IMG/VR virus record: IMGVR_UViG_3300033074_001354
Span: 32,001-96,000 of that record
Source of the DNA: a virus
Lineage: Duplodnaviria > Caudoviricetes
Strand: one strand, 5' to 3'
DNA length: 64,000 nt
Shown: positions 1 through 64,000 of the stretch, one piece after another
Layout of the letters: every line of letters begins with the position of its first letter
Position numbering within the stretch: the first letter of the stretch is position 1
Made by a program: the position numbers and the translations under genes
The notes under the pieces: model-generated
What the model was told of the DNA's origin: nothing
What the model saw: only the letters and a program-made list of their open reading frames with translations
The model's database searches: none

Positions 1-110
1 TATCCACTGCCAATGTGCATTACACAATGGAATATACACTGACATCACTTCAATATCAACTGATACCTTATGCTCACAATTCTCTATCGAACACTTCTCT
101 TCTTTTGAGC

Positions 111-845
111 TCATATTGAAGATCTCAAATACTCAGTTGCATGCTTCTCAAAATACCACATAAAAGACTCTACCGACTCATCTAGCTCTGGATTGCCCTG
201 AATGATCTTATTTAAAATCTTATCGCCTCTTCTAATTCTATCTGCTAGAATGCACACTTGCTTGGAAATGTAAGTACTAGGATTTCTATCTAAAGTTTCT
301 GCTAGTGTCAATATGACTTTATGAACAAGTGCCTGCTCATAGGCCATCCTATAATCATGTGCCTGCCAGTCATCAAATATCAAAACTTTAGAGCATTCAA
401 AAACTTCCTTAGGATTAATTCGAAGCCTAGGCTGTCCCGAAATAAAAGCTATGGCTCTGTCTTTTTCGGGGGTGGCTGAAGGACGAAACAACAAATGCAT
501 AGAACAATAATTTAGCCCACGAATTTGCATTGGTCCTTTAAATATAATACCTTTCAAGGTCGTTTGTTCCACTATTAGCTTGCCATTCAAATACTTCTTA
601 TACTTCAACAACCAGCTTACAGTTTCCTGTAATGGAACACAAAGAAATATAGTATCACTCTTCTTGATGCGTGATATCTTTTGCATTTCGGTTTCTTTAG
701 TGTCAAAGCATGATATAGAGGCTGCCTTGTCCATATTCTTGAGCAAACAGCTAAGAATATATCTACCTATTTCTCCCTTGTACCCTACAACTAAAGGTCT
801 TTTCAATGGACATAGCATTTCCGGAATAGTTAAATCTGTACTCAT
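111..845 (-). CDS. Prephenate/arogenate dehydrogenase-like protein (TyrA family)
   Basis: Rossmann-like VVGYKGEIG, D-x-IFLCVP, SMHLLFRP (HPMFGP-like), HDYRMAYEQALVH and IIQGNP match the TyrA motif order. Confidence 0.65.
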   Translation of the reverse strand: MSTDLTIPEMLCPLKRPLVVGYKGEIGRYILSCLLKNMDKAASISCFDTKETEMQKISRIKKSDTIFLCVPLQETVSWLLKYKKYLNGKLIVEQTTLKGIIFKGPMQIRGLNYCSMHLLFRPSATPEKDRAIAFISGQPRLRINPKEVFECSKVLIFDDWQAHDYRMAYEQALVHKVILTLAETLDRNPSTYISKQVCILADRIRRGDKILNKIIQGNPELDESVESFMWYFEKHATEYLRSSI

Positions 846-1390
846 GCCGAAATACCGCTATTCAGATATTTTCCATTAAAATCATCCATGATCTCATGTG
901 CATCTATCGAATTCATTGGACTGAACTCTTCATGGCCGTTACCGTCAAATGCCACTAGTATATGAAACATCTGCCTGTGACATGTCTCCAACTCTTTCAT
1001 GTATCTCTTACGCCTTGCGTGTGCGTTATACCACTTCGGCTCACGGAAATAATCTTCTACTTTCTCACGCTCCCAATATTCATACAGATCATCTAACTTC
1101 TTTGATGCCTTCTTGTATCTACTGTACAAAGAGTTCATAAGGATACTATCCTTCTCTGCTAACTTCTCTAACATTGCATTCTGTATATTACGACCGCCTT
1201 GCTGTACGCCCTTGACACTAGCTTCTAAATCCCTAATGTGTATCTTATGACGCAAAAGGGCACATCTAATATTATATGAAAATGCTTGCTCTAAATCTGA
1301 TGTGTTCTGAGAATCATAATTGGGCAATATTTGTGATATCATTTCTTCTGTTTCTTTTTCACTTAATGCGTCAAGTTCTTCATTGGTCAT
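842..1390 (-). CDS. Hypothetical protein
   Basis: 182-aa ORF with 4-nt overlaps to both neighbours. Confidence 0.6.
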   Translation of the reverse strand: MTNEELDALSEKETEEMISQILPNYDSQNTSDLEQAFSYNIRCALLRHKIHIRDLEASVKGVQQGGRNIQNAMLEKLAEKDSILMNSLYSRYKKASKKLDDLYEYWEREKVEDYFREPKWYNAHARRKRYMKELETCHRQMFHILVAFDGNGHEEFSPMNSIDAHEIMDDFNGKYLNSGISA

Positions 1391-1659
1391 GGCATTTCAA
1401 CCCTTTCTGTAAATTGCACAATGCATTTAAAATTTATAAACTTGAAATCATTTGTATCATGCGCACACTCTGGATGCGTACACATATGTGCTTGCCATAC
1501 AGCATCACATTCATACAACCCAGAAAGCAATTTGAGCTCGTCCCTTTGATCTATGCTTTCATTTATGGCTTCTAATAAATAAATTTCATCTTCAACTGGA
1601 TTAGGATTTTCAGCTATAACAAATCTTCCATTAAAACCTACTAACAATTTAATTTTCAT
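1387..1659 (-). CDS. Hypothetical protein
   Basis: Translationally coupled (ATGA overlaps). Confidence 0.55.
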   Translation of the reverse strand: MKIKLLVGFNGRFVIAENPNPVEDEIYLLEAINESIDQRDELKLLSGLYECDAVWQAHMCTHPECAHDTNDFKFINFKCIVQFTERVEMP

Positions 1660-1991
1660 TTTTCAAACTCCAACAGTTTAATATCATACATAATCCATCC
1701 TAAATCACCAGTTGTAATACATTTGTTATTAACAGTAGTCCATGTTAACTTGCTCTTATAATGTGCCTCACAATGCAATTTTGCAGATTTTAATGATTTA
1801 AAATTTTTTATCCAAATTATTGTAGTATACTCAGTGCCCATAGAACCACCAAGATGTGTTAAATCTGTTGCGATTGCAGTATAACTATTCATATCTGCAC
1901 CTAATAGTATTTTCTGACTTCGTTGCATCCACCGGCACAAACTTCCTCTCGGCGTAGAGTTCGACGCGGTATTGTTTATCGTAATGATCAT
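1656..1991 (-). CDS. Hypothetical protein (start may be the internal MNSY)
   Basis: ORF coupled to the downstream gene. Confidence 0.45.
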   Translation of the reverse strand: MIITINNTASNSTPRGSLCRWMQRSQKILLGADMNSYTAIATDLTHLGGSMGTEYTTIIWIKNFKSLKSAKLHCEAHYKSKLTWTTVNNKCITTGDLGWIMYDIKLLEFEK

Positions 1992-2108
1992 GTATACCAG
2001 GTTGGGCGGGTATTAGATTGTGTGCCATTATTAAAAAGTAATAACCACTCCTAAAAAAACGCCAGCTAAAAACTCGTAGATTGACATATATCCTCCTAAT
2101 TGTTAGTT

Positions 2109-2184
2109 GTTCCGGGCTCGGATTCAATCGCGCTCTTGCGCTACGCCCTCCGCGTCCGATAGTTTTAGTCAGGACACCCGGAAC
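2109..2184 (-). ncRNA. 76-nt structured RNA, array element 1
   Basis: 8-bp closing stem GTTCCGGG/CCCGGAAC; internal hairpins GTCC..GGAC and GCGC-AAGA-GCGC. Confidence 0.5.
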
Positions 2185-2192
2185 TGAATTAA

Positions 2193-2335
2193 TGTGCGAA
2201 GGCCGGGCGCTACTCCGGCTTCCTTCGGCTACGGACATTTCGGGTGTTAGTCCATAATTTTAGCCCCTACAAAAACCCCCGAGGCCTTAAGTATTTGCCC
2301 TGTTGCGTGACTGCTAATCCACGCCACTCCGCACA
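2193..2335 (-). ncRNA. tRNA-like RNA with long central insert, array element 2
   Basis: Closing stem TGTGCGGAG/CTTCGCACA, D-arm-like TGGCGTGGA...ACGC, T-arm-like GCCGG-AGTAGCGC-CCGGC. Confidence 0.55.
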
Positions 2336-2342
2336 AACTTAA

Positions 2343-2520
2343 GCAAGTGTTCCGGCAGGCCATTTCAACCTGCATTGGATACTTCCATAGCGTTTCTACG
2401 TAACCTACTATGGACGCTCGAAGTCTTTAACCTACCAGCTCGGATTATTTCTTATCCATTTGCTTTATCTTCGTCAAGATACTCGCATTAGCGTCTCTCT
2501 TCCGCCACGGAAACACTTGC
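2343..2520 (-). ncRNA. tRNA-like RNA with long central insert, array element 3
   Basis: Closing stem GCAAGTGTT(T)CC/GGAACACTTGC, Leu/Ser-type D arm GTGGCGGAAGAGAGACGC, T-arm-like GCAGG-TTGAAATGG-CCTGC. Confidence 0.6.
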
Positions 2521-2537
2521 AAACTATCTCAAAGAAC

Positions 2538-2610
2538 TGGTGGCGGTGTTCTTACCCGCATCCCACACAGGCCGTTTCTTAAGTCGTGCCTGCTACGCTC
2601 TCCACCGCCA
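2538..2610 (-). ncRNA. 73-nt CCA-ended structured RNA, array element 4
   Basis: 8-bp stem TGGCGGTG/CACCGCCA followed by CCA; contains TTAAGAAACG, shared with element 5. Confidence 0.5.
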
Positions 2611-2639
2611 AAGCAACGTAGTATTAAGAATGCAGTAAC

Positions 2640-2726
2640 TGGCAGCCGGGCATGACCACGGTAAGCGTTACGTCTTCCGGTCTGATGCTTAACGCCTGCA
2701 CCCACGTTTCTTAAACGCTCCCGGCC
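2640..2726 (-). ncRNA. 87-nt CCA-ended structured RNA, array element 5
   Basis: 7-bp stem GGCCGGG/CCCGGCT followed by GCCA; contains TTAAGAAACG. Confidence 0.5.
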
Positions 2727-2734
2727 TTGAATTT

Positions 2735-2992
2735 TTATTCGACAACTTCAATAATGACGTCCCCTCCAACTCGAACCAACTTTCCAGTTGCTTTATCCAT
2801 AAATTGCCATCCGTCTGACTGAGACATGGACTCTACTTTTCCGCTAGAAATCCACTCGCGAACCAATACTCCACCGTTATACATGGTAACTTTATGTTCT
2901 TTTCCAAATGATAAAAAGCTGGCTTTTCTTGCATCTGTGCAACCTGAAACAATAACTGCAAAAATAAGCGCTGCCAAAATCTTGATTCTCAT
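2735..2992 (-). CDS. Small lipoprotein
   Basis: Basic N-terminus, hydrophobic stretch, lipobox VSGC. Confidence 0.75.
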   Translation of the reverse strand: MRIKILAALIFAVIVSGCTDARKASFLSFGKEHKVTMYNGGVLVREWISSGKVESMSQSDGWQFMDKATGKLVRVGGDVIIEVVE

Positions 2993-3164
2993 CCCTCATT
3001 CTCCTTCTGGTTGTGTTGTGGCGTTGTTAAAAATTCTATTTAAAATAGTTCGTGTTCTGCAGTCTCTGCTTTTGATAGGGTTAACGATGTGATCAAAGAC
3101 ATCTGTTAGCATGTATAATAAAATTCCGCAATCTTTACAAATCCAAAAATCAGAACTCACCGCT

Positions 3165-3552
3165 CACCCTCCTTTGGTTGGTGGTTAATCTAAAATAATC
3201 ATATTGGTTTGATTTAAATCTGATAACCTTCTCTCGAAGATCTCTTTCAATGGCTTATGCAACAATGCCTTTATTCTAATATGAAACTTTTCCTGCCATT
3301 CTTTGGTATTCATTTCTTCTACTGTTACTCTTTTTATGTCACTCATCGTTCACCACTTTCAATGACGGTGGTGATGCGCTATCTGGTGTAGGAATTATCT
3401 TTTGACCGCTACAAACATCGCATAAAAGGTCGTTGCCGAGCTTGACCATTGATACACATCACCGGGAACATAGCTTGGCTTACTAACAATTCCTTGGCCA
3501 TCACATTTAGGGCACTTTTGCCAGACCTTCACCTCACACCCTCCTTTGGTTG
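3165..3552. repeat. 16-bp direct repeat CACCCTCCTTTGGTTG (3165-3180, 3537-3552) carrying an RBS
   Basis: Exact match; minus strand reads CAACCAAAGGAGGGTG. Confidence 0.7.
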
Positions 3553-3560
3553 ATGTAACT

Positions 3561-3866
3561 TTAAGGTTCATACATGTACAATTTATAATCATCGGGCATC
3601 AAGAAGAAAAAATAAGGATCATTGTCTCCACTGTACTTGCCATTCAAAAAGGAGACTATCCTTTCTCCATAAAATTCACCAACATTTTCAGCAATGAGCA
3701 CATCAGATACAGTTTCTTTATCGTAATTACTTCTTCCTACTATCTTCATGTGGGCCGTCCCCCAACTTTTCGTAACATCTTTTAGAACAATAAACGTGTG
3801 AGACATTGTGAATGAAGTATTCAAACACAGCAAGATGCGTATCTTTTTGTTTGCCACACACATCAC
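3561..3866 (-). CDS. Hypothetical phage protein
   Basis: ORF track; true start probably internal (MKIVGRSNYD). Confidence 0.5.
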   Translation of the reverse strand: MMCVANKKIRILLCLNTSFTMSHTFIVLKDVTKSWGTAHMKIVGRSNYDKETVSDVLIAENVGEFYGERIVSFLNGKYSGDNDPYFFFLMPDDYKLYMYEP

Positions 3867-3880
3867 AAATAGAAACTCTC

Positions 3881-4189
3881 TTAATAGGCATCACGCACCC
3901 TGCCTTTCGTTCTGCGTTCTAATCCCTCAGACATAATCCACTCTCTAACTTCCTTTGCGGCATTCACATATTCTGGCGACGGGCATTTAGTTATTTCTTG
4001 TCCTGGTCGGTAGTGCTCCCAAATCAAACGTCGAAGGCGCAGAGGCAAGCTCATCCAGTGAGTTTTGCAACCCCACATTTTTGGGAGAACTTCTTTTCCA
4101 CACTCAGGCCAATGGCATGTATGCTTCATTTCGTTCTGCGTTCGGGTTGAATCTCTCGCCCATACCAAGCTTCTCTTTGCTTCACGCAA
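3881..4189 (-). CDS. Small Cys/His-rich phage protein (putative zinc finger)
   Basis: HTCHWPEC...WGCKTHW motif; true start probably MKHTC. Confidence 0.6.
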   Translation of the reverse strand: MREAKRSLVWARDSTRTQNEMKHTCHWPECGKEVLPKMWGCKTHWMSLPLRLRRLIWEHYRPGQEITKCPSPEYVNAAKEVREWIMSEGLERRTKGRVRDAY

Positions 4190-4320
4190 AGATTGAAGTT
4201 ATCCAGACACCGCCCTAAATACGAAGCCAGAATAAAATCAGGCGTATCACTTTCGTTTTCCTTAGAATACCTGTTGATTAAATCTTGCAATGCACCATAA
4301 AAAGTTAATTCGTTCTGCGT
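3905..4320. repeat. Junction repeat TTTCGTTCTGCGTTC (3905-3919, 4129-4143; 12-bp core at 4309-4320)
   Basis: Three copies, each at or near a gene boundary. Confidence 0.7.
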
Positions 4321-4323
4321 CAT
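4126..4323 (-). CDS. Conserved small phage hypothetical protein
   Basis: INRYSKENESDTPDFILASYL motif; coupled to neighbours. Confidence 0.65.
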   Translation of the reverse strand: MTQNELTFYGALQDLINRYSKENESDTPDFILASYLGRCLDNFNLCVKQREAWYGREIQPERRTK

Positions 4324-5297
4324 GCTTTACCCCCTTCGACTTCCTTCATGCGGTTGCGGATTGCGTCGATAACCTTTCGGATGGCTTGCCATTCTGAATT
4401 TCTATACGCTGACTCGACGTAAATATGTGGTTTGTGATAATGGTAATGATTAGCATTGATATGCTCTTGAGCCGATTTTTCGCTGAAATAGCAATGCCCG
4501 CTTACAGGAACAGAAACTTCCGTGTAGCAGACTTTGGTGTGCTTATCTTTAAATTGCTCATCATTCTCGTCGTATTCAACTTCATCCCAATCATCATTGA
4601 ACCACTTCTCAATTTCACCATCTAATGATTCTCTTAATTCTATTTGATATACATGAAAGATCGGGTGTGCGGTACAGCGATTGTCTTGGCCAATCATTTT
4701 TTCCGCAATAGGTTTTAAGGCAGACTCCACCTTAGTTATCAGCTCCCTTTCCAGTCTCGTGGCTTCGGTGCGGATGCGAGCGGCCCACGTTGTTAAAAGT
4801 TTTGTGTATGGCTCTGCAATTCGCAACGATTCCCCATCATCGAACATAAGCTTAATTCCTCCGTCAAATGCAAACGGTTTGAAATGTGGAATTTTAGACA
4901 GAATTGACTCAGCTTCCGTTTTATCAGACGGTAGAGGAGCGGGGGTTTGGGCTTTCTCAACGAGATAATTTATTCCCTGTATAATCTCTGATTCTGTAAA
5001 ATCAAAAGCACTTCCTGAATCCGTACCTGCTCCGTCTATCTGGTCGCTAGGCACTCCTGCTTCAATGAAAAGGTTTCTTATTTTATCCTGCCATTCAGAC
5101 GTTATTTCTTCTTTATCATCCTTCTCCCTCCGTCCCTCGGCTAAGGCTTCATCCCGGACGGTGCGGAGAGCTTTGGTAATATTTAATGTTAGAGTTTTAA
5201 GTTCTTCAAGCTCATTAGGTTTATAAGAGCTTTCAATTATTCGTTGCACCATCTTCTCAAGCTCTTCGTCAGAGAGGTTGGTCATAATTTCCTCCAT
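4320..5297 (-). CDS. Modular accessory protein with a C-terminal Ead/Ea22-associated-like domain
   Basis: QDNRCTAHPIF...HINANHYH...IYVESAYRNSEW C-terminal motif. Confidence 0.5.
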   Translation of the reverse strand: MEEIMTNLSDEELEKMVQRIIESSYKPNELEELKTLTLNITKALRTVRDEALAEGRREKDDKEEITSEWQDKIRNLFIEAGVPSDQIDGAGTDSGSAFDFTESEIIQGINYLVEKAQTPAPLPSDKTEAESILSKIPHFKPFAFDGGIKLMFDDGESLRIAEPYTKLLTTWAARIRTEATRLERELITKVESALKPIAEKMIGQDNRCTAHPIFHVYQIELRESLDGEIEKWFNDDWDEVEYDENDEQFKDKHTKVCYTEVSVPVSGHCYFSEKSAQEHINANHYHYHKPHIYVESAYRNSEWQAIRKVIDAIRNRMKEVEGGKA

Positions 5298-5435
5298 CCT
5301 TTAGGAGCCTCAAAAAGAGCATTACAATCAAGGCATCTTGCTACTTCAATTTCTTCACCGTTTTTTGTGTATCGAGTTTCAATTCTAAACTCTTCGTGAT
5401 TACATTTAGTGTACCCTTCATTCTTCAGATCATCG

Positions 5436-5714
5436 TCAGTCATTTGGCCCTCCACGTGCTTTAATTTCGTCCATTAGTTCTTTATGAGTGCTTTCATGTC
5501 CAATAATTTTAAAACCTTCCTTGCAATTCCACGTAACATCTTCGGGCGATTCTTCATGCCATTCATTAGGATTGTCCCATAACCTTATTTTTCCATCTCT
5601 ATAAACCCATAAGTCATGCATGAATTGGTTAAGCACAATATCTCCATTTTTAAGTTTAGGGACTAAATTATCTTCGTCGCTTAGGTTCATGGTTTCCTCT
5701 TTCCGCATTTGCAC
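5436..5714 (-). CDS. Hypothetical protein
   Basis: ORF in a dense small-gene cluster. Confidence 0.5.
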   Translation of the reverse strand: MQMRKEETMNLSDEDNLVPKLKNGDIVLNQFMHDLWVYRDGKIRLWDNPNEWHEESPEDVTWNCKEGFKIIGHESTHKELMDEIKARGGPND

Positions 5715-5981
5715 AACATTTTGAGAACACCTTTAGGACCATCGTGAGGATAAACGGGCGACGGGATGGACCTCTTACAAATTCCGCAATAGTTATACCT
5801 ATGCCGATGCTTTTTTCGCTTCTTGGTCATGGTTTATCTCTCTCGACAATGATGGTCCAGTACGTAGAAAATTCTGAAGTTTCATTTGCGTGAAGTTTGA
5901 AAACGGCCCACCCTTGTTCGGCAAAGGCATTTAGCTCTACTTGCAATTCGCTCTGGCTAACTTCCTTAACAAAGTATTCCT

Positions 5982-6824
5982 TCATCCCTTCCTCCCTTTG
6001 GTTCCATGTTGTTCTAGGGCTTGTTTGGCCCACATAATAAATAATTCTCCATATTCAGGATCGTGATTAGCAATTCTTTTAAGCGTCTCTTCCAACGCAT
6101 CAGCCCGGTCGCGTTCGGATTGGAGGGTTTTAGATATATTTTTCTCATAGGCAATAAAATCATCCTTATACATAATGAATCCTGATAACCTTTGATAATC
6201 AACAGGTTCCTCCTCGTTATCAATCTTCATTTCAACACATGCGTGTTCAATAAGTATCTCCCTCGCTATCTCTTCGAGTGGTTTCATGCGGCCATCCTTT
6301 GCGTTAACCTCTTCCACGGTTATGATTTTGTTTTCAAGAAGGTGAATGAGCATGGCTGCTCTGGCATCGGCTTCTGTTTTGCAAAGTTCACGCATTACAA
6401 TCCATGTACCATTTATTTTTAGATTTTCCCTATCTAAATATTCACACATCCACTCGTCTTTTGGGCGTGGGTGTATTCCAAAACCTCTTCGGTATATTTG
6501 ATCTTTCTCTTCCTCATACCATTCGAGCCATTCACTAAATCGTTTTTCCCACGGCAACATTTCCCCAAGCTCTGCGACGGTGAAGGCGGAAGCGATTACA
6601 TCACCTGAATGATCTAAGTATCTTCCCAAAGTTATCTTAAATCGGTCTTCGTATTTTTGATGTCTCCCAATAAGGACTTCTCTCCAATAAAACACACTCT
6701 CTTGTCGCACCCCAAGCTTTTTTAACTTTTCTGAAAGCTCTCTATTTGACAATTGATTTTTAAGTTTCATATGCTCACTCTCCCTATTGGTTATCTTTGC
6801 ATGCACAACATTGCCCATAACCAT
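5982..6824 (-). CDS. Modular hypothetical protein
   Basis: ELSEKLKKLGV-x-QES...AFTVAELGEMLP...EADARAAML module typical of phage accessory genes. Confidence 0.55.
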   Translation of the reverse strand: MVMGNVVHAKITNRESEHMKLKNQLSNRELSEKLKKLGVRQESVFYWREVLIGRHQKYEDRFKITLGRYLDHSGDVIASAFTVAELGEMLPWEKRFSEWLEWYEEEKDQIYRRGFGIHPRPKDEWMCEYLDRENLKINGTWIVMRELCKTEADARAAMLIHLLENKIITVEEVNAKDGRMKPLEEIAREILIEHACVEMKIDNEEEPVDYQRLSGFIMYKDDFIAYEKNISKTLQSERDRADALEETLKRIANHDPEYGELFIMWAKQALEQHGTKGRKG

Positions 6825-7215
6825 TCATGGGCTCACGTTCATTACAAGACCAGCACAACTCTCCCTTAATCTTCTTTTGTTGCGCTTGGATGATGACTTG
6901 GGCGATTACTTTTCCAGTAGAAACTTCTCCGTCATTAATTTTCCTAATAACAAGGCCCTTCTCATGAATCGTATTTTCGATTAACTCGTGAATGTCCACC
7001 GTCGTAAGCAGATTCTCCCTCGGCACTAATTCGCCGGAGAGGATGGCTTGTTTAAGTAACAGTTGACATCTTTTTCTCTCAAGTTTGTGCGGTGCAACAT
7101 GATGAAAAATGTCTGACTTGTCAAGTGCGTATATTGACAACACCCGCTCCACAATCTGATTGATTTCATCGGGGGTCATAGTTTCTCCGTCCAGTGAGAT
7201 TGACACGCAGGGCAA
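6784..7215 (-). CDS. Hypothetical protein with C-terminal Cys cluster
   Basis: CWSC...CCAC tail. Confidence 0.5.
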   Translation of the reverse strand: MPCVSISLDGETMTPDEINQIVERVLSIYALDKSDIFHHVAPHKLERKRCQLLLKQAILSGELVPRENLLTTVDIHELIENTIHEKGLVIRKINDGEVSTGKVIAQVIIQAQQKKIKGELCWSCNEREPMNGYGQCCACKDNQ

Positions 7216-8431
7216 ACTTTAATCCCGACACCATTTGACTTCTTAGAAATTTTACTGTCATAAACGCATCCACAATCAGAACAAACGACAAGATTACGCT
7301 TATTCTTTTTCTTTATCCCTTTTGGAGTCATTTGCGCTCGTTTCTTTTTGCATTTCCATATGAGCTAACTTTACGCCATCTGCAATTATCCTAATTTTTC
7401 TTTCTCTTTCTTCTTTGTCTAATCTTTCAGAAATTTCTGCCCAACAAATCGAGCATCCAATCGTGCAGTCAACCTTATTTTTAGGATGTTTTTCACAATA
7501 ATAATAACAACTAAATAAATCGATGAATTCTTCCCAAACTTTTTTAAACCACTTCATCCCTTCCTCGCTTTCCAATTTAGCCTTTAGTAAAATAACTAAT
7601 ACAAAGCAAGATAAATAAATATAAAAGTAAAATCTTGACCAATAATGGAGATGTTGTGAACATCCAGTTAATGAAAGATTTCTGGTAGCCACATCCTTCA
7701 GCGCCATTTTGAAATCCACACATGGTCGTATAAAGAGAAACATGTTTTCCGCATTTGGGACACTTCCAGGAATTCATCTTTTCCTCTTAGGTTTCATTTG
7801 ATCTAGTTTTTTATCAATCACTTAGCACCTTGGGCTCTTTTGTTTCTTGCCCATGATGCAAGTTCTTTATTCGGATTAAGATGCTTTGGACAATCATTGT
7901 CATAGTGCAAACCTGCACGATGCCCACACTCCGCACAAATCAGATTTCCTTGTTCCATGGACATATTTATGCGATTAACTCCAAACTTTCTTTTAGTTAC
8001 TTTACTCATACCCGCCCCTTTTAAGTTATTTTATTCTCTGTGCGTCTGGTGCCTGCCCTGATCTTCTATCACGACGAAGATATTGCCCATCAGCAAAACG
8101 GTAGCTAGACTGCATTCCATAGCTCCCAATAGGTCCTGGAATATTTGATCCCCTAATTGATAGGCGAATGGCCCTTCTCAATACTTTCAAGCATTCAAAG
8201 CATATCCTAGTCTTGGTAGAATATTTCCCTCTAACACCACAATGCTTCTCTATGCTTCTCAACTTCTCAAGAACATGGATGTGACACTTTTTTGAATTAA
8301 ATTGCATGAGAGATATTGGACTAACGTACTTAGTGTCTTGCTTAAACCCACCATTGCTATCAGGACACATAAGACCTCTAACTGAATGCAGAGTCTTAGG
8401 GCTAGAACATAATTCGCATAAACGCACACGC

Positions 8432-8683
8432 TTAGACATACTCTCTAACAATCCTTATTCTATCTACTTCTGCCCAAACATTTTCTGCTATACGAGATTC
8501 GTATATTGGAGAATTGCCTTTAAACAAAACATAGTTTCTTTCATTAGAAGATTTTATCGTGCAGATTAGAACATTGTATCTATCACCCAATTGCTGCCTA
8601 GCATAACTTCTTAGGTTCTGGCACATACTAGAATCATAAAATGCACAAACATCATTTTCTATCAACATTCTATCTTCTAGCAT
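8432..8683 (-). CDS. Hypothetical protein
   Basis: GGGAGAGG RBS upstream. Confidence 0.5.
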   Translation of the reverse strand: MLEDRMLIENDVCAFYDSSMCQNLRSYARQQLGDRYNVLICTIKSSNERNYVLFKGNSPIYESRIAENVWAEVDRIRIVREYV

Positions 8684-8697
8684 GTGCCTCTCCCAAT

Positions 8698-8958
8698 TTA
8701 TGCTGCTTTTCCTGGCATTGGATCATACCCGGGAAAAGAATTTGGATTAAATATCTTAGCTCTATCAATAAGATATATCTCACGTTGACGGTACCAACCC
8801 AACTTGTTCATGATACTTTCGAATAGCCCTATTTTACGAAAATTGGGAAGTGTGGGGGCTTTTATCTTTATTAATGACAAATTTGTCATCAACTGCTCAG
8901 CCGTCATCTCTCTAAAAACATCATTCTTTACTTCTGTATTACTAGAAATGATCTTCAT
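8698..8958 (-). CDS. Hypothetical protein
   Basis: Strong RBS GGAGGAGG, downstream of a promoter-like GTTTCTATGAGTTG. Confidence 0.6.
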   Translation of the reverse strand: MKIISSNTEVKNDVFREMTAEQLMTNLSLIKIKAPTLPNFRKIGLFESIMNKLGWYRQREIYLIDRAKIFNPNSFPGYDPMPGKAA

Positions 8959-9205
8959 ACAAACACCTCCTCCATAACTAACTTCAACTCATAGAAACGC
9001 TATCTTGTGTTCACTCATATTAGTCAATCTGCTGCACTCTGTGCGCTCAATGCAATAGCTTATGTGCAAGTCAGATAATTATAAGTGTCTTAAACAAGAA
9101 GGGCATAGGTAAACTTCTAATAGAGGGATATACTTACAGGCAGTATTAAGTCTACAGCAAAAACAAGTACGTCTTATAAAAGACTCAATGTCTTCAATGT
9201 CTTGT

Positions 9206-9742
9206 TTATACACCGATATCACGCACAAAGGATTTCTTCTTATCCTCAATCCAATCCCAACTAACAGGTGCTAGATTAGGCAATTGATCTACACTGACAT
9301 TGATGTACTGAGGATCATCAATTGTGTAGATATGCATATGACCATGAATATTAAACTTGTATCTATATTTTAATTGGTGCGGATGAATTGGTATATGTGT
9401 CAAAACACAATCACCATATGTGAGAGCTCCTACGCATCTATCAACGACAGTCTCATACATCGTAGCAGTATAATAGGTGTCATGATTGCCCATGACAAGA
9501 GTGATTCTACCATTCAATCTCTTAACTGTATCTATAGTTTCTCGTCTAAAGAACAAATCACCCAAATGAAATACTTCATCGCTAGGCTTCACCACAGCAT
9601 TCCAAGCACTTATTAGAGCCTCGTCATGCTCTTCTATGGTTGCAAAAGGCCGACGCCCAACGCTGTACTGCATAATATTTCTATGACCGAAATGCGTATC
9701 ACCTATAAAGAACGTATTACTCATTGATTTAGCATCATCCAA
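9206..9742 (-). CDS. Calcineurin-like metallophosphoesterase
   Basis: GDTHFGH, HLGD, GNHD, THIP and HGHMH motifs. Confidence 0.85.
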   Translation of the reverse strand: MDDAKSMSNTFFIGDTHFGHRNIMQYSVGRRPFATIEEHDEALISAWNAVVKPSDEVFHLGDLFFRRETIDTVKRLNGRITLVMGNHDTYYTATMYETVVDRCVGALTYGDCVLTHIPIHPHQLKYRYKFNIHGHMHIYTIDDPQYINVSVDQLPNLAPVSWDWIEDKKKSFVRDIGV

Positions 9743-9763
9743 TTTGATAGATATACGTTGCGT

Positions 9764-10219
9764 TCAACTATTATCTAAATTAAAAGGATACTTCTTGGCT
9801 AGTCTGAGCACATCTAAGCAATCCTGCGCAGTAAATCTTCCAACATGACAATCTTCACAACTCTTACCGGTTATCTTACGCAGCCATGCATACACCCTGT
9901 TTCTCATAGACTTCTTATTCCTTGATCCTTTCACGCACTTCCAATATCTATCAATTTCTGCATGTACCAACAATCTCAACGCCTTAGTCTTTGAATCTGC
10001 TATTACTCCCAATGGCTTTCCATTAGCATGACATCCAACTGAACCTCTGCATACTGGAAATCTCTCGCATATCCAAGCAAGACCATTTCCATATTCTATA
10101 TAATTATACAGGATAGAATTACTGCACAATTTTGCTCGTGATCCACAAAAACATCTGACATCCAAAGAACTATGTATGTCAGCAAGCATTTTAATGACTT
10201 TATTTTTAACCATGATCAA
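9764..10219 (-). CDS. Zinc-finger protein (DUF3268-like)
   Basis: CFCG...WIC..FPVC..SVGCH..GKPLG..AD...YAWL...CHVGRF pattern. Confidence 0.65.
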   Translation of the reverse strand: MIMVKNKVIKMLADIHSSLDVRCFCGSRAKLCSNSILYNYIEYGNGLAWICERFPVCRGSVGCHANGKPLGVIADSKTKALRLLVHAEIDRYWKCVKGSRNKKSMRNRVYAWLRKITGKSCEDCHVGRFTAQDCLDVLRLAKKYPFNLDNS

Positions 10220-10448
10220 TGCGAATTAAACTCCGTAAGATACTCTTCATAACATCTGTTTAATTTATCATCAGATATGTAAAATGGATCTCCAATGCAC
10301 ACAGATTGATTTTCTTGCAAATACCCCTTCTCAATCATCCAAGCAAGAAAGCTAAAAATTGTCTGACCTTCTCGCATATATTTTGGTTTATTAGTTAACA
10401 TTACATTACCCCTATCCAACGTGCAGAAACATTGAACGGCACTAAAGC

Positions 10449-10709
10449 CTAGAAATAGTTATCAATAATATTCTGAACAGTAATCTGTGCTGATACACCT
10501 AATGCTTGTATGTCCTCTAAAGAGACAGGCTGTCTTGCGGAATTTATTGCTGTCCAACGTCTGATTCCATCATCATCTTGTATCAAAATCATACAGCTGA
10601 CAGCTATGGCTTGACCACCCAGTTGAGAAGCGAATGCATTTAGAGTACTATCTATGTGCTGCTGAACCATCTCATTAGGTATGCAATAATCTCTATTAGG
10701 GCTTTTCAC
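10449..10709 (-). CDS. Hypothetical protein
   Basis: Coupled ORF. Confidence 0.5.
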   Translation of the reverse strand: MKSPNRDYCIPNEMVQQHIDSTLNAFASQLGGQAIAVSCMILIQDDDGIRRWTAINSARQPVSLEDIQALGVSAQITVQNIIDNYF

Positions 10710-11443
10710 AGCTTGATCTTTCCGTCCAATTTACCTGTCCCTTCTTCAGCTACAACTTTAGCCATCTCGCTGAAAGAAAGATCACAAAATTCATCATCCC
10801 ATTCGTCTACAAAATATAGACGAGTGCTGCCATTAATAATACCGAATAACACCGGATCACGCATTTTAGCTTTTTCTTGTGAATCCATCTTCTTAAGATC
10901 CTTTTGTGCGTCGTTATAATAGTGATAAATAATAAATCCATCAAACACATCCTGAACCTTCTTTTTATTCTCTATCACTCTCTTAGGAATGACACGAGTA
11001 TAGTCCTCAAACATAGTATCTGAGATATGTCCATCTCGCAGCTTATGCTTGTACTTATGCAAAACATCACGATCAATAAATTTCTTAATTCCTTTAGCAT
11101 AAACCAACGACTCACGCCAAGCAAGACTAAAACTATCTAAAAACTTTTTAGCTAATACATCCTGACCATTTTCAGTTGCTTGCTCAAATGCTTTTTCCAA
11201 ATCCTTAAGACTCTTCTTCAACTTGGCTTCCTGAAGATAACTAAACTTTGACTTCACATACTTAAAATAAAGGATGGGATTAATGCCATTTTTGCCCTTA
11301 CCAGGAGAATCCATTTTGCTAGAATCTGTCAAATATTGTATACTCCAACTTGCTCCAGCTGTCTCACCAGTAGCTGAACCATTCATTACATAACGCACTA
11401 CACTATTGTCTTGAGAAGCTACAGAATTATGGTTTTCATTCAT
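10706..11443 (-). CDS. Conserved large-phage hypothetical protein
   Basis: C-terminal RDPVLFG...LYFVDEWDDEFCDL motif; RBS AGGAG. Confidence 0.65.
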   Translation of the reverse strand: MNENHNSVASQDNSVVRYVMNGSATGETAGASWSIQYLTDSSKMDSPGKGKNGINPILYFKYVKSKFSYLQEAKLKKSLKDLEKAFEQATENGQDVLAKKFLDSFSLAWRESLVYAKGIKKFIDRDVLHKYKHKLRDGHISDTMFEDYTRVIPKRVIENKKKVQDVFDGFIIYHYYNDAQKDLKKMDSQEKAKMRDPVLFGIINGSTRLYFVDEWDDEFCDLSFSEMAKVVAEEGTGKLDGKIKL

Positions 11444-11593
11444 TTTTATCTCCTAGTGTAATACTGCCTACTTAGCACAGAATGAGCATCACGACCATGA
11501 CCATCTGAATCATCATACTTTGGAAAATAGAATTCTACGAAATAAATGAGATCTCCATACAAAGTATAGTATGCATTCTCTTCATGAAAAGGT

Positions 11594-12178
11594 CTAGGTG
11601 GCTGGTACTGTAACAGTGTCTTTAGATTCCGCATCTTCCATCCCGTCAGAAATTAACTTTCCATCAAGGTGATCAATTTCATGCTGTATCACCACAGCGA
11701 GATCCCTCTTAAAAGTATTTCTTACAATATCCCACTTACCATTAACCTTATCGATGTACTCAACATCAATAATCTGATGACGTTCGATACGTGCCATTTT
11801 CTTGGGGCATGACAAACAGCCTTCCCAATCATATGTCACAGTCTTGCCACGACTAACGATAACTGGGTTAATGAGCATAAGGAACTCTCTGTCAACAGCA
11901 TTACGCATAACAATAATGATGCGACGATCGACGCCAACTTGATTAGCTGCCAATCCCACACCCTTTCGGTATGTTGCTTTATGCATCTCGATAGCCAGCT
12001 CCATACAATCATCATACTCATCAGGTGTAACTGGTTGACACACCTTCTTTAGCATGTATCCTAACTTATGGTCAAGAGTCAGTATCTCTAGGATCTTCTC
12101 CTCATGCTCATCTGATTGGACCGGAACTTCAGTTGTGTCATTCACAGCATTACCCTCTTTAGTCATTTTATTCTCCAA
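11594..12178 (-). CDS. def: Peptide deformylase
   Basis: GVGLAANQVG, EGCLS and QHEIDHLDG motifs. Confidence 0.95.
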   Translation of the reverse strand: MENKMTKEGNAVNDTTEVPVQSDEHEEKILEILTLDHKLGYMLKKVCQPVTPDEYDDCMELAIEMHKATYRKGVGLAANQVGVDRRIIIVMRNAVDREFLMLINPVIVSRGKTVTYDWEGCLSCPKKMARIERHQIIDVEYIDKVNGKWDIVRNTFKRDLAVVIQHEIDHLDGKLISDGMEDAESKDTVTVPAT

Positions 12179-12209
12179 CTTAATTGAACTTGGTTATACA
12201 TTGCATAGT

Positions 12210-12602
12210 TTATTCTAACACGAAGCTTAGATCGGGTGGCGAAAAGTGCTCGGGTTTCAACAATTTGCCATTGGCATCATACTTAGGCTCTTCACCTGTC
12301 ATTGGCACCTTAGTCATATTGGATTTGTATATCTCACGAAATACAGGTTCAATGTCTATGCCAAATGCACAAGCTGCACCGAAAGCAACAAATAGTATAT
12401 CCCCAATAGCGTCAGCAACTTCGATCAAATCTTTATTGACTATAGCTTGCTCTAGTTCCAGTAATTCTTCTTTTATCAAAGCAACCCGCAATTTGCAGTT
12501 TGAATCACTAGGATATCCTATAGTGTCTCGATTGAGATCAGGCCGTCCCATCGCCTTATGCCAGTCATACACCATTTTCTGTTGCTCAAGCATGAGACAC
12601 AC
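12210..12602 (-). CDS. All-alpha NTP pyrophosphohydrolase (MazG-like)
   Basis: LIKEELLEL...EVADAIGDIL...SNMTK...GKLLKP. Confidence 0.85.
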   Translation of the reverse strand: MCLMLEQQKMVYDWHKAMGRPDLNRDTIGYPSDSNCKLRVALIKEELLELEQAIVNKDLIEVADAIGDILFVAFGAACAFGIDIEPVFREIYKSNMTKVPMTGEEPKYDANGKLLKPEHFSPPDLSFVLE

Positions 12603-13359
12603 TTTCTCGCATCAGTGGTGGGGAACACCCATACAAACATTCTGCTTTATTTGCTAACATATTTAATGGAGGTATCTCAAGCACACCAAATTTGCGGACC
12701 ACAGTACTTTCGAACTTATCAGTAATAATATCTAACTTTTTATTCTCTATATACGTTCCACGCTTAAACATAGTAGGATAATTGTCCCAATCTATGCCTT
12801 TGTGAAGCAGCATATGATATAGCTGCGAAATATCCTTATTGTCGCACTGTTTGTGTGAGTAAACAGATCTAGCTGCCATCTGAACACTATTTCTAATAGC
12901 ATCCTGCTCTCGCCACAAGAATACATTAACGGCCTCAGCCAAAGTCGGCACGTTCCAAACACGACAATCAAACAAAGGGAAACTCCCGTTCTTCTCCGGG
13001 ATTAGCTCTCTAATAAGCACTTGGAATTGAACAGATGCGTATGCAGCTATCAGGGAATTAAGCTTGTTAACTTTGCCACCAAACACCATTTCAGTCCTGT
13101 AGTCTGTAATATTCCAGCTTAAAGTAATCTCGTCAGATTGGGTGTATCCAATGACAGCATTAAACTCCTTCACCAATGCCTCAGTAAGCATAGTCATACA
13201 TTTTGACAATCTTTTATCATATGGAACTTCCAGACCTTTTGTGAATGCATGAAAGTTCTTGCCATCAATACGAGCAAATGCTGGGATCAAAGGCATAAGA
13301 GAGTCGCTATACCTTTTCTCATACATTTTCATCCTATCGCCTAATGAATCATTTCCCAT
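12586..13359 (-). CDS. Thg1-like 3'-5' RNA polymerase (tRNA-His guanylyltransferase family)
   Basis: RMKMYE, RIDGKNFH, YTQSDEI, FDCRV, WREQDA-x-RNS, FKRG. Confidence 0.92.
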   Translation of the reverse strand: MGNDSLGDRMKMYEKRYSDSLMPLIPAFARIDGKNFHAFTKGLEVPYDKRLSKCMTMLTEALVKEFNAVIGYTQSDEITLSWNITDYRTEMVFGGKVNKLNSLIAAYASVQFQVLIRELIPEKNGSFPLFDCRVWNVPTLAEAVNVFLWREQDAIRNSVQMAARSVYSHKQCDNKDISQLYHMLLHKGIDWDNYPTMFKRGTYIENKKLDIITDKFESTVVRKFGVLEIPPLNMLANKAECLYGCSPPLMRESVSHA

Positions 13360-13368
13360 AGATCTTTC

Positions 13369-13956
13369 TTAGTACGTAGTATTTTGAAAATTAAACATTG
13401 TCACAAAGTAATAACCGTCACGAAGCAGTGACACATACCCAGGTTTCACTACATTTCCTTTATCATCAAACTGAGCACCGAGTTTAACAACTTCTCTCGT
13501 ATCAAATGGTTTGGTTATATAGTGCCAACCGTTTGGCGTCTCTACTCTCATAAACACTTCGACTTGGTTGTTGCCAAGAATATTTTCTACTTCAGAAATC
13601 TTATCTTGATATTTCGTATCAATGTCTAGCATGAATCTCTTTTGGCCATATATGGCAGCAGGATTCATAAGAGCAGTACGCCATTCACTATCGATAACAC
13701 TATTCTTTTCAGGATGGTCTATCATACTATGCATCAATAACTTTGCAGCCTTATGCGGGCAACGAGCATTCACTGTCTTATACACTCTCCATACACCACC
13801 AAACACAGATAGCTTGTGCTTAAGAATCTCTAAATCTAAGTCATAGTCTTTAATGACATGACGCATGCAGTCTGCCTTCATACCGTCCTTGGTGCGAGCT
13901 ACCGCTAGAAATAAATGTAAGCTATCTTGAAGAGTTCTCTTTTCTCTATTGCTCAC
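13369..13956 (-). CDS. Possible minimal AEP/PrimPol-like protein
   Basis: LDID and ETPNGWH resemble AEP motifs I and II; adjacent to Thg1-like gene. Confidence 0.45.
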   Translation of the reverse strand: MSNREKRTLQDSLHLFLAVARTKDGMKADCMRHVIKDYDLDLEILKHKLSVFGGVWRVYKTVNARCPHKAAKLLMHSMIDHPEKNSVIDSEWRTALMNPAAIYGQKRFMLDIDTKYQDKISEVENILGNNQVEVFMRVETPNGWHYITKPFDTREVVKLGAQFDDKGNVVKPGYVSLLRDGYYFVTMFNFQNTTY

Positions 13957-14174
13957 TTATGCCTGCTTTCGTCGTTAACACAATTGCTCATGGGTGCAAA
14001 AATTTATCCAACATTCTTCTAGCACAAACAGAGTTTTCAAGATCATAAGTATCAAAGCCATACATATTCATGAAGGTATCAATCTCAAAGTCCAGATCTT
14101 CATAAATGAATCCATTCTTCTTATCTTGCTGTAACTTCTGCATGATTGATTTGTGCCTGTCATACTTAGCTTTA

Positions 14175-14837
14175 TTAGAGCTCATGCTTCTCCTGATCAG
14201 GAGTATTAATTTTGCCATCATTCCAAGCAAAAATTAGGCATTCAACTCCATTGTACACACCAGTAATAACAGAATATCCATGAATACGAATGCTACGAAC
14301 ATGCTTGTCTGGCATACATTGGTAATAAATCTTAAAATTAGTAACACCACGCTTCTCAGCTTCTTTTACTGTCAAGAACGCATCATATGGCATATCATCG
14401 CTATACTCAGACAAGCTGGCACTTGCCACATGGCACTTAGCAAATCCATGGATATATATGCCACCCCATATAAAAATCAACATAGAGAAAAATGATATGC
14501 AAAATGTGACTGCATTGAACTCTGGGTCACCACCGCATGCTAAAATAGCTGAGCTAAAGACAATGGAAACAACCACAGATGCCATTATACTAAAAATTAA
14601 AGCATCTCCCAATTGTTTACTTCCATCAGCGAGTACATGATAGTACCTGTTCTTATCCCACACTATCTTTGTCAAAAACTTTGTTATATCTTTTTGTGCG
14701 ACAGACTTGAAGTTCATAGCAATAATTTCTTTAACAGTCTCTTTAAACTGAGACTCATCAGATTTGGCTCTGATATACCCATTCATGCCAATTTCTTTAG
14801 CAATCTCAAGCTTTTCTTCTTCTTCTCTGTTCATCAA
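14175..14837 (-). CDS. Membrane protein, two predicted TM helices
   Basis: Two long hydrophobic segments. Confidence 0.6.
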   Translation of the reverse strand: MMNREEEEKLEIAKEIGMNGYIRAKSDESQFKETVKEIIAMNFKSVAQKDITKFLTKIVWDKNRYYHVLADGSKQLGDALIFSIMASVVVSIVFSSAILACGGDPEFNAVTFCISFFSMLIFIWGGIYIHGFAKCHVASASLSEYSDDMPYDAFLTVKEAEKRGVTNFKIYYQCMPDKHVRSIRIHGYSVITGVYNGVECLIFAWNDGKINTPDQEKHEL

Positions 14838-14856
14838 TTTAGACCTTTAGTCATAC

Positions 14857-15753
14857 TTAGAAGTTTCCATCTGCAACTTGAAGACACACTAATCCTAAAT
14901 CTCTCCACAATCTAACAACCTGATCCCTGTCATCCAGCACAAAATCAACATAATACTTGTCGCGAACATGCTCATTAAACATATTCAACTTGACAGCACT
15001 GTCCTTTACCCTATCAGACTCTTCCTTCACCGTGCGCATTTTAAACAGGTCTGGGTGTATATCATATTTAGCCAGCCAGTCTAAAGTCTCATAATAAAAT
15101 CTTTCTGATCTGCCAGAAAATATGACGAGATTTGCATCAGCTGGAGAACACGAAGACAAGTAGGATTTAACAATTTTCGCTACCGGAGTGTTAAGCTTAT
15201 CTTTAGAAAAGTCTCTGTCATATGGATTATCACCAAACAGAGCAAGTGTCCCATCCAAATCAACAATGATTGCATGTGGCAAACTGGGATCCTGTTGTAT
15301 TGGCGTACGTTTTGGCTCTATGTACCTCGCATAGAAATTTTTGATGACCGTTTCCCCAACTCCATTAGCCCTCTTATTATCACGTTCAATGCAAGTATTC
15401 AAAGGAACATGCAAAAAATCCTTAAAAGAAATTTCTACCTCAATGTTTGCTTGGTCAGCAATGCTAAGCACAAATGACATCAGATCATTAACATGTTGAG
15501 GGTTTAAATTAGTATCTGAAATTATAACGTTCTTTCCATACAACAATGCCTCTTTTAAGCACTGCTTGTGCATAGCAGTAATGAGATCCTCATCCTTAGG
15601 ATACCAATACTGGCCACGCATATGCCTAATATCATCTCTATTTATCCTGACCCAATCCTTGTTCTTTTCACAAAAGGCTTTGGCCCAATAATCCTTGCCT
15701 GAGCCAGGAATACCTCTAGTAAATATTACTTTTAACACTATTTGATTAGGCAT
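14857..15753 (-). CDS. pseT: Polynucleotide 5'-kinase/3'-phosphatase (T4 PseT-like)
   Basis: P-loop GIPGSGK, NRDDIR, HAD DLDGTLA, DDRDQVV..WR..G..CLQV..GNF; start placed at MPNQ. Confidence 0.9.
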   Translation of the reverse strand: MPNQIVLKVIFTRGIPGSGKDYWAKAFCEKNKDWVRINRDDIRHMRGQYWYPKDEDLITAMHKQCLKEALLYGKNVIISDTNLNPQHVNDLMSFVLSIADQANIEVEISFKDFLHVPLNTCIERDNKRANGVGETVIKNFYARYIEPKRTPIQQDPSLPHAIIVDLDGTLALFGDNPYDRDFSKDKLNTPVAKIVKSYLSSCSPADANLVIFSGRSERFYYETLDWLAKYDIHPDLFKMRTVKEESDRVKDSAVKLNMFNEHVRDKYYVDFVLDDRDQVVRLWRDLGLVCLQVADGNF

Positions 15754-16855
15754 CTGCATCCACACTAAACGGTTTATAGAATTTTGGTTCAACCATATCC
15801 CACAATCTATCCTCAATAGACAACATGTTCAACACTAATGAAGAAACTCTTTCTCTTGCAGGATCAGCGCTCAAAAATTCACAACGAGATTTGCGATCAG
15901 GCAGTCCCAAGCACTGAAGATAGTATTTATTAGCTTCTTCCCTCAAAAATTGTCTTTGAGATTCCAATTTAGACTTAGTGCTGACAACGAACTGATAAAA
16001 CTCATCAGGAACATTTGTAATGATATCATCAATTGACTGGTTAGATTTCAAAGCCTCCCATATAGACCTATTGCTAACGCCAGTAACAATCTTATGGAGC
16101 CTAGTATACTCTGCATACTTTAGCTTTACACGCAGTCCAGTATCAAATCTTATGACAAAACCCTCGCCACCTTTGTACCTTACCTTATCACGAATATTGT
16201 TAAAATCAAACCCACTATACTGAGCAACTATAGGAAACTCATACTTGTCATGCATCATCTCAATATAATTTCTGCTGAGCTCCACGCCATTGTTGTTGGC
16301 ATAGGCAGCTAGTAACCACAGATCAGAAGCGCCTTTATAATCTACGACAATGCGATTCTCAGGGTATATGATCTCAACAAGAACTGTGACGCCATTGTAT
16401 GGATGCTCATTTAGAAGAGCATAATCTTCACAAAATGCAGGATACATATCATGCAGCATTGCTGTAGCTCTAAGTGCTTGTTCAGAGTTGAAACTGCCAC
16501 GAGTAGCTACGTAAGTCTTTCCTTGCCAACAATAAAGAATACCAAGGCTGCCATCAACCTTCTCGTATACATCAAATGACTTGTATGGAGGCAAAATTCC
16601 AAGTTGACTGTCTTCTCCATATTCCTCTATATTGTGAAACTTGGGAAATGGCCTAGCAACGATATCACCTTCAGAATTAACAATTAGTCCTCTCGCGTAT
16701 CGTAGTTCAGGATATTCATTCCAAGCTTGCGAGAACATCGCTAACGAAGTGTAGTTATACAGCCAAAGATCAAATTCTGGATGCTTGACTTCATCGAGCA
16801 ACTTCTTATACTTTAAAATGGCTCTATTGGGCAGCAAGCTTACAGGTTTTGGCAT
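15746..16855 (-). CDS. RNA ligase 1 (T4 Rnl1/RnlA-like)
   Basis: ARGLI, RPFPKFHN, EKVDGSL, ATRGSF, EII, EGFV, RVKLK motifs. Confidence 0.9.
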   Translation of the reverse strand: MPKPVSLLPNRAILKYKKLLDEVKHPEFDLWLYNYTSLAMFSQAWNEYPELRYARGLIVNSEGDIVARPFPKFHNIEEYGEDSQLGILPPYKSFDVYEKVDGSLGILYCWQGKTYVATRGSFNSEQALRATAMLHDMYPAFCEDYALLNEHPYNGVTVLVEIIYPENRIVVDYKGASDLWLLAAYANNNGVELSRNYIEMMHDKYEFPIVAQYSGFDFNNIRDKVRYKGGEGFVIRFDTGLRVKLKYAEYTRLHKIVTGVSNRSIWEALKSNQSIDDIITNVPDEFYQFVVSTKSKLESQRQFLREEANKYYLQCLGLPDRKSRCEFLSADPARERVSSLVLNMLSIEDRLWDMVEPKFYKPFSVDADA

Positions 16856-17154
16856 AGTATGTATAGAATTGTTATGTGAAGAAACTGATCGAACCCAATG
16901 ACAACAAAGAAATCATGAACACGTTGCTCTTTCCACATTCTTGAGGAAACTCTGCTGGTACAGTAATCTATGACCAGATGCGACATGCCGTTTATTAAAG
17001 CGAACGTTAGGCCAAAAGGCAGAAAGAAAACGCTGTATACGAGCACATGGACAAACAACGGCTTCATGTTGTTACTTTTACCCTTTGCCATCCAATCACT
17101 TTGGAAGACAAAGTCTGCTAGCCAGTGTAAGAATAGGATCAAAAGAAATTTCAT
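16840..17154 (-). CDS. DUF3307-like membrane protein
   Basis: HWLADFVFQ..WMA..K, H..ID, GFDQFLH. Confidence 0.8.
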   Translation of the reverse strand: MKFLLILFLHWLADFVFQSDWMAKGKSNNMKPLFVHVLVYSVFFLPFGLTFALINGMSHLVIDYCTSRVSSRMWKEQRVHDFFVVIGFDQFLHITILYILCQNL

Positions 17155-17161
17155 ACAACTG

Positions 17162-17185
17162 ATAGAAACCTCAGTGTATGCTGCA
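17162..17185 (-). promoter_or_regulatory. Putative phage promoter TGCA-N12-GTTTCTAT
   Basis: Exact motif, upstream of the DUF3307/RNA ligase/Pnkp operon. Confidence 0.6.
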
Positions 17186-17193
17186 GGTATAGA

Positions 17194-17616
17194 CTAGGTG
17201 ATCTTTGCACGGCCAGAGAATCCACAAGAAGACCAACGCTTTTGATGTCGATATTCGCCTTCTACTGACCTCAGATTCCCTATCATAACGTGACCTTCTG
17301 GATGTTTGTACCACGTCTTTCCTTTGCAACAGGGACAAGCATTTTTGATTTCCATGGCACCACAATTGTCGCATTTAGTTTTGGTATTATCAACAGATAT
17401 GCCATAGCCTTTGCCTGTTGATTCTATGTACCAGTGCTCTTTGGTTGGATCTATCTTACCGAGGTAATGGTTGCAAAATGGGCAGGTGTAATATGTTTCT
17501 TGCCAAGGACGCTTATCTTTGTTTGGTTTCTTTTTAGTCTTGCGATTTGAATCTTTGTTCTTCTTGGGATCGTACTTGGCTTTCGGTATACCCATTTTCT
17601 TATCTGCTTTTGTCAT
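17194..17616 (-). CDS. Basic Zn-ribbon protein
   Basis: CPFC, CDNC and CPCC pairs; Lys-rich N-terminus. Confidence 0.55.
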   Translation of the reverse strand: MTKADKKMGIPKAKYDPKKNKDSNRKTKKKPNKDKRPWQETYYTCPFCNHYLGKIDPTKEHWYIESTGKGYGISVDNTKTKCDNCGAMEIKNACPCCKGKTWYKHPEGHVMIGNLRSVEGEYRHQKRWSSCGFSGRAKIT

Positions 17617-17915
17617 AACTTGATTAACTCATACTCCCAATTGCATGGACCAGGATGATCTTCATCAGAGTCTATAACAGCTTGAGCACGACAAGTTCTA
17701 CAGTATCTATGCAACTTGTAGTTCAAAGGAACTTTTTGATGATCATTCATACTGCCATACACAGAAGTATGAAGACAAGTCGGACAAATATGCATTTTCT
17801 TGCACTTGTCATTCTCATCTGGTATGTCAAACAAGAGAGCCCATTTTCCATCTCGCTCTTTGTGGCACCAGTGGCATATCGCCTTCGTTCCTTTAGACAT
17901 GCTTCTCCAATTCAT
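17613..17915 (-). CDS. Small Cys-rich protein
   Basis: CHWC, CPTC, CRTC. Confidence 0.5.
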   Translation of the reverse strand: MNWRSMSKGTKAICHWCHKERDGKWALLFDIPDENDKCKKMHICPTCLHTSVYGSMNDHQKVPLNYKLHRYCRTCRAQAVIDSDEDHPGPCNWEYELIKL

Positions 17916-17986
17916 TCCCCATGGAGGACTCGAACCTCCGCTCCTAGATCCAAAATCTAGTGGCTTACCAACTTGTCGAATGGGGA
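17915..17986 (-). tRNA. tRNA-Gln(TTG)
   Basis: Acceptor TCCCCAT/ATGGGGA, anticodon arm CTAGA-TTTTGGA-TCTAG, T arm GGAGG-TTCGAGT-CCTCC. Confidence 0.85.
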
Positions 17987-17993
17987 ATGTTAA

Positions 17994-18770
17994 TTACCAT
18001 CTCCCACGAATACCTGGGTACAAAGTCGTTACGACATCAGACTGAACGTATTCCTTTGTGTTGACATCCATCATCGTCAACTTTCCTTCCCAACCAGCGC
18101 CAGTGTCCAATGCCCAAACTTCACATGCATGGATTGGCTTCATGATGTCTTCAGGAATATAATCATTAGATATAATGCTATGTCCCCTATTAGCAAGATA
18201 CGTGGTAGTAGTATGCCCAATAAACACTTCACTGAACATTGTCAAATTCTTTGGTTTCAATTTCTGCTTATTAGCAATAGTCTGATTTTGAATTGCCCAG
18301 TTTATCATAGACCTATCCCAAAGAAATATCTCCAATGGTTGTCCTTCAAGTCTTTCTTTAGGATTGATGCCACCATGAACAAATAATCTATTAGTCTCTT
18401 CGTCATGAAACCAATAATTAGCATTCTTCAAGAATTGAACATGAGACGCAGGAACAGCTGCAGGGTTTTGTTCGAACTGCTGCCCATAAGATGTCAAAGT
18501 GCCCATGCCACCCTGATCTTTCCATATCCTACCTGGATCCTTACCCAACATCCAATCCAGAGCCCAATTATCATGGTTTCCAAATATGAATACGCAATTA
18601 TCGCCAAGACTAATTAAGTAATCTATTACTTTATCCACTTCTGGCCAACCGTCACAAACATCACCTAGCACAATTAGCTCATCATCTTTAGTAAATCCTG
18701 AGCGATCTATACACTGCATCAATCCTTTGAAGCAGCCATGTATATCTCCAACAACGAATTGTCTGCCCAT
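17994..18770 (-). CDS. Ser/Thr protein phosphatase-type metallophosphoesterase (NinI/PPP-like)
   Basis: GDIHG, GDVCDG, GNHD, FVHGG, IGHT, LDTGAG. Confidence 0.88.
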   Translation of the reverse strand: MGRQFVVGDIHGCFKGLMQCIDRSGFTKDDELIVLGDVCDGWPEVDKVIDYLISLGDNCVFIFGNHDNWALDWMLGKDPGRIWKDQGGMGTLTSYGQQFEQNPAAVPASHVQFLKNANYWFHDEETNRLFVHGGINPKERLEGQPLEIFLWDRSMINWAIQNQTIANKQKLKPKNLTMFSEVFIGHTTTTYLANRGHSIISNDYIPEDIMKPIHACEVWALDTGAGWEGKLTMMDVNTKEYVQSDVVTTLYPGIRGRW

Positions 18771-18824
18771 ATTATCCTGCCTTTAATTTGTACTTTCTAT
18801 ATTTACAGGTTATTCTCACTAGTA

Positions 18825-18899
18825 TGGGCATGGCAGGATTTGAACCTGCGATCTCCGGGTTATGAGCCCATCGCTTTAACCAGGCTAAGCTACATGCCC
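18825..18899 (-). tRNA. tRNA with CAT anticodon (Met/fMet-like)
   Basis: Acceptor GGGCATG/CATGCCC, anticodon arm GGG-CTCATAA-CCC, T arm GCAGG-TTCAAAT-CCTGC. Confidence 0.85.
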
Positions 18900-18907
18900 A
18901 GGGCAAT

Positions 18908-18989
18908 TGGTGGGGCAGTGGGATTCGAACCTACTAGCCGTTAGGCACGAGTCAGTGCTAGCACTGCTCGACGTCTCACCAATTGCACC
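18908..18989 (-). ncRNA. Atypical tRNA-like RNA ending in ACCA
   Basis: T loop TTCGAAT and 3' ACCA present; no D stem; extended helix CGAGCAGTG-CTAG-CACTGACTCG; variable-arm hairpin GCC-TAAC-GGC. Confidence 0.5.
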
Positions 18990-19004
18990 GTATGTCAACA
19001 CTTC

Positions 19005-19028
19005 ATAGAAACCGTATGGTGTATTGCA
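19005..19028 (-). promoter_or_regulatory. Putative phage promoter TGCA-N12-GTTTCTAT
   Basis: Exact motif immediately upstream of the tRNA-like/tRNA-Met pair. Confidence 0.6.
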
Positions 19029-19035
19029 TGTATGA

Positions 19036-19650
19036 TCAATATCTTGTGGGGGGCTTGTCATCCAGTATATCACGATTCCTGATCAAATCATCTCTCATCC
19101 TAGCAACTATTTCATCAAACAAAATCTGGGCACCTTTCCTGGTCATTCCTAATTCTTTGGCTATATCATTGATTTTGTCACCCTGGAGGAACAACTCAAT
19201 CATCTTCTTTTCGTTGCTTTTCAGCTGTGCTTTTTCAATAAAATACTGTATATCAAGCATACGTATGCTGTTAGCAAAAGAAGAGTCATGACATTGTTTT
19301 GCATCAAACCTGTCACTGACATCTGACTCTATGGCTTCATATTTTGTGTATTTGTAATGTGCCTTTAATTCTGCAATAGCATATGCTTTAACCCTAAACA
19401 ATATGTGAAGAGCGTCATCAAAAGCTCTAGCCGTAAGAAGAGCCTTATTAACTCCAAGAATGCAAGTCTGGTACATATCATTTGCATCAACCGCCTCATA
19501 CTCTGGACGACGTGTCTTAAATTTATTAATAACAGAAATTAAAATGGGATCTACAGCTGGAATAATTTCTTCTAACAACTTTGGATTATTGGTAGTTTGA
19601 TACTCTATGACCAATGACTTTATTTTATCTGCTGATAGATGAAATGACAT
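19036..19650 (-). CDS. Sigma70-family-like RNA polymerase sigma factor
   Basis: Region-2-like D..DMYQTCILGV..A; C-terminal region-4 HTH LKSNEKKMIEL...INDIAKELGMT. Confidence 0.7.
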   Translation of the reverse strand: MSFHLSADKIKSLVIEYQTTNNPKLLEEIIPAVDPILISVINKFKTRRPEYEAVDANDMYQTCILGVNKALLTARAFDDALHILFRVKAYAIAELKAHYKYTKYEAIESDVSDRFDAKQCHDSSFANSIRMLDIQYFIEKAQLKSNEKKMIELFLQGDKINDIAKELGMTRKGAQILFDEIVARMRDDLIRNRDILDDKPPTRY

Positions 19651-22600
19651 TATTGATTAGCCCTACGAATTATGCTGCTAAGATCTATACTGGACGTGTC
19701 ACCAATGATTTTCTTTCCTGTTCCATCTGTTGGAGACAGTAAGTCAAATGGATTCTTTGGTTGCTCCTGTCTCACTATAACATTCTTCATCACTTGCAAA
19801 ATAGTGCCAACATCTATTTGATTATCAGGCTCAGACAGACAGCACTCCACTGATCCACCAACGGCATCGCAATTATGTACGAATATACCAGCATCTAGCG
19901 CAAAATTTGAATATTTCTGAACTGTAAGATCAAACACCTCACAAGATGGCAACCTCTCAGTCTTAACCACCTTATGATTGTAATTTTTGTCTTCAGAAGG
20001 CTTTTTGCTCCTATTCTTTAATCTCTCAGTATGCCTTTTTCTAAACTCTGGGTCCTGCCATAGCTTCCTAATACTAGTTCTGCCATTCAACTTGTGCTTT
20101 TCCAGTAGTTCCTTTTTGAGTTCTATACTGGGCTCGGCAGCAAATTGCCCTAAACTATTTCTTTTTGTTATCTGTGACCTGTGAGTACCTTCCTTAATCT
20201 TTCTTCTGTTCTGCTCACGCAGTCTAACAGAATGCCTCGAAATAAATCCTGAATCATCCCATAAAGAAGACATTACTTTATGACCTAGTCTAGCATAGTG
20301 CCCATTTTCCTTTAGTTTCTGTATTTTCTTCTTAGACTTGTTGTATTGGGTGATGTTGTTTTTGCCAGTACGTTTACCAAGATTAGCGCTGCGCTCTTTA
20401 TGCCGTTTTCTGAACTCTGGATCTTTCCACATCCTATCCATATTGCTCTCGCCAAAACTATTGTGCAATAGTAAATGATCATCCCAGCCCATAATCTTTA
20501 AATTACATGATGCGTTGTTTAATTTATTAAAGTCAATATGATGTATCACTTTTCTAGTCTTCTTCTTTCCAGTATGTGTAAACCCTAATACTTCTCTAGC
20601 GACTAACGCATGAGTGTATTCATACTTATCAGTAGCATTTTGCTTTATAACGTGATATCCATTCATATTAAACCCAGAATCTTTACTAGAAACAGAAGTA
20701 TACAATGGCATCAAACTATCACCTGAAGAAAGATATTTAGCTTCTCTATATGATCCATCTCTAAGCATGAATCTATGATCCAAAGTACAATCAACAAATT
20801 TGCCATTGTCTAAATGTACTCTAACAATATCTTCTCTAATGCCATTGCTATGCACATTAGAAGCTTGCCCCACAGATATTGTTCCATCAGGCAAACAACT
20901 AAACACTTCAAACTCTTGACCAACAAGATCCTTTATAGCGACAGATTTTCCAGATAGCAAAATAATCTTTGTATCACCAGAAATACAAACGTCTTTTGAG
21001 CCAGCCATAGACACCTCTCTAGTGCCACCATCTTCAGTAAATTCTATCTCTAGCATTTTGACAGGGTGATCAACCTTTCCATCGCGGTGCTCTAAATACT
21101 TTGCTTCAATGTATAGAATCTGATGATGAAAACATTTCCATCTTTTTTCGTACACAAGATTACACCAGCTTATATATCCTTGATCAGTGCGATCCATTGA
21201 ACGATACTCTGTATCAATACCCTCTGCGCCTAATATCTGAAACGTGTCCTCTGATGCTAACTTCAAATCTGCAGAAAACTTGCGTATATTAAATCCCAGA
21301 TGTTTTAAATCAATAATAAACTTGCGCATCTTATAGATAGGAATAGCATCACCAGGCCTTGCTTTCAACCTAAGTATCCATTCAGTAGCAACAATTGGGA
21401 CTCTTTTCATCCCAGTTGTCTTATCTGGTAATATAACGTTACGTTCTTCCCAATCGGATACCAAAGAACATGCAAGAACCATAGCATCACCAGTAACACC
21501 AAAATCCATATGAATATATCTGGGCTTAGTCCTCTCAAACTTAACAGCACCCTGATCAAAAAACCACATAAGATCAATATCATCTTTAAGACCAATCTCT
21601 ATCGTATCCCTTTTGAAAAGATTTATCATCTCAGATGTCATACATTCTTTCACGAATATATCTGACTTAAACAACTTATTTCGGCGAGTGCCAGCAACGG
21701 AACGGCCAGCAATATCACGGCAAGCGTGAACTATATCCTGCTTAAAGTCTTCTTCATACTCTACAGGAACTTCTATTACCTCATACCCGTCTTTTTGCAA
21801 TTGTAGTATATTATCACCAGGCATCAAGATCATAGGATCACGAAACGCATCACCAGGTATGCCGACTTTAAACTTTTCTCCAGAGAAAAAGAATTTTGGC
21901 TTAGCATCCCACACTGGGATATCAAAAACCAAAGCAGTGCCTGAATTTTGTTTTTCAGCAACAAAAGTATTGATAAATGAAAGTTCATCTTGCTTAGAAG
22001 CCACAATTATCATTCGACCAAGACTCTTACCTTTAAGAACAACACGAGATTGGAATCGGCGATAAGTACTATCATACGCCTGAAGTACACGCAATTTCTG
22101 CTTAATAGAAACAGTAGGCGTATCAACTTCATCTAAAACTCCAGATAACACGTCGAGTCCTTGCGTTCCGAAGCCCTGTGACATAGGCGAAGATAGGACA
22201 AATTCTATTTCTGGCAATTGCACAGTCTGCTCCTTGCCATCAATAATACGCACCGCTATTTGCCTGAACCATGGAGATTTAAAAAGAAAAGATTGAAGAG
22301 TAAGATACCCTTTTGAACTGCCAAGATTTTTAGTGAGATTAAAGAAGGAAACCGATAAACGACCTGCAGAAAGTAGATTTAAATACTGCCTGGGATTTTT
22401 AAGGCACAAAATCCTATATATTACATAGCATAAAATGATGACAGCTATAGAAGACTTTCCTATTCCAATAGCTCCTGTTAGCACAACAAATATGTTGCTG
22501 TCATCATCAAATATCTTTACTAGCGCTCGTTTCCAAACATCATAGATACCTCTGCCATTTTCAGTCGACTTTCCTAAGTAATAATCATTAGTAATGAACT

Positions 22601-22703
22601 CAAGTATGTCGACAGGTTGCTCATTATAGTCGATTGCATATAATGCATCGCTATACGTTTTAAGATTGATTGGGCTGTTCTGTGCTCGACTCTTTTTGCT
22701 CAT
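19650..22703 (-). CDS. terL: Terminase large subunit (intein-containing)
   Basis: Walker A LTGAIGIGKS, Walker B VLDEVD, RNase H-like YIHMDFG, KVDHP, and SKDV/CDA split by the intein. Confidence 0.85.
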   Translation of the reverse strand: MSKKSRAQNSPINLKTYSDALYAIDYNEQPVDILEFITNDYYLGKSTENGRGIYDVWKRALVKIFDDDSNIFVVLTGAIGIGKSSIAVIILCYVIYRILCLKNPRQYLNLLSAGRLSVSFFNLTKNLGSSKGYLTLQSFLFKSPWFRQIAVRIIDGKEQTVQLPEIEFVLSSPMSQGFGTQGLDVLSGVLDEVDTPTVSIKQKLRVLQAYDSTYRRFQSRVVLKGKSLGRMIIVASKQDELSFINTFVAEKQNSGTALVFDIPVWDAKPKFFFSGEKFKVGIPGDAFRDPMILMPGDNILQLQKDGYEVIEVPVEYEEDFKQDIVHACRDIAGRSVAGTRRNKLFKSDIFVKECMTSEMINLFKRDTIEIGLKDDIDLMWFFDQGAVKFERTKPRYIHMDFGVTGDAMVLACSLVSDWEERNVILPDKTTGMKRVPIVATEWILRLKARPGDAIPIYKMRKFIIDLKHLGFNIRKFSADLKLASEDTFQILGAEGIDTEYRSMDRTDQGYISWCNLVYEKRWKCFHHQILYIEAKYLEHRDGKVDHPVKMLEIEFTEDGGTREVSMAGSKDVCISGDTKIILLSGKSVAIKDLVGQEFEVFSCLPDGTISVGQASNVHSNGIREDIVRVHLDNGKFVDCTLDHRFMLRDGSYREAKYLSSGDSLMPLYTSVSSKDSGFNMNGYHVIKQNATDKYEYTHALVAREVLGFTHTGKKKTRKVIHHIDFNKLNNASCNLKIMGWDDHLLLHNSFGESNMDRMWKDPEFRKRHKERSANLGKRTGKNNITQYNKSKKKIQKLKENGHYARLGHKVMSSLWDDSGFISRHSVRLREQNRRKIKEGTHRSQITKRNSLGQFAAEPSIELKKELLEKHKLNGRTSIRKLWQDPEFRKRHTERLKNRSKKPSEDKNYNHKVVKTERLPSCEVFDLTVQKYSNFALDAGIFVHNCDAVGGSVECCLSEPDNQIDVGTILQVMKNVIVRQEQPKNPFDLLSPTDGTGKKIIGDTSSIDLSSIIRRANQ
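19872..20987 (-). mobile_element. Intein (372 aa) with HNH homing endonuclease
   Basis: Starts CISGDT, block B CTLDHRF, HNH IHHIDFNKLNN...NL, repeated W-x-DPEFRKRH motifs, ends FVHN followed by extein Cys. Confidence 0.92.
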
Positions 22704-23364
22704 TAGATTTTACTTGGTTCTCACCATTTATGAGTTTTTTTAATTGTCTGCGTAAGTCTTCACGCTCATGTGGCAACATATTCTTGGCTTCTACAACAAT
22801 AGGATCATTCTCAACAGCTTTTCCTCCATTGCCATTTATCACTAGCATCTGACGATTATCTTGAACTACTACGTCTGGCTTCTTATTGGTGTAGCCCATA
22901 CGCTCAGCAAACTCCAGCATGTTCTTATCTTCTTCTCTGAGAAATTCCATGAGATATATTTTCAGCCTCATCACATCATGCTGCTCTTTTACAATAACTT
23001 CTACATCTTCTTTGTTACACTTAAGGCACTTGTACCTCGGTCCATTAGAATCATCGCAAACAGGCTTCACGACAAATGTATGACACGCAGATACCAAAAC
23101 ACGCTCTGACCCATCAAGATACCGAAGCATATCATTTGCTTCCTGAGTTCTTTGCTGGTATCCAAATAGAGCTTGCTGCATCAATGTGTTAGAAATAAGC
23201 ACACTGACATCTCGTGATTCTTTACCACGGAATTTTCTTATATACTTTTGGACTAATTGGACGCTGAGGCCTGTCTCGGTCGCAACGGCAATGGCGTTGC
23301 CACGATTTTTAAGGTAGGAAAGTTTTACACGTTCTATCAGCTTGAGTTCTTCTAGACTTTGCAC
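22660..23364 (-). CDS. Possible terminase small subunit (N-terminal HTH)
   Basis: HTH-like AIAVATETGLSVQLVQKY; directly upstream of and overlapping terL. Confidence 0.4.
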   Translation of the reverse strand: MQSLEELKLIERVKLSYLKNRGNAIAVATETGLSVQLVQKYIRKFRGKESRDVSVLISNTLMQQALFGYQQRTQEANDMLRYLDGSERVLVSACHTFVVKPVCDDSNGPRYKCLKCNKEDVEVIVKEQHDVMRLKIYLMEFLREEDKNMLEFAERMGYTNKKPDVVVQDNRQMLVINGNGGKAVENDPIVVEAKNMLPHEREDLRRQLKKLINGENQVKSNEQKESSTEQPNQS

Positions 23365-23369
23365 TATGC

Positions 23370-23801
23370 CTAAATACCATCGAGATTTGGAGTAATATCA
23401 CCAATCTCTTCTCCATCTTCTGATAAAATGATACGAGCATCCATAGCGCCCATATATCTTATCCTATAAGATTTGTTATCAATAGGACTTGGAATTGTCA
23501 AATTCCAAGGAGTGCTGCCATCAAATAAAACTGCATCACCAATCTTAATAGGATTCTTTCTAAAGAACCCTTTTGTGTTATAGTACCCAGGGCCAGCAGC
23601 AATCACCAAGCCAACTGGTATCCTGGATAATTCTTTCGTCTGCACTGGCAAATACAAATCACCAAGTTTATCTTCTGGCAAATACTGCCATATGAATATC
23701 TTGTCACCAGTAGGAAGTACTTTTGTGACTATACTTGTTCCATTCCAAAAAGGGCAAGTATCAAACAGTCTTTGCTGCAGTTCTTTAAAATCCATTAACA
23801 C
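23370..23801 (-). CDS. Divergent GroES-like co-chaperonin
   Basis: PTGDKIFI...GDLYLP...GLVIAAGPG...IKIGDAVLF. Confidence 0.75.
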   Translation of the reverse strand: MLMDFKELQQRLFDTCPFWNGTSIVTKVLPTGDKIFIWQYLPEDKLGDLYLPVQTKELSRIPVGLVIAAGPGYYNTKGFFRKNPIKIGDAVLFDGSTPWNLTIPSPIDNKSYRIRYMGAMDARIILSEDGEEIGDITPNLDGI

Positions 23802-24255
23802 CCTCTTTTAATGTCATCTTGAACTGTTTTATATTATCCAATTCCATGAGCAATTCACATTCAACATGGTATAAGAACTCCCTATCCACTTGCATAGTTG
23901 CATCTTTTTTGATTGCATCAATCCTATCCATATAGAAATCAGTCCCATACTTCTCTACTAGCCATAGAACTGCACCTATTGGATCTACATGCCACCAACG
24001 AAAATGATGATAATAACAGAGGCACTTAATATTGGAGGGATCGAACTCGACGGTTTTGTAATGACCTACTGGAAGGATATGAGAGCAATGAACGCCTTTG
24101 CCCCCCTTGGTGCAACCACGGAACTGGCATTCACTGCTGTCCCGAAACTTTACTATCTCCTTGACATACCTGCTTAGCCTCCGCTTGATTTTGCGGATTG
24201 GCTCCAACTTTTCCTTTTTGACTCTTTTCTTTGAACCTCTTCGCATACAACTCAA
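23785..24255 (-). CDS. NinG/Rap-like HNH endonuclease
   Basis: VKFRD..CQ..GC...HCSHI...FDPSNIKCLCYYHH. Confidence 0.7.
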   Translation of the reverse strand: MSCMRRGSKKRVKKEKLEPIRKIKRRLSRYVKEIVKFRDSSECQFRGCTKGGKGVHCSHILPVGHYKTVEFDPSNIKCLCYYHHFRWWHVDPIGAVLWLVEKYGTDFYMDRIDAIKKDATMQVDREFLYHVECELLMELDNIKQFKMTLKEGVNGF

Positions 24256-24520
24256 TCTCTTTTAGCCAGCGCTGATTTGGATTGCCAAGCTCATTATACT
24301 TGTGCAAAGCCCTACAAACACACAATGCATTATCCAATATTATAAATGCAGAAACATTGAACGCCGAAGAGCACTGCATCAATTGCAGACCAAAATCGTG
24401 AATGCCAACTTTAGATTCAAATTCCATCTGTATCTTGAGAACTATCTTATTATACTCCGTTGATTGGTCATCATCTATATCATGTTTTGAAATGAACTCT
24501 TGCATCTCTATGCTGGTCAT
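24131..24520 (-). CDS. Hypothetical protein
   Basis: Coupled to the SbcD-SbcC gene. Confidence 0.45.
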   Translation of the reverse strand: MTSIEMQEFISKHDIDDDQSTEYNKIVLKIQMEFESKVGIHDFGLQLMQCSSAFNVSAFIILDNALCVCRALHKYNELGNPNQRWLKEIELYAKRFKEKSQKGKVGANPQNQAEAKQVCQGDSKVSGQQ

Positions 24521-27480
24521 GAAAGAATCATACTAGCGTTACTGCTAGCCTCCGTTATAGAAAGTGATGACACACCCTTGCTCTTTATTATATACATTAC
24601 TCTATCAGCATAAGATGATAGCTCTGGTGTATGAGAAATAACATATATGCATCTTTCATTAGCCATTGTCATTAATTCATGCGCTATTGTCTCTTCGCCA
24701 AGTTTGTCCAAAAATGAAAACAATTCGTCGAATATGACAATACCAAGGATGCCTTGCTTTACACCGTATCTCTCAGCAACCCATTTGTTCAGAGAAAGGC
24801 AAATGCTAAAGTCCAGTCTGCGCTTTTCTCCACCAGACAATGACTGATACTGGACTTGACGACCATCAAGACATATCTTCATGCCCATCTTATTACGCAT
24901 CTCACCAGATTTCAATTCTTTGCTGGGAGTAAGTTCCAGGGACATCTCTCCACCAGATACTGATGACAGCACTTCACCAACTATCTTGTTGAATCTATTG
25001 CAGAATCTATCAATAAGCATTGAACGAATGCCTTTTGTTGAAAAAGACTCCTTCCAAAATTCCATGTCACTTCTAGATGCCTCTATGCCAAATCTTCTTG
25101 ATGTCAACCGGGTAATTAGGGCCTCTGATTGCAACTTTTCTTCACACAATTTCTCTATTGTGCTAAGCAAAGATACTGATTTATCGCATGATTCTCTATA
25201 CTCTTTTTCACATCTGCTAATATCAGACTCGATCTGCCGTCGCTGCATATCTAACATTTTCTTTTGGTTCTCTATGTCAGACTTCTTCTTTTGCAAATCA
25301 TTTATCTGGTCTGATGTCGCAGATTTTGCTATACCTAAATCCTTTACAGCATTGCGATACTCTTCATTGATCTCATACGCCTCTTCTTTCTTCTTTTGCA
25401 ACGCAGATTCTAGATGTTTCTTTTTAGCAGTCTGCTCCGACAATGCAGCAACCACCTGTGACAAAGTCGTTTCCGCAGCAGACAGCGCTGTAGTATGCTC
25501 CAAACATAACACTTCTTTTGAAGATTCTGTTACTATAGACCCGCAGCTTGTGCATAGAACGTTCTCAGCTTTCGACCTAATGTCACCAAGATACTTCTTT
25601 TCTCGTGCTATAATTTGTTCATTGAACATCTTCTGAGAAGACCATGTGTTTATGACAGAGCTCACTTCACGAATCTTACTCTCGATAACAGTAACTTCAC
25701 CATTCAGATCTGCAGCAAGAGTTTTGAAGTGCTCCGTTATACTTTCCTCTTCATTGAGTAAATCCCTCAACGTATCTTGAAGCCTATGCCCTTCTGTATC
25801 AATATCAATAGAAGGGATTTCCATGCTCAACAGATCAGACTTTTGATTGCTATAGCACACTATAGCTTTCTGCAATTCTTCTTGCTTCGCATCAATTTCA
25901 GACAAGACTCTGTTATGAATTTCCAATTTAGATTCTATCAACCGTATATTATTATTTTCTTTTTCCTCTGTGCCAATTGATTCCTGGAGATCTGCTTCAA
26001 GTTGATGTATACGTTTATGACATGAATCGTATAGGACATCAAACATATCAAAGTCTAACAACTTGGTTACAAAATTGGTCTTATCTGAATCAGAAAATTG
26101 TGACAAGAGAGTAAGATTCTCCTGAGAAAAATAAGCACAAATAGTAAACAGTACTTCATCAAACCCAAGGATTTCCAAAAGAACGTTCTGTCTTTCACTT
26201 GCTAATCTACCAGCACATAGATCTTTTCCTGAGCCATCAACAATTGCTAGACCAAACTTTCTGGACCTGGTGACAATAAACAAATCCTCACCAGCTGTAA
26301 TAACTATTTCCACAGAACAGTCTTTAGCTCCGTGTTGAACAACATCATTTCCTGTAAGACCCTTGGACGTCTTGCCAAACAGGCACCAGTAAAGTGCCTC
26401 ACCAACGGCGGTGGTTTTACCAGATCCGTTACTATCAAACATGTCAGAAACGCCAATCACTAGGTTGACCCCAGTTTGATAGTCATATGACATATCAGAT
26501 ATAGACAAAAAATTCTTAATGTTAATGCTGTGCAAGAATCCATCAATTATGTTTCTTGCCTTTGAAGTGATCTGGTTTATACCTATCTCATTCAGTCGGG
26601 TCAGCAAAGATGCATCTTTGCCTTGTAAAGCCACCCATTCAGCTAGCATGCCTTCCAAAGAGTCTGCTTTTATTTTCTCTTCATAATACACTGGCTCTAC
26701 TATTTGAATAACATTCTCGGCAGGGTCAGCTTCCTCACCAATAACACGGTAGTAATCGTAATCATTTTTGATCTCTGCCCTTGTCGTTACCGTTTTAAAC
26801 TCTGGGTATCTCAGCTTGACGAATTCAGGCACTGTAGGATTCTGGCTATCAACCAGCCACAATCCGCGATCACCCTCATCACCAAAATTGAAATGCATAG
26901 GAGAACCTATGATCCAACAATTATCAGACAGTTGCTGCCTTTGATGTATATGGCCAAACAACACCAGCTTGTTATTAGCAGCCAATGTCTTCCAGTCATA
27001 TCCGTCAGAAAAGGTGTAATTATTTACTTTGCAGCCAGCAGGAGTGCGATGAGCTACAACTATATCGTAGCCTTTTATTTCAGAGTTAGGCTCGTCGTAG
27101 TGGAGAGTTTTGATCTTGCATAAATCAGTAGCATGCCCACGATCGAACATATGAACAGAACTATGATACCAGTCTGACTGCTGTCTAACAACAAGATCAT
27201 GGTTGCCTCTTGTTATCTGATAAGTAATTCCATGATCTTCTAATTTCCTGAAGAACCACATACCCCAATTGAGGCACTCAGTCGCAACCTCACCTGTTTT
27301 ATGGTAGAAATCGCCCCCAAACAAAACATGCTTTATATGTCTTTCTTTACATATTCCAATGATTTGCTCGAGAATATGTAACTGCTCTTTGAATCTTCGA
27401 GGCAACCCTGTCTCACGATCCCTCCCGAATTGCTTCCACATATGCAAATGAAGGTCAGAAAATATCAGAATATCGTGCAT
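24517..27480 (-). CDS. Fused SbcD(Mre11)-SbcC(Rad50) nuclease-ATPase
   Basis: SDLH, GGD, GNHD, GHIH, GSP nuclease motifs, then NFLS, SNGSGKT, CTSC hook, LSGGE, FDELF..LD, ISH in one 987-aa ORF. Confidence 0.9.
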   Translation of the reverse strand: MHDILIFSDLHLHMWKQFGRDRETGLPRRFKEQLHILEQIIGICKERHIKHVLFGGDFYHKTGEVATECLNWGMWFFRKLEDHGITYQITRGNHDLVVRQQSDWYHSSVHMFDRGHATDLCKIKTLHYDEPNSEIKGYDIVVAHRTPAGCKVNNYTFSDGYDWKTLAANNKLVLFGHIHQRQQLSDNCWIIGSPMHFNFGDEGDRGLWLVDSQNPTVPEFVKLRYPEFKTVTTRAEIKNDYDYYRVIGEEADPAENVIQIVEPVYYEEKIKADSLEGMLAEWVALQGKDASLLTRLNEIGINQITSKARNIIDGFLHSINIKNFLSISDMSYDYQTGVNLVIGVSDMFDSNGSGKTTAVGEALYWCLFGKTSKGLTGNDVVQHGAKDCSVEIVITAGEDLFIVTRSRKFGLAIVDGSGKDLCAGRLASERQNVLLEILGFDEVLFTICAYFSQENLTLLSQFSDSDKTNFVTKLLDFDMFDVLYDSCHKRIHQLEADLQESIGTEEKENNNIRLIESKLEIHNRVLSEIDAKQEELQKAIVCYSNQKSDLLSMEIPSIDIDTEGHRLQDTLRDLLNEEESITEHFKTLAADLNGEVTVIESKIREVSSVINTWSSQKMFNEQIIAREKKYLGDIRSKAENVLCTSCGSIVTESSKEVLCLEHTTALSAAETTLSQVVAALSEQTAKKKHLESALQKKKEEAYEINEEYRNAVKDLGIAKSATSDQINDLQKKKSDIENQKKMLDMQRRQIESDISRCEKEYRESCDKSVSLLSTIEKLCEEKLQSEALITRLTSRRFGIEASRSDMEFWKESFSTKGIRSMLIDRFCNRFNKIVGEVLSSVSGGEMSLELTPSKELKSGEMRNKMGMKICLDGRQVQYQSLSGGEKRRLDFSICLSLNKWVAERYGVKQGILGIVIFDELFSFLDKLGEETIAHELMTMANERCIYVISHTPELSSYADRVMYIIKSKGVSSLSITEASSNASMILS

Positions 27481-27483
27481 TGT

Positions 27484-27696
27484 TTATACACCCATACATG
27501 GAGGAACAGCTAAACCACCAGGAGTTATTTGTAGATCAACACCGTATTTTTCTACTATTCTAGCATGACATTCTTTCTCTTGATAAGCTGTCCAACCTAA
27601 AGTCTCAGTTGGAGGTATACTATCTACTAGACTTGGCAGTATGCCAGGTACTACTGGCAGTTCAACACCTAAAAATCTTACGTAATCTATGCTCAT
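27484..27696 (-). CDS. Small hypothetical protein
   Basis: Coupled to the glycosyltransferase gene; shares a KECH....EKY motif with it. Confidence 0.4.
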   Translation of the reverse strand: MSIDYVRFLGVELPVVPGILPSLVDSIPPTETLGWTAYQEKECHARIVEKYGVDLQITPGGLAVPPCMGV

Positions 27697-28520
27697 TCTT
27701 TATACCAATCAAATATACCCAAGTGTGACAAATCACGGTGTAAGTTTTTCCAAGAAGCATTCAATTTCAAACGCCCATCCTTCTTGTATGTTCGAAGTTT
27801 GAACCAATTTGGATACTTCTCCAACATATAATCATGACATTCTTTGTGCACTGTTTGGTAGAACATAGAACACCCATCATTCCCTGTAGAACCAACAGTT
27901 GTCTGCAATTTGCTATACGCAAAATCTGAAGTTAGGCATGCACGTTTACCAGCTAGCCATAACTTGAGATTCATCTCAGCATCCTCATTTAATGGAAGAT
28001 CAGCTGTATAATTACCTGCAGCAAGGACATCTTGCACGTTCAAAATGATGCAACTGACTGCCCAAGACTTAAACCAGAATTTTGGAATGTCACCAAACCG
28101 AAGATTAAAATGATGTATGAACCCAAGCATAGATATACGATTAGCTTTGCAGAGCATCATGGCTTTTTCCAGATGAGCTTTAGTCTTTATAGGATAATAC
28201 TTACTGTCATGATCTGCCTTGAACGACAGAGCATTGATGTCATCATCTAACATCCATATGTATTTGATCTGCTTCTTGGAAGCCCACTGGACAATGTAAT
28301 TTCGAGCAAACCCAATTCCCCTATCGTTATCAGGAAGTATCTCCACAGGAAGCCCCAGACTCATGTAAAGGTTTATATCCTGGGGCTCAACAAATACCGT
28401 GGCAGTATGTATTCCAAGATCTTTGAGAAGTTTAAAAGTCCGACCGTTAGGTCTTCCTTTTGAAGGAACACAGATCCAAGAATCTATACTCCACAGTTGG
28501 GTCTTATCTATGCCAATCAA
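27693..28520 (-). CDS. GT-A glycosyltransferase, TAGT/GREB1-like (DNA base modification-associated)
   Basis: VPSKGR, VFVEPQD...Y, GIGFARN, WMLDDDI, EDAEM motifs. Confidence 0.7.
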   Translation of the reverse strand: MIGIDKTQLWSIDSWICVPSKGRPNGRTFKLLKDLGIHTATVFVEPQDINLYMSLGLPVEILPDNDRGIGFARNYIVQWASKKQIKYIWMLDDDINALSFKADHDSKYYPIKTKAHLEKAMMLCKANRISMLGFIHHFNLRFGDIPKFWFKSWAVSCIILNVQDVLAAGNYTADLPLNEDAEMNLKLWLAGKRACLTSDFAYSKLQTTVGSTGNDGCSMFYQTVHKECHDYMLEKYPNWFKLRTYKKDGRLKLNASWKNLHRDLSHLGIFDWYKE

Positions 28521-28996
28521 GAATCAACTCTACCAAAAACTGGTTTACCGTTATTTGCAACATCATATTTATGATGACATTTAGAGCATAGCTGCTGCCA
28601 GTCACTTCTATCCAAACTCTTATAATCATGTCTCTTGTTAGACCAATGGAACACTTTGCCATTTCCACTGCATGTATTTGATTCGCAATGATCAGCTTTG
28701 CCATACATCTTACGAATCCTACCATGCAATGTCTTATTTTTACTAGGAACACCAACAATCCACTTACGATGTCTTGGGCCACTTGTAGATCTACTAATGC
28801 TGGCTTTATGGCTATTTGTGAACACCAAACCTATCCTAGACATTTTAATATTAGCTTTATGCTCACTAGACAATGGCTTGCCACCGCGACAGCCAATCAA
28901 AGATTTCCGATGGCTGTCAGAAAGAGGCAAGCCAATATGAGACTTTCTCATTTTTGCTTTAGACTCTTCACTATGCTTAAACCCAAGCTTAGACAT
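28517..28996 (-). CDS. HNH homing endonuclease with NUMOD3 repeats
   Basis: G.KHSEESKAKM repeats; LH..IR..YGKA..C...WSN...DW..LCSKCH..YD. Confidence 0.8.
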   Translation of the reverse strand: MSKLGFKHSEESKAKMRKSHIGLPLSDSHRKSLIGCRGGKPLSSEHKANIKMSRIGLVFTNSHKASISRSTSGPRHRKWIVGVPSKNKTLHGRIRKMYGKADHCESNTCSGNGKVFHWSNKRHDYKSLDRSDWQQLCSKCHHKYDVANNGKPVFGRVDS

Positions 28997-29991
28997 TATA
29001 CACCAATATTATCATGCTGAACAACACAACTTGCGCTACAAGTTGGACAAAACGCAGTAGATTGCATTCTATCAGCAACAGACATCACATCATACCTATG
29101 ACCAGACAAAGTATCTCTAACCTCCCTGGTCATATCATCAAAAACATCAAACCATGTTAAAGTTTTTAGCTCAATCTTTTCTGCCCAAGATTTCCAAAAT
29201 TTACTTAAGAATGATTTACCATACTTGCTAGAAAATGCAACAGATAACTCTCGTATTGAACCAACAGCAACACCTTGTTTCTCTATCAACCAATCCAATA
29301 AATTGATTGAATCACGAAGCATGGTTTCATCATTTAGTACTTGAAGTCCTTCACGACCAACGAACCGCATTTGGCGAGTAAGTCCATTTGTGCATACTAG
29401 CCAATGTACACCAGGAGCAGCATCAACACGGCCATTAACTTTCACGAACATTCCTGGATCAAACAATTCTCCCTTGATATTCTGCTTACGATTACTGGTT
29501 GAAAGAAATTGCAATTCCATATGATCATCTCTTCCACCCATGTAAACACGACTGTAATTACGTGTAAAAATAGAATGATCAATTCCTTCAAGAAGTTTTG
29601 TAAATCCAACATCTTCACTGCCAGATTTTGTTCGTATCAAAACATCAAAAGGTTTTTTATCTTCGGATTCCACTTGAACAACATCAAACATGAACTCAGG
29701 CTTTACCTTTGACATCTCCCAATATTCTCGCATCAAAGATATTGCTCGAGCAACATTTGCATCTTTGACCAATTGTCTCCCTAGACTACCAATTGGCTTA
29801 AACAACTCCTTAACAGTATAAGGAACGGTAAAGCTTTCTCCCCCTTCTGTCGTGAGATCCAGAACACAATCAAACTTAGGATTCATTTCAGAAATTCTAT
29901 CAAGAACCTGATTACCGTCTAAAGTGATAGTTCTGGCAGTATCGAAAAACTGATCAATTGGGACATTATACCATTTTACTTTTGCTGACAT
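28996..29991 (-). CDS. Hypothetical protein (DUF932/DUF945-like motif)
   Basis: LVCTNGL motif. Confidence 0.45.
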   Translation of the reverse strand: MSAKVKWYNVPIDQFFDTARTITLDGNQVLDRISEMNPKFDCVLDLTTEGGESFTVPYTVKELFKPIGSLGRQLVKDANVARAISLMREYWEMSKVKPEFMFDVVQVESEDKKPFDVLIRTKSGSEDVGFTKLLEGIDHSIFTRNYSRVYMGGRDDHMELQFLSTSNRKQNIKGELFDPGMFVKVNGRVDAAPGVHWLVCTNGLTRQMRFVGREGLQVLNDETMLRDSINLLDWLIEKQGVAVGSIRELSVAFSSKYGKSFLSKFWKSWAEKIELKTLTWFDVFDDMTREVRDTLSGHRYDVMSVADRMQSTAFCPTCSASCVVQHDNIGV

Positions 29992-30024
29992 AATTTATCT
30001 CCTTAAAATTGAGGAACTCAACAG

Positions 30025-30048
30025 ATAGAAACTGTGATATACGTTGCA
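30025..30048 (-). promoter_or_regulatory. Putative phage promoter TGCA-N12-GTTTCTAT
   Basis: Exact motif in the gap upstream of the gene starting at 29991. Confidence 0.6.
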
Positions 30049-30049
30049 T

Positions 30050-30979
30050 CTAACCATGCATCTTAACAAATGGATCGCTCCAAACACCGTAGCTAGACGT
30101 TATGCTTACAAACCCATACTTCATCAACAATTGAAGCAACTTTGATCCATCAAAGACATACTCCCTAGAAAAAGCTTTATCAATTGCAGTAAGACATTCT
30201 TCCTGCGTTGCATCATCTATATTTCTAAGATCAACCAACTGTTTATTTCTTTCTATTACTGCTAAGTGATCAAAAATCTTAGCAGTTCTTTTAGACTTCA
30301 TCAATTCGTCTTTTCCTTCAGATATTGCTTTAGCTAATGTATCGTACTTTTGAAGAATCTGCGCTGCGGTTTTAGCTCCTATGCCAGGAACGCCAGATAT
30401 ATTGTCAGAGCCATCTCCTGTCAAACACTTAAAATCAACTATCTGGTCTGGTCTGATCCCATAATGGGCAACTACTTCATCTGCATCAAACAACTTTTCT
30501 CTAGTGGGAGAATAAACGGCCACACGGCCATCGTTCAACCCAACCATCTGCATATAGTCCATATCAGTGGATACCACAACAACAATTTCGTCTGTCATAG
30601 AATAAACAGAAGCCAAAACAAATATCAAATCATCTGCCTCAACTTTTGGCACCTTAATGACAGGTATACCAAGACAATCTAAGAATTGATCTAGTATATC
30701 CATCTGTTGATAGAGAACTTCTCTATGTAATTTTAATTGCTCGAATTCTTCAGATGTCAACTGACGTGTCTTATATTCTGGCGAGATAGACATGCGACGC
30801 TTACTTCTTCCACCGTCCCAAGTCATTATTACTTTTGAAGGGCATAATCCGTTTACCAAAGCACGAATCATACGCAAAGTACCGAAAACTCCAGAAACTC
30901 TTAAGCCATCTGGGGTCGTAAGATCAGTAGTAGCATCGCAACGATGTATGGCGTTATTGCCATCTAGTACTAGAATCAT
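30050..30979 (-). CDS. 5'-3' exonuclease / flap endonuclease (Pol I N-terminal-like)
   Basis: LDGNN, WDG, YK.R, EADD, STDMDY.Q, GDGSDNI.GVPGIGAKTA. Confidence 0.92.
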   Translation of the reverse strand: MILVLDGNNAIHRCDATTDLTTPDGLRVSGVFGTLRMIRALVNGLCPSKVIMTWDGGRSKRRMSISPEYKTRQLTSEEFEQLKLHREVLYQQMDILDQFLDCLGIPVIKVPKVEADDLIFVLASVYSMTDEIVVVVSTDMDYMQMVGLNDGRVAVYSPTREKLFDADEVVAHYGIRPDQIVDFKCLTGDGSDNISGVPGIGAKTAAQILQKYDTLAKAISEGKDELMKSKRTAKIFDHLAVIERNKQLVDLRNIDDATQEECLTAIDKAFSREYVFDGSKLLQLLMKYGFVSITSSYGVWSDPFVKMHG

Positions 30980-31239
30980 GAAGGAATGCCATCTAGTGTA
31001 ACTTGTATGAATTTAGAAAATTGTTCGAAAATTGCACGCTTCATCTGCTCATCAACATCTCTTTGCATGACCTTCTCTTGATACAGCACCGTATAATGCA
31101 CAGACAGCGTTAACAAAAGTTGAACAGAAGCACCAACCCTGTCTTGATCAGGCACTCCATTCTGCAATAAAAATTCCTGTATATCGCGAGACAAGGCAGC
31201 GTTCAATCCAGCAATATCATCAAGAGGCACTTGAGACAT
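30976..31239 (-). CDS. Hypothetical protein
   Basis: Coupled ORF between recA and the exonuclease. Confidence 0.55.
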   Translation of the reverse strand: MSQVPLDDIAGLNAALSRDIQEFLLQNGVPDQDRVGASVQLLLTLSVHYTVLYQEKVMQRDVDEQMKRAIFEQFSKFIQVTLDGIPS

Positions 31240-32264
31240 TAAATTTTCTCCAATATCTCAGGATGCTCTTTAGTAAACTCAACCCAGTCTTTTGCATAAA
31301 AGGAGATACCACCATCACCTTTTTTCCCATAATAGTAATAAGCACCATCTGGTTTGTTTATTATACCTTTATCCAAAGCAGCATGGAACAAGCTATCCAT
31401 GTAATCAATAACGCCACCGCTAGCTTCGTCAAACATAATTCTATATGAAGCAGTTCTAAACGGTGGTGCAACTTTGTTCTTAATCACATTAGCATTGAAA
31501 ATCATACCAATGCCTTGCTTGTCACCATCGCGCAGGACTTCTTGAGCCCTAAGTTCAATACGGACAGAAGCATAGAATTTTATGGCTCTTCCACCAAAAG
31601 TGGAATGACCACCATGTCCACCAATCTTGTCACGAATCTGGTTGATGAATATAAGGGTAACATTGCCGTTCTCCTTGTATTTGGACATCAACTTGCGCAT
31701 ACCTTGTGACAGAAGCTGAGCATGATGACCCATTGATGCGCCACCATATTCTCCATCCAATTCCCGCTTTGTACTAGTCGCAGCAACAGAATCCCAAACA
31801 ATGGTGCAAAGACGATCAGGAGTTTCTTCCATCATGCCTAAGATCATTTCAAATAGCTCGAACACTTCTTCAATTGTATCAGGAGAAGCGTAAATCAAAG
31901 TCTCTGGATCAATTCCCATCCTCTTTGCACGTTCAGGAGTAAAGGTAGCATTTTCAGGCTCAATAAGGACAGCTATGCCACCTTTCTTCTGCGTATCTGC
32001 CAAAAGATGCCAGGACAGAGTTGTCTTAGATGATGCTTCGGCTCCAGAAATTTCCGTTAATCTCCCAACAGGAATTCCTTTTCCGACAGCACGGTCAAGC
32101 GTAGCTGCACCTGTAGAAAGCCACTGTTTAACTTGTGCACCTATGCCAGAATCAGAGAGAGTGCCAGCATATCCAACACCCTTCTCTTTTACAATTCTTC
32201 CAACTATTGAAGAGATCAGTGCATCAACTTTTACAGATTTATCTTTCTCTTGAGACTTAGCCAT
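31239..32264 (-). CDS. recA: RecA/UvsX recombinase
   Basis: STG...LD, GIPVGRLTEISG..SSKT, WDSVAA, FINQIRDKIG, GGRAIKFYASVR, KNKVAPPF. Confidence 0.95.
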   Translation of the reverse strand: MAKSQEKDKSVKVDALISSIVGRIVKEKGVGYAGTLSDSGIGAQVKQWLSTGAATLDRAVGKGIPVGRLTEISGAEASSKTTLSWHLLADTQKKGGIAVLIEPENATFTPERAKRMGIDPETLIYASPDTIEEVFELFEMILGMMEETPDRLCTIVWDSVAATSTKRELDGEYGGASMGHHAQLLSQGMRKLMSKYKENGNVTLIFINQIRDKIGGHGGHSTFGGRAIKFYASVRIELRAQEVLRDGDKQGIGMIFNANVIKNKVAPPFRTASYRIMFDEASGGVIDYMDSLFHAALDKGIINKPDGAYYYYGKKGDGGISFYAKDWVEFTKEHPEILEKI

Positions 32265-32265
32265 G

Positions 32266-33246
32266 TTATACCTTAACTGCCGTATTCTTGCTCTTCAAAG
32301 CAGCAATTCTAGCTTTGACATCAGCAAGAGTTTGAGAGTTACCTGCTGGGACAGCTGGAGTAACTGGCTGCTGAACCTGGGGAGTGGTGACTGGTGATGC
32401 TGCTTGATTAACTGCAGGAGCAACTGGAGCTGGCGCAGAAACAGCAGGTGGCGCTACCACAGGAGCAACTGGAGCAACCTGTGGTGCGGCAACTGGGGCA
32501 GGTGCACTAACAGGTGCACTAACAGGTGCGACCAGAGGAGCCTGTTGGGATGTCTGATTCTCAGGCTCCTGATTCTCAACAAGTTCTTCACCAGACATGA
32601 TGCTCACAATATTGTCGTAAGTATCAGGTTTGGCTAATTCATCAAGATTCTTGATTTGAGGGTACCAAGCGTTCACCTGGTCCTGCGTTCCCAGAACAGA
32701 AGAATTCCGTTTTCCATGGCAATTGTATTTTGTTGCTAGGCCAGTTCCTGTTCTTTCAATAATAATATCCGTGCCTTTGCTAATGTCAGAAATATCACCA
32801 TAGTCTGGATCTGCAAACAGACGAAGAATGCTCTCCATCAAACCCTTAGAGCTAATTCCAAGAACTTTAGGCCCCTCAGATTCCTTTTTGCGATCAATAA
32901 CGTTAATGAACCAACGACTCTGAGGACGCATAGTCCATCCAAGATCCTTTTCTTCTTGCTTACTGGAACCACGAAGAGTTTCAAACATCTCACAAACCGG
33001 GCATTCTTGCCTGGCATTCATCTTTGGGCAAACAATAGACTTGTCATTGCCACCAACTTTTAGATAGTGATATGTAACTTCACGAAACGGCATATTCGAA
33101 CCAGCCCATGGGGGAAGAATACGAAAACAGTTTTCACCAACTTCAACCTTTGTCCATTTAATATTACTGCCACCTGCTTCACGCTTCTCACGATCAGCCT
33201 TTAGTTTATTGAGAATTTCTGTAGCTTTACTAAGATCAACACTCAT
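32266..33246 (-). CDS. Single-stranded DNA-binding protein (T4 gp32-like)
   Basis: FRILPPW, H..., CP...CPVC zinc motif, NVIDR, G.DIII.RTG...TKY; Ala/Pro/Val-rich tail. Confidence 0.75.
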   Translation of the reverse strand: MSVDLSKATEILNKLKADREKREAGGSNIKWTKVEVGENCFRILPPWAGSNMPFREVTYHYLKVGGNDKSIVCPKMNARQECPVCEMFETLRGSSKQEEKDLGWTMRPQSRWFINVIDRKKESEGPKVLGISSKGLMESILRLFADPDYGDISDISKGTDIIIERTGTGLATKYNCHGKRNSSVLGTQDQVNAWYPQIKNLDELAKPDTYDNIVSIMSGEELVENQEPENQTSQQAPLVAPVSAPVSAPAPVAAPQVAPVAPVVAPPAVSAPAPVAPAVNQAASPVTTPQVQQPVTPAVPAGNSQTLADVKARIAALKSKNTAVKV

Positions 33247-33259
33247 TTTTATTCCTCCG

Positions 33260-33739
33260 TTATTTATTGTCTAAGACTTGTTTAACTGCATCACGCAACA
33301 TGTCCATATCCAATCCAACTCCACGTTCCATGGATAGTGAACGAAGCATATCTTTTCTTTGACCAAATGAATCCCGTGCTACTCCAAGAACTGAAGCTTG
33401 CTTAACTGCATCCATAAACATACTCTTCATGGCCTCATAAGATTCATCAAGCTTAACAGCTGAATCAATTTCTTTTTCAGTTGTCTTCTTGCCATCTTTA
33501 GCTAGCTCATTTCTATAATGACTAGATAGAGTTGCCTCAAGAACTTCTAACTGCCTCTTCATCCTGGCAACTTTATCATTGGCAAACTCATACAGTGTTG
33601 CCCACCATGCAAATTTGCCAGCTTGTTTCATCATCTCATCAGTAATATTATTTTTGTCTATCTTGAGATCTTCACTAAGATCTTTTTCGTAGAATTCTGA
33701 CTCGGAGAGATTGACTGATATCTTTAGAAAATTGCTCAT
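33260..33739 (-). CDS. UvsY-like recombination mediator
   Basis: DLKID..N..E...Q...W, coiled coil, K.TEK.I...V, F.QRKDML; next to SSB/RecA. Confidence 0.6.
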   Translation of the reverse strand: MSNFLKISVNLSESEFYEKDLSEDLKIDKNNITDEMMKQAGKFAWWATLYEFANDKVARMKRQLEVLEATLSSHYRNELAKDGKKTTEKEIDSAVKLDESYEAMKSMFMDAVKQASVLGVARDSFGQRKDMLRSLSMERGVGLDMDMLRDAVKQVLDNK

Positions 33740-33778
33740 TTGGTAACTCCAATCACGTGAATGGAACGTCGAGGATTG

Positions 33779-35266
33779 TTAGATCAACAAAGAATCAGCA
33801 ACTCTTTTACGGATTTCTTCTAAGCTATAATCAACCAGAAGTTTGCCATCTCTGAATATAGTCTTAAGCATGCCACCTTCAGCTTGCTCAGGAGTGCAAC
33901 ATTCCGTTAGAGTCATATCTTCATTGACACATAGTAGACCCTTAGCCGAATTTTTAATGCCGTCATCGGTTTTGGGCTTCTTGTAGATTTCATGCGGAAC
34001 ACCATTGATAATACCGTAGGTAGCTTTCATAGCAAAACCAAAAGTATCTCTAGTATTATACTGGTAAGTATAACTTCCAATACCAAACACAATATTAGTG
34101 GAAGCAAAACCCTTAGCCTCAAGACCTTCACATATAGCTCTACAGCGCTCCATAGTAATGGAGTCACCATAAATAAGACCAATGTGTGGATCAAGCTGCT
34201 TATACCCTTTACTATTTATTGTTCCACCAAATATATCCCAAAGAATCTCTATAGATCCTCTGGCTCTAAAATCGCCATGAACAGCATTCTTGCCATACTT
34301 CTTTTCGTGGTCAAACCCACATATAATCTCTACTGGATCGCCACTGTCTGGTCTAACTACAAGTTTTCCATTTCTTGACATCACCAGATCTTTTATTTTT
34401 GGCAACGTCTCTGTCAACACTTTCCAATAATCCCAAGTATCAGACACTATGGAAACAATGCCCTCTGGATAAACTTGAGTGAGTAACCGCCTGTATGTTT
34501 CTTCCTCGCTCTCATAACCACCTAAGCACATAACACTATGCTCTGTAGCTGGAACCGATCCACCAATCAATTCCTTTTCACAATCTGCATTATAATACGT
34601 TTCCAAGAAATCAATAGCTGGCACCGTATCTGTCCCCGTAAAACTAAGCAGATGTGCAGCGCCACTAACAAGAGATGCTTCAAACGATCCCATGCCTCGC
34701 ATGGAGAAATCATGACCCTGCCACTGAACAAAGTCCGGCATATCAGAAGTTAGCTTTGCAAACTGGTTCAGTATCTTACGATACTCGCGAGCAATAGTGG
34801 CTGAAGTCATTGGCTGCCAAATAACATTGCACAGAATAGTTTCCAGCATGTTAGTAATCCAGAAAAACTCAGGAAGCGTATTCTTAATTGTCAGCATAGG
34901 AACACGAATGGGGCAAATCATTCCTTCAGGAATAGCTTTAATTTCTATAGGAAGATACTGCAAATCCCACAGAGCAGCAATATGGTCATATGTAACTTTA
35001 TCAGGGCCAACATAGAAATCAACTCGACGCTTGTATTTGCGAACAGCCTCTTCTTTAGGAAGATTAAAGAAGTCTCTGTTAAAACGGTTGATGCAATATT
35101 CCTTTACGAAATACTGTGGTCCGAACACAACAATGCTCTTAACGCCAGGAATGCGACTTCCACGTGCAGTAACATTGGAATATACAACCTCAGTATTGTT
35201 AGGATACTGAGAACGGTGATCAATTTTGTATCCATCTTTTAGAAGGACTGTAGGAATTTTTAGCAT
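33779..35266 (-). CDS. Nicotinamide phosphoribosyltransferase-family enzyme (Namat/NadV-like)
   Basis: DGYK..H..QYP, HDFSMRG, VPATEHSVM, SIVSDTWD, RPDSGDP, IYGDSIT, K.SAKG. Confidence 0.92.
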   Translation of the reverse strand: MLKIPTVLLKDGYKIDHRSQYPNNTEVVYSNVTARGSRIPGVKSIVVFGPQYFVKEYCINRFNRDFFNLPKEEAVRKYKRRVDFYVGPDKVTYDHIAALWDLQYLPIEIKAIPEGMICPIRVPMLTIKNTLPEFFWITNMLETILCNVIWQPMTSATIAREYRKILNQFAKLTSDMPDFVQWQGHDFSMRGMGSFEASLVSGAAHLLSFTGTDTVPAIDFLETYYNADCEKELIGGSVPATEHSVMCLGGYESEEETYRRLLTQVYPEGIVSIVSDTWDYWKVLTETLPKIKDLVMSRNGKLVVRPDSGDPVEIICGFDHEKKYGKNAVHGDFRARGSIEILWDIFGGTINSKGYKQLDPHIGLIYGDSITMERCRAICEGLEAKGFASTNIVFGIGSYTYQYNTRDTFGFAMKATYGIINGVPHEIYKKPKTDDGIKNSAKGLLCVNEDMTLTECCTPEQAEGGMLKTIFRDGKLLVDYSLEEIRKRVADSLLI

Positions 35267-36060
35267 TATTGTTGCCTTTCATTGTTTGGTACTGAATAAA
35301 CTAGGCCTTTGCTGCTCCATATCTCATCGATCAATCCTTCAAAAACAGCCAAGCCCTTAGTAAAGAACCCATGGGTAGTCATTAGTATAATGCGACCACA
35401 ATGCTTAGTCTTCAAAATTTTGGCAATTTCTATAAAAGTGCGACCACCATCGCATATATCATCCATGATCACACAGTCTTTTCCACCTAGATCTTCTGCA
35501 GCAACATTCACACCCGTAATCTCTCCAGTAGCAGTATCACGTTGCTTGCTGCATTCTATAACACCCAGATTCTTAAAACGTTTGGCAGTCTTGAAAATCT
35601 TCTTCATAGCGCCAGCGTCAGGGCATATAAGGTAAAACCCTTTGCCTATGATCTCCAATTGGTGCAAAGGCTCGTTGAATATCTGATGCTGCTCAATGAC
35701 CTTGCAATTTTCTATTAAAGCCGTCGTTACATCAGAATGTGGATCAAGAACAAATACATTATCAAATCCAAGTGAATTGATGATCTTAGAGAATACCTTC
35801 AAAGAAAATGCTTCACCAAAAGCATTAATACGGTCTTGCCTGCTAAAAGGGACATAATCCATGTTTAGAGAAAGATTTCTGCAACCTATGCGACGAAGCG
35901 CATCACATACTAGAGCTAGCTCAAAAACTTCTTCGTTCCTTTCGAAATCAAAATCAACAGTTGCAATTTCTACATTAGTTGATCCATCAATTACTTGAAT
36001 CTGCATTTCACCACAGGGAAAATTGAACTTCTTTATATTAAATCCTGGCACGTTAATCAT
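35266..36060 (-). CDS. Ribose-phosphate pyrophosphokinase-family enzyme (Adps-like)
   Basis: FPCGE, YVPFSRQDR, DPHS, PDAGA.KK, K.RD..TG.I, DDICDGGRTF, THG.F. Confidence 0.9.
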   Translation of the reverse strand: MINVPGFNIKKFNFPCGEMQIQVIDGSTNVEIATVDFDFERNEEVFELALVCDALRRIGCRNLSLNMDYVPFSRQDRINAFGEAFSLKVFSKIINSLGFDNVFVLDPHSDVTTALIENCKVIEQHQIFNEPLHQLEIIGKGFYLICPDAGAMKKIFKTAKRFKNLGVIECSKQRDTATGEITGVNVAAEDLGGKDCVIMDDICDGGRTFIEIAKILKTKHCGRIILMTTHGFFTKGLAVFEGLIDEIWSSKGLVYSVPNNERQQ

Positions 36061-36103
36061 TTAGTATCCTTTCATGACAGCAAATCATCAACCTATAGGA
36101 ACT

Positions 36104-38059
36104 TTAGGAATTGTTATGCAGAAGAGAAATTATGGTATCCTTCTGAAGCGCTTCAGGAGAAAGATCTAAATCTGCTTTTGCTTTAGATTTCACCAGAACC
36201 GCACCAGACAATTTGAGCACTTCAGAAAGTTTTACTGCATTTTCATAATAGCTAACCATAAAACTACGAATATGCTCAGACACTTCAGAGCCACCATAGG
36301 AGCTGTTACCCTTGGACGTATCAGTGTCCATAAAGTAGAACTTGCAATTGACTTTATTAATGACAAGCAGCCCAATAGTCTTCTGCCTGTCACCAATATT
36401 TGCATCAACACGAGCAATAACTTCATTTGGATCAAGCATAAAGTTCTTTTCGAACTTATTGCCAGACTTGTAAGAGCCAACAACAATTTTAAAAGGAACT
36501 TCCTTTTCATTGTTGTGGTAGTGGTTGAAGAAGTTCAGAGCCATGACAGCTGTTAGGTTGTCCTGTTTCTTAATACGGAACAATTCTGTAGCGCCATTAG
36601 GCATAGGCGCATCAGTCATGTCCCCAGAGAACAGTATACTGCAAGATTCGTCACGGTAGTCAGCGTCCCAACCAATTTTGGAGCCATTCTCATCTAACAA
36701 CGAAAGATCAAGATCTACTCTATCATCTTCTACTACACCATCCCCAGTATTATTCCAATGAACCCCTATAATCATGTCATCATCCACAGTAATGCAGCTA
36801 CCAGAAGGCACATTTCCAACAAACTGCTTCTCCGTAGAAGGCAGAGCATACTCAACACCTTCCGGGATATAAACTTTCATACCATGCAGATGCTTCAAAG
36901 ATTTGGCAATTTCCTTTAGCACATAATTAAACGCTAACTTGTGATCATTTACTTTGTTGACTTCTATGCTAGTTGCATACCCTTTTCCGTTACGAATACG
37001 ATACAGAATGGAAGAAGGATTAGATGCCCTGTACTTGAGAGAATATGCAAGACGAATCTTTCTGAAAATATTCGCAGATTTAAGAGCACTGTCTAGATCT
37101 TCTTGGATAGCTTTGAACCCTTTTTCAACAACTAGTCTTGTCACACTGTTCAAGAAGTCCTGCTTCATAGGCTCATGATTCTTTATGGCTAACTTGCGTA
37201 TTCTATTCACAACTTTCTTCATAGGTTTGCTAGTGCGCAAAGCCAGAAACATTGGTTTGAACCTATAGAAAGATTTCGATAGTTCACCGTATCCATACGA
37301 GCTGTGGTAACGAACAAATAAAGGCAGAATGATTCTTACATCAGCACCCTTCAAAGACTCAATTGTTGCACGATCTTTGATCAACAGTGTGTTCTTGTTA
37401 ACCTTATAGATGACATATCGCAAGAATTCGGCAGCATCCTTCGGAACAGAATTTGTGAAATCATACATAATACAACGAACTTCTTTATTGTTGATTTCTC
37501 CGATGTCGCTAGGATTAAATCCAGTGTACATTAAAAGTTCCATAACATCATCTCGAGTTTGAGCCGACATAGCAATACCAGAACTCAACAAATGAAACAC
37601 CTTCTTTTTAATCTCTTCCTTAGTCAACCCACATATAACAGTAATCGACATGTCTTTAATTCTAACACGAGGAACTTTAAGAGTTTCCATGGGTATGTAA
37701 ACTGTATCATGATCAAAAATATGAAATGCTTCAAATCCGTAAGTTGTGACATAATGAAACATCTGCTCTATAACCAATTCTTCCATGCTAGCTTCACAAA
37801 TCTTCTTCCAGGATTTGTGAAATGCACTATTTAACTTCTCACCATCCAGAAAAGTTGCATCTATTTCTTCTATTAGATCATGCACTCCTTGTGCGCCACA
37901 CAAACTATAGATCTCAGGGGAAAACATATAGCCACAAGCAAGAGTCTTCTTTAATTGTGCAGCATCAGGCTTATGCCTGAGTTTTGTATGCTCGGAAATA
38001 GGAACTGCGTTGAACAATCTGAGAAGAGCAGGAATGAAAGAAACAGAACTAGTTTTCAC
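36104..38059 (-). CDS. Large protein with helical N-terminal region and TerD-like C-terminal domain
   Basis: C-terminal W...RVDLDLS...FSGDMTDAP..GATE resembles the TerD signature; GTG start at 38059 follows RBS AGGAGACCC. Confidence 0.55.
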   Translation of the reverse strand: MKTSSVSFIPALLRLFNAVPISEHTKLRHKPDAAQLKKTLACGYMFSPEIYSLCGAQGVHDLIEEIDATFLDGEKLNSAFHKSWKKICEASMEELVIEQMFHYVTTYGFEAFHIFDHDTVYIPMETLKVPRVRIKDMSITVICGLTKEEIKKKVFHLLSSGIAMSAQTRDDVMELLMYTGFNPSDIGEINNKEVRCIMYDFTNSVPKDAAEFLRYVIYKVNKNTLLIKDRATIESLKGADVRIILPLFVRYHSSYGYGELSKSFYRFKPMFLALRTSKPMKKVVNRIRKLAIKNHEPMKQDFLNSVTRLVVEKGFKAIQEDLDSALKSANIFRKIRLAYSLKYRASNPSSILYRIRNGKGYATSIEVNKVNDHKLAFNYVLKEIAKSLKHLHGMKVYIPEGVEYALPSTEKQFVGNVPSGSCITVDDDMIIGVHWNNTGDGVVEDDRVDLDLSLLDENGSKIGWDADYRDESCSILFSGDMTDAPMPNGATELFRIKKQDNLTAVMALNFFNHYHNNEKEVPFKIVVGSYKSGNKFEKNFMLDPNEVIARVDANIGDRQKTIGLLVINKVNCKFYFMDTDTSKGNSSYGGSEVSEHIRSFMVSYYENAVKLSEVLKLSGAVLVKSKAKADLDLSPEALQKDTIISLLHNNS

Positions 38060-38077
38060 AGGGTCTCCTTTTGTTAT

Positions 38078-38131
38078 AAAAGACGAGAAGTATTCGGTGG
38101 CTAACAATGTATAGGAACTTCTTATGTCTTT
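38078..38131 (-). ncRNA. Conserved hairpin RNA, copy B
   Basis: AAAGAC-ATA-AGAAGT-TCCTATA-CATTGTTAGCCACCGAA-T-ACTTCT-C-GTCTTT. Confidence 0.65.
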
Positions 38132-38148
38132 TTATGTCTTTAAATTAG

Positions 38149-38202
38149 TGAGGCGGGAAGTATTTCTCCAGATAGAATGTTATAGGAACTTCCTTTGCCT
38201 CA
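38149..38202 (-). ncRNA. Conserved hairpin RNA, copy A
   Basis: TGAGGC-AAA-GGAAGT-TCCTATA-ACATTCTATCTGGAGAAA-T-ACTTCC-C-GCCTCA. Confidence 0.65.
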
Positions 38203-38206
38203 ACTA

Positions 38207-38230
38207 AGAGAAACCGTAGTTTACACTGCA
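38207..38230 (-). promoter_or_regulatory. Putative phage promoter TGCA-N12-GTTTCTCT
   Basis: One mismatch to consensus; immediately upstream of hairpin copy A. Confidence 0.55.
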
Positions 38231-40779
38231 GCAACAACTTTATTTCTGTGACTAACATCCCCTGAATCGTCGCCATCATCATCTTCTTCGGTTATTTCTG
38301 CCACAACTTCGTCACCATCACTCATAGTTAACTCACCTAACTTACTTCCTAGCTCAACATCAGCTTTGATTGGTACGTCTATCCAAGCATATGGAAGATT
38401 TTCCATTATAGCAATTAGCTGTGGTTTTACTATGGCAACTTCATGCATAGGACATTCCAAAACAATAGAATCATGCACTGTCATAACAAGCCTTGATTCA
38501 AGATTATTATCAAATATGAATTTGTTTATTAGGATCAAAGAAGATAATGTCATATCACTGGCCAATCCTTGAATTGGACTATTGAAAGATTGGCGTTCTG
38601 CATGTGACTTTATGGTGCGATTATAGCTATGGATCTCAGGTAATCTTCTCTTGCGACCAATAAGACTACGAACAAATCCAAATTTACGAGCGTGATCTAT
38701 GCAAGCGTTCATATATTTCTTTACAGCTGGATATCTGTTGAAGTAATCATCCATGAATCTTCTAGCTTCGTCTTCTGTACATTCCAAAATAGAAGCCAAT
38801 GCTGGTGGCCCCATCCCATAAACCAATCCAAAGTTAATAACTTTTGCAAAACGACGCACTTCTTTAATAACAGGATCATTGTCTCTCTTGGAATGAAATT
38901 CTTCATATGGCATTCCATGAACCTGAGAACCAACAAACGAATGAATATCCTTGCCCTCATGAAACGCTCTCATGAGTCCAGGGTCGCGAGAACATATAGC
39001 TAATACACGTAACTCAATTTGGGAATAATCGGCGTGCACATATACATAACCTTTCTTAGGGACAAATATATTCTTAATGGATTTGTCACGAGGAATCTGC
39101 TGCATATTTGGCTTTGAACTAGATAGTCTTCCTGTCTTTGTCCCAGTAATAAAATACCCACCATGAACACGACCATCATATTTCATCCACTCTTTACGAG
39201 CCAATTGCACATACTTGGTGTTTGCCGTTCTAAGAATCTTCCAATCGCAAACAACCTTAACTACTGGGTGCTTCTTCTCTAGAGGCTTCAAAGCCTTTTT
39301 ACCAGTAGAACGACCACCTGTCTTTGTTAATTTCAAACATGGGAGCTTGAAATAATCATAAAGTAGAGTTGATAACTGTACAGAAGAACCAAAATTTATT
39401 GCCTTTAACTTCTTATTTTTTATTGAAGAAACTTTTCCTTCTTCAACATCTCGCAGCATCATAACAGACTCTGGAAATTCTTGAAGCTCGTGCTCAAGCT
39501 TAGTAAGCCTATTAGGAACATCCACTTCCAGAAATTTAACATAATCAACATCTATAGCAATGCCTGCTTTTTCTATATCCTTTAGCATCTCCACTGATGG
39601 CATCATTATATTGTAAAATACCCAAGCATGTTTGGAATCTTGTTCAAGAACAGGCTTCTGCTCTAAGTAGATACGAATAGTGGCATCAACGTCGGCACAA
39701 CAGTATCGGCTAAGAATGCCCAGCTCTACCTTGTCCATATCTCCTTTGCTGATACCCATTCTCTGTAGATAACCATCCAATTCCATATCATAGCGACCCA
39801 TATCAGTATACTGCACAGCTAGACGCTTTAACGATAAATACTTTTTATTCTCGTCCAACGCATACTCTCCGACCATTGTGTCATAGAAAAGATTGTTGCT
39901 TCTAAAATTCCACAACACTTCTGTGTACAATGCATCAAATTTTAAATTATGGCCTATCTTCTTAATACTATCGTCCTTAAGTATCTCTATAACATATTGC
40001 TTTATCTCTTGATATACTTCATCAGAAAACTGCCTTTGTGGGTGATCAAATGGGATAAACCAAGCATGCTTTGGTTTGGTAGTAAACCCAGTACCAACAA
40101 TTTTAGCCTCAACATGCCAAGGGTCCAATCCAAATGATTCTATATCAAATACTGTAAACCCAGCTTCATAAATTTCAGCAACTAATTCATACATGTCTTC
40201 AATAGTTTTCACCGTACGATAGCCATCTATTTTTCTATCTGTGCACATTGCATCATAAATTGATTTCAAAGCAAGAATACTAGTAACAAATTTATCAGCA
40301 TCTTCTTCGCCAGCCATAACTCTAGATGGATGGACAATAGGATAATAGCATACTCCATCTTCTGACATAATAAGGTCACCAACCATCTTCTGAGAAACCT
40401 TCTTACCAAGAAAATACTGCACTGCTACGCTCCCAACAAGAACAACTATCTTCAAATTTGGCATGCTCTTAATATCCAGCTCTGTGTTCTCGCCGCATAA
40501 TTTAATTTCTTCTTTTGTAGCGGAACGAGATTCAGGAGTGCGACACCGAAGAACATTGGCTATTGCAATTTTGGAGAGATCAAATCCTGACTCTCTGAAT
40601 ACTTCTAACAAAAAAGTTCCATATTGGCCAGACATTGGCCTATTGGATGAATCGTCAGATAATCCAGGTGCTTCGGAAACTAGTAGAAGGGGGCTTTTGG
40701 GGTCTCCATACAATGGCATCCTTGGTGAGCTGCAGGTCTTATATAAACCACACTTTTCACAATTATCCCAATAATTCAA
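38221..40779 (-). CDS. polA: Family A DNA polymerase with N-terminal family-4 UDG-like domain and 3'-5' exonuclease
   Basis: CEKC..., EAPG, LRCR.P, HPS (UDG); FDIE, HNLKFD, YCCAD (exo); TGRLSS..PNMQ, DYSQIELR, AKVINFG..YG, VHDS. Confidence 0.93.
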   Translation of the reverse strand: MNYWDNCEKCGLYKTCSSPRMPLYGDPKSPLLLVSEAPGLSDDSSNRPMSGQYGTFLLEVFRESGFDLSKIAIANVLRCRTPESRSATKEEIKLCGENTELDIKSMPNLKIVVLVGSVAVQYFLGKKVSQKMVGDLIMSEDGVCYYPIVHPSRVMAGEEDADKFVTSILALKSIYDAMCTDRKIDGYRTVKTIEDMYELVAEIYEAGFTVFDIESFGLDPWHVEAKIVGTGFTTKPKHAWFIPFDHPQRQFSDEVYQEIKQYVIEILKDDSIKKIGHNLKFDALYTEVLWNFRSNNLFYDTMVGEYALDENKKYLSLKRLAVQYTDMGRYDMELDGYLQRMGISKGDMDKVELGILSRYCCADVDATIRIYLEQKPVLEQDSKHAWVFYNIMMPSVEMLKDIEKAGIAIDVDYVKFLEVDVPNRLTKLEHELQEFPESVMMLRDVEEGKVSSIKNKKLKAINFGSSVQLSTLLYDYFKLPCLKLTKTGGRSTGKKALKPLEKKHPVVKVVCDWKILRTANTKYVQLARKEWMKYDGRVHGGYFITGTKTGRLSSSKPNMQQIPRDKSIKNIFVPKKGYVYVHADYSQIELRVLAICSRDPGLMRAFHEGKDIHSFVGSQVHGMPYEEFHSKRDNDPVIKEVRRFAKVINFGLVYGMGPPALASILECTEDEARRFMDDYFNRYPAVKKYMNACIDHARKFGFVRSLIGRKRRLPEIHSYNRTIKSHAERQSFNSPIQGLASDMTLSSLILINKFIFDNNLESRLVMTVHDSIVLECPMHEVAIVKPQLIAIMENLPYAWIDVPIKADVELGSKLGELTMSDGDEVVAEITEEDDDGDDSGDVSHRNKVVAAV

Positions 40780-40782
40780 GAC

Positions 40783-42102
40783 CTACACCATCCAAAATTC
40801 TGCGAATGCCTTTTCAGCGCCAGCACATATTTTTTCTGATAGCTTACCAATCTTAAGGTCATTATAATATCCTGTAGGATTGCCATTAGAAAGATCTATA
40901 AACTGCTGGGCAATGACTTTTCTATCAAACAAATTAAATGTCTCACGACAATTATTGCGAATCTCTTCTGCTTTATGCGAAGGCATATTAGAGTATTCAA
41001 CAATATAATCAGCATACTTTTTAGGAGTATCTGCTGAATGGGGAATGCTTAAATAATTTACACCCGCTTTAAATACAACGCCGTTCCCTTCAAGATTATC
41101 GCTGATTCCTAAAGGTCTCGCCACAGGAATTGCTCCCATACGAATTGCATCCACAACCACACGATTGAAATGATCACCCTTCTTGGAGTATCGATTTGAC
41201 CAGGAAGGATCAATAAGAAGACGAGACATAGATAATAGGCTATCACGAGTCTGATTATCTATATAGCCTAGGAATTCCATGCCATTTTCGACAGCAACAT
41301 CCCATATCTTACGGCCATACCAAGGAGACGTAGGATCTTCTAGGTATTTATATCTGTCTTTGCATTTATTTGGACTTGTCATATAAGCTTGCTCAAGTCC
41401 ACCACCAGCAATAAATCGAAACTCATCTGATTCTTTTGCTGGCATGTATGCAATGGCCTTTACCAAATCATCAACATGTTTCCAACCTTTGAAAATCTGA
41501 CAATTAACAAACCCCTTGTTTCTCTTTTCATATGGCAACGCAAACGCTTGTTCATCTAATGCTGGCTGTGGATTGAATATCATAGCCCTCGGTAAAGGTA
41601 TATTTTCTGCTGTTGCGTAGGCACAAGGGTGAACACAGGCAAGACCAATCATATTATCAGCTACGGATGCCAGCCATGGGTAAGAATTCTCAAGATTGCC
41701 ATCGTGTATAACAGCAATCTGCTTGACAGGAACATCATAGAGACCAAGCCAATCAGAATTGCCCCTTTGATGTTCCTGCATTGTAGGTACTGGTATTTGC
41801 CAAATAATTAGATCAAAGCCAGAAAGAACAGCTTTAGACCTCTCTACCGCTTCCACACCTTTGTATGGAAGGCGATTAACTGCAGGAAAACACCAACCCC
41901 TTCCTTGATCTACAAAGAGTCCTGAATGACCAATAGAAAATGTACTTGTGTCACGCTTTTGGTCACGGACTTTATCTTTCCAAATAGCTTCAAATAAAAC
42001 TGTCTCGTGGCCTAACTCTTTGAACCCAGCAATCAACTCTTCTGTGTGGTTGATAATTCCACCCATATTGTTGATGCCATAAAGAACGATGGCAATTTTC
42101 AT
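40783..42102 (-). CDS. GT-B fold glycosyltransferase
   Basis: MKIAIV...GG...HTEEL..G....GHE; WKHVDDLVKA; FLGYI; F.RVVVDAI..GAIPV. Confidence 0.7.
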   Translation of the reverse strand: MKIAIVLYGINNMGGIINHTEELIAGFKELGHETVLFEAIWKDKVRDQKRDTSTFSIGHSGLFVDQGRGWCFPAVNRLPYKGVEAVERSKAVLSGFDLIIWQIPVPTMQEHQRGNSDWLGLYDVPVKQIAVIHDGNLENSYPWLASVADNMIGLACVHPCAYATAENIPLPRAMIFNPQPALDEQAFALPYEKRNKGFVNCQIFKGWKHVDDLVKAIAYMPAKESDEFRFIAGGGLEQAYMTSPNKCKDRYKYLEDPTSPWYGRKIWDVAVENGMEFLGYIDNQTRDSLLSMSRLLIDPSWSNRYSKKGDHFNRVVVDAIRMGAIPVARPLGISDNLEGNGVVFKAGVNYLSIPHSADTPKKYADYIVEYSNMPSHKAEEIRNNCRETFNLFDRKVIAQQFIDLSNGNPTGYYNDLKIGKLSEKICAGAEKAFAEFWMV

Positions 42103-42410
42103 TAAACAGCAGCCTTTCTCTTGTACTTGCGAGCTTCACCAATTTTATAAGAACGACCATCAATCTTGAGTGTCTTGAGAGTTTCAAGATTAATGTTGCG
42201 ATGCTCATCCTTTTGGATATCAAACACATTGATGAGATTCTTAAGACTGGGCTTATATGACATTCCAATTCCCTTGACTCCCTTTTTAACACCCAAACGA
42301 CATGTCATTTCCCTCAGCGTTTCATCCTTCTTCGTGAAAGAAACGGAAAAGATTCTACCGTTGGAATTGACAATTTTATTATACGCTTGGTACTTAGATA
42401 TTCGTGTCAT
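42102..42410 (-). CDS. Small basic SH3-like beta-barrel phage protein
   Basis: GRIFSV.FTKKD...REM.CR.GV...VFD....R.I pattern. Confidence 0.55.
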   Translation of the reverse strand: MTRISKYQAYNKIVNSNGRIFSVSFTKKDETLREMTCRLGVKKGVKGIGMSYKPSLKNLINVFDIQKDEHRNINLETLKTLKIDGRSYKIGEARKYKRKAAV

Positions 42411-42411
42411 A

Positions 42412-42801
42412 CTATTTATCCTTTTCTACCTGTGCTTGTAACGCCAGCACAGATTGTTTAAACTTTTCATATTCTTCTGGATGCGTTACCATATACCCAG
42501 TTATAGCCTTAAAACAATAATTAGCTGTGTCAAATAACGTGTCCAAAATTGGCTCGCCCTTACCAGTATCTGGATTCTCCCATACAGTAGGATCAAAACT
42601 ATCTAAACGATCCGTTTTCCTGTAGATATTATGCGCAACTCCAGTCATACCACGCTTGTAGCATGACATTCCATACGTCTTACATTTAGCATTCTGTAGA
42701 ATATATGCCAATTCCGTTACTTCCTTAAACCTCTTATCCTGAGAATCAGGACCATCTGCTAGTATCAAATCAGTATTTTGCTTAGAAGTTCTGTTAGCCA
42801 T
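42412..42801 (-). CDS. Nucleotide-modification-associated domain 1 (Nmad1/DUF1599-like)
   Basis: K...YG.S....G....I.RK.DRL...E...DTL.D.ANY. Confidence 0.7.
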   Translation of the reverse strand: MANRTSKQNTDLILADGPDSQDKRFKEVTELAYILQNAKCKTYGMSCYKRGMTGVAHNIYRKTDRLDSFDPTVWENPDTGKGEPILDTLFDTANYCFKAITGYMVTHPEEYEKFKQSVLALQAQVEKDK

Positions 42802-42808
42802 GACTCTC

Positions 42809-43441
42809 CTATTTTGGGTTTGAATAACTATCAGCTACTGCATCATGTATCATATTTAATTTTATCATTTCAGAAAATTCTAATCTTACCAAAAAAGCAA
42901 CAAATTCTTGTAAAGATTTTAGCTGTTTATAAAAAGGATGCCTTGCAATTATAGATACGCCACGAGACATTATCTCCTTCATATTAGTGTTTCCTAATGA
43001 AACCTCTTCGTAGCAATAAAGACAAAGCTCAAGCATGTCTGCTAGGGCAACACAACTGCCCTCTAAATCTTTCTTGCAATCAGAAGCGATCTCCTTATAC
43101 ATCTGAACAGACTGAGGAAGCCCTTTGAAGAGTTCATCCCACATGAAGGAAGCAGTACTCTTTATTGCCTCATGAATATGTTTATTATGATGCTTCACAG
43201 GAAAAATGATATCACCAGTAAGAGCCTCATCAGCATCGTGCAACAAAGAATTACGTATAACTTTTTCTACCGAAATCTTGCCAGCATATTCTGGCAAAGT
43301 ATTCAACTCATCAGCAATCATCATGGCCAGTATAGAAACATAATAACTATGCTCTGCCACATTCTCATCATGAATTCTCCGATATGTAGAACAACGAATA
43401 ATATGCTTGAGCTTTCTAAGAGTAAAGACTAGGTCCTTCAT
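42809..43441 (-). CDS. HD-domain 5'-deoxynucleotidase (YfbR-like)
   Basis: ENVAEHSY.V, LLHD..E..TGDI..PVK, ALADMLE. Confidence 0.85.
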   Translation of the reverse strand: MKDLVFTLRKLKHIIRCSTYRRIHDENVAEHSYYVSILAMMIADELNTLPEYAGKISVEKVIRNSLLHDADEALTGDIIFPVKHHNKHIHEAIKSTASFMWDELFKGLPQSVQMYKEIASDCKKDLEGSCVALADMLELCLYCYEEVSLGNTNMKEIMSRGVSIIARHPFYKQLKSLQEFVAFLVRLEFSEMIKLNMIHDAVADSYSNPK

Positions 43442-43734
43442 CTGTTTCCTTTCTTTACTGACATTAAAATCATACGTTGATTAGAAAAGCCAATTGCTGC
43501 TCTGCCTATCGATCGTACTGGATCATGACGAAATTTCTGTATTGGTAAAACTACTTCAACTGACTGGTCATTTTGAGCAATAGTAACTGTTGTATAATGC
43601 CACTCCCAAGTATAACTTACACAATCACAATCGCATGCCGTAGAACTACAGCACCAAGTGTCAGAGCTGTTGTTTGTAGCGACAACCTTACGTCTCTTCC
43701 TAGAAACATTAGTTGGGCATTCGTACGGAGCCAA
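43438..43734 (-). CDS. Small Cys-rich hypothetical protein
   Basis: Fills the gap exactly between the TS homolog and HD genes. Confidence 0.4.
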   Translation of the reverse strand: MAPYECPTNVSRKRRKVVATNNSSDTWCCSSTACDCDCVSYTWEWHYTTVTIAQNDQSVEVVLPIQKFRHDPVRSIGRAAIGFSNQRMILMSVKKGNR

Positions 43735-44856
43735 TTAATACTCTTTCAAGTGTCTCATTAATTCTTTATCAAAGTGTAATGAAAACATATCAATTATTGC
43801 TTTTCTAGCATCACGATCATATTTACATCCAACTCTCAGTATATACTCAACGCAAGAATACACTAGATCACATGGTTGTGCATCAAACAAAATCCTAGCA
43901 GCTTGCATAGGATTGTCTTCTCTGAGATGCAAAAATGAAAATAATATCCTAGTCCAAGTAGACAACCAATCTGATTCATGCTCATCCACTGCTGATGCTG
44001 CCATCTCTGTATTGTCCACCGTATGCCGGCAACAAGATTCTAATCTCAAAATCTCATCTATTATGTTGAACACTTCTTGAAACGACTTAGTCTTAAGGTC
44101 AAATTCAAGAGGAGCAGTATGATCATATATATTAAAATCTGTAGCAGAATCAACGATATGTTGAAATCTATTATGAAACTTCTTATACATGTGACAAGAA
44201 GAAACAAAGAAGTAGAACTTTCCAACAGGAATACCCAATGAGTATGCCAATATTTCCTGAAGAACAGTCCACTCAAAGAAGTTAATATTGCTCCCCCACA
44301 AGAAATCCATACTACGAGATGCAACTTCCATATCCAGCTTTCCATCATGGACCAGAAAATGCAACCAATTATTACACGCAACATCCTTGGACTTAATATC
44401 ATGATCTTTGGCTGGATCGAAAATTTGAATAGTCGCTCTACGAGTATTTGTATCAGCTTTTAGAAGCTCCTGCACGGACTTAACCTGATCAACCGTAACC
44501 AACTGAGCGTTTCTGGTAATACCATTCCATTTTCTCAGCCTCTGGCCATAGCCAGCGCCCCACGTTTCCCCGTCATCAGAATATTCAGCTGCGCGTGGCA
44601 GATAATGCGTAAGAAACTGCATGTCAACTCTGCCAGCAAGAACCCACAACGTTTCAGCAACTTGGGCATACATATTATTATTGCGATATGGAGTCATAAA
44701 GACTCTCTTGGTAGGATCCAGCAATTCAAAAACCACTGGGTGAATCTCTAAAGTATCCATTTCCCTTCGATTAGCTGACTGCGATTTAAGCAACTCCCTC
44801 ATCACAGGTATTTGAATATCCTTTAGAGACTCCCCAGTGTAAACCTTCATCAACAA
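43735..44856 (-). CDS. Thymidylate synthase homolog, probable dUMP hydroxymethylase
   Basis: YGQRL, DQ, D..TRRA, KDVAC, RSMDFLWGSNINFFEW; Asn at the dUMP-specificity position. Confidence 0.75.
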   Translation of the reverse strand: MLMKVYTGESLKDIQIPVMRELLKSQSANRREMDTLEIHPVVFELLDPTKRVFMTPYRNNNMYAQVAETLWVLAGRVDMQFLTHYLPRAAEYSDDGETWGAGYGQRLRKWNGITRNAQLVTVDQVKSVQELLKADTNTRRATIQIFDPAKDHDIKSKDVACNNWLHFLVHDGKLDMEVASRSMDFLWGSNINFFEWTVLQEILAYSLGIPVGKFYFFVSSCHMYKKFHNRFQHIVDSATDFNIYDHTAPLEFDLKTKSFQEVFNIIDEILRLESCCRHTVDNTEMAASAVDEHESDWLSTWTRILFSFLHLREDNPMQAARILFDAQPCDLVYSCVEYILRVGCKYDRDARKAIIDMFSLHFDKELMRHLKEY

Positions 44857-44862
44857 CCGTCC

Positions 44863-45309
44863 TTATTCTGCCGATTTGGCAATAATGTTTGCTAAAATCT
44901 CGAAGAATTTTTCTTCAGAATCAATGACAATACTATATGGACGTGAATCTTTTTCATCAACTTTTGCACCTTCAATTGCAAACTTTGAATAGATCTTAAC
45001 GCCACGTGGTGAAGAACAAACATCAGCATACTTCTTGTGCTTATCACTGGAAAGACGGAAGATCGCTTTCTTGCCAGATTCTTTCTTTTCAAATGCAACA
45101 TTAAGTTCTTTCAAAGCGTTTTCAATAGTTTCAGGGGCTATCTTAACGGAAGGCATAGAATCTTGCTCCTTAGTTTTGTTAACTTCTTCACTCAACCGTA
45201 TCTTCTTACCACGCATCGCATGCCTACACTTGACATTATCTAAGCAAATACGACATTCTGAGGCAGTTGATTCATAGTAACGACCGAAGCAGTCTTGTGA
45301 CTCTTGCAT
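44863..45309 (-). CDS. Hypothetical protein with N-terminal Cys motif
   Basis: CFGRYY.....CRIC.....C. Confidence 0.55.
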   Translation of the reverse strand: MQESQDCFGRYYESTASECRICLDNVKCRHAMRGKKIRLSEEVNKTKEQDSMPSVKIAPETIENALKELNVAFEKKESGKKAIFRLSSDKHKKYADVCSSPRGVKIYSKFAIEGAKVDEKDSRPYSIVIDSEEKFFEILANIIAKSAE

Positions 45310-45366
45310 TTAGGTAATCCTCGGGGTAATGGAACGTGGAATTTTATAGCATCAACAATATAGTTT

Positions 45367-45441
45367 TCAGGGTGGTAGGATTTGAACCTACGAGATCTCG
45401 CTCCCAAAGCGAGCGCTATGGCCAGCCTAAGCGACACCCTG
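45367..45441 (-). tRNA. tRNA-Pro(TGG)
   Basis: Acceptor CAGGGTG/CACCCTG, anticodon arm CTCGC-TTTGGGA-GCGAG, T arm GTAGG-TTCAAAT-CCTAC. Confidence 0.88.
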
Positions 45442-45575
45442 TGGCAATTAAAAAGAAACGCTACTATCTATTGGATCAAACAGGCTAGGACTTTTGTTTT
45501 ATATTATCAATATGCTTCTTCATTCTGGGGATTAGTATGACATCATAAAACTTCGTTGATTTTCCCTTTATGACA

Positions 45576-45896
45576 TCAAGATCTCTTTGCATCTGTATTT
45601 CTTGCAACTTTTCCTCTGCTAACTCTAACAACGTTTTCATAGTAACTTTTCCTTTTACTTGTGCTTTTTATGTTCCAAACATATAAGCAAGCGTTATACG
45701 TATGGTCCCATTCCTGCACTCTCTTTCTCACAAGCTTTTCTCGCTGATACGCCCAATACGCCTTATCTTGCTTGCTGATGTGATGCTTGATAGACTTATT
45801 TGATGGCCTCTTTCCAAATTGCTTTATAAACCATTTCTTAAATGAAAGTCTATTAAATTTTTCTTTGCTAGACTCAACTCTTGACAATACTAGCAT
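45576..45896 (-). CDS. Basic hypothetical protein
   Basis: RBS GGGGAG upstream. Confidence 0.5.
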   Translation of the reverse strand: MLVLSRVESSKEKFNRLSFKKWFIKQFGKRPSNKSIKHHISKQDKAYWAYQREKLVRKRVQEWDHTYNACLYVWNIKSTSKRKSYYENVVRVSRGKVARNTDAKRS

Positions 45897-45908
45897 TCTA
45901 CTCCCCCT

Positions 45909-46571
45909 CTATTTATCCTTCAATGATAGTCCATACTTGCGGATACGCATTGATTCAAAACATTCTGGGCCAACGTACTTATACCAGCCAACAGGCGGTA
46001 TCTGGTATGCAGATGAGACATCAACCCCTATTGCGACCAGCTTTGCTTCAAAATCACTGCAACCATCTAGTATGGCTGCTTCGTAGATCTCTTTAGCTAT
46101 TCCTTTAATGACGTATTCCTGCACTGTTTCCTCAGCGACATCACCTGATTGTAATTCATACAACCCTTCGTTTATAAACTCTAGCATCTTATCTGCCTCA
46201 AGCATAGAGTATTCATGAGGCCAAAGCTTTACAGCTTCTCCATTCACCATGACCCTTACTGCCTTCGATGGATTGGGAGATAATCCTAATGGATGAGCAG
46301 AAAGATCCATACTCTTGAATCTTTGGAATGACTCCTTAAACTCATCTCCCAAAGAATTTGGAATTTGATATGGATTCTGAAACTCTGCGGACGGAATACT
46401 TTTTATCTTACTGACAGTTCTAGCATCAAATTCTTCATCCAGTCTAAGATACTTGATAAACTCTTTCTTGACATGCTCACCTTCTATCCACCACACAGCC
46501 CAATATATCCCCATAAACTGTGGCCGATATTCTTCTTGAACAGGAATTTGTTGATTTACTAATATCCACAC
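45909..46571 (-). CDS. Hypothetical protein
   Basis: 220-aa coupled ORF. Confidence 0.6.
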   Translation of the reverse strand: MWILVNQQIPVQEEYRPQFMGIYWAVWWIEGEHVKKEFIKYLRLDEEFDARTVSKIKSIPSAEFQNPYQIPNSLGDEFKESFQRFKSMDLSAHPLGLSPNPSKAVRVMVNGEAVKLWPHEYSMLEADKMLEFINEGLYELQSGDVAEETVQEYVIKGIAKEIYEAAILDGCSDFEAKLVAIGVDVSSAYQIPPVGWYKYVGPECFESMRIRKYGLSLKDK

Positions 46572-47212
46572 TATTGCACCTCCATTGCATGATTACTCTT
46601 TATACCAAATATTGCACTAAATTTAACAGCAACATCCTTGTCTAGGAAAAACATAAATCCATTATCAAGCTCAATCCATCCAATGTACTTGTCATGAACA
46701 CATAGTGGACGACTCTTTGTCTTCAGCTTAGCATGCGCCTCTAATACTTTGTCAGAGGACATAGCATCAGCTAGCCAAACGCATTCCTTTGTTCGGATTC
46801 TCTCAGGGTGCTGATCGTTGGCGAAGATGGATATACGACGGTAAGTTTCTTGCTGCCATTCTGGCCTCGTAATTGCATACACGATCTTCTTTCCTGTGTA
46901 TACAACGCCAGGAAATAGCGATGAGAATTCTCTATACGAAAATTCCACTTCCTTTTCATACAGTGCAAACTTACTGGCATCTACATGCAGATTCTTGAAG
47001 AAATTTGGCAAAGCCCCAAACTCAAATTCTGCAGAACCCATGTAATCAAATTGAAACAATGGCTTAAGAAGAGAACTCCATCCCTTATACAGTTCCGTCA
47101 GAGTGCGCTTCTCCTTTAGCATATTCTCAAGATCAACCCGTTGCCCTTCGTCCCATAGTGAAGGCTTCTGCAGCCTTTGAACTAGATAAGAAGAATTTTC
47201 CATACTATTCAC
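46571..47212 (-). CDS. Conserved phage hypothetical protein
   Basis: YLVQRL...FDYMGSAEFEFGALP motif. Confidence 0.65.
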   Translation of the reverse strand: MNSMENSSYLVQRLQKPSLWDEGQRVDLENMLKEKRTLTELYKGWSSLLKPLFQFDYMGSAEFEFGALPNFFKNLHVDASKFALYEKEVEFSYREFSSLFPGVVYTGKKIVYAITRPEWQQETYRRISIFANDQHPERIRTKECVWLADAMSSDKVLEAHAKLKTKSRPLCVHDKYIGWIELDNGFMFFLDKDVAVKFSAIFGIKSNHAMEVQ

Positions 47213-47855
47213 CCTTATGTTTCAATTGGCAAGTTGCTTTGTATACCATTTTTAAAATATATCCCTCTCGAGTATTAGGCCAAGACATGCTGCCATCTGT
47301 CTTTTTGTAGTAATGATTGCACCTATCAATAAGCTCGTTGACTCGGCTTTCCTTAAGCGTCTCAGATATAGCCAGTCTAGTATATTCAGCACAGAGTTTA
47401 ATTGCAAGCTCAGACAGCACTTCTTTCATGTGGGATTCAACAGCATCTTCACCAATTATTTCATCTACTGCATCTTGAATCAATTCCTCTTCAGATGGCA
47501 TAATTACGCGATCAACAAGCACGTTGCATCGAACGCATTGAGGATCTCGAACTTGGTGCGCTGAACATATTGAATGAGCACCTTTCAACAGGAATGAAAT
47601 GGGCACTTTGGTTGATTTTTCATACAGTTTCATTGCGGATTGCTTCCAAGTCTCTAAATCTTTTGTTAATATTTTAATACTCCATTCATAATGATCCACC
47701 TTCTCCCGTCTACCCTTGGCTAAGCCAAGTCGTCTTTCTCTGTCTAGAGCATCAACTATTAGCATATATGGCCTATCTTTTCCACCTTGTTTATACCCAC
47801 AAAGTTTATTCCATAAATCTTTAGCAATTTTTACTAGGTCAGAGGTATTTTTCAT
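47205..47855 (-). CDS. Hypothetical protein
   Basis: Coupled ORF. Confidence 0.5.
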   Translation of the reverse strand: MKNTSDLVKIAKDLWNKLCGYKQGGKDRPYMLIVDALDRERRLGLAKGRREKVDHYEWSIKILTKDLETWKQSAMKLYEKSTKVPISFLLKGAHSICSAHQVRDPQCVRCNVLVDRVIMPSEEELIQDAVDEIIGEDAVESHMKEVLSELAIKLCAEYTRLAISETLKESRVNELIDRCNHYYKKTDGSMSWPNTREGYILKMVYKATCQLKHKGE

Positions 47856-48147
47856 GTCTTCATCCTTCTGTTTGTGAAAGAAACCAACTCACACAAAGCA
47901 TCACCATAGGCCTGCGCAGATTGTAGACATTGTTCATTATTGCTAGCTCTTGAACGTGCCAATTTACGCCTCTTAATCTTCTTGCTGAGAGTATCAGCCA
48001 ATTCCCATCCAGCTATTTTCTCAGCATCATCTAATGCATGAAATGTTTTGAATCTATTTAGTTCCCTAGCAATTTTCTTAGCACTGCCTATTGCCATAAT
48101 GAGCTCATCAATCTTTGGTGTCATTTTATTCCTGCGATTACCAGTGC

Positions 48148-48483
48148 TCATAAGGCACCAGCTTCAGCCAGATTAACTTCATGACTGGGAGTAGACCACA
48201 CTTCCGTGCCTTTGGAAAGATCGTTACAATCGACATGCTGACCAAACTCTGCGGAAAACCAATGATAAAATGATTTACCACACTTACGACATTCTGTTTC
48301 TTCTGCCAGTTCTGCCCTAATAGTATCAATCTCAGGGTCTAAAAACATATACTCCTGGAATGCCTGGTTAACTGCATCATCTGCACTGGCAGCTTCATAC
48401 ATCTCAACCATGGCACATATAGGCTTGCCATGACTTTCGCCAATCTCACGATATACAACATAATGTTTCATTATAGTGTTCAT
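48148..48483 (-). CDS. Hypothetical protein
   Basis: Coupled ORF with CRKC. Confidence 0.5.
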   Translation of the reverse strand: MNTIMKHYVVYREIGESHGKPICAMVEMYEAASADDAVNQAFQEYMFLDPEIDTIRAELAEETECRKCGKSFYHWFSAEFGQHVDCNDLSKGTEVWSTPSHEVNLAEAGAL

Positions 48484-48761
48484 GACGGCACCTTAACGAA
48501 AGGTATAGAATTAATCTTTTCAGATGCTGCAGCAACACTCTTGACCCCACGAATAAAATCCTTATGCTCATGACACACAAAAACTTTGAACCTGTGCGTC
48601 TCATCCTTCCTCGCACTGACCAACTTGCCGTTACGGTAGCAAACATCGCAAACTTCAACTTTCATAAAGCACCTGCTTTCTTGTTAATGGAGGAAGATAC
48701 ATGTAGATAACAAAAAGCATTAGAGTCTTTGGGCATTGTATGTTTAACCATGGGGCGCTCC

Positions 48762-49421
48762 TTAAACAGTGACGCCAACAACGGCGTCGTAAGCAGAATG
48801 AATTTGATTAAGAGCGGAACGGAAATCACCAGGCTGAATATTCAATGTGTCCATGATATTCCACTTATAGACACGAACGCATTCAGCACCACGAATTTTG
48901 GCATTGCTCTTTTTAAGATGAGCTTTCCTGGCCGAAGAACGCTCGCATGATTCAAGCAATTCTTTGTTCGGATTCATGATTAGGTTGAAGACTTGTAGCG
49001 AAAGACCAGAAAGTATATCTCGCATTTGCTGCTGCATGATGTTCATGTGCATTTCATCAAAAGCATTGCTATGAACATTGTCAAATTCCGGCCCAAGCTC
49101 AACCTGGATGCCATCCCGTTTTTGAACACGAGAAAACCTAAACAATGAATCCGCACGATTTCTGATAGCTTGGCAGACATAATTACGAATATCATCTGCA
49201 CGCTTCTGCTCGTCGGAAACTTTGTTCAAATTGGAATTAGGATCATTAACAACTTCGCAGCACTTCAAAAGAGTAATCTGAAGTTCCTGGTACAAATCTT
49301 CAAAATCTAAACTTGCGTGGTTTGGAATTTTGTAACGGCGAGCTATACTTCTTGCGTAGTAAATGTATTTCTTGAAGGTGGGATCGTTTACGGTCTTTGC
49401 TAGATTATCAAAGTCTCTCAT
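48762..49421 (-). CDS. Second sigma-factor-like protein
   Basis: Region-2-like ARSIARRY...DFEDLYQE..I.LL, Y....IRNR...L.R; RBS AGGAGACCCC. Confidence 0.6.
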   Translation of the reverse strand: MRDFDNLAKTVNDPTFKKYIYYARSIARRYKIPNHASLDFEDLYQELQITLLKCCEVVNDPNSNLNKVSDEQKRADDIRNYVCQAIRNRADSLFRFSRVQKRDGIQVELGPEFDNVHSNAFDEMHMNIMQQQMRDILSGLSLQVFNLIMNPNKELLESCERSSARKAHLKKSNAKIRGAECVRVYKWNIMDTLNIQPGDFRSALNQIHSAYDAVVGVTV

Positions 49422-49460
49422 TGGGGTCTCCTATAAGTTAAGATCGACTTACGAGATGTC

Positions 49461-49488
49461 ATTATACCGCATTTTAGCATAAAGTAAA
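49461..49488 (-). promoter_or_regulatory. Host sigma70-type promoter (TTTACT-N16-TATAAT) with AT-rich upstream tract
   Basis: Perfect -10 box about 40 nt upstream of the sigma-like gene. Confidence 0.5.
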
Positions 49489-49563
49489 GAACTATTTTTC
49501 AACTATTTTAGGCCTCCTCCACTATGAGGTAACGGCCTATTAGTATAAAACTTTAGTACTATT

Positions 49564-50805
49564 TTAGCTCAAATCTTCTCGTACACGCATAAACTGTGGA
49601 AAACGAATACGTCCATCTGGCGTAAGATGCTTAAACCCTTCTACTTCTATAATCTTGCCAATCATCTCATCACGTTTTGACCAAAAATCTTTGCGCTCCT
49701 CTTCCTTAAACCCACCACCAACATGCGTTTGCACCCCATTAAGATTACAGATGAAGTACCCAAGCATACCTTTTAGCTTACCTTTTCCTTCCTCGTACCC
49801 AATAATAGTGACATCCCATGTTGCAACAGGTTTCCACTTGAGCCAAAATTCACTGCGATCAAACGGGTACATGGCGTTCAATTCTTTCAAGACAGAACCC
49901 TCAAGACCTTTATCTAAATACTCTTCATGAATTTTCATGGCCTCTTCCAAAGAAGAAACAGATTTATGCTCAAGAACTTCAATTTTACCTGGCTTATCAA
50001 AAACTTTGAGCATCGTTTCATACCTAATTTCAAATCTCGGAGTATTGCGAGAAATCCATTGTTCAGTATGCATGTAATCAAACACCAGGTACTTCAATTC
50101 TTTGGTATCTCTTTCAGACTTAGAAGCACGAACAACTTTAGCTGTTCCTTCCCAAGTACCACTGGCTATAATCTCTCCATCTATAACACAATTGGTAAAT
50201 CCCATCTGCTTGATTTCTTCTCCGATACTTTCAAGATTATACAGTGGCTTGAACCCACGAGACACAAAATTGACATCTCCTGCTCCATCAACAAAAGCAA
50301 TGCATCTCATGCCATCTATCTTCGGAGAAATGCACCATTTTCCATCCGGCAGTTTGCCAGATTCATCATCAAGAGAATCACATAACGCTATCTCAAATTC
50401 TGGGATTAACTTTGGCCAAACTTTATTCACAGTCCCAGTTGACATGCCTGCTCTAAGATTCTTCTGGAAAACTTTGAATAGCCATTTGCGAACAATAGGA
50501 TCTTTAGTCGTAAGAGTCTCTGACAGAAGTTCTCTTGCTGCATTGCCAGTAATCTCTCTTGCAGCAAGCTCATCCCTGACAAGCTTGAGTTCTTCCAGAC
50601 TAGGCACATCTTCCCTTGGATTAGAGTGCTCATCAACTTCAGAAATACCGTAATTAAGGTATGGGTTTAATGCTGTTGTCATGAGGAACTGCATAGCCTC
50701 TGGGGACGCTTTGGAAAGAATATCTTTCTTGGCATTTGAGCCTTGGGCTTGCTCTATTTGCTCAAGTGTGTAACAAGCTTCTGCAATAGAGTTCAATTTA
50801 CGCAC
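49564..50805 (-). CDS. lig: ATP-dependent DNA ligase
   Basis: KIDGMR, SR..K, DGEI, VFD, EGSVLK, WLKWK, VGGGF, RFP.F...R.D. Confidence 0.93.
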   Translation of the reverse strand: MRKLNSIAEACYTLEQIEQAQGSNAKKDILSKASPEAMQFLMTTALNPYLNYGISEVDEHSNPREDVPSLEELKLVRDELAAREITGNAARELLSETLTTKDPIVRKWLFKVFQKNLRAGMSTGTVNKVWPKLIPEFEIALCDSLDDESGKLPDGKWCISPKIDGMRCIAFVDGAGDVNFVSRGFKPLYNLESIGEEIKQMGFTNCVIDGEIIASGTWEGTAKVVRASKSERDTKELKYLVFDYMHTEQWISRNTPRFEIRYETMLKVFDKPGKIEVLEHKSVSSLEEAMKIHEEYLDKGLEGSVLKELNAMYPFDRSEFWLKWKPVATWDVTIIGYEEGKGKLKGMLGYFICNLNGVQTHVGGGFKEEERKDFWSKRDEMIGKIIEVEGFKHLTPDGRIRFPQFMRVREDLS

Positions 50806-51008
50806 ACAGCGATCCGTCCATCGGATTCGCCATGCTCCTCATCATCTTCAAAAATGAATTCACTGAATTCACCGTCATCAGTATATTTACCAAGAGAAGG
50901 CTCGTATTCTACAGCATGATAATCATTACCTTCATCATCACTGGAATACACAACCAAGGCGTCTTGCGGAAATTTGGAGAGATGCTCGATTAATTCTTTG
51001 ACTGTCAT
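50793..51008 (-). CDS. Small acidic hypothetical protein
   Basis: MTVKELIE.L..FP.DA.V..S.DDEGN motif common in phage. Confidence 0.65.
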   Translation of the reverse strand: MTVKELIEHLSKFPQDALVVYSSDDEGNDYHAVEYEPSLGKYTDDGEFSEFIFEDDEEHGESDGRIAVCVN

Positions 51009-51016
51009 AAAATACC

Positions 51017-51409
51017 TCAGTTGAAGTTGAATTGAACGTTATATTTTGTTGCACGAACTGGCCACACATATGGCAAGTTCAAAGGCGTTCCAGCAAATGT
51101 AATCCCATAATATGCAGCATCTTTCCTAATAAGATTGCTACGATGCGACATATGCAAATCTTCTCTGCCTAACCATTCAGGATATACAATTACCACAGCT
51201 TTACCTGTTTCGGCGTATATCCAAAACACGCATTTCAATCCATCAAATTCATCAGTGAGCTCAAGGCTAACATAACCATTGTCCAATGTTGGCCAATCTT
51301 CATGGTCACGAGAATCTTCACCAAGAAACTTCTTCAAATGAGCGAGCTCAGATGCTTTCAATTCTCTAGTGAATTTAAACTCACCGATGTATTCAGTATG
51401 ATATCCCAT
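51017..51409 (-). CDS. Apparently chimeric protein; C-terminus resembles the MSMEG_6728/pyrimidine-dimer-glycosylase-like tail
   Basis: PEWLG...H.SHRSNL.RKD..YY...LPYVWP without that family's N-terminal MQTF region. Confidence 0.45.
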   Translation of the reverse strand: MGYHTEYIGEFKFTRELKASELAHLKKFLGEDSRDHEDWPTLDNGYVSLELTDEFDGLKCVFWIYAETGKAVVIVYPEWLGREDLHMSHRSNLIRKDAAYYGITFAGTPLNLPYVWPVRATKYNVQFNFN

Positions 51410-51410
51410 C

Positions 51411-53030
51411 TTACATCATCCCCTGTGGCATACCACTTTGAGCCTTTTCTTGCTCTGGCTCATCCACTATAAGGACTTCCGTAGTTAACAGCAATCCAGA
51501 AACACTTGCCGCATTCTGAAGAGCGCTACGAGTAACTTTCTTTGGATCAAGGACACCTGCCTTAACCAAATCTTCATACTGGCCAGTAGCTGCATTATAC
51601 CCTAGCCCAGCTTCACTAGAAAGAACTTTCTGCACAACTACAGAACCTTCAGCACCAGCATTATTAGCAATTTGACGCATTGGCTCTTCAAGAGCTCGCT
51701 TTACAATTTGTGCTCCTACCAATTCATCACCACTAAGATTCAACTTATCCACTAAACCAGCAAGAATCAAAAGAGCAAGTCCACCACCAGGAACAGTACC
51801 CTCCTCAATCGCAGCACGAGTGGCATGTAGAGCATCATCCAAACGATCCTTTTTCTCTTTCATTTCCAACTCAGTTGCTGCACCGACACGAATTACTGCA
51901 ACTCCACCAGACAATTTAGCCAAACGCTGTTGAAGCCTCTCTTTATCAAATTCCAACTTTGCTTCCTGGATTTGAGCACGCAAAGTAGCAATTCTTTCTT
52001 CTAGTTCTTCAGGAAGACCTGCTCCTTCAACAATTGTCGTATAATCTTTTGATACACGAATCAATTTTGCACGGCCAAGAGCCTTAATCGTTAGCTTATC
52101 CATTTTAAAATCCAAATCATCAGAAACAACTTCTGTTCCTGTTAGGATGGCTATATCCTTCAATAATTGTTTACGAAGATCACCAAATCCTGGAGCCTTT
52201 ACGCAGCAAACATTTAGTTGGCCACGAAGTTTGTTGACTATAAGAGCAGCAAGAGCCTCTCCATCAATATCATCAGCAATAATCAATAGACCTTTACCTG
52301 CCTGAGCTACCTGCTGAAGAATAGGGAGAATCTCAGCAATTGCACTAAGCTTCTTATCTGTCACTATAACATATGCATCTTCATACACAAATTCCATACG
52401 AGCCTGATCCGTAACGAAATAGGATGAAATATAGCCCCGATCAAACTGCATGCCTTCAACTACATCCAAAGAAGTAGCCATTGTCTTAGACTCTTCAATC
52501 GTAATGACACCGTCTTTTCCAACTTTTTCTATGGCATCTGCCAATAACTTGCCAATCTCAGCATCACCATTTGCACTTATCCTGGCGACCTGCTCAATTT
52601 CTGTTTTATCTTGGCCTATGGGCTTGGCCATGCTGTTTAAACCTTCTATAACGGCTTCCACGGCCTTATCAATGCCACGCTTAAGGGCGGTCGGGTTTGC
52701 TCCAGCGGTAACGTTCTTGAGTCCTTCTTTATAGATAGACTGTGCTAACACAGTGGCAGTAGTCGTGCCATCACCAGCAGTATCAGAAGTCTTAGATGCG
52801 ACTTCCTTCACCATTTGTGCTCCAAGATCTTCATACTGATCTTTGAGAACTATTTCTTTTGCAACTGTAACACCATCTTTGGTTATGACAGGAGCACCAT
52901 ACTTTTTGCCAATCACCACATTCCTGCCTTTAGGCCCTAGCGTGACTTTCACGGCGTCAGCCAATTGGTCAACACCTCGTTGAACTGCTGCACGTGCTTT
53001 ATCATTAAACAATAACTGCTTTGACATCAT
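51411..53030 (-). CDS. groEL: Chaperonin GroEL
   Basis: [52 protein letters not shown]. Confidence 0.98.
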
Positions 53031-53047
53031 TTTCTCCTTAGGTTATA

Positions 53048-53119
53048 CAGGGGAGGCAGGATTCGAACCTACAACCAAGTGATTAACAATCACCTACTCT
53101 ACCATTGAGCTACTCCCCT
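53048..53119 (-). tRNA. tRNA-Asn(GTT)
   Basis: Acceptor AGGGGAG/CTCCCCT, D arm GCTC-AATGGTA-GAGT, anticodon arm GTGA-TTGTTAA-TCAC, T loop TTCGAAT. Confidence 0.85.
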
Positions 53120-53155
53120 ATGTGTAATAGTCAACGAGAGTAAAACAACTTTTCC

Positions 53156-53443
53156 TTATGATTCCTTGACGTAAAGAATATCATTCTCACGAATGATGCG
53201 ATGACGCTTATTCTCAATCATTATTTGATCACCAACATGATCTGCAATAACCACAATATCACCCTGCTTAACAGCCACGGGAATCGTAACACCAGATTCA
53301 AGTAACCTGCCTTCTCCGTGCATAACAACAATTCCCTCTGGCTTTGCTTGAGGATCCTTCGGAACATACAACCCACCAACATTGTCCTCTGGATCTATCA
53401 TGCGGATTAAGATCTTTTCACCGAGTACTTTGCCTTTGCTCAT
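53156..53443 (-). CDS. groES: Co-chaperonin GroES
   Basis: LGEKILI...GGLYVP...G.VV..GEGR...VK.GD.V...IIRENDIL; upstream of groEL. Confidence 0.9.
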   Translation of the reverse strand: MSKGKVLGEKILIRMIDPEDNVGGLYVPKDPQAKPEGIVVMHGEGRLLESGVTIPVAVKQGDIVVIADHVGDQIMIENKRHRIIRENDILYVKES

Positions 53444-53560
53444 ATTGCTTGTTACTCCTTTATTTTACTAGTATAGATATACATCAGTCAATGAAGATAG
53501 AACGCCTAATTGCACTATCCGTATGTCATAAATTAGTGCACATTGTGCAACACGAGTAGC

Positions 53561-54058
53561 CTAGATAGGTATTAACTGTCTAACACGCTCTTTTGAAATA
53601 TTGTAGATATAACCAATCTGCTCAAGAGTCAACCCCTCTTGTCGCAGCTTTTTAATGCGTTCTATTCTCTCATCTTGCTTCTTTGGCCCAACCTTTTTAA
53701 CAAAATTCTTATACACTCTTGTATAACTCAACCCAAATTTAGCTCTCAAATTCCATGCGTATCCATTAGAAATATTCAACTTCTTAGCATTCTCTTCAAC
53801 ACTTAAATCAGCATCCCACTCAGAAGCTAATCTTTTATGTAATTCAAGCCTATAATGATTTCTTCCTCGGGCAGGATGCTTGACAAATTTTAAATTATAT
53901 TTAAATGTCAATGCTCTAGCCCTTCCATTGTCAAGACCAAGTGCCTCCGCATTTTCTATAAAAATCCTATTTTCATCCCACAATAAAAGTCTATCATACA
54001 ATTTCTTAGCATTAACATTGCTTTTTAGGACCACTTGTATAACTTGCTCTTTATTCAT
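53561..54058 (-). CDS. DNA-binding protein with sigma region-4-like HTH
   Basis: GLTLEQIGYIYNISKERVRQL. Confidence 0.7.
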   Translation of the reverse strand: MNKEQVIQVVLKSNVNAKKLYDRLLLWDENRIFIENAEALGLDNGRARALTFKYNLKFVKHPARGRNHYRLELHKRLASEWDADLSVEENAKKLNISNGYAWNLRAKFGLSYTRVYKNFVKKVGPKKQDERIERIKKLRQEGLTLEQIGYIYNISKERVRQLIPI

Positions 54059-54085
54059 AGTTCCTCACATGTTTAACAACAATAT

Positions 54086-54460
54086 CTATTTACTACAAAT
54101 ATCAGATACAAAAACTTGACATCTACAATACTTGCAAGCAGCATGCATTCTATTCTGCGCATCTTCATATGAATCAAAGTGCCTATAATAGGTATGACCA
54201 CACTGACAAAGTGTATCATCACCAAACGATGGGTCATATAGCATTGTATGCCTAGCTACTTCATTCCAAGAATTAACACCCGGTGCATTAGTCTCGTCAA
54301 AAGTCCAATTTGGCCTGATATCTGCCCAAGACCAGCTCTCCTTGCCTGTAACATGCAGAGAAAACATTGGCTTATCCTTTGGCATTTCTGGGTGCTCCAG
54401 AGAAATCAATAACTTTTCAATCTCTGCCGCAATAAATTGTTTTTCTTTTTGACTAAACAT
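54086..54460 (-). CDS. Hypothetical two-module protein
   Basis: C-terminal YDP.FGD...C.CGH.YYRHFDSYE...CKYC.C module. Confidence 0.6.
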   Translation of the reverse strand: MFSQKEKQFIAAEIEKLLISLEHPEMPKDKPMFSLHVTGKESWSWADIRPNWTFDETNAPGVNSWNEVARHTMLYDPSFGDDTLCQCGHTYYRHFDSYEDAQNRMHAACKYCRCQVFVSDICSK

Positions 54461-54512
54461 ACTATCCTCTGATATGTATCCACTATCAACAAATTCAAAG
54501 TAGCCTGATATC

Positions 54513-54875
54513 TTACAGTATCAGATCAACTAGGTCTTCAGCATGCAGATACACTTCATACAACCCACAAGAATGACCATATTCCCATGCTTTCGAAAAC
54601 AAGAGATCTTTCTTAGGATTGTTAGAAATGCCGAGATACTCAAAAAGATCTTGTTTAAACTGTTCATGCAGCTCAGCAGTTTTCTGCTGGTATATCACCC
54701 GAGATTCTTTATATTTCAGGATATCTGCTTCATGCGTTTCCACAGCCTTGGCGAAAGACTTGCATTTTTCAACATATTCTTTTGTATCAGATGCTTTGTA
54801 TACAGGATTTGGAGCAATCGGCTTGATGGGTCGTTCTGGGTAAGGCAGTGGATTCTTGTACTTTTCTACATTCAT
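54513..54875 (-). CDS. Conserved phage hypothetical protein
   Basis: FKQDL...K..L.FSKAWE.GHS.G..EV; RBS AGGAGACCCC. Confidence 0.65.
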   Translation of the reverse strand: MNVEKYKNPLPYPERPIKPIAPNPVYKASDTKEYVEKCKSFAKAVETHEADILKYKESRVIYQQKTAELHEQFKQDLFEYLGISNNPKKDLLFSKAWEYGHSCGLYEVYLHAEDLVDLIL

Positions 54876-54894
54876 TTGGGGTCTCCTTTTGTAA

Positions 54895-54946
54895 TGAGAC
54901 TAGAAGTACAGCTTAACAGGCATGTATAGGAACTTCTTTTGCCTCA
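54895..54946 (-). ncRNA. Conserved hairpin RNA, copy C
   Basis: TGAGGC-AAA-AGAAGT-TCCTATA-CATGCCTGTTAAGCTG-T-ACTTCT-A-GTCTCA; preceded by GTTTCTAT. Confidence 0.65.
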
Positions 54947-54983
54947 ATCACTTACATAGAAACTTGAATCTATGCAGTGTCGT

Positions 54984-55958
54984 CTATACTCTTGGACGCC
55001 TAATTATAGAGGATACCATATTTGTAATATTCAACGATTTAGCGTTGCCAACATGTTCATGCACCTGCTCCATGGACATGCTTCCAGCGTCCGTGTTATG
55101 ACCTGTAACTACGCTACATGGGAAGAACGAAGACAGCTCTTTGGCCAAATTCATTGCCTGATCCTCAGCATCTGGATCCAGAAATACCACTACGCTAGAT
55201 GGCTTTTTTCTGTACAACAATCTCTTCTGATCTGTCGACATGGCTTTGCCAAGAATGGCGATATATCCATCGCCACCTTTCATAGCATCAAACATACCCT
55301 CGCATATAACAACTTGACTGCCTTCCTTTATTGAATCATAGTTGAATATAACAGAGTTCTTCTTTATAGCAGGGTTGAGATACTTTTTACTGATCTGCCT
55401 CTGAGCAAACCAACGACCAGTATAGTACACCAAATTGCCTTCCATATAAACTGGTATAATGATTCGCCAAGCATACATGCCACGTATGCAATATCCTATC
55501 TTATGCTTTATGATATCTGAGTCACTAACACCACGGCATCTTAAATATCTAGCAGCACCAACAATATCCTCTTTACTAAGCCTTTCATACAAAGGCACAT
55601 AATTTTCTGGCAGAGTAACCACGCCTGAATCGTCATTTCTCTTTAGAAACACACCTTTGAAAACATCTTCTATTCTTTCTTCAAACTTTCTATCCCAAGA
55701 TCGTGTTGCTAAAATTGGATCATTGTTGAATATATCCTCAAACTTTTCACCCAACTTCTGCATGAAATGATTAAGCCTGGATCCATATTCACACTTGAAG
55801 CAATGAACAATCTTCTTTTCTTGGTTTATCCATAACTTCTTATTCCCTTGACAAAATGGACAATTAATGCGAAGCTCTACTCCTCCAGAGCCTTGAGAAA
55901 CTTCTCCAAACTTCTTTTCTAAAAATCTAACTAATTCTGTATTTTCATAGATATCCAT
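54984..55958 (-). CDS. DNA primase (Zn finger + TOPRIM)
   Basis: CPFC...HCFKC, YL..RG, RIIIP, KY.NP, CEGMFDA, LDPD. Confidence 0.9.
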   Translation of the reverse strand: MDIYENTELVRFLEKKFGEVSQGSGGVELRINCPFCQGNKKLWINQEKKIVHCFKCEYGSRLNHFMQKLGEKFEDIFNNDPILATRSWDRKFEERIEDVFKGVFLKRNDDSGVVTLPENYVPLYERLSKEDIVGAARYLRCRGVSDSDIIKHKIGYCIRGMYAWRIIIPVYMEGNLVYYTGRWFAQRQISKKYLNPAIKKNSVIFNYDSIKEGSQVVICEGMFDAMKGGDGYIAILGKAMSTDQKRLLYRKKPSSVVVFLDPDAEDQAMNLAKELSSFFPCSVVTGHNTDAGSMSMEQVHEHVGNAKSLNITNMVSSIIRRPRV

Positions 55959-57314
55959 TTAATCCATCGACTCTCTGCTTTGTTGAACCTGGCCTGAAGT
56001 GACAGACTCAGTTTGCTGAGACTGCTCAACTTCTGTAATTTGAACTCTTGCCCAATCTGATCTGACATTGATGGTTTGATGCGCTACATTGTCACGATTC
56101 TTTGCTATAAAGAAACGCATCTTGCTGTTACGCTTTTCCTCATCAGTCTGACAAAGAGTTATAACAACATCTGCTATACGTACTTTTTCAAAAGAATCAG
56201 CAACGTCATCCAACGTAACAGTTCTCTTATTTGTTGCTTGCCTTTGGGCTTGAGTTGCGGTCCAGATTGGAACATTCATCTCGCCAGCTATTCCTCTCAA
56301 CGATTCAAAGATTTCCCCTTGTGCAGCATAATCATCCTTATGCCCTTTAGTTGGACGCATTATATCACCATAATCCACAATAACAAGATCTGGCACAAAG
56401 CCATTTGACGATAGCATAGCCAAATGATTTTTAATAGTCATCACGCTGGCAGTACCACTAGGATACTTCTTAATTATTAAATTCCCACCAAACCTCTGAC
56501 CAATCCCTGTAATAGTTTGTATGGCTTCTGTAGTTCTATCATGAATAGTTGCTCTGTCCATACCAGTGAAGCATTTGTCATATCGTTCCGCAATTTTTAG
56601 GTCACTCATTTCCAAAGAATAATGAACAATCTTTTTGCCTAAAAATATGCACGATTTACCAAAAAATGTCAGCACCATGGATTTTCCCATGCTTGTTGAA
56701 GCCATGACAATTCCGAGCTCACCGTTGCCTAACCCACCATTAGTTAACACATCCAAGGATCTTAGAAGAGTGGCAATTTTAACTTCTCTATACTGATGGT
56801 CTACTCCAGTAAGTCTTATCTCGAGTGTCTTGAAGTAATCAAGACCCATTTCTTCAAATCCTGCAGATATCTTTGAAGCCTTATCTATTGTAGCATAGAC
56901 CTTCTGCAAGTAATTATGCTCTCTGCGCTGCAGCATTTCCGCAGATTCCAATATGCCAATCTTCATGGCTTGGTATCTAACAAACTCTTGAATTCTGTCC
57001 TCTAAATACTGTTTATCAGATATATCTGCATCCTGCATCATATCAATGCGAACTGCGTATGCTTCTTGCTTCTCCTCAGAGAATTTAGCACCCTCATACT
57101 CTCTGATCAGCTCAAACAAAGTGTCAAATGTTGGAGACTTCTTATACTCCTCAAAGTATTTTGCTATCACCAAATACATAGTGACATCCATAATGTTCTC
57201 AAAATAAACAGTTCTAATAAGAGAACTATATTTCTTTAAGAAATTTTCATCACGGATACATAGAGATATCAACTTGAGCTGATACTGACTTCCGAAATCA
57301 AATGTATCTAACAT
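55959..57314 (-). CDS. Replicative DnaB/gp41-like helicase
   Basis: GGL..GEL..VMA....GKS, YSLEM, IVDY.D, WTATQ, KNR. Confidence 0.92.
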   Translation of the reverse strand: MLDTFDFGSQYQLKLISLCIRDENFLKKYSSLIRTVYFENIMDVTMYLVIAKYFEEYKKSPTFDTLFELIREYEGAKFSEEKQEAYAVRIDMMQDADISDKQYLEDRIQEFVRYQAMKIGILESAEMLQRREHNYLQKVYATIDKASKISAGFEEMGLDYFKTLEIRLTGVDHQYREVKIATLLRSLDVLTNGGLGNGELGIVMASTSMGKSMVLTFFGKSCIFLGKKIVHYSLEMSDLKIAERYDKCFTGMDRATIHDRTTEAIQTITGIGQRFGGNLIIKKYPSGTASVMTIKNHLAMLSSNGFVPDLVIVDYGDIMRPTKGHKDDYAAQGEIFESLRGIAGEMNVPIWTATQAQRQATNKRTVTLDDVADSFEKVRIADVVITLCQTDEEKRNSKMRFFIAKNRDNVAHQTINVRSDWARVQITEVEQSQQTESVTSGQVQQSRESMD

Positions 57315-57321
57315 CTAACAT

Positions 57322-58086
57322 CTACTCCCAAGTTGCTATAATAGCAGAATAAAGTGACAAAGCCTTATACTCTTTATGCCCTACAACTTCTATTTTAACG
57401 CCATATTTCTCTATAGTTTCTTGTCTTTTACGTATAGACAAAGGAGTTTCATATCCTTTTACTTCAACGTATGTATTTCTGTTTATCAAAAAGAAATCAG
57501 GGCGATATCTATACCCTTCCAACTGGAAAGTTTTCTTCTCATAAGTGTATGGTTCTTTAATATAATTTAAATACCTAGCGTAGTTAGCTTCCCATCTTGA
57601 CCTAACAAAGTGCCCTATATCTTCTCTGTGGCCAGACTTACCACGACCCATCTTTGCATTATCAAACACACCGGAATCCCACATTTTCCTTGTCGCCACT
57701 CTATGTCTATCTTTTGATTCTTCAGACAACTTCCACTTCTTGCCTTTAACATTTTTATTGCCATCAGCATTATGGTTACCGATCTTTGCTAAAGAATATG
57801 TCTTCCGAGATTCCTCAGACAATATTCTACCAACGCAAAGTTTATTTCCTAACATCCTATCTCTTCTATATTCTAGTTCACCAGGCTTCCAATTTAATTT
57901 CATTCCTAGAGTTGTATGAGTTCCAAAGGCAGGATTATTAGAACCATTTTTATCTCTCAAAGATATCTTCTTGCCTTTATCAGTATGAGCAAAGAACTTG
58001 TGACCTCCCATACCTCCAGATTTTATTGCCTTACCACATACGTCACAGTTTGTCATACTGTGGCACTCATAGGAGTGAAATAACAC
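57322..58086 (-). CDS. Free-standing endonuclease (NUMOD3-like repeats + PD-(D/E)xK domain)
   Basis: LSEES repeats; RSRWE...A..L...YE...YRPDFFL...YVEVKG. Confidence 0.7.
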   Translation of the reverse strand: MLFHSYECHSMTNCDVCGKAIKSGGMGGHKFFAHTDKGKKISLRDKNGSNNPAFGTHTTLGMKLNWKPGELEYRRDRMLGNKLCVGRILSEESRKTYSLAKIGNHNADGNKNVKGKKWKLSEESKDRHRVATRKMWDSGVFDNAKMGRGKSGHREDIGHFVRSRWEANYARYLNYIKEPYTYEKKTFQLEGYRYRPDFFLINRNTYVEVKGYETPLSIRKRQETIEKYGVKIEVVGHKEYKALSLYSAIIATWE

Positions 58087-58970
58087 TTAGGTTGTCCTTT
58101 GCCAAATTTAGTTCTAAAATACTTGTTTGCCTCGCACATCGAGTGCTCGATATCACGAAGCACCAGACTGCCTTCACACATAGGGAAATACAACCCAATC
58201 TCATTAATATGTTCAACTTGCTTATCTCTCAAGTAAGTCAACTTCTCTTCTACTTCGGAAATCTTAATATCAGGTCCATAGATCCATTTAGCTCCTGCAT
58301 GACAGCCAGGGCCAACGTTCACGAAATCATTCTCTGTAAATGGTATCAATCTACCATTATGCTTTTCACTGTAGTATGTCAGATCACACCAAATCTCATA
58401 CGCTGTAAATTTACCAACCATGGGAATCTTCTGTAACATCCTGAACTGTTCTGCTGGTGTAGACAAAGAAGCAATATCCTGTATTTTGCAGTATTGATAC
58501 TCACCATCGCTAAGAAGATCTTCCCATACCTGTATAACTCTCTCAAACTTCTGATTGCCAGGATGTAATTTCTTGAGACGCATATTGCCTGGATGAACTA
58601 TATAAGCAGAAGTGAATATTCTGAACCCTTTACTCTTCAGAGCTCTAAAAAATTCCAATATACATTCAGTATCTGGCTTGCCATCCACAATACGCCGAGA
58701 TATATAGTCCCACGTTACAATCCTGTTCAACAATCTGTATGCCACTATAGCAGCAAATATCTCCTGAGATTTCCAGTTTTGATTAAGAATGTTATTAACC
58801 AAATAAACAGTGCCACGATCCAACCTTCGCATAACATTTGTAAACTTAAACTTTCTCAATATCTCATCATCGGTCCATGGAGCTGGTAATTTCTTTACGA
58901 ATCTATTTTCATAGATCTGATGCCTTTTACAAACAAATTTCCAAAACTCTGCTTCCATTTTAGTCATCAT
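58053..58970 (-). CDS. aGPT-Pplase1 / hmdU-DNA-kinase-helical-type DNA hypermodification protein
   Basis: R..I...R....PAPWTDD.IL..FKFTNV.R..DR.T, YR..N, FTSAY, G.F.AYEI..DL, GPG...G, IEH.MCE..KY. Confidence 0.8.
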   Translation of the reverse strand: MMTKMEAEFWKFVCKRHQIYENRFVKKLPAPWTDDEILRKFKFTNVMRRLDRGTVYLVNNILNQNWKSQEIFAAIVAYRLLNRIVTWDYISRRIVDGKPDTECILEFFRALKSKGFRIFTSAYIVHPGNMRLKKLHPGNQKFERVIQVWEDLLSDGEYQYCKIQDIASLSTPAEQFRMLQKIPMVGKFTAYEIWCDLTYYSEKHNGRLIPFTENDFVNVGPGCHAGAKWIYGPDIKISEVEEKLTYLRDKQVEHINEIGLYFPMCEGSLVLRDIEHSMCEANKYFRTKFGKGQPKCYFTPMSATV

Positions 58971-59160
58971 TTCTCCAATATCACACTGGATAGCTCTCGT
59001 AATCTTACAACAAACTTCATTTGATCAAATGTAAGTGCTTTAAACGGGATCTTCATGTTTTGTGCATCTGTCATAGAGAGACAAACATCACCAGTCTCTA
59101 TGTGATTTGCCCACATATTAAGTGCATGAGATATTATCTCTTGGTCAGAATCAAACAAAC

Positions 59161-59967
59161 TCATACTTTCATCTCCTTCATACTTAGAACATGCTCCAAA
59201 TACACTGGGCTAAGCTGCTCAATAATACCTGGAATATTTAGCACATCAACAATATTCTTACAATCTTTGCGAGTTCTAAGAAGAGTTTCCACCAAATGCT
59301 TAGACTGCTCAAAATCTATAGTACTCTGATCTTTCCCTGCTGTAACAACCACATCAGACTTGCTGGAATTTTTAGACAACCAATCATCCATACGATCCCT
59401 AGCCTTATCACTACATAGCCAAGACGTTGGCAAAACTATACGCATACGAGAAGAATACTCGAACTGAGCATTTATGAACTGATCAGCATCATAGCCAAAG
59501 TCCTTCATCATTTGATACGCTCCAGCAAAATGCTTCCATTTCATTTGCTTTCGTGGATCTTTATCCATAGCAAACAACTTGTAGCTCAACTTTGTTCTAT
59601 TAGTACGCTCTGTCACATACTTCTGAGCAATATCAAAAATGATATAATCCTCATCTTTCCAATTCCATGATTTTCCATAAAAAGAATACCTAACTTTACA
59701 ACGCTCCAAATGATAACTAACTTTTGGCTTAGCTTCCTCTATTGTATTTTTCTGCATCTCTGGAGAGTCCTGAACGGAAACATCATACACCTTATCAACC
59801 CTTACTAGGCTAATATTGGATAGCTCATTAAGACACTCAAGAACTTTAGTCTCAGATACGCCAGCAATATGTGCTAAGCGCATTGTCGAAACCTCAATCT
59901 GATTCTTATGTAGCAACAATACTCTTAATGTGGCCGCAATCTTTGCAGCATCAGGGCTTACTGCCAC
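59161..59967 (-). CDS. Hypothetical protein with N-terminal wHTH
   Basis: MRLAHIAGVSETKV..CL.EL....LV; lies within the replication module. Confidence 0.5.
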   Translation of the reverse strand: MAVSPDAAKIAATLRVLLLHKNQIEVSTMRLAHIAGVSETKVLECLNELSNISLVRVDKVYDVSVQDSPEMQKNTIEEAKPKVSYHLERCKVRYSFYGKSWNWKDEDYIIFDIAQKYVTERTNRTKLSYKLFAMDKDPRKQMKWKHFAGAYQMMKDFGYDADQFINAQFEYSSRMRIVLPTSWLCSDKARDRMDDWLSKNSSKSDVVVTAGKDQSTIDFEQSKHLVETLLRTRKDCKNIVDVLNIPGIIEQLSPVYLEHVLSMKEMKV

Positions 59968-60138
59968 TAAATCTCACCCGACCTTTTTAATAAAGAGATT
60001 GTTAAATCTGTTGTTACTGGCGAATCCCCTGCAGCAACAATAGCACATGCTGACTCTTGCTTCAATCGTTTGCCGTTATATTTTAGCGACACGCCTTTTG
60101 CATACAAATTTCGTATTATAACTTCAGCTTTTGAATTC

Positions 60139-61653
60139 TTAAGGATTAGTGGTTTGATGCGAATCATCTTCATGCGTCACCATACCTATTTTGCAATTTG
60201 ACTTAGAACTTTGTGTGATGTCATTATATTCCTCAAGTCTAAGTTCAATACCTTCATCAGACAGAATTTCCATTCTTTGTAAAGAATGCCTCTGCAAGTG
60301 TTTATTACCATAGTCGACAAAATCGTAGTATAGGACAGAGTTGCCATATTTGTTTCTACGCAAAGAACGCCCCAATGTCTGTATAACAGATACTTTGGAC
60401 TTGCCACCTGCTGCATATATCAACGCCCCAATAGTAGGGACATCAACACCTTCTTTTAGAATTGAACTAGAAATTAATACTGGTAACTCTCCATCAGCAA
60501 ATGACTGCAAACTATCTTTACGATACTCCTTATCTGAAGAACCGTGTATGAATGGAACGGTATCGAATGCATTGCCGATGGCTTGTTGTATTTCTTCTCC
60601 ATGCGCTATAATATTCACAATGATGAGAACCTGACGACCAGCACTTGCTTCACGAATTGCAATCTGAGCAATCTTGTCATTTCTATTCTGATTTGCCACC
60701 ACAAGATCAGTATACGCATCTTCATAAGTATCATGATCGTACTGCATCTCTGGCATAGAAACAAAAATGGCTACTGGCTTCGAAGAATACCCCTCAGAAA
60801 TCAAATATTCATTACGGATTGTAAAAATGACTGGACCGGTAAATGACTCTTGATCCATAGCCTGCACTATGTTTGATCCACCAGGAGTGCCAGTTAACCC
60901 AAACCTATAAAATGCATTTGTACAATTGGTGAGAACATCTTGATAAGTTTTGCCACCGGAACGATGAGCTTCGTCCACCACGACACAATCAAAAAATGAA
61001 AGCCATCTCTTTAGCTGCTTAGGATCACTCTTTACTCTGCCAGCCAGCGTTTGCACCATTCCAACAACAAGGCGATCTTGAGGAAGAAAATGATCTCCAC
61101 CTTCAACAGATCCAACTTTGTCATCAGTTCTTGTCTCAAGTCGCTTTATAGTTTGCTCCAACAACTGTATCCTGTGCGTGATCATCAAACATCTGCCAGG
61201 CAAAACATTAAACAATGCACACGCTATGTCCGTCTTGCCAGAATTAGTAGCAGCAGCAACTGTGCCACGCTTCTTATCCAAGCATATGCTAATAGCCTCT
61301 TTCTGGTAATCACGAAGTTCAATGCCATGAGCAAACGCATATTTAGCATCTATCTCTCCATAAGGGGAACGTCTTAAATCAATGACATTGCAAGAGATTC
61401 CAACCGCTTGTAAAGAGCACACAAGCCTCTCTAATAGACCAGACGGAAACTTCCCCTCTTTGCTTATGAAATGCTTTCTTCCGTCCCATCTACCAGACCT
61501 ATACTGACTAGAAAACCATGCTCCATCCACCTTTGGGGCAAATATATTATACTTGGCAATAGTTTGTTGCATGAGAAGGTAGTCACGAATGGATACCTGC
61601 ATAGGCTTCTTGATGAAAGAGTAAACATTATTAACGTGGATATCTACTAGCAT
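60139..61653 (-). CDS. SF2 DNA helicase (UvsW-like)
   Basis: LRDYQ, ATNSGKT, DEAH, GLTGTP, EGVDVP, QTLGRSLR. Confidence 0.92.
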   Translation of the reverse strand: MLVDIHVNNVYSFIKKPMQVSIRDYLLMQQTIAKYNIFAPKVDGAWFSSQYRSGRWDGRKHFISKEGKFPSGLLERLVCSLQAVGISCNVIDLRRSPYGEIDAKYAFAHGIELRDYQKEAISICLDKKRGTVAAATNSGKTDIACALFNVLPGRCLMITHRIQLLEQTIKRLETRTDDKVGSVEGGDHFLPQDRLVVGMVQTLAGRVKSDPKQLKRWLSFFDCVVVDEAHRSGGKTYQDVLTNCTNAFYRFGLTGTPGGSNIVQAMDQESFTGPVIFTIRNEYLISEGYSSKPVAIFVSMPEMQYDHDTYEDAYTDLVVANQNRNDKIAQIAIREASAGRQVLIIVNIIAHGEEIQQAIGNAFDTVPFIHGSSDKEYRKDSLQSFADGELPVLISSSILKEGVDVPTIGALIYAAGGKSKVSVIQTLGRSLRRNKYGNSVLYYDFVDYGNKHLQRHSLQRMEILSDEGIELRLEEYNDITQSSKSNCKIGMVTHEDDSHQTTNP

Positions 61654-61661
61654 AAATTATA

Positions 61662-61744
61662 GAGCAAGAGGGTGTTACCGGAGACCCCTCTCCATCTCAT
61701 AGTGATCTGAGAGATACACCATGAAAGTAACAACCCTCCCGCCC
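61662..61744 (-). ncRNA. 83-nt intergenic structured RNA
   Basis: About 17-bp closing helix GGGCGGGAGGG(T)TGTTAC/GTAACACCCTCTTGCTC; inner hairpin ATCTC..GAGAT; contains GGGGTCTCC. Confidence 0.5.
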
Positions 61745-62107
61745 AATGTAAGCTAACTCCTATTAGCAATGCAAAATTCTTCAATGTCCTTTAAAAAGTC
61801 TGAGCACTGACGACCTATGTCTCCATTGATATTTTCCATATGCTTTATGAAAGCCATAGCCCTAACAGAAATCTTTTGATGCTGAATTAGCATATGCTCA
61901 GAAAGATCTTTATGGCTCTTATATTTATCCAACCATTGCACGTGACCAGAGCACTTCTTTTCCAGTTCGTCATAGTTAGGTGTTTGGATCATGTTTAAAT
62001 CTACCTTTCCTACAATACAATTTTTTAGACTTTTTTACTCTTGTTACAGGGCTAACATTCCAAGTCCTGCGAATCTTTATAGACTTGCGATTCTTTTTAT
62101 GCAAACT

Positions 62108-62452
62108 TTATTTACCTCTTTTGCCTTTAGCAGTCGTACGAACCTTCTTACCAACTGCAAAAGGACGACCCTTAGCAAACATTTCACCAAGTGACATCTT
62201 TGCCTTGCGAGCAAGACGAAACTCCCTCTGCATTGCAGCAACAGATGACAAAGGAGTCTTCATTAAAACAGCAATCTTCTTTACAGGCACATTACTCTGC
62301 ATATGCTTGTAAAGCGTGGCAGCCTTGCGAATAGTCCAACCTCTTGTCTTCTTCTTAGGCTGATAAGTATCAACAGCCGAAAAATCTATATCATCATAGT
62401 TCTGCTTTGACATACGTAATCTCCTTTGGTTTATTTTTAAGCAATCCTCCAT
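62108..62452 (-). CDS. Basic HTH-like protein
   Basis: VKKIAVLMKTPLSSV; Lys/Arg-rich. Confidence 0.5.
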   Translation of the reverse strand: MEDCLKINQRRLRMSKQNYDDIDFSAVDTYQPKKKTRGWTIRKAATLYKHMQSNVPVKKIAVLMKTPLSSVAAMQREFRLARKAKMSLGEMFAKGRPFAVGKKVRTTAKGKRGK

Positions 62453-62951
62453 TTTTGTTGACTTCAGATATTACACGTAAAAGGCGTCTGCCATCCTGAG
62501 ACACCAATCTCATACGACCTTGTGAATGAAGCAATTCCCTGCTAAGCTTCTCACGAAGCAGAGGTAGATACCCTTTTTCCTTCACAATTTCAACGTCTAG
62601 TACAGCATTGTCAGCGTAAAGAATTGCCTTACGGGTAGCTTTGGTGGCAGTTGTTGCCATTTCATCAGGTGTGGCTAGCTTGTAACCAGACCTGCCTTTG
62701 TATGTTACACGGTATATCATAACACGGCGAACCAATTTTATGTACTTACGAGCTAACGTCATAACATTATCTATAACACGGTCTGTTATGTCTATTGCTG
62801 GCAGTTTATGGGACTTACGCAATGCATAAATTTTATCAGCAATTTGATTACGAGTTACTACTTCATTTCTATGTAATCGATAAAACCAATCAGCTAAATC
62901 AGTATGAACATACGTTTCTTTTTTATTTGGCATAACTATTCCTTTCATCAT
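62394..62951 (-). CDS. Basic wHTH-like protein
   Basis: VTRNQIA...TDRVI....AR......IY...GYKLAT..E. Confidence 0.5.
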   Translation of the reverse strand: MMKGIVMPNKKETYVHTDLADWFYRLHRNEVVTRNQIADKIYALRKSHKLPAIDITDRVIDNVMTLARKYIKLVRRVMIYRVTYKGRSGYKLATPDEMATTATKATRKAILYADNAVLDVEIVKEKGYLPLLREKLSRELLHSQGRMRLVSQDGRRLLRVISEVNKNGGLLKNKPKEITYVKAEL

Positions 62952-62968
62952 TTATGAGTTTTATATGC

Positions 62969-63364
62969 CTAATTACCATTGCTATGATAATTGTAATCAA
63001 TACTTTTATCAGCAATAGCTTTCTTTAAAGATTTTGAAAAAGATTCAAGATACTCGTACATACGAATAAACTGTGTCACGGATAATACAATATTGACACC
63101 AAACATTGAAACCTGCATATCCTGGCCTATAGTGCTAGAAGAAACAGCGGACTTATACTTAGACGACAACTCCTTGAAGAATTCAAAAAAAGATTCTACA
63201 CTCATCTTTATAAGTCGTATGTGCAGAGTAAGAAGAATCTTCTTTTCTTCAACGCTGTAAATAGCTTCTACTTTAAATGGCTCTAACATGCTTCTAACTC
63301 CTAAACAATATAATGTTTGAAATATGCCCTGCAAGAATTTGCAGTAACCCGAAGAGTATAACAC
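62969..63364 (-). CDS. Hypothetical protein (probable start MLEPF, behind AGGAG)
   Basis: ORF track; internal RBS near 63300. Confidence 0.5.
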   Translation of the reverse strand: MLYSSGYCKFLQGIFQTLYCLGVRSMLEPFKVEAIYSVEEKKILLTLHIRLIKMSVESFFEFFKELSSKYKSAVSSSTIGQDMQVSMFGVNIVLSVTQFIRMYEYLESFSKSLKKAIADKSIDYNYHSNGN

Positions 63365-63384
63365 ATCGGGGTCTCCTTATTAAT

Positions 63385-63520
63385 TGTTGGAACTAGAGGC
63401 TGATCTACCTACTGATCTATCCCCGCTAATACTTGAAGTATTCAACCTCAAGATCCCCAACCGAAGTCAGGTGGTGCAGGGAGTGGGACTTGAACCCACG
63501 ACACACCTTTCGTTCCAACA
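63385..63520 (-). ncRNA. Circularly permuted tRNA-like RNA (YrlA/Y-RNA-like architecture)
   Basis: T arm plus acceptor 3' strand plus ACCA come first (63472-63520); acceptor 5' strand plus D arm come later (63385-63426); ends pair TGTTGGAAC/GTTCCAACA. Confidence 0.75.
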
Positions 63521-63524
63521 CTAC

Positions 63525-63548
63525 ATAGAAACCTGAAGTTCTATTACA
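63525..63548 (-). promoter_or_regulatory. Putative phage promoter TGTA-N12-GTTTCTAT
   Basis: One mismatch to consensus; ends 4 nt before the permuted RNA. Confidence 0.6.
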
Positions 63549-63561
63549 TCAAGAGTATATA

Positions 63562-63596
63562 GTATACAAGCCTCCTACGCGAGGAGGCTTGTATAC
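63562..63596. terminator. Perfect 15-bp inverted repeat, probable terminator or insulator
   Basis: GTATACAAGCCTCCT-ACGCG-AGGAGGCTTGTATAC downstream of the lipoprotein gene; no clear U tract. Confidence 0.55.
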
Positions 63597-63653
63597 ACTA
63601 CCAGAAGACAATAATTAGCTCTGATGTATTCTGGGGTAGCTGGGAACTGCTAT

Positions 63654-63932
63654 CTATGCATCTTCAGCTCTAGGGGATGAACCACCACATTGTGATTCTA
63701 TACGTCTCCATGCGCTTAAAGTGACTAACTGCATGTTACTTTGTGCGACATAGTCCGCTTTGCCTCCCTCTATTGGCAAAGGCACATCCTTGATGACTGT
63801 CCCTTTAGGGATCAAAACATAATCGTGTACGCCACCAACTACCACGACATCTGTCTTTTTATTGAATAGGGCACAGCCACTATTTACCAGAACCGTGCTT
63901 ATCAGCACGAGCATCCAAAAAGTCTTTCTCAT
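63654..63932 (-). CDS. Lipoprotein, possible o-spanin
   Basis: MRKTFWMLVLISTVLVNSGC lipobox; overlaps the end of an upstream coiled-coil ORF. Confidence 0.55.
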   Translation of the reverse strand: MRKTFWMLVLISTVLVNSGCALFNKKTDVVVVGGVHDYVLIPKGTVIKDVPLPIEGGKADYVAQSNMQLVTLSAWRRIESQCGGSSPRAEDA

Positions 63933-64000
63933 TGTCTTCCTTTGTAGCTTTATCCATATTGGACTGAGCAGCATCTTTCTTTCGTTGAGCTTCATCTTTC
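63880..64000 (-). CDS. 3' end of a coiled-coil ORF entering from beyond the window (possible i-spanin)
   Basis: Reads KDEAQRKKDAAQSNMDKATKEDNEKDFLDARADKHGSGK*; overlaps the lipoprotein start in another frame. Confidence 0.4.
   Translation of the reverse strand, partial: KDEAQRKKDAAQSNMDKATKEDNEKDFLDARADKHGSGK

Follow-up and report, generated by a model that had tools for sequence, protein, structure and literature searches.

What is encoded in a GC-rich gap without coding signal that lies among the genes of an uncultured phage and is filled by five units, each closed by a stem? The gap spans positions 2110-2726 of the window, by which we mean the whole 64,000-nt stretch analyzed here (positions 32,001-96,000 of IMG/VR record IMGVR_UViG_3300033074_001354). 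The record is 134.7 kb long and ~73% complete, and it represents a divergent T4-like lineage whose portal protein has a best match of 43% identity among 5.8 billion proteins. The initial annotation described five stem-closed units separated by AT-rich spacers in a GC-rich gap, and all of the features described are present in the sequence, on the minus strand. The spacers are 6-30 nt long, and the GC content of the array is 0.50-0.54 compared to a genome mean of 0.40. We consider it probable, though far from assured, that the array specifies tRNA-derived, non-decoding RNAs, which host tRNA-processing enzymes would cut out and stabilize.

The orientation of the five units matches that of all neighboring genes and of the four real tRNA genes of the phage. 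G.U pairs, CCA ends, and T loops make sense on the minus strand only, and the shared motif quoted in the initial annotation, TTAAGAAACG, is the minus-strand sequence. Upstream of the array lies an 85-aa ORF (2735-2992, minus strand; coding score 0.27) with a stop codon 8 nt before unit A, the first unit. Downstream, a 66-aa ORF (1885-2085, minus strand) starts 24 nt after unit E, the last unit, behind a strong ribosome-binding site (AGGAGGA, 2090-2097). Co-transcription of the array with the 85-aa ORF is probable, because promoter and terminator scans found neither element between the stop codon of the upstream ORF and the start of the downstream one. Translation of the region, in particular of a longer ORF at 1885-2238, had been named as an observation that would count against an RNA array, and coding scores give it no support. 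For the extension of this ORF (2086-2238), the score is -0.16, where coding windows average 0.44 and have their 5th percentile at 0.195, and ORFs inside the gap also score under the 5th percentile of coding windows.

All five units keep an acceptor-like closing stem, and the anticodon and variable region has given way to unrelated folded inserts or, in units A and B, to an oversized loop. We letter the units A to E in minus-strand order (units 5 to 1 of the initial annotation). Unit A (2726-2640, minus strand, 87 nt) is closed by a 7-bp acceptor-like stem, GGCCGGG/CCCGGCU, with a G1.U72 pair, and continues with a discriminator G73 and an encoded CCA followed by GU. Its inner hairpin holds UUUAAGAAACG, and it has no D arm or T arm. 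Unit B (2609-2538, minus strand, 72 nt; fold MFE z = -2.0) has U at -1, the stem GGCGGUG/CACCGCC, A73, and an encoded CCA, again followed by GU. It forms a single long arm, whose 10-15-nt loop includes CUUAAGAAACG, similar to a tRNA-Leu(UAA) anticodon loop. The complete tRNA end of 7-bp acceptor stem, discriminator, and CCA is thus present in both units (G73-CCA and A73-CCA), and a 7-bp closing stem followed by NCCA is observed twice where 0.16 occurrences are expected. Units A and B have UUAAGAAACG in common; they also share YUUAAGAAACG, which includes the loop heptamer CUUAAGA of tRNA-Leu(UAA), as compared with the real phage tRNA-Leu(UAA) genes. The encoded CCA ends and the common motif that the initial annotation reported for these two units can both be seen in the sequence.

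Sharing of YUUAAGAAACG with its CUUAAGA heptamer, together with the NCCA ends, would suit the decoy role suggested in the initial annotation. Units A and B, possibly along with other units, would sequester a tRNA-attacking nuclease or toxin of the host, for example one cutting the Leu(UAA) anticodon loop or modifying the CCA end, and would thereby shield the translation apparatus. An Rnl2-type RNA ligase is also encoded, beside the tRNA-Gln and tRNA-Met genes of the phage, in line with what is expected under exposure to tRNA damage. We nevertheless judge such decoys unlikely. The loops measure 10-15 nt or are closed by only 2-4 bp, where a genuine anticodon arm has a stem of 5 bp and a loop of 7 nt. 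An anticodon nuclease could not take units C, D, and E for its substrate, since these lack an anticodon loop altogether. In addition, we found no partner for the shared 10-mer, of which the genome contains just three copies.

The other three units have a different construction. Unit C (2520-2343, minus strand, 178 nt; tRNA body at 2348-2515) has a leucine-tRNA chassis. Its closing stem comprises 12 bp with one bulge: a U1-A72 acceptor stem is lengthened by 5 leader-trailer pairs. G(-1), U8 G9, and C73 are present. The D arm, GCGGAAGAGAGACGC, is Leu-type (UGGCGGAA..AGACGC) in comparison with the real phage tRNA-Leu genes, and a T-arm variant, GCAGG-UUGAAAUGG-CCUGC, lies flush with the acceptor stem and is followed by C73. 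Where the anticodon and variable region would be, unit C carries ~110 nt with four cargo hairpins, and a junction connecting seven helices is predicted for the unit. A canonical elbow (GG in the D loop, UUCGAAU as T loop) is absent, as the D loop, GAAGAGAGA, lacks GG and the T loop, UUGAAAUGG, has 9 nt.

Unit D (2336-2193, minus strand, 144 nt) has the layout of unit C in diverged sequence, with G(-1), a U1-A72 stem (UGCGGAG/CUUCGCA), U8 G9, C73, a D-arm-like GCGUG-N10-CACGC, ~85 nt of cargo, and a T-arm-like GCCGG-AGUAGCGC-CCGGC flush with the acceptor stem. Unit E (2183-2110, minus strand, 74 nt) is closed by the 7-bp stem UUCCGGG/CCCGGAA and has G(-1), U8 G9, C73, and two inner hairpins that create a three-way junction, with no flush T arm. 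G(-1), U1-A72, C73, and U8-G9 are common to units C, D, and E. In all three, a 7-bp stem and C73 occur with no encoded CCA, and the real tRNAs of this phage likewise encode no CCA. For units D, E, A, and B, the apparent tRNA likeness is one of layout, read by eye.

No unit has a decoding arm. The anticodon arm of a tRNA, a 5-bp stem with a 7-nt loop, is replaced by multi-hairpin inserts in units C and D and by the 10-15-nt loop in unit B. In agreement with the initial annotation, which found no canonical cloverleaf, ARAGORN at default settings called none of the five units a tRNA and made no tmRNA call. Rfam yielded nothing in the array at gathering score, at E<=10 (1800-3000), or with RF00005 alone at E<=10; the four real phage tRNAs score 55-71 bits with RF00005, for which the gathering score is 29 bits. 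Relaxed ARAGORN forces 'Leu(taa)' on unit B, requiring a 6-nt insertion, and relaxed calls in general depend on 'introns' of 6-128 nt.

Several known RNA classes were set aside in the course of these comparisons. A tRNA containing a group I intron was rejected. A tmRNA has no default match with either program, the relaxed 'tmRNAp*' call over 670 nt is not credible, and there is no tag reading frame. A YrlA-type Y RNA has no Rfam match, and no TROVE or RtcB match was found in the 134.7-kb record, which is ~73% complete. Spliced tRNA introns of an archaeal host were set aside too, as the record has a DnaB-type helicase, a family A polymerase, and AGGAGG ribosome-binding sites.

The 651-nt region is more stably folded than shuffled sequence, the minus strand reaching -218.9 kcal/mol (z = -3.9) and the plus strand -188.9 kcal/mol (z = -2.5). 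Among the individual units, C has a pronounced MFE z-score of -5.2, and the scores of units A, D, and E are weak (-0.6 to -1.7). Taken alone, the tiling by units with 7-bp closing stems departs only weakly from chance, since equal coverage is reached in 16 of 300 dinucleotide shuffles. A generic acceptor/D/T descriptor lacking T-loop sequence was uninformative, with 49 matches in real DNA versus 47 in shuffled DNA.

When the region is folded as a whole, AAGGCCGGG at the 5' end of unit A forms a helix with CCCGGCCUU of unit D, and ~520 nt are enclosed between them. Along with the overall z of -3.9, this long-range helix is what a single multi-domain RNA of ~620 nt, resembling GOLLD or ROOL, would offer in place of five molecules. 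We find such a single RNA very improbable. Each unit is self-closing, and NCCA-GU comes after two units of the present array and after two of another array in this genome (array A, described below), which argues for separate tRNA-type 3' ends. The long-range helix has no counterpart in array A. Rfam contains no large-RNA match even at E<=10, and the covariance models of GOLLD and ROOL in particular have no match at E<=10 in 1800-3000.

Array A comprises four units and lies 17 kb from the array under study (array B), also between co-oriented ORFs. The ends of the frames in the two arrays are letter-identical over 16-18 nt, and the inserts are unrelated and cannot be aligned. For example, the 17 nt at the 5' edge of unit A (UUCAAGGCCGGGAGCGU) are identical in the first unit of array A. 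The combination of stem, N73, and CCA recurs in two array-A units, all four such units continuing with GU, and U at -1 is found in unit B and two array-A units. One array-A unit, A4, is a paralog of unit C (alignment z = 8.3). A4 lies outside the window and has both canonical elbow elements, the D-loop GG and the T-loop UUCGAAU. In C and A4 alike, the 5' leader pairs with the 3' trailer, and the two have the cargo motif UAGGYUACGURGMAACG in common. For neither this motif nor YUUAAGAAACG did the rest of the genome or 2.7 Mb of fetched loci contain meaningful matches. Identical frames around unalignable inserts point to constraint on the frame or to exchange of inserts.

The position of both arrays between co-oriented ORFs, with no promoter or terminator and with the portal gene 2.2 kb downstream of array B, would also be compatible with a role in cis. 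The units could act chiefly as RNase P/Z cleavage signals that separate upstream from downstream messages and determine how stable each is, the excised RNAs being roleless. Mitochondrial tRNA punctuation and the t-elements of plant mitochondria, which are documented (PMC1920247), would be the models for such an arrangement. We regard it as rather unlikely. A single unit would suffice, whereas array B has five and array A four, and a cleavage signal needs neither large stable inserts like that of unit C nor a constant frame with swapped inserts.

Elements resembling unit C also occur in other phages. We built a covariance model, R1, only from 11 look-alike elements of other phages. Their common chassis is GGUAUCG-UG-GCGGAAUUGGUAGACGC ... 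GCAGG-UUCGAAU-CCUGC-CGGUACC-A, the inserts measure 52-102 nt, and at least two of the loci carry several long units. Covariation is seen in this chassis family, partly due to how its members were picked. The family occurs in uncultured phages and in the cultured Bacteroides phage BS-TP2 (PQ571275.1, 19550-19657), in which the element falls in an unannotated gap. The elements are unannotated and absent from Rfam 15, and a full-text search of the literature found no description of leucine-chassis RNAs; PMC10690425 makes only a general remark that phages contain tRNA-like candidate structures.

R1 matches A4 with 37.7 bits (E = 2e-7), above the phage's own tRNAs, and unit C with 23.3 bits over model positions 1-106 (E = 1e-3 in 84 kb, 1e-5 in 1 kb). 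Judged by these model matches, unit C and A4 belong to the leucine-chassis family of other phages. Within array B, only unit C has a full-length match together with a long insert between D and T arms. With filters off, R1 gives unit D 4.4 bits, which is not significant, and unit B 4.7 bits, confined to the acceptor stem, and units A and E have no match. The proposal in the initial annotation that units C and D keep D and T arms around a large insert fares differently for the two. It holds for unit C, with its D arm, T-arm-like hairpin, ~110-nt insert, and R1 match; for unit D, the layout and the ~85-nt cargo are there, but the sequence has diverged and the R1 match is not significant. Members of the family have a constant tRNA-Leu frame, an unrelated insert replacing the anticodon region, and multi-unit loci, as in this phage. 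Their frames differ from ours in the G1-C72 pair, in A73, in the D and T loops, which are canonical, and in acceptor stems that are not extended.

These relationships bear on whether the units are simply tRNA genes in decay, remnants of a former cluster that were broken by insertions and are now functionless. Such a history would account for the lack of a canonical cloverleaf and for the loss of recognizable D or T loops from units D, E, A, and B. We think it quite improbable in view of a GC content 10-14 points over the genome mean, closing stems that are all intact, and letter-identical frames in two arrays 17 kb apart despite differing inserts. Moreover, the design of chassis plus insert is intact in other phages, one of them cultured.

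Returning to our preferred reading of tRNA-derived, non-decoding RNAs, we infer transcription, processing, stability, and function along the following lines. A polycistronic message running from the 85-aa gene towards the portal gene would include the array. Its frames would be recognized by host tRNA maturation. RNase P would act on the 5' side of each unit, with exonucleases or RNase Z plus the CCA-adding enzyme acting 3', and the units would be released as stable small RNAs. If the units are excised by tRNA-maturation enzymes in this way, the tRNA frame would therefore be a chassis for processing and stability, and the insert would be the working part, most likely binding or titrating a tRNA-binding factor of host or phage. 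Pairing of leader and trailer, as in C and A4, is unfavorable for bacterial RNase P and counts against this reading.

A more specific and tentative possibility is that the tRNA frames serve as a modular display, in which a constant chassis for host processing carries interchangeable cargo. The array would then be a cassette of several effectors, for example RNA decoys or aptamers against host defense or translation factors. Under such a scheme, units A and B could mimic uncharged tRNA-Leu through their free NCCA end and UAA-type loop, and the identical frames with unrelated inserts would reflect cargo swapping by recombination within the frames.

Stable tRNA-like RNAs of phages have been known since the 1970s, in the form of T4 rnaC and rnaD, and we know of no function found for either. 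They are the closest described analogues of the array, and the initial annotation was right to cite T4 as a precedent: NC_000866 annotates rnaC ('species 1', 139 nt) and rnaD ('species 2', 119 nt) as small stable RNAs. With R1, the 3'-terminal 92 nt of rnaC reach 25 bits, above most T4 tRNAs and about equal to unit C. Like the array units, the T4 RNAs are phage-encoded, co-oriented with genes, non-decoding, and longer than a tRNA; rnaC has a T arm beside an acceptor-like end, and rnaD ends in ...ACCA. Unlike the array, they lie directly beside eight real tRNA genes. In the present phage, the four tRNA genes are scattered, and the one nearest to the array (window position 17914, ARAGORN) is ~15 kb off, so that the array is not part of a tRNA gene cluster as rnaC and rnaD are. 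There is also no sequence similarity, T4 has two such RNAs as opposed to five units plus four in the second array, and the Leu-type D arm and the leader-trailer pairing set the RNAs of this phage apart from those of T4.

Of the features of class II tRNA-Leu (RF00005), unit C and A4 retain U8 G9, the D arm GCGGAA..AGACGC, the T stem GCAGG/CCUGC, and an acceptor stem of 7 bp; units A and B retain NCCA ends and, in the loop, a heptamer of the UAA type. The array units differ from tRNA-Leu in lacking an anticodon arm or long variable arm and in having C73 and G(-1) in place of A73. Among other non-decoding RNAs, YrlA-type bacterial Y RNAs and tmRNA contain a tRNA-like module, which in the array, unlike in these RNAs, is not permuted. 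An engineered parallel is the 'tRNA scaffold' for recombinant RNA expression reportedly devised by Ponchon and Dardel. There too, cargo RNA takes the place of the anticodon loop or arm, and the tRNA enzymes of the cell process and protect the product; the scaffold is an artificial construct, whereas processing of the natural units is a proposal.

Searches by blastn, frame words, and motifs found no homologue of any array-B unit outside the genome. The array, A4, and the first 12 kb of the window had no blastn match among 50,697 GenBank phages, and in IMG/VR the 16- and 17-mer frame words had no matches beyond chance ones, none with a partner strand. The flanking 85-aa protein led to two distant loci, neither with an array, and PolA and portal as single queries in IMG/VR retrieved no relative. 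At 70 portal-profile loci, no comparable GC-rich array lies within 10 kb of the portal gene; these loci hold ordinary tRNAs and one lone 111-nt class-II-like element only. Among the sequencing runs listed as containing the stretch, none is of RNA.

Taken as one design, the array, its paralog, and the foreign chassis elements have a conserved frame and a variable insert, the pattern to be expected if the frame is maintained for processing while the insert performs the function. New from this array are the divergent T4-like lineage, the units with encoded CCA, and the common G(-1):C73 / U1-A72 signature. Annotation overlooks such RNAs, with neither tRNA finders nor Rfam returning a match. Should the inserts turn out to be anti-defense or regulatory RNAs, they would constitute a new class of phage effectors and a natural counterpart of the engineered tRNA scaffold. 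Contigs from two DNA runs of one study, which possibly represent the source sample, are identical to the reference, with no variants.

Array B, the five-unit array within the window, fills a gap whose GC content is 0.50–0.54, versus 0.40 for the genome. The gap is bordered upstream by the stop of an 85-aa ORF (2735–2992, minus strand) and downstream by the ribosome-binding site and ATG (at 2085) of a 66-aa minus-strand ORF. Every ORF around the array, four real tRNA genes (Gln, Met, Pro, and Asn), and the five units themselves lie on this same strand. Units A (2726..2640, 87 nt) and B (2609..2538, 72 nt) each have a 7-bp stem, followed by G73 and A73, respectively, and CCA. Unit C (2520..2343, 178 nt) has a 12-bp closing stem with one bulge, unit D (2336..2193, 144 nt) has a closing stem with D- and T-like arms, and unit E (2183..2110, 74 nt) has a 7-bp stem and two inner hairpins. 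These lengths and the AT-rich spacers (6–30 nt) match the initial annotation, as do the encoded CCA of units A and B and their common TTAAGAAACG; because this motif was quoted as minus-strand sequence, that annotation was made from the minus strand.

The window covers bases 32001–96000 of an IMG/VR virus record that spans 134,685 bp, with an estimated completeness of 73%. Since its T4 gp20-type portal (PF07230) has a closest match of only 43% identity among 5.8 billion proteins and its UDG–PolA fusion is ~32% identical to those of SPO1-like Bacillus phages, the phage is a lone, divergent T4-like myovirus, with a bacterial host.

That units closed by 7-bp stems tile the gap is by itself weak evidence, as 16 of 300 shuffles were covered as fully, and a generic acceptor/D/T descriptor matched shuffled DNA as often as real DNA. 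Stronger points are the fold of the region, which is better than that of shuffles (minus strand, z = −3.9, −218.9 kcal/mol; plus strand, z = −2.5, −188.9 kcal/mol), the fold of unit C (z = −5.2), the number of closing stems followed by NCCA (2 observed versus 0.16 expected), and the recurrence of the array B frames elsewhere in the genome. That the well-folded region is one large RNA is highly improbable. Translation, which the initial annotation had raised for ORF 1885–2238, is unlikely because the extension of this ORF (−0.16) and two minus-strand ORFs within the gap (0.09 and −0.08) all score under both the mean (0.44) and the 5th percentile (0.195) of reference coding windows. Structures acting in cis to punctuate an mRNA between the bordering ORFs are an unlikely explanation.

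A second, paralogous array of four minus-strand units, array A, lies 15 kb before the window start (16376–16836 in whole-genome numbering; L004:877–1337). No RNA run is listed among the sequencing runs that contain the window stretch, and the contigs from the DNA runs are identical to the reference. A1 consists of GGCCGGG...CCCGGCC, then AUCA; A2 (99 nt) combines a canonical T arm (AGGUG-UUCGAUU-CGCCU) with ACCA; A3 consists of GAGAGAG...CUCUCUC, then ACCA; and A4 is 150 nt long. At the 5′ edge, 17 nt are identical between A1 and unit A, and GU directly follows four of four NCCA ends in the two arrays. A4 and unit C have in common the 5′ end GCAAGUGUUU(C)CGUGGCG and the 3′ end CCUGCCGGAACACUUG (overall alignment z = 8.3), while their inserts are almost unalignable. 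Duplication of the array followed by neutral drift is a poor fit, since identical frames enclose unrelated inserts; the comparison points to constraint on the frames or to exchange of inserts.

Units C, D, E, and A4 all carry G at −1, a U1–A72 acceptor stem, C73, and U8 G9. In C and A4, the sequence runs on into GCG(G/U), the D arm closes with ACGC, and the acceptor stem is lengthened by five further leader–trailer pairs. The D arm of C is UGGCGGAAGAGAGACGC; that of real tRNA-Leu genes in related phages is UGGCGGAAUUGGCAGACGC. The T arm of A4, GCAGG-UUCGAAU-CCUGC, is canonical and directly abuts the acceptor stem; C has an identical T stem but a 9-nt loop, and the T-like arm of D is GCCGG-AGUAGCGC-CCGGC. 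Four hairpins in C, and ~85 nt in D, separate the D and T arms. Units A and B lack both arms; each has one hairpin displaying YUUAAGA, the tRNA-Leu(UAA) loop heptamer, but the loop is 10–15 nt long or its stem is very short. ARAGORN at default settings called none of the five units, and none matched Rfam at its gathering score or with the cutoff relaxed to E ≤ 10, whether all families or RF00005 alone were searched. None has decoding capacity. The earlier view of these units as tRNA-like RNAs that lack a canonical cloverleaf stands; of the Leu/Ser-type D arms and T-like hairpins that it had assigned to two units, those of unit C hold, with a D arm of Leu type. It is very unlikely that the units are decaying tRNA genes.

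The same frame occurs in other phages. A related phage (portal 44% identical, best tblastn segment) carries a 107-nt element in which both the D arm and the T arm recur, the T arm being followed by CGG. This leucine-chassis element (L143:885–991 and L144:28–95, at both ends of IMG/VR record G004) scores 34 bits with RF00005, has no ARAGORN call, and forms part of the direct terminal repeat of this 124-kb phage, which is related by its portal. Scanning IMG/VR for the 20-mer comprising the T arm and CGG gave >120 loci, of which 75 were ordinary tRNAs and 45 lacked an ARAGORN call. Among the latter is a family of the form GGUAUCG-UG-GCGGAAUUGGUAGACGC-(insert of 52–102 nt)-GCAGG-UUCGAAU-CCUGC-CGGUACC-A, whose inserts are mutually unrelated. 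Compensatory changes in 8 of its 15 frame pairs are an inflated figure because members were chosen by a descriptor that demands pairing. A leucine-chassis RNA also occurs in a cultured and annotated phage, Bacteroides phage BS-TP2 (L268:2501–2608; PQ571275.1, 19550–19657), in an unannotated gap between gp31 (DUF2303) and gp32 (NinG/Rap).

The scan also found further tRNA-Leu-derived elements. L264 (145 nt) retains the anticodon stem and variable arm of the tRNA-Leu(UAG) of its own locus, with the loop alone replaced. Arrays of this type are present in unrelated phages at L179 and L240, where a 2-kb stretch contains at least three long chassis units; the three or four tRNA-shaped units of each locus (L240:3983–5697 and L179:10880–12695; 102–113 nt, on different chassis) have no ARAGORN calls and are interspersed with small ORFs. 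Two 279-nt elements ending in GCAGGTTCGAATCCTGCCGGGCCC-ACCA (IMG/VR contigs L192 and L241) are tRNA genes with an interruption of ~200 nt, probably a group I intron, downstream of the anticodon stem.

R1, a covariance model built from 11 foreign elements only, finds its best match in the genome in A4 (37.7 bits, E = 2e-7), versus at most 29.7 bits for the phage's own tRNAs. It scores 23.3 bits for unit C (E = 1e-3 in 84 kb; 1e-5 in 1 kb), 4.4 bits for D, and 4.7 bits for B, and does not match A or E. The 3′ 92 nt of T4 rnaC score 25 bits, exceeding most T4 tRNAs. Array B comprises RNA genes that derive from tRNAs and do not decode: unit C is demonstrably a member of the leucine-tRNA-chassis family, D and E are diverged but have the end signature in common with C, and all that is left of A and B is a CCA-bearing acceptor stem and one arm.

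The most economical mechanism would be that the frames recruit host tRNA-maturation enzymes, which would excise the units from a polycistronic transcript; the excised units would gain tRNA-like stability, and the inserts would carry the function. The initial annotation had raised decoys for anticodon nucleases or other RNA-sensing defences as a possibility. As context for that idea, an Rnl2-type RNA ligase is encoded beside the tRNA-Gln and tRNA-Met genes, although specific decoys for tRNA-targeting nucleases are quite unlikely. No Ro, RtcB, or CCA-adding enzyme was found in the sequenced part of the genome. The ligase match is a 369-aa protein (15746–16855, minus strand; PF09414, 29.9 bits) ~1 kb from tRNA-Gln (17914–17987) and tRNA-Met (18824–18900), pointing to a capacity for repairing RNA or tRNA.

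Phage tRNA-like stable RNAs are old as a kind, but no paper in the literature searched describes the chassis-plus-insert design, and no Rfam family for it was found. Array B is set apart by its divergent lineage, its duplication as two paralogous arrays, its position away from any tRNA gene, and its encoded-CCA units and G(−1):C73/U1–A72 signature.

Elsewhere in the window is a permuted tRNA-like RNA (63385–63520, minus strand; also 63475–63578 and 63637–63841). It opens with a T arm (GUGGG-UUCAAGU-CCCAC) and the ACCA-bearing 3′ acceptor strand, followed by a linker, the 5′ acceptor strand GCGGGGA (G3·U70), and a D arm, and its ends pair at the would-be anticodon stem site. The layout resembles two-piece tmRNA or YrlA, yet the record has no Ro gene. 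RF00005 matches the T arm alone (13 bits); the score with R1 is 10 bits. A 1017-aa ORF (19650–22703, minus strand) contains an intein splicing domain (PF14890, residues 581–944), and inteins also occur in several portal homologues of other phages.

Follow-up and report, generated by a model that had tools for sequence, protein, structure and literature searches.

Three short hairpins that share a scaffold and differ in their tips were noticed in the window, i.e., the whole stretch of 64,000 nucleotides of phage DNA analyzed here. This raises the question of whether they represent RNA components of a particle formed with the protein encoded next to two of them, cis-acting leaders of the downstream genes, or elements of another kind.

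Structure and context of the three hairpins

The three copies were found at the positions given in the initial annotation and are read on the minus strand (Table 1). They comprise the basal stem (6 bp), 3x1 internal loop and upper stem (6 bp) described there, together with an invariant UUCCU, and carry differing tips. The basal stems read GAGGC/GCCUC, AAGAC/GUCUU and GAGGC/GUCUC, the upper stems GGAAGU/ACUUCC or AGAAGU/ACUUCU, and in each copy a conserved UCCUAUA(A)CAU is followed by a different tip of 13-14 nt. Of the segment TCCTATA(A)CAT that had been called invariant, UUCCU is unchanged throughout the family described below, whereas the following AUA(A)CAU is particular to this genome. Across the phage contig of 134,685 bases, there are three exact matches to the 12-mer GAAGTTCCTATA, each of them at a hairpin, and A, B and C are the only copies of the shared scaffold (the handle) in these 134.7 kb. 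Each of them matches all 56 positions of the covariance model R1, which was built from 118 family members; the next-best match in the window has an E-value of 0.68.

Table 1. Features of the two hairpin loci (window coordinates).
Feature	Position	Strand	Description	R1 match
Handle RNA unit A	38149..38202	-	Tip UUCU-AUCUGG-AGAA, UGG/AUUGG loop class	59.5 bits, E 1.5e-16
Handle RNA unit B	38079..38131	-	Tip with UUAGCCAC loop	47.5 bits, E 1.2e-12
Handle RNA unit C	54895..54946	-	Tip GC-CUGUUAA-GC	39.0 bits, E 7e-10
Promoter-like motif TGCA-N12-GTTTCT	38209..38230	-	6 nt upstream of unit A	
GTTTCTATGTA box	54953..54964	-	Upstream of unit C	
Shine-Dalgarno AGGAGACCC of partner gene	38061..38069	-	9 nt after unit B	
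Shine-Dalgarno AGGAGACCC of 120-aa ORF	54879..54887	-	7 nt after unit C	
651-aa candidate partner protein	36104..38059	-	Helical N-terminal region and predicted TerD-fold C-terminal domain (~residues 425-600)	
120-aa ORF downstream of unit C	54513..54875	-	phrog_10980, function unknown	

Unit A folds with -20 kcal/mol (z-score -4.7), and unit B has a z-score of -3.2. The loop of unit B resembles CUAACCA loops of relatives (similar loops at loci L011 and L013), and the CUGUUAA loop of unit C, an Asn-type anticodon-loop look-alike, recurs in at least six different units whose stems covary. In a kissing contact, the UGG loop of unit A could form no more than 3 bp with the CCA loop of unit B. ARAGORN and Rfam RF00005 call four true tRNAs in the window, none of them at A, B or C. 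An additional permuted RNA (63387-63518, minus strand) that had been thought to share the handle was not detected by the handle model, and a common handle with the three hairpins is thus not supported.

The proposed promoter-like box, TGCA-N12-GTTTCT, occurs four times in the window compared to 0.31 expected matches, exclusively on the minus strand, and one copy lies directly before hairpin A. The box upstream of unit C is found again before the permuted RNA and before a tRNA-like piece at 19002-19013. No sigma-70 consensus promoter was found near the window hairpins. The ribosome-binding site noticed earlier follows both hairpin loci, and no terminator lies between the RNA units and the gene on the minus strand of the window. 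The UUCCU of the handle is complementary to an AGGAG ribosome-binding site. The 120-aa ORF is unrelated to the other genes downstream of handle units and does not represent a conserved partner family.

A large RNA family absent from Rfam

The hairpins belong to a large RNA family, which is absent from Rfam 15 and from the literature searched. It comprises about 250 distinct units from about 200 loci, located in phages (uncultured ones and three that are cultured or named) and in bacterial or archaeal assemblies. The consensus of the handle is GGC-AYA-RGNNGU-UCCUAWWAAA...UACNNCY-C-GCC, consisting of a basal helix, the 3x1 loop (AYA opposite C), a 6-bp helix, the invariant UUCCU and an A/U-rich strand. 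Invariant alignment columns are T17 T18 C19 C20 T21 and A44; UUCCU 3′ of the upper helix and UAC at the helix return are also present in A, B and C.

The whole family bears out the earlier description of structured, covarying RNAs whose scaffold is constant and whose tip varies. Across 118 units, 95.2% of the cells form pairs (72.4% in shuffles), 398 cells show double changes (119 in shuffles), and the covariation score of 0.709 compared to 0.244 was reached by none of 500 shuffles. Slid controls gave 35-52% pairing, and RNAalifold recovered the same fold. Among 185 sequence-anchored candidates, which were not selected on pairing, 160 have a perfect upper stem, versus 26 (maximum 40) with shuffled partners. 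G-U and U-G pairs number 126, versus 20 A-C and C-A combinations. Due to this excess and to the orientation of the matches (190 of 190 viral and 52 of 52 cellular ones on the strand of the protein gene), the RNA is assigned to the gene strand.

The initial annotation could not assign the hairpins to a named RNA family, and no family of Rfam 15 matches the handle, with no match at an E-value of 1 or below. In the literature searched on phage YrlA, permuted tRNA, TerD with tRNA-like RNA, tRNA-like decoys and S-CRM01, no description of the family was found. When IMG/VR was scanned for exact copies of the handle motif of the window, one match was obtained, inside a small ORF and consistent with chance, and a blastn search of the locus against cultured phages gave none. 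Among sequencing runs, no RNA data set was listed as containing this DNA, and the two contig-level matches listed came from a single study. K-turn, bulge-helix-bulge, T-loop, known self-cleaving ribozymes and CRISPR-repeat mimicry were also considered; the consensus nucleotides do not fit any of them.

Linkage to a gene for a predicted TerD-fold protein

Units A and B lie 9-140 nt before the gene of the 651-aa protein, and the association with its homologues holds across about 120 loci and nine large phage genomes. Of 69 viral loci found via the protein, 68 have one or more units, which lie upstream and nearly always no further away than about 700 nt. Units are also present in 35 of 40 cellular loci, always upstream; Ktedonobacter racemifer DSM 44963 is among these. 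In five genomes of 135-207 kb, 15 of 17 handle matches are located directly upstream of the homologue. All four genomes of 165-501 kb found via the RNA pattern encode a homologue with a unit within 200 nt upstream, plus dispersed copies, so that 9/9 large phage genomes have a unit upstream of the homologue. Where RNA-ascertained arrays have a downstream ORF, it belongs to the partner protein family in 22 of 41 cases. Unit C is a dispersed copy, as in jumbo phages, in which many units precede unrelated genes. Units and protein are also encoded together in two cultured cyanophages, S-CRM01 and S-CBWM1, and in the gut phage Phass-1 (26-30% protein identity). Each of the two cyanophages has the gene within its tRNA cluster, and in Phass-1 the array is followed by a tmRNA. 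Some units are found directly downstream of the gene, between tRNA genes or before a tmRNA.

The RNA ligase RtcB is the sole recurrent neighbor (4 of 40 cellular loci and two viral loci), and none is encoded by the phage contig studied here. The PolA, PRS-like and NAMPT-like neighbors are not conserved in relatives. A Ter-like system with the PRS-like and NAMPT-like genes was rejected since this synteny is absent from 80 of 80 relatives. Judging by the sigma-70-type promoters of relatives, their transcripts begin at the foot of the first hairpin.

Neither Pfam nor PHROG yielded a match for the 651-aa protein, and PF02342 was not reached by sequence. According to its AF2 model (pLDDT 75.7), the C-terminal domain is a TerD fold (Foldseek E 2e-4), with the beta-sandwich reaching VIA Z-scores of 9.3 (2qz7, 146 aligned, rmsd 3.5) and 9.0 (2kxt) and the next unrelated entry 5.8. 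For the N-terminal region, whether taken by itself or within the full-length model, the matches were generic helical ones (Z ≤7.0, the best covering about 80 residues), and the top structural matches of either model included no Ro/TROVE chain. A profile of 22 sequences of the protein found no PDB match, and no recognizable RNA-binding or endonuclease domain was detected. Close-homologue scans with the 651-aa and 120-aa proteins found nothing; an alignment-based scan retrieved homologues. More than 1600 homologue clusters of the 651-aa protein exist, and they occur in T4-like cyanophages and gut phages, in large and jumbo phages that are uncultured, and in a range of bacteria.

Distal tips resemble parts of tRNAs

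The distal tips comprise anticodon-arm look-alikes, AUUGG/UGG loops, T-arm/acceptor minihelices and whole permuted tRNA-like bodies. Anticodon-arm-like tips account for 46 of 171 (12.9 expected, maximum 22), and ATTGG occurs 21 times versus 2 expected. Most units carry a short hairpin only, and arrays contain up to seven diversified units. In at least seven tRNAs, the handle is found circularly permuted inside the anticodon loop. In most permuted bodies a tetraloop closes the acceptor stem, and no tRNA can be produced from them. A role of the variable loops as guides, proposed initially, is unsupported; the tips fall into conserved classes resembling tRNA parts.

Comparison with known systems

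The likeness to Y RNA drawn earlier proved apt: permuted tRNA-like cargoes of relatives match Rfam YrlA at 36-48 bits (E down to 9e-8), through the cargo only and below the gathering threshold of 69 bits, and RtcB recurs as a neighbor. The bacterial Ro60 protein (Rsr, TROVE domain) acts with YrlA/YrlB, e.g., in the Salmonella rsr-yrlBA-rtcBA operon (PMC4201824; Rfam RF02553). Both systems have modular RNAs, adjoining the protein gene, in which a protein-binding stem (putative in the case of the handle) is combined with a tRNA-like domain in place of the anticodon arm. This domain has a T arm, a D arm and a closed acceptor stem, and shorter paralogues lack it; the window copies, with their tips of 13-14 nt, do not contain it, and sister units in relatives do. 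Both occur in bacteria and phages with RtcB as recurrent neighbor. As to differences, Pfam recognized no TROVE domain in the partner, which combines a predicted TerD-fold C-terminal domain with an unmatched helical N-terminal region; the handle has its own consensus instead of the GNCGAAN0-1G motif, its arrays are longer, and its tips include isolated anticodon-arm look-alikes. Units A, B and C do not match YrlA (RF02553, at its 69-bit threshold), and on reading they contain no GNCGAAN0-1G Rsr-binding motif (PMC4201824). A TROVE gene (PF05731) is absent from the phage contig, which is 73% complete and in which positive controls were detected.

Type III toxin-antitoxin systems (ToxI/ToxN) likewise have tandem small structured RNAs directly upstream of a protein gene under one promoter. 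However, ToxI repeats are near-identical and followed by a terminator before toxN, whereas handle units are diverged, with covarying stems, different tips and no terminator, and the partner protein has no ToxN-like fold. Unlike the repeats of a type III array, units A and B have different basal stems, upper stems and tips. Archaeal and eukaryal bulge-helix-bulge tRNA introns and permuted tRNAs resemble the handle in that one conserved helix motif appears within anticodon loops and also where the ends of permuted tRNA-like genes are joined. They differ by having 3-nt bulges around a 4-bp helix instead of a 3x1 loop with a 6-bp helix, and the context of the handle is bacterial or phage, with most bodies unable to mature into tRNAs.

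Interpretation and alternative explanations

On balance, we give even chances to a Ro60/Y-RNA-like particle of RNA and partner protein, with the handle as binding site and the tip as cargo. The hairpins would be either small structured RNAs or 5′-terminal RNA modules of a transcript, and the gene linkage points to the handle as the putative binding site of the co-encoded ~630-aa helical and TerD-fold protein. The cargo would mimic part of a tRNA or, in relatives, consist of an entire permuted tRNA-like body, and the particle may present such mimics to tRNA-binding factors. The most plausible setting would be tRNA damage and repair, alongside RtcB or against host anticodon nucleases, with a possible role in tRNA repair or defense evasion. 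RtcB is adjacent in a minority of loci, the partner has no recognizable RNA-binding domain, and TerD domains are known to bind Ca or to sense ligands, all of which speak against a particle. A more specific and rather doubtful version is a TerD-protein RNP, unrelated in sequence to Ro60/Y RNA, that would display interchangeable tRNA parts (identity-specific anticodon arms, GG loops, minihelices, whole tRNA bodies) as decoys, sensors or adaptors aimed at anticodon nucleases and the RtcB repair pathway. In this version, it would be an RNA-based counter-defense or tRNA-surveillance system, widespread in phages and bacteria.

The handle could instead be a cis-acting operator in the leader, i.e., a 5′-UTR element acting on the mRNA of the partner gene and on a small regulon including the 120-aa ORF, whose translation or stability would be under the control of the TerD-fold protein or of a host factor. 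We regard this as unlikely overall, although the order of promoter-like box, hairpins, Shine-Dalgarno sequence within 7-9 nt and gene, with no terminator between, argues against a particle and fits a cis-acting leader equally well. Possible pairing of UUCCU with the AGGAG site, the position of unit C and many jumbo-phage units before various unrelated genes, and the transcript starts at the first hairpin base in relatives point the same way. An operator would not be expected to form arrays of up to seven diversified units, to keep its tip classes, including full tRNA-like bodies, over deep divergence, to lie downstream of the gene, between tRNA genes or before a tmRNA, or to be inserted in anticodon loops. 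Free-standing decoy or sponge RNAs for host tRNA-binding factors (anticodon nucleases, modification enzymes), in which the handle is only a stabilizing or processing scaffold not bound by the TerD-fold protein and the linkage reflects a shared hotspot for RNA genes, appear quite unlikely. The enrichment of anticodon-loop look-alikes and the location of units in tRNA clusters would suit them, and counter-defense at the tRNA level is an established theme in phages. However, the adjacency outlasts a complete turnover of all other neighbors and also exists in bacterial chromosomes without tRNA clusters, and the invariant single-stranded nucleotides of the handle indicate a specific reader.

An intron-like or processing cassette is very unlikely. 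In this reading, which follows the archaeal bulge-helix-bulge, the handle would mark where interrupted or permuted tRNAs are cleaved and ligated during maturation, and the short hairpins would be remnants. It would explain why the handle is inserted in anticodon loops and also closes permuted bodies as a helix, and why the tRNA-splicing ligase RtcB recurs, but the geometry differs, the tetraloop-closed bodies give no tRNA, an endonuclease domain is not recognizable and most units are only short hairpins. A promoter, recombination site or replication signal at the DNA level is hardly credible. The units are intergenic, and GAAGTTCCTATAC is, by chance, identical to one arm of the FRT site; nevertheless, the covariation disfavors a DNA element, with compensatory changes spanning 20-130 nt, G-U outnumbering A-C sixfold on one strand and an absolute strand bias.

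If the particle reading is true, it would represent a second, independently evolved counterpart of the Ro60/Y-RNA particle. It would connect tRNA mimicry, RtcB repair and the phage-host conflict over tRNAs, and would give a function to a large family of ~630-aa "hypothetical" proteins and to unannotated intergenic arrays, which are sometimes mis-called as ORFs (e.g., g173c of S-CRM01). The question is directly testable, because RNA and protein occur together in S-CRM01 (Synechococcus LC16), S-CBWM1 and K. racemifer. The handle, modular and tolerant of any cargo, may also serve as an RNA display scaffold.

Hairpin RNAs in the window

The initial annotation had described three hairpins with a common scaffold and differing loops, and these could be traced on the minus strand, which is the gene direction throughout their surroundings. 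Each of the hairpins A, B and C consists of a basal stem of 5-6 bp, an internal loop in which three nucleotides (AAA or AUA) face one C or A, and an upper stem of 6 bp (GGAAGU/ACUUCC or AGAAGU/ACUUCU), followed by a UCCUAUA(A)CAU strand, a variable segment of 13-14 nt and an (A)AU-AC return. Folding is much stronger than in shuffled sequences for A and B (z -4.7 and -3.2) and weaker for C (z -1.2). A count of the 12-mer GAAGTTCCTATA over the whole viral contig of 134,685 bases gave exactly three. A and B are located between the UDG-PolA gene and the 651-aa ORF, and C separates the gene of a primase from an ORF of 120 aa. The initial annotation had proposed a covariance model of the three copies; R1, a model built from 118 units of the family, picked out just A, B and C in the window and the whole contig.

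Positions of RNA elements and genes in the window
Feature	Position	Strand	Remarks
Hairpin A	38202-38149	minus	read on gene strand
Hairpin B	38131-38079	minus	read on gene strand
Hairpin C	54946-54895	minus	read on gene strand
Circularly permuted tRNA-like RNA	63387-63518	minus	G3:U70 acceptor stem, internal ACCA
TerD-fold protein gene	36104-38059	minus	651 aa
Second occurrence of handle core AAAGTTCCTATA	36094-36105	minus	at stop codon of TerD-fold gene
PRS-like (264 aa) and NAMPT-like (495 aa) genes	33779-36060	minus	directly after TerD-fold gene
UDG-domain/family A DNA polymerase fusion gene	38221-40779	minus	~32% identity to SPO1-group polymerases
Phage GroEL-type chaperonin gene	51411-53030	minus
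tRNA-like piece	18905-19013	minus	after a GGTTTCTATGAAGTGTTG box; T arm before ...CCCCACCA; tRNA-Met follows directly

The handle family and its structural support

No relatives were retrieved via the exact handle motif (the conserved scaffold) or via close homologues of the 651-aa protein. At ~45% identity, over 1600 homologue clusters exist for this protein; 22 homologues were aligned, a search with the alignment retrieved 80 IMG/VR loci, and the 300-nt stretches preceding the homologues were read for scaffold copies. Nearly everywhere, one to seven tandem copies were present, with the family consensus rGGC-AYA-RGNNGU-UCCUAWWAAA-[variable]-WU-ACNNCY-C-GCCy.

Covariation of the stems, originally noted from the three window copies, was borne out on the 118 units: 95.2% of the cells are paired (72.4% in shuffles), 398 cells are double changes (119 in shuffles) and the covariation score is 0.709 (0.244 in shuffles), values that none of 500 shuffles reached. 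Pairing in a slid-partner control was 35-52%, and RNAalifold independently predicts both handle helices. The first unit screen had selected on pairing; in a repeat test using candidates from sequence anchors only, a perfect upper stem was found in 160 of 185 candidates, compared to 26 (maximum 40) with shuffled partners. The handle stems contain 126 G-U wobbles versus 20 A-C mismatches and every R1 match lies on the gene strand; therefore, the structure is RNA and not DNA.

Linkage to the candidate partner gene

As expected from the initial annotation, the handle is associated with homologues of the 651-aa protein across genomes. Of 69 distinct viral loci searched with R1, 68 contained at least one unit and the last had a degenerate copy. 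Five near-complete genomes of 135-207 kb gave 17 R1 matches, 15 of them directly upstream of a homologue. From the RNA side, handle-pattern matches were filtered with R1, and this protein family is next in 22 of the 41 resulting arrays with a downstream ORF; the other ORFs are mutually unrelated. All four genomes found in this way (165-501 kb) encode a homologue with a unit ≤200 nt upstream, plus dispersed copies. In GTDB, 35 of 40 loci from MAGs and isolates (among them Ktedonobacter racemifer, Geminocystis and Ca. Venteria) carry units, which without exception precede the gene on its own strand.

Protein and units are also present in the cultured or named phages S-CRM01 (g174), S-CBWM1 (gp22) and Phass-1, with protein identities of 26-30%. 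In S-CRM01, five units are located directly upstream and one directly downstream of g174; in S-CBWM1, one unit directly precedes gp22 and another lies between tRNA genes. An unannotated gap in Phass-1 (OQ749652, locus L210, 5987-6899) holds six or seven units, immediately followed by a tmRNA (Rfam, 77.9 bits). The annotated minus-strand hypothetical ORF g173c of S-CRM01 (HQ615693, locus L208, 2791-2937), which lies wholly inside the plus-strand handle array, is probably spurious.

Around the relatives' genes, PolA is not a conserved neighbour, and neither are the PRS-like and NAMPT-like genes; the latter two look like a phage NAD+ reconstitution pair. The sole recurrent neighbour is RtcB (4 of 40 cellular loci and two viral loci), in one case in the order RtcB, RNAs, protein on one strand.

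The candidate partner protein itself had no match in Pfam or PHROG. In its AlphaFold2 model (pLDDT 75.7), the C-terminal part folds as a TerD beta-sandwich (Foldseek E 2e-4; VIA Z 9.3 and 9.0, against 5.8 for the next unrelated entry). A separate model of the first 400 residues, which are helical, gave no specific match (best Z 7.0 over ~80 residues). Full-length structural relatives were found in Campylobacter and Lactobacillus phages.

Promoters and leaders

Promoter-like boxes ahead of the hairpins, another feature of the initial annotation, were recovered: TGCA-N12-GTTTCT occurs four times in the window (0.31 expected), once directly before A, and the GTTTCTATG box is also present ahead of C, ahead of the permuted tRNA-like RNA and ahead of the tRNA-like piece near 19000, for which ARAGORN made no call. 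Between the window hairpins and the downstream genes, no sigma-70 promoter or terminator was found, and in several relatives transcription from a canonical TTGACA-17-TATAAT promoter is predicted to begin at the base of the first hairpin. This arrangement suggests that the units would be transcribed at the 5′ end of the partner mRNA.

The second AAAGTTCCTATA copy, at the end of the TerD-fold gene, lacks a 3′ partner and an R1 match and may thus represent a decayed unit. In several relatives, intact units immediately follow the gene.

Variable tips and tRNA-like cargo

About two thirds of 255 distinct units have tips of ≤35 nt; the others carry longer hairpins, often UUCG- or GNRA-capped, or inserts of 80-130 nt. 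These inserts are circularly permuted tRNA-like bodies in which the T arm comes first, then an acceptor stem with a short closing loop and finally the D arm. They score 36-48 bits (E down to 9e-8) against Rfam YrlA ('Y RNA-like'; gathering score 69), the match being confined to the tRNA-like part. The reverse topology also exists, as at least seven otherwise normal tRNAs bear a handle, loop-closed at its base, inside the anticodon loop; one of them is recognized as a tRNA with 57 bits. In these tRNAs (L026, L030, L037, L039, L065, L074 and L075), the acceptor, D and T arms are normal and the circularly permuted handle takes the place of the anticodon loop; several retain a UUGG/UGGGA stretch bordering the anticodon stem on its 3′ strand.

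The short tips are nonrandom. Their top enriched 5-mer is ATTGG (21 units, 2 expected, z ~14), and TGG is present in 59 of 171. A 7-nt loop YU-NNN-RN on a stem of ≥3 bp was found in 46 of the 171 tips (12.9 expected, maximum 22), with UGA, UGG, GUU and UUC as recurring 'anticodons'. The tip of C reads CUGUUAA (Asn type), that of A AUCUGG (UGG class) and that of B UUAGCCAC, similar to the CUAACCA loops of relatives. Within each class the loop is conserved and the small stem covaries; therefore, the tips are under selection.

A proposed RNA-protein pair and its rival, a cis-acting leader

Tolerance of any cargo in either topology, invariant single-stranded nucleotides and one gene kept through full turnover of its neighbours together form the pattern expected of an RNA-protein pair. 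The main competing explanation, a cis-acting leader, is plausible on the window taken by itself; units downstream of the gene and in tRNA clusters fit it poorly, as do the long arrays and the tRNA-like cargo.

For an RNA-protein pair, the nearest known case is Ro60 with YrlA/YrlB beside RtcB (PMC4201824). Unlike YrlA, the window hairpins have no score at the gathering threshold, no TROVE neighbour, no GNCGAA motif and no tRNA-like domain. No evidence was found for the candidate partner as a TROVE protein, and a search of the viral contig detected none. By comparison on these points, the handle family would be an analogue of the Ro60/YrlA system and not a member.

The initial annotation had held that the permuted tRNA-like RNA can form the hairpins' internal loop as well; R1 gave no match at this RNA, and a shared handle is not supported. 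From its sequence it appears YrlA-like, scoring 30.7 bits against Rfam YrlA (E 6e-5, below threshold), and it bears AACGAAAG, near to the Rsr-binding motif GNCGAAN0-1G.

Follow-up and report, generated by a model that had tools for sequence, protein, structure and literature searches.

A predicted thymine-replacement and DNA-glycosylation module in a large uncultured tailed phage

A seven-gene locus in the replication region

Seven adjacent genes at 38221-44856 of the analyzed 64,000-nucleotide stretch of phage DNA (hereafter, the window) appear, with reasonable likelihood, to form a module by which a large uncultured tailed phage replaces thymine and glycosylates its DNA. We propose with moderate confidence, judging from sequence, that thymine is replaced by hydroxymethyluracil (hmU) before replication and that glycosylation of this base follows on the DNA itself. 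If true, this phage would carry sugar-modified hmU in its DNA; we know of no phage in which a sugar on uracil in DNA has so far been shown.

The source record spans 134.7 kb and is ~73% complete. An earlier note had described a contiguous run of genes from a TS homolog through a UDG-PolA, and all seven open reading frames of this run were recovered on the minus strand, tightly packed with a spacing of at most 7 nt or small overlaps (Table 1). The order polymerase, hydroxymethylase, beta-glucosyltransferase in T4 is the same as that of the phage locus.

Table 1 Features of the locus and of two further genes in the window
Feature	Length (aa)	Coordinates	Strand	Evidence
UDG (family 4) - 3'-5' exonuclease - family A DNA polymerase	852	38221..40779	-	Domain matches
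GT-B glycosyltransferase (GT), predicted hmU-DNA glycosyltransferase	439	40783..42102	-	GT-B model; gene neighborhoods
Small Sm/SH3-like beta-barrel protein	102	42102..42410	-	phrog_2267 4.6e-18
All-helical protein, remote Nmad1 (DUF1599) relative	129	42412..42801	-	Profile-search relatives
HD-domain YfbR-like 5'-deoxynucleotidase	210	42809..43441	-	PF12917 3.1e-29
Cys-rich ORF	98	43438..43734	-	Codon score 0.154
TS homolog, predicted dUMP hydroxymethylase	373	43735..44856	-	Pfam Thymidylat_synt 1e-22; phrog_3676 1e-64
TET-associated glycosyltransferase (TAGT), GT-A type	275	27693..28520	-	PF20691 9e-20
M6 gp55-like helix-hairpin-helix protein (Pfam HMUDK_hel; "aGPT-Pplase clade 1")	305	58053..58970	-	PF18723 3.7e-61

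The TS homolog and the replacement of thymine

The TS homolog contains the motif RSMDFLWGSNINFFEW, as had been noted, and its second Asn aligns with N177 of E. coli ThyA. In ThyA numbering, the aligned residues are D143, C146, N147, D169, and N177. D143, C146, D169, and N177 are shared with SPO1 gp29 and a ViI-like dUMP hydroxymethylase, whereas ThyA has L143; the residue criteria for this signature were taken from PMC13326640. The closest solved relative is the CMP hydroxymethylase MilA (8.7e-27, versus ~1e-12 for ThyA), and similarity to gp29-type dUMP hydroxymethylases extends over the full length. The phylogeny suggested in the earlier note placed the protein inside the verified dUMP-hydroxymethylase clade with SPO1 gp29, the ViI-like enzyme, Molly, Montesquieu, and LuckyBarnes (support 98/88), a clade that also includes M6 gp58, separate from ThyA and T4 gp42, although long branches make its exact position uncertain.

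These branches, together with the fact that specificity was predicted from few residues and the tree alone, leave some room for an enzyme that is not a dUMP hydroxymethylase but makes dTMP, hmdCMP, or 5-hydroxy-dCMP, in which case the modified base, if any, would not be hmU. We consider this very improbable: N177 points to a uracil rather than a cytosine substrate, D143 to a hydroxymethyl rather than a methyl product, and every relative of known activity in the clade makes hmdUMP. D169 is also retained, whereas 5-hydroxy-dCMP synthases carry N there; those of RB69 and DLP3, whose products are arabinosylated, combine N177D with D169N (PMC13326640). What this phage would share with RB69 and DLP3 is that the hydroxyl to which DNA glycosyltransferases attach sugar comes from a TS homolog.

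The polymerase of the locus has the expected domains (DNA_pol_A 2.6e-101, UDG 2.4e-16, exonuclease 4.3e-13), confirming its identity as a UDG-PolA, and its UDG domain shows the family-4 motifs SEAPG and HPS as well as N-terminal Cys residues. Its top phage matches are the SP-10, SPO1, and CP-51 type polymerases, sharing 31-33% identity across 93-96% of the protein. Since these belong to hmU or T-modified Bacillus phages (PMC13697223), the polymerase fits an hmU genome. The claim of an hmU genome is thus backed by the TS residues, the TS clade, and the SPO1/SP-10 type UDG-PolA, and in this phage hydroxymethyluracil very probably takes the place of thymine.

Smaller genes of the locus

The HD protein is homologous to M6 gp59 (5.8e-5) and to cluster 5 of the M6-like loci (2.7e-19); it also resembles NF003009 (3.8e-22), under the cut-off of that family. 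The adjacent all-helical protein had been labeled Nmad1. A direct Pfam search returned no match for it, and the label survives as a remote link: a profile search yielded 432 relatives, and 5 of 45 match PF07659, "Nucleotide modification associated domain 1" (best E 1.4e-4). One relative carries a fused YfbR-like HD domain. The protein's model (pLDDT 94.2) has as its best fold match the solved protein 2p06 (AF_0060; Z 8.6), with solved MazG-type pyrophosphohydrolases further down (Z 5.5-6.0); for a helical bundle, such matches are not decisive. That the two proteins together clear thymine nucleotides is a reasonable suggestion for the HD protein and unsupported for the Nmad1-like one.

The beta-barrel protein matches WYL_2 at 2.3e-5 and 25 bits, slightly below the 26.7 cut-off. 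For the Cys-rich ORF, family and homology searches returned no family or homolog, and searches of the same stretch for RNA families and unusual folding were likewise negative. The ORF has a codon score (0.154) that falls inside the range of the phage's genes (the other two frames score -0.43 and -0.81), and we regard it as probably coding.

The glycosyltransferase and its genomic neighborhoods

The high-confidence AF2 model of the GT (pLDDT 94.1) bears out the GT-B assignment, while Pfam Glycos_transf_1 scored 24.8 bits, beneath its 26.4 cut-off. Its four best structural matches are all T4 alpha-glucosyltransferase (Z 26.1-26.6), one of them a structure with HMU-containing DNA bound; PimA (Z 25.9) ties with them at a difference of less than one Z unit, a margin within which other GT4 enzymes acting on lipids or small molecules also fall. 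At the sequence level, the GT and the T4 enzymes show no detectable similarity. More than 340 homologs were found, all metagenomic, and none in cultured phages by tblastn against a phage collection that includes SPO1.

We surveyed 80 IMG/VR loci with GT homologs. A dUMP hydroxymethylase lies beside the GT in 37 (39 by tblastn), within 3.5 kb and at a median gap of 84 nt, and a TET/JBP dioxygenase in 35 (median gap 10 nt); the two never occur together (0/80). Hence, in 72 of the 80 loci the GT adjoins one of two unrelated hmU-producing enzymes, an either/or pattern seen across the 47 lineages into which the GTs fall at 90% identity and the 14 at 60%. N177 and D143 are present in each of the 39 TS homologs that neighbor a GT. 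Neither a C5 methyltransferase nor a TS homolog occurs in five TET-type records, of which one is complete, and their dioxygenase substrate is therefore probably thymine. An association of GT with ThyS in metaviromes was noted earlier (Pyle et al., bioRxiv 10.1101/2023.12.21.572611).

The relatives linked to a TS homolog are M6-like. M6 belongs, with ViI, PhiW-14, SP10, and PaMx11, to the phages with kinase-dependent thymidine hypermodification (PMC5889632, PMC8989533). The TS-linked contigs have counterparts of M6 gp41-46, 49, 55, 58, 59, 61, and 62, and those of gp50-54 and gp56 are absent from them; the GT gene sits between those for the gp55-like and gp58-like proteins. The site that the cassette of kinase, amino-acid transferase, PLP, and radical-SAM enzymes occupies in M6 is taken by the GT in complete M6-like genomes. 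Five complete M6-like genomes of the GT type were searched for the M6 kinase and transferase, and no homolog of either was found (for the kinase search, the M6 query recovered the ViI-like kinase at 1.8e-15 as a positive control), and PLP and radical-SAM homologs are absent from the M6-like loci. Our phage shares the M6 backbone of TS homolog, HD protein, and PolA (gp58, gp59, and gp62), as well as the gp55-like protein; it differs from the kinase-dependent systems in that neither a P-loop 5-hmdU DNA kinase nor a clade-2 amino-acid:DNA transferase was found in its record, which has the GT in their place.

The 72 neighborhoods and the position of the GT in the M6 cassette slot support the proposal that the enzyme acts on hmU. 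As the family adjoins an hmU-making enzyme in ~70 contigs, the phage DNA is probably sugar-coated on uracil. Alternatively, the genome could be plain hmU, as in SPO1, with the GT and TAGT acting on a non-DNA target, for example a virion protein, part of the host envelope, or a small molecule. The many GT4 enzymes with non-DNA acceptors among the closest folds and the sub-threshold Pfam score would suit such a role, and a non-DNA acceptor is conceivable given the phage's other glycan gene sets, at least one of which is a further large cluster adjoining tail-fibre genes; these sets more probably decorate virion proteins. We nevertheless consider this alternative unlikely. It leaves unexplained both the either/or adjacency across 14 lineages and the occupation of a base-modification slot in M6-like genomes, and the GT is encoded within a translationally packed replication operon rather than in a structural-gene region.

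Further genes and a predicted pathway

Two relevant genes in the window had been overlooked in the earlier note. One, in the replication region, encodes the JGT-related TAGT, which scores 71.9 bits against PF20691 (cut-off 27.5), has the DDD motif, and matches LuckyBarnes gp40, a neighbor of the LuckyBarnes TS homolog (blastp 4e-7); tblastn against the phage collection returned no TAGT homologs. It is a candidate second DNA glycosyltransferase. The other encodes the gp55-like protein, with blastp matches to M6 gp55 (5e-17) and Montesquieu MONT_52 (7e-16). In 31 loci, a homolog is found immediately upstream of the GT gene. The gp55-like family is elsewhere part of kinase-dependent pathways; the protein was rejected as a kinase itself, having no Walker A motif. 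Neither a P-loop 5-hmdU kinase nor a dCMP deaminase, dUTPase, or dNMP kinase was found in the phage record, which is weak evidence because ~27% of the genome is absent from it.

That missing portion also matters for a reading in which hmU is first derivatized, either through the kind of linker found in SP-15, YerA41, and Carin-5 or by the gp55-like protein working with a kinase whose gene lies in the missing region, and the GT glycosylates the adduct. The gp55-like gene is present and conserved beside the GT, an FkbM-type methyltransferase gene often lies between the two in relatives, and large UDG-PolA phages with polymerase-proximal GTs carry linker, phosphate, and sugar on T (PMC12686479, PMC13697223). 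Our phage resembles SP-15, YerA41, and Carin-5 in its large size, UDG-fused PolA, polymerase-proximal GT genes, TS homolog, and predicted sugars on a T-derived base. However, their SP15-like polymerases contain large inserts, and their sugars are joined to the base via a linker and phosphate (PMC12686479, PMC13697223), whereas the polymerase here is SPO1-like and no linker-forming genes were recognized. Moreover, the five complete M6-like genomes combine gp55-like, GT, and TS genes without kinase or transferase homologs, and TET-linked relatives have no gp55-like gene within 10 kb of the GT. Prior derivatization thus seems improbable to us.

Under direct glycosylation of hmU, the pathway would begin with conversion of dUMP to 5-hydroxymethyl-dUMP by the TS homolog, as its active-site residues and phylogeny suggest. 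The HD 5'-deoxynucleotidase, perhaps with the Nmad1-like protein, could skew the nucleotide pool against dTMP. Going by its family, the SPO1-type UDG-PolA would incorporate hmdUTP and remove stray uracil. After replication, the GT-B enzyme, to judge from neighborhoods and fold, would flip hmU from the duplex and transfer a sugar to the 5-hydroxymethyl group. The donor would be a nucleotide sugar, probably host UDP-hexose, and, given that the nearest structural matches are retaining enzymes, it would probably be attached through an alpha linkage. A second sugar or linkage type may come from the TAGT, and the gp55-like protein is a conserved companion that may act in hmU recognition. A P-loop kinase step is apparently not involved.

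Relation to known DNA modification systems

The predicted scheme parallels hmC glucosylation in T-even phages, with a TS-homolog hydroxymethylase acting before replication and a GT acting on the DNA polymer afterwards, the GT being a GT-B enzyme with T4 alpha-glucosyltransferase as its top structural match. T-even phages employ two transferases, and here too the genome has two of differing type, the second being a GT-A TAGT, unlike in T-even phages. The base also differs (uracil by N177, versus cytosine), as do the transferase sequences and the polymerase, which is family A with a UDG domain rather than family B.

With the SPO1/SP8-type hmU phages (Herelleviridae), the phage shares a gp29-type TS homolog, an SPO1-like UDG-PolA, and, by prediction, full thymine replacement. 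To our knowledge, SPO1 hmU stays unmodified, and SPO1 has no homolog of the GT or TAGT by tblastn of the phage collection.

The modification had also been called possibly base-J-like, which is loosely apt. As in base J (JBP1/2 plus JGT) and the phage T-dioxygenase/GT clusters (PMC13229309; Pyle et al., bioRxiv 10.1101/2023.12.21.572611), the predicted sugar acceptor is hmU, a JGT-related gene is present, and homologs of the operon GT adjoin TET/JBP in 35 loci. The likeness falters in that no TET/JBP was found in the phage's own record and the operon GT, with its GT-B fold, resembles T4 alpha-glucosyltransferase, making an alpha linkage likelier than the beta-glucose of base J. Furthermore, as the TS homolog would make hmU before replication, replacement should be genome-wide rather than site-specific as in base J.

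Genome setting and operon layout

The source virus record spans 134,685 bp and is 73% complete according to CheckV, with the window covering its bases 32001-96000. Nearly all genes lie on the minus strand, and a megablast search with the region found no near-identical phage in the cultured-phage collection. All seven open reading frames (ORFs) that the earlier note had described as a contiguous operon were recovered at the same coordinates, separated by gaps of at most 7 nt or overlapping slightly. The 98-aa Cys-rich ORF had a codon score of 0.154, versus -0.43 and -0.81 in the other two frames, and its 293-nt stretch matched no Rfam family and showed an ordinary folding energy (z 0.59). A scan for promoters and terminators gave a signal no greater than in shuffled controls.

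Features of the window, ordered by position
Feature	Position	Strand	Evidence
TET-associated glycosyltransferase (TAGT)	27693-28520	-	PF20691 9e-20; 71.9-72.5 bits vs cut-off 27.5; DDD motif
NAD salvage pair	33779-36060	-	phrog_448 5e-200; phrog_619 2.3e-76
667-aa protein	36104-38107	-	NF041916 6.4e-8, weak, far under cut-off
UDG-exo-PolA	38221-40779	-	852 aa; DNA_pol_A 2.6e-101, UDG 2.4e-16, 3'-5' exonuclease 4.3e-13
GT-B glycosyltransferase (GT)	40783-42102	-	439 aa; Glycos_transf_1 just under cut-off
Beta-barrel protein	42102-42410	-	102 aa; WYL_2 just under cut-off; phrog_2267 4.6e-18
Nmad1-like protein	42412-42801	-	129 aa; no direct family match
YfbR-like HD 5'-deoxynucleotidase	42809-43441	-	210 aa; 3.1e-29
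98-aa Cys-rich ORF	43438-43734	-	98 aa; codon usage favours frame; no family match
Thymidylate synthase (TS) homolog	43735-44856	-	373 aa; Thymidylat_synt 1e-22
tRNA-Pro (anticodon TGG)	45367-45441	-	Rfam 55.5 bits
Six consecutive genes	45576-48483	-	106, 220, 213, 216, 99 and 111 aa; no Pfam match
ATP-dependent DNA ligase	49564-50805
GroEL-type chaperonin	51411-53030	-	Cpn60_TCP1 2.4e-79
M6 gp55-like helix-hairpin-helix protein	58053-58970	-	PF18723 'HMUDK_hel' 3.7e-61

Several neighbouring genes were also recorded. Directly downstream of the polymerase lies the gene for the 667-aa protein, whose sole match is to a RING-domain family, and two genes downstream of the polymerase is the NAD salvage pair, composed of a nicotinamide phosphoribosyltransferase (phrog_448) and a ribose-phosphate pyrophosphokinase-like gene (phrog_619). 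On the other side, the tRNA-Pro sits just upstream of a 148-aa gene, which in turn precedes the TS homolog. The six genes that separate the TS operon from a sigma-like gene include three of about 215 aa that also have no PHROG match, and the phage encodes a chaperonin with the DNA ligase gene nearby.

The TS homolog is a predicted dUMP hydroxymethylase

We predict with high confidence that the TS homolog is a dUMP hydroxymethylase. The protein has the thymidylate synthase fold, its catalytic Cys aligns with C146 of E. coli, and it contains the motif in which the earlier note had read an Asn selecting dUMP over dCMP; our alignment places this residue at position 177 (E. coli numbering), in agreement with that reading. 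At this position N denotes a dUMP and D a dCMP substrate, while at position 143 L denotes a methyl product and D or E a hydroxymethyl product, and D169N marks 5-hydroxy-dCMP synthases (PMC13326640). The window's enzyme carries D143, C146, N147, D169, and N177, all identical in SPO1 gp29 and the ViI-like enzyme, whereas E. coli ThyA has L143 and H147; D169 is retained, unlike in the 5-hydroxy-dCMP synthases. The combination of D143 and N177 recurs in all 39 TS homologs found adjacent to GT genes.

Homology searches and phylogeny pointed in the same direction. The best phage matches were annotated or proven dUMP hydroxymethylases from SPO1-like (full length) and ViI-like phages, Montesquieu, LuckyBarnes, and Molly, and the best solved relative was the CMP hydroxymethylase MilA (8.7e-27), with ThyA enzymes at about 1e-12. 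In a maximum-likelihood tree, the check that the earlier note had proposed, the TS homolog formed a clade with SPO1 gp29, the ViI-like enzyme, and those of Molly, Montesquieu, and LuckyBarnes (support 98/88, with long branches), and all phage TS homologs split from ThyA and T4 gp42 (support 95/93).

The polymerase and the small operon proteins

The best matches of the operon's polymerase were the UDG-fused polymerases of SP-10, SPO1, CP-51, and their relatives (31-33% identical across 93-96% of the length), a group that the literature connects to genomes with modified T and to active UDG domains (PMC13697223). The family-4 UDG motifs SEAPG and HPS and the N-terminal cysteines are all present. 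A different architecture characterizes the SP15-like phages (SP-15, YerA41, and Carin-5), whose insert-bearing UDG-PolA is defined by large inserts, a C-terminal domain, and a length above 900 aa (PMC13697223); the window's polymerase, in contrast, is shorter and of the SPO1/SP-10/CP-51 type.

The label 'Nmad1' given to one of the small proteins in the earlier note is at most a remote link through relatives and not a direct assignment. The protein itself did not match the PF07659 (Nmad1, DUF1599) profile; a profile search collected 432 relatives, and 5 of 45 relatives matched PF07659, 'Nucleotide modification associated domain 1' (best 1.4e-4). Atlas feature matches (0.93) led to a cluster where DUF1599 occurs in 32% of the members. 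A fusion to a YfbR-like HD domain (9e-15) is seen in one relative, which hints that the Nmad1-like protein acts together with the neighbouring HD enzyme. Modelled with pLDDT 94.2, the protein folds as a bundle made up of helices only, and Foldseek returned no match at E <=0.001. In the VIA comparison, the solved protein 2p06 (AF_0060) came first at Z 8.6, a weak score for a helical bundle, and solved MazG-type pyrophosphohydrolases followed further down the ranking at Z 5.5-6.0, likewise weak for a helical fold.

A GT-B family associated with two routes to hydroxymethyluracil

The operon's GT has more than 340 metagenomic homologs. A tblastn search of 50,697 phage records, T4 among them, found no homolog in cultured phages at a threshold of 1e-5, and sequence homology to the T4 alpha-glucosyltransferase was likewise undetected at this threshold. 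An AlphaFold model built from 25 homologs (pLDDT 94.1) adopts the GT-B fold of two Rossmann domains, is matched by more than 800 GT-B chains at Z >=8, and retrieved GT4-type GT-B enzymes with Foldseek. Upon re-ranking with VIA-align, entries of the T4 alpha-glucosyltransferase took ranks 1-4 (Z 26.1-26.6, 339-342 residues aligned), two of the four containing HMU DNA, with PimA tied at 25.9. The modelled fold thus fits a DNA alpha-glucosyltransferase without being proof of one.

The genomic neighbourhoods of this family were also surveyed. While a locus search with the single GT sequence returned zero loci, an alignment-based search returned 80 loci in IMG/VR, for which we clustered the ORFs and named the main clusters by Pfam. 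Two contexts accounted for 72 of these loci. Type A (n=37) follows the order gp55-like protein (PF18723), sometimes an FkbM methyltransferase, GT, TS homolog, sometimes a PD-(D/E)XK nuclease, HD, DUF3310, and PolA; type B (n=35) consists of RecA, DnaB, a TET/JBP dioxygenase (PF12851, 4.6e-27), and GT. The median gap was 84 nt between GT and TS and 10 nt between GT and TET, and none of the 80 loci contained both a TS homolog and a TET/JBP gene. Among the eight loci with neither, tblastn revealed a TS homolog in two, and in three the GT lies at the locus edge. Collapsing the GTs at 90% identity left 47 lineages (25 with TS, 17 with TET, and 5 with neither), and at 60% identity 14 lineages (9, 3, and 2, respectively).

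Five type B records, including a complete one of 169 kb, contained neither a C5 DNA methyltransferase nor a TS homolog, in agreement with the published assessment that such phage dioxygenases mostly convert thymine to 5-hydroxymethyluracil (5hmU; PMC13229309). Since most GT loci pair with either a TS homolog or a TET/JBP dioxygenase, one GT family goes with two unrelated routes predicted to make 5hmU. Taken with the fold, these neighbourhoods make the GT a candidate transferase of a sugar to 5-hydroxymethylpyrimidine in DNA.

The GT in place of the kinase cassette of M6

The type A contigs are M6-like, with homologs of M6 gp41-46, 49, 55, 58, 59, 61, and 62 at about 32-55% identity. Homologs of gp50-54 and gp56 are absent from them, gp51-54 being the amino-acid:DNA transferase, PLP enzyme, radical-SAM enzyme, and P-loop kinase of M6, and the GT is placed between the gp55-like and gp58-like genes. 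Nor were kinase and transferase homologs present in five type A genomes with completeness ratings of 99-100%; the M6 kinase query did match the ViI-like kinase (1.8e-15), which served as positive control for the kinase search. The window's order of TS, HD, two small genes, GT, and PolA lies on the same backbone as M6 gp58, gp59, and gp62.

Kinase-dependent thymidine hypermodification (5-HMUDK plus AADT) shares with the window a clade-1 helix-hairpin-helix paralog of the M6 gp55 type, a gene that the earlier note had missed. This protein matches M6 gp55 (blastp 5e-17), is homologous to the 'aGPT-Pplase clade 1' of Montesquieu, and belongs to a family found directly upstream of GT in 31 M6-like loci without any kinase; gp55 itself is dispensable for glycinyl-thymidine formation in vitro (PMC8989533). 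We considered the protein as a candidate 5-hmdU DNA kinase and dropped it, as it lacks a Walker A motif and its homologs are gp55 and 'aGPT-Pplase clade 1', not the kinase M6 gp54. Its Pfam name, 'HMUDK_hel', probably stems from kinase fusions such as SP10 gp186 (PMC5889632). Elsewhere in the 73%-complete record, tblastn and blastp gave no credible match to M6 gp54, and no clade-2 amino-acid:DNA transferase resembling M6 gp51 or Montesquieu MONT_42 was found.

A base J type system, composed of a thymine dioxygenase and a GT, would require a TET/JBP gene in the genome. In the 73%-complete record, a PF12851 search was empty, though control genomes gave no match either, and a profile made from the 35 TET/JBP genes that neighbour GT homologs likewise found nothing. 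The record also yielded no dCMP deaminase or dUTPase family member, and scans for N-terminal P-loop motifs revealed no obvious dNMP kinase. All these absences, of the kinase, the clade-2 transferase, and TET/JBP as well as these nucleotide enzymes, carry little weight because the record lacks roughly a quarter of the genome.

The earlier note had also overlooked the TAGT, present as a single copy in this record that shows no TET/JBP gene. It is surrounded by replication and recombination genes (5'-3' exonuclease, RecA, and a gp32-like protein) and resembles the GTs adjoining the LuckyBarnes TS homolog. No TAGT homolog occurs within the 10-kb flanks of the GT loci, and among cultured phages such homologs are rare.

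A proposed pathway of hydroxymethyluracil glycosylation

In the pathway we propose, the TS homolog would hydroxymethylate dUMP, a step with strong sequence evidence. The HD enzyme may then lower the level of competing dTMP, a role modelled on the dTMP nucleotidase that hmU Bacillus phages have. UDG-PolA would incorporate hmdUTP, again with strong sequence evidence, and the GT-B enzyme, judging by neighbourhoods and fold, would glycosylate hmU in the polymer, where the TAGT may add either a second sugar or another linkage. What is proposed for the sugar, its anomer, and how far the DNA is modified is guesswork.

More broadly, we see evenly balanced chances that this widespread, uncharacterised GT-B family of environmental phages is a dedicated hmU-DNA glycosyltransferase, paired with a pre-replication TS route and a post-replication TET/JBP route and replacing the kinase and amino-acid-transferase cassette in M6-like phages. 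Such an enzyme would yield alpha-linked glycosyl-hmU, either an anomer or an analogue of base J, which in phages like that of the window would replace thymine throughout the genome and might be extended by the TAGT.

The textbook cases of DNA glycosylation are the glycosylated hydroxymethylcytosine of T-even phages and base J in kinetoplastids. In the literature searched, we came across no phage GT described as working directly on TS-derived hmU, and glycosyl-hmU in phage DNA appeared only as linker-type adducts of SP-15-like phages. The association of GTs with hmU-making genes is in general already known, since ThyS genes are often found close to GT-B hits in metaviromes (~28% of hits; Pyle et al., bioRxiv 10.1101/2023.12.21.572611) and T-dioxygenase genes are frequently neighboured by a GT (PMC13229309).

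If the proposal is true, sugar-on-uracil DNA would be common among environmental phages. Phages with such DNA should withstand many restriction and CRISPR nucleases, and sequencing may under-sample or mis-call them. The GT would also constitute a new enzyme family for 5hmU tagging or mapping, and base-modification modules would be exchanged as cassettes while the backbone of hydroxymethylase, HD, and polymerase stays fixed.

Cultured phages and other glycosyltransferase genes

Two cultured phages make the wider idea, that TS-derived hmU is glycosylated without a kinase, directly testable. Maribacter phage Molly_5 (L087:5500-7993) and Brevibacterium phage LuckyBarnes (L092:4932-8096) encode TS homologs that directly adjoin annotated glycosyltransferases, and both TS homologs carry the hmU signature D143 and N177. 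The M6 5-hmdU kinase query found no homolog in either, nor in Montesquieu, and by tblastn their GTs are not detectable homologs of the window's GT. The Molly cluster also includes a UDP-glucose dehydrogenase and an epimerase.

Just past the end of the window, at about 96,760-111,284 of the record (G000:C1; L084:1261-15785), there is a large cluster of glycan genes, with tail-fibre genes following it. Its products are a GDP-mannose 4,6-dehydratase (1.6e-115), an epimerase, a DegT aminotransferase (8.5e-73), two methyltransferases, five glycosyltransferases of several families, and two MptE-like proteins. Because tail-fibre genes adjoin it, this cluster more probably serves glycosylation of the virion rather than of DNA.
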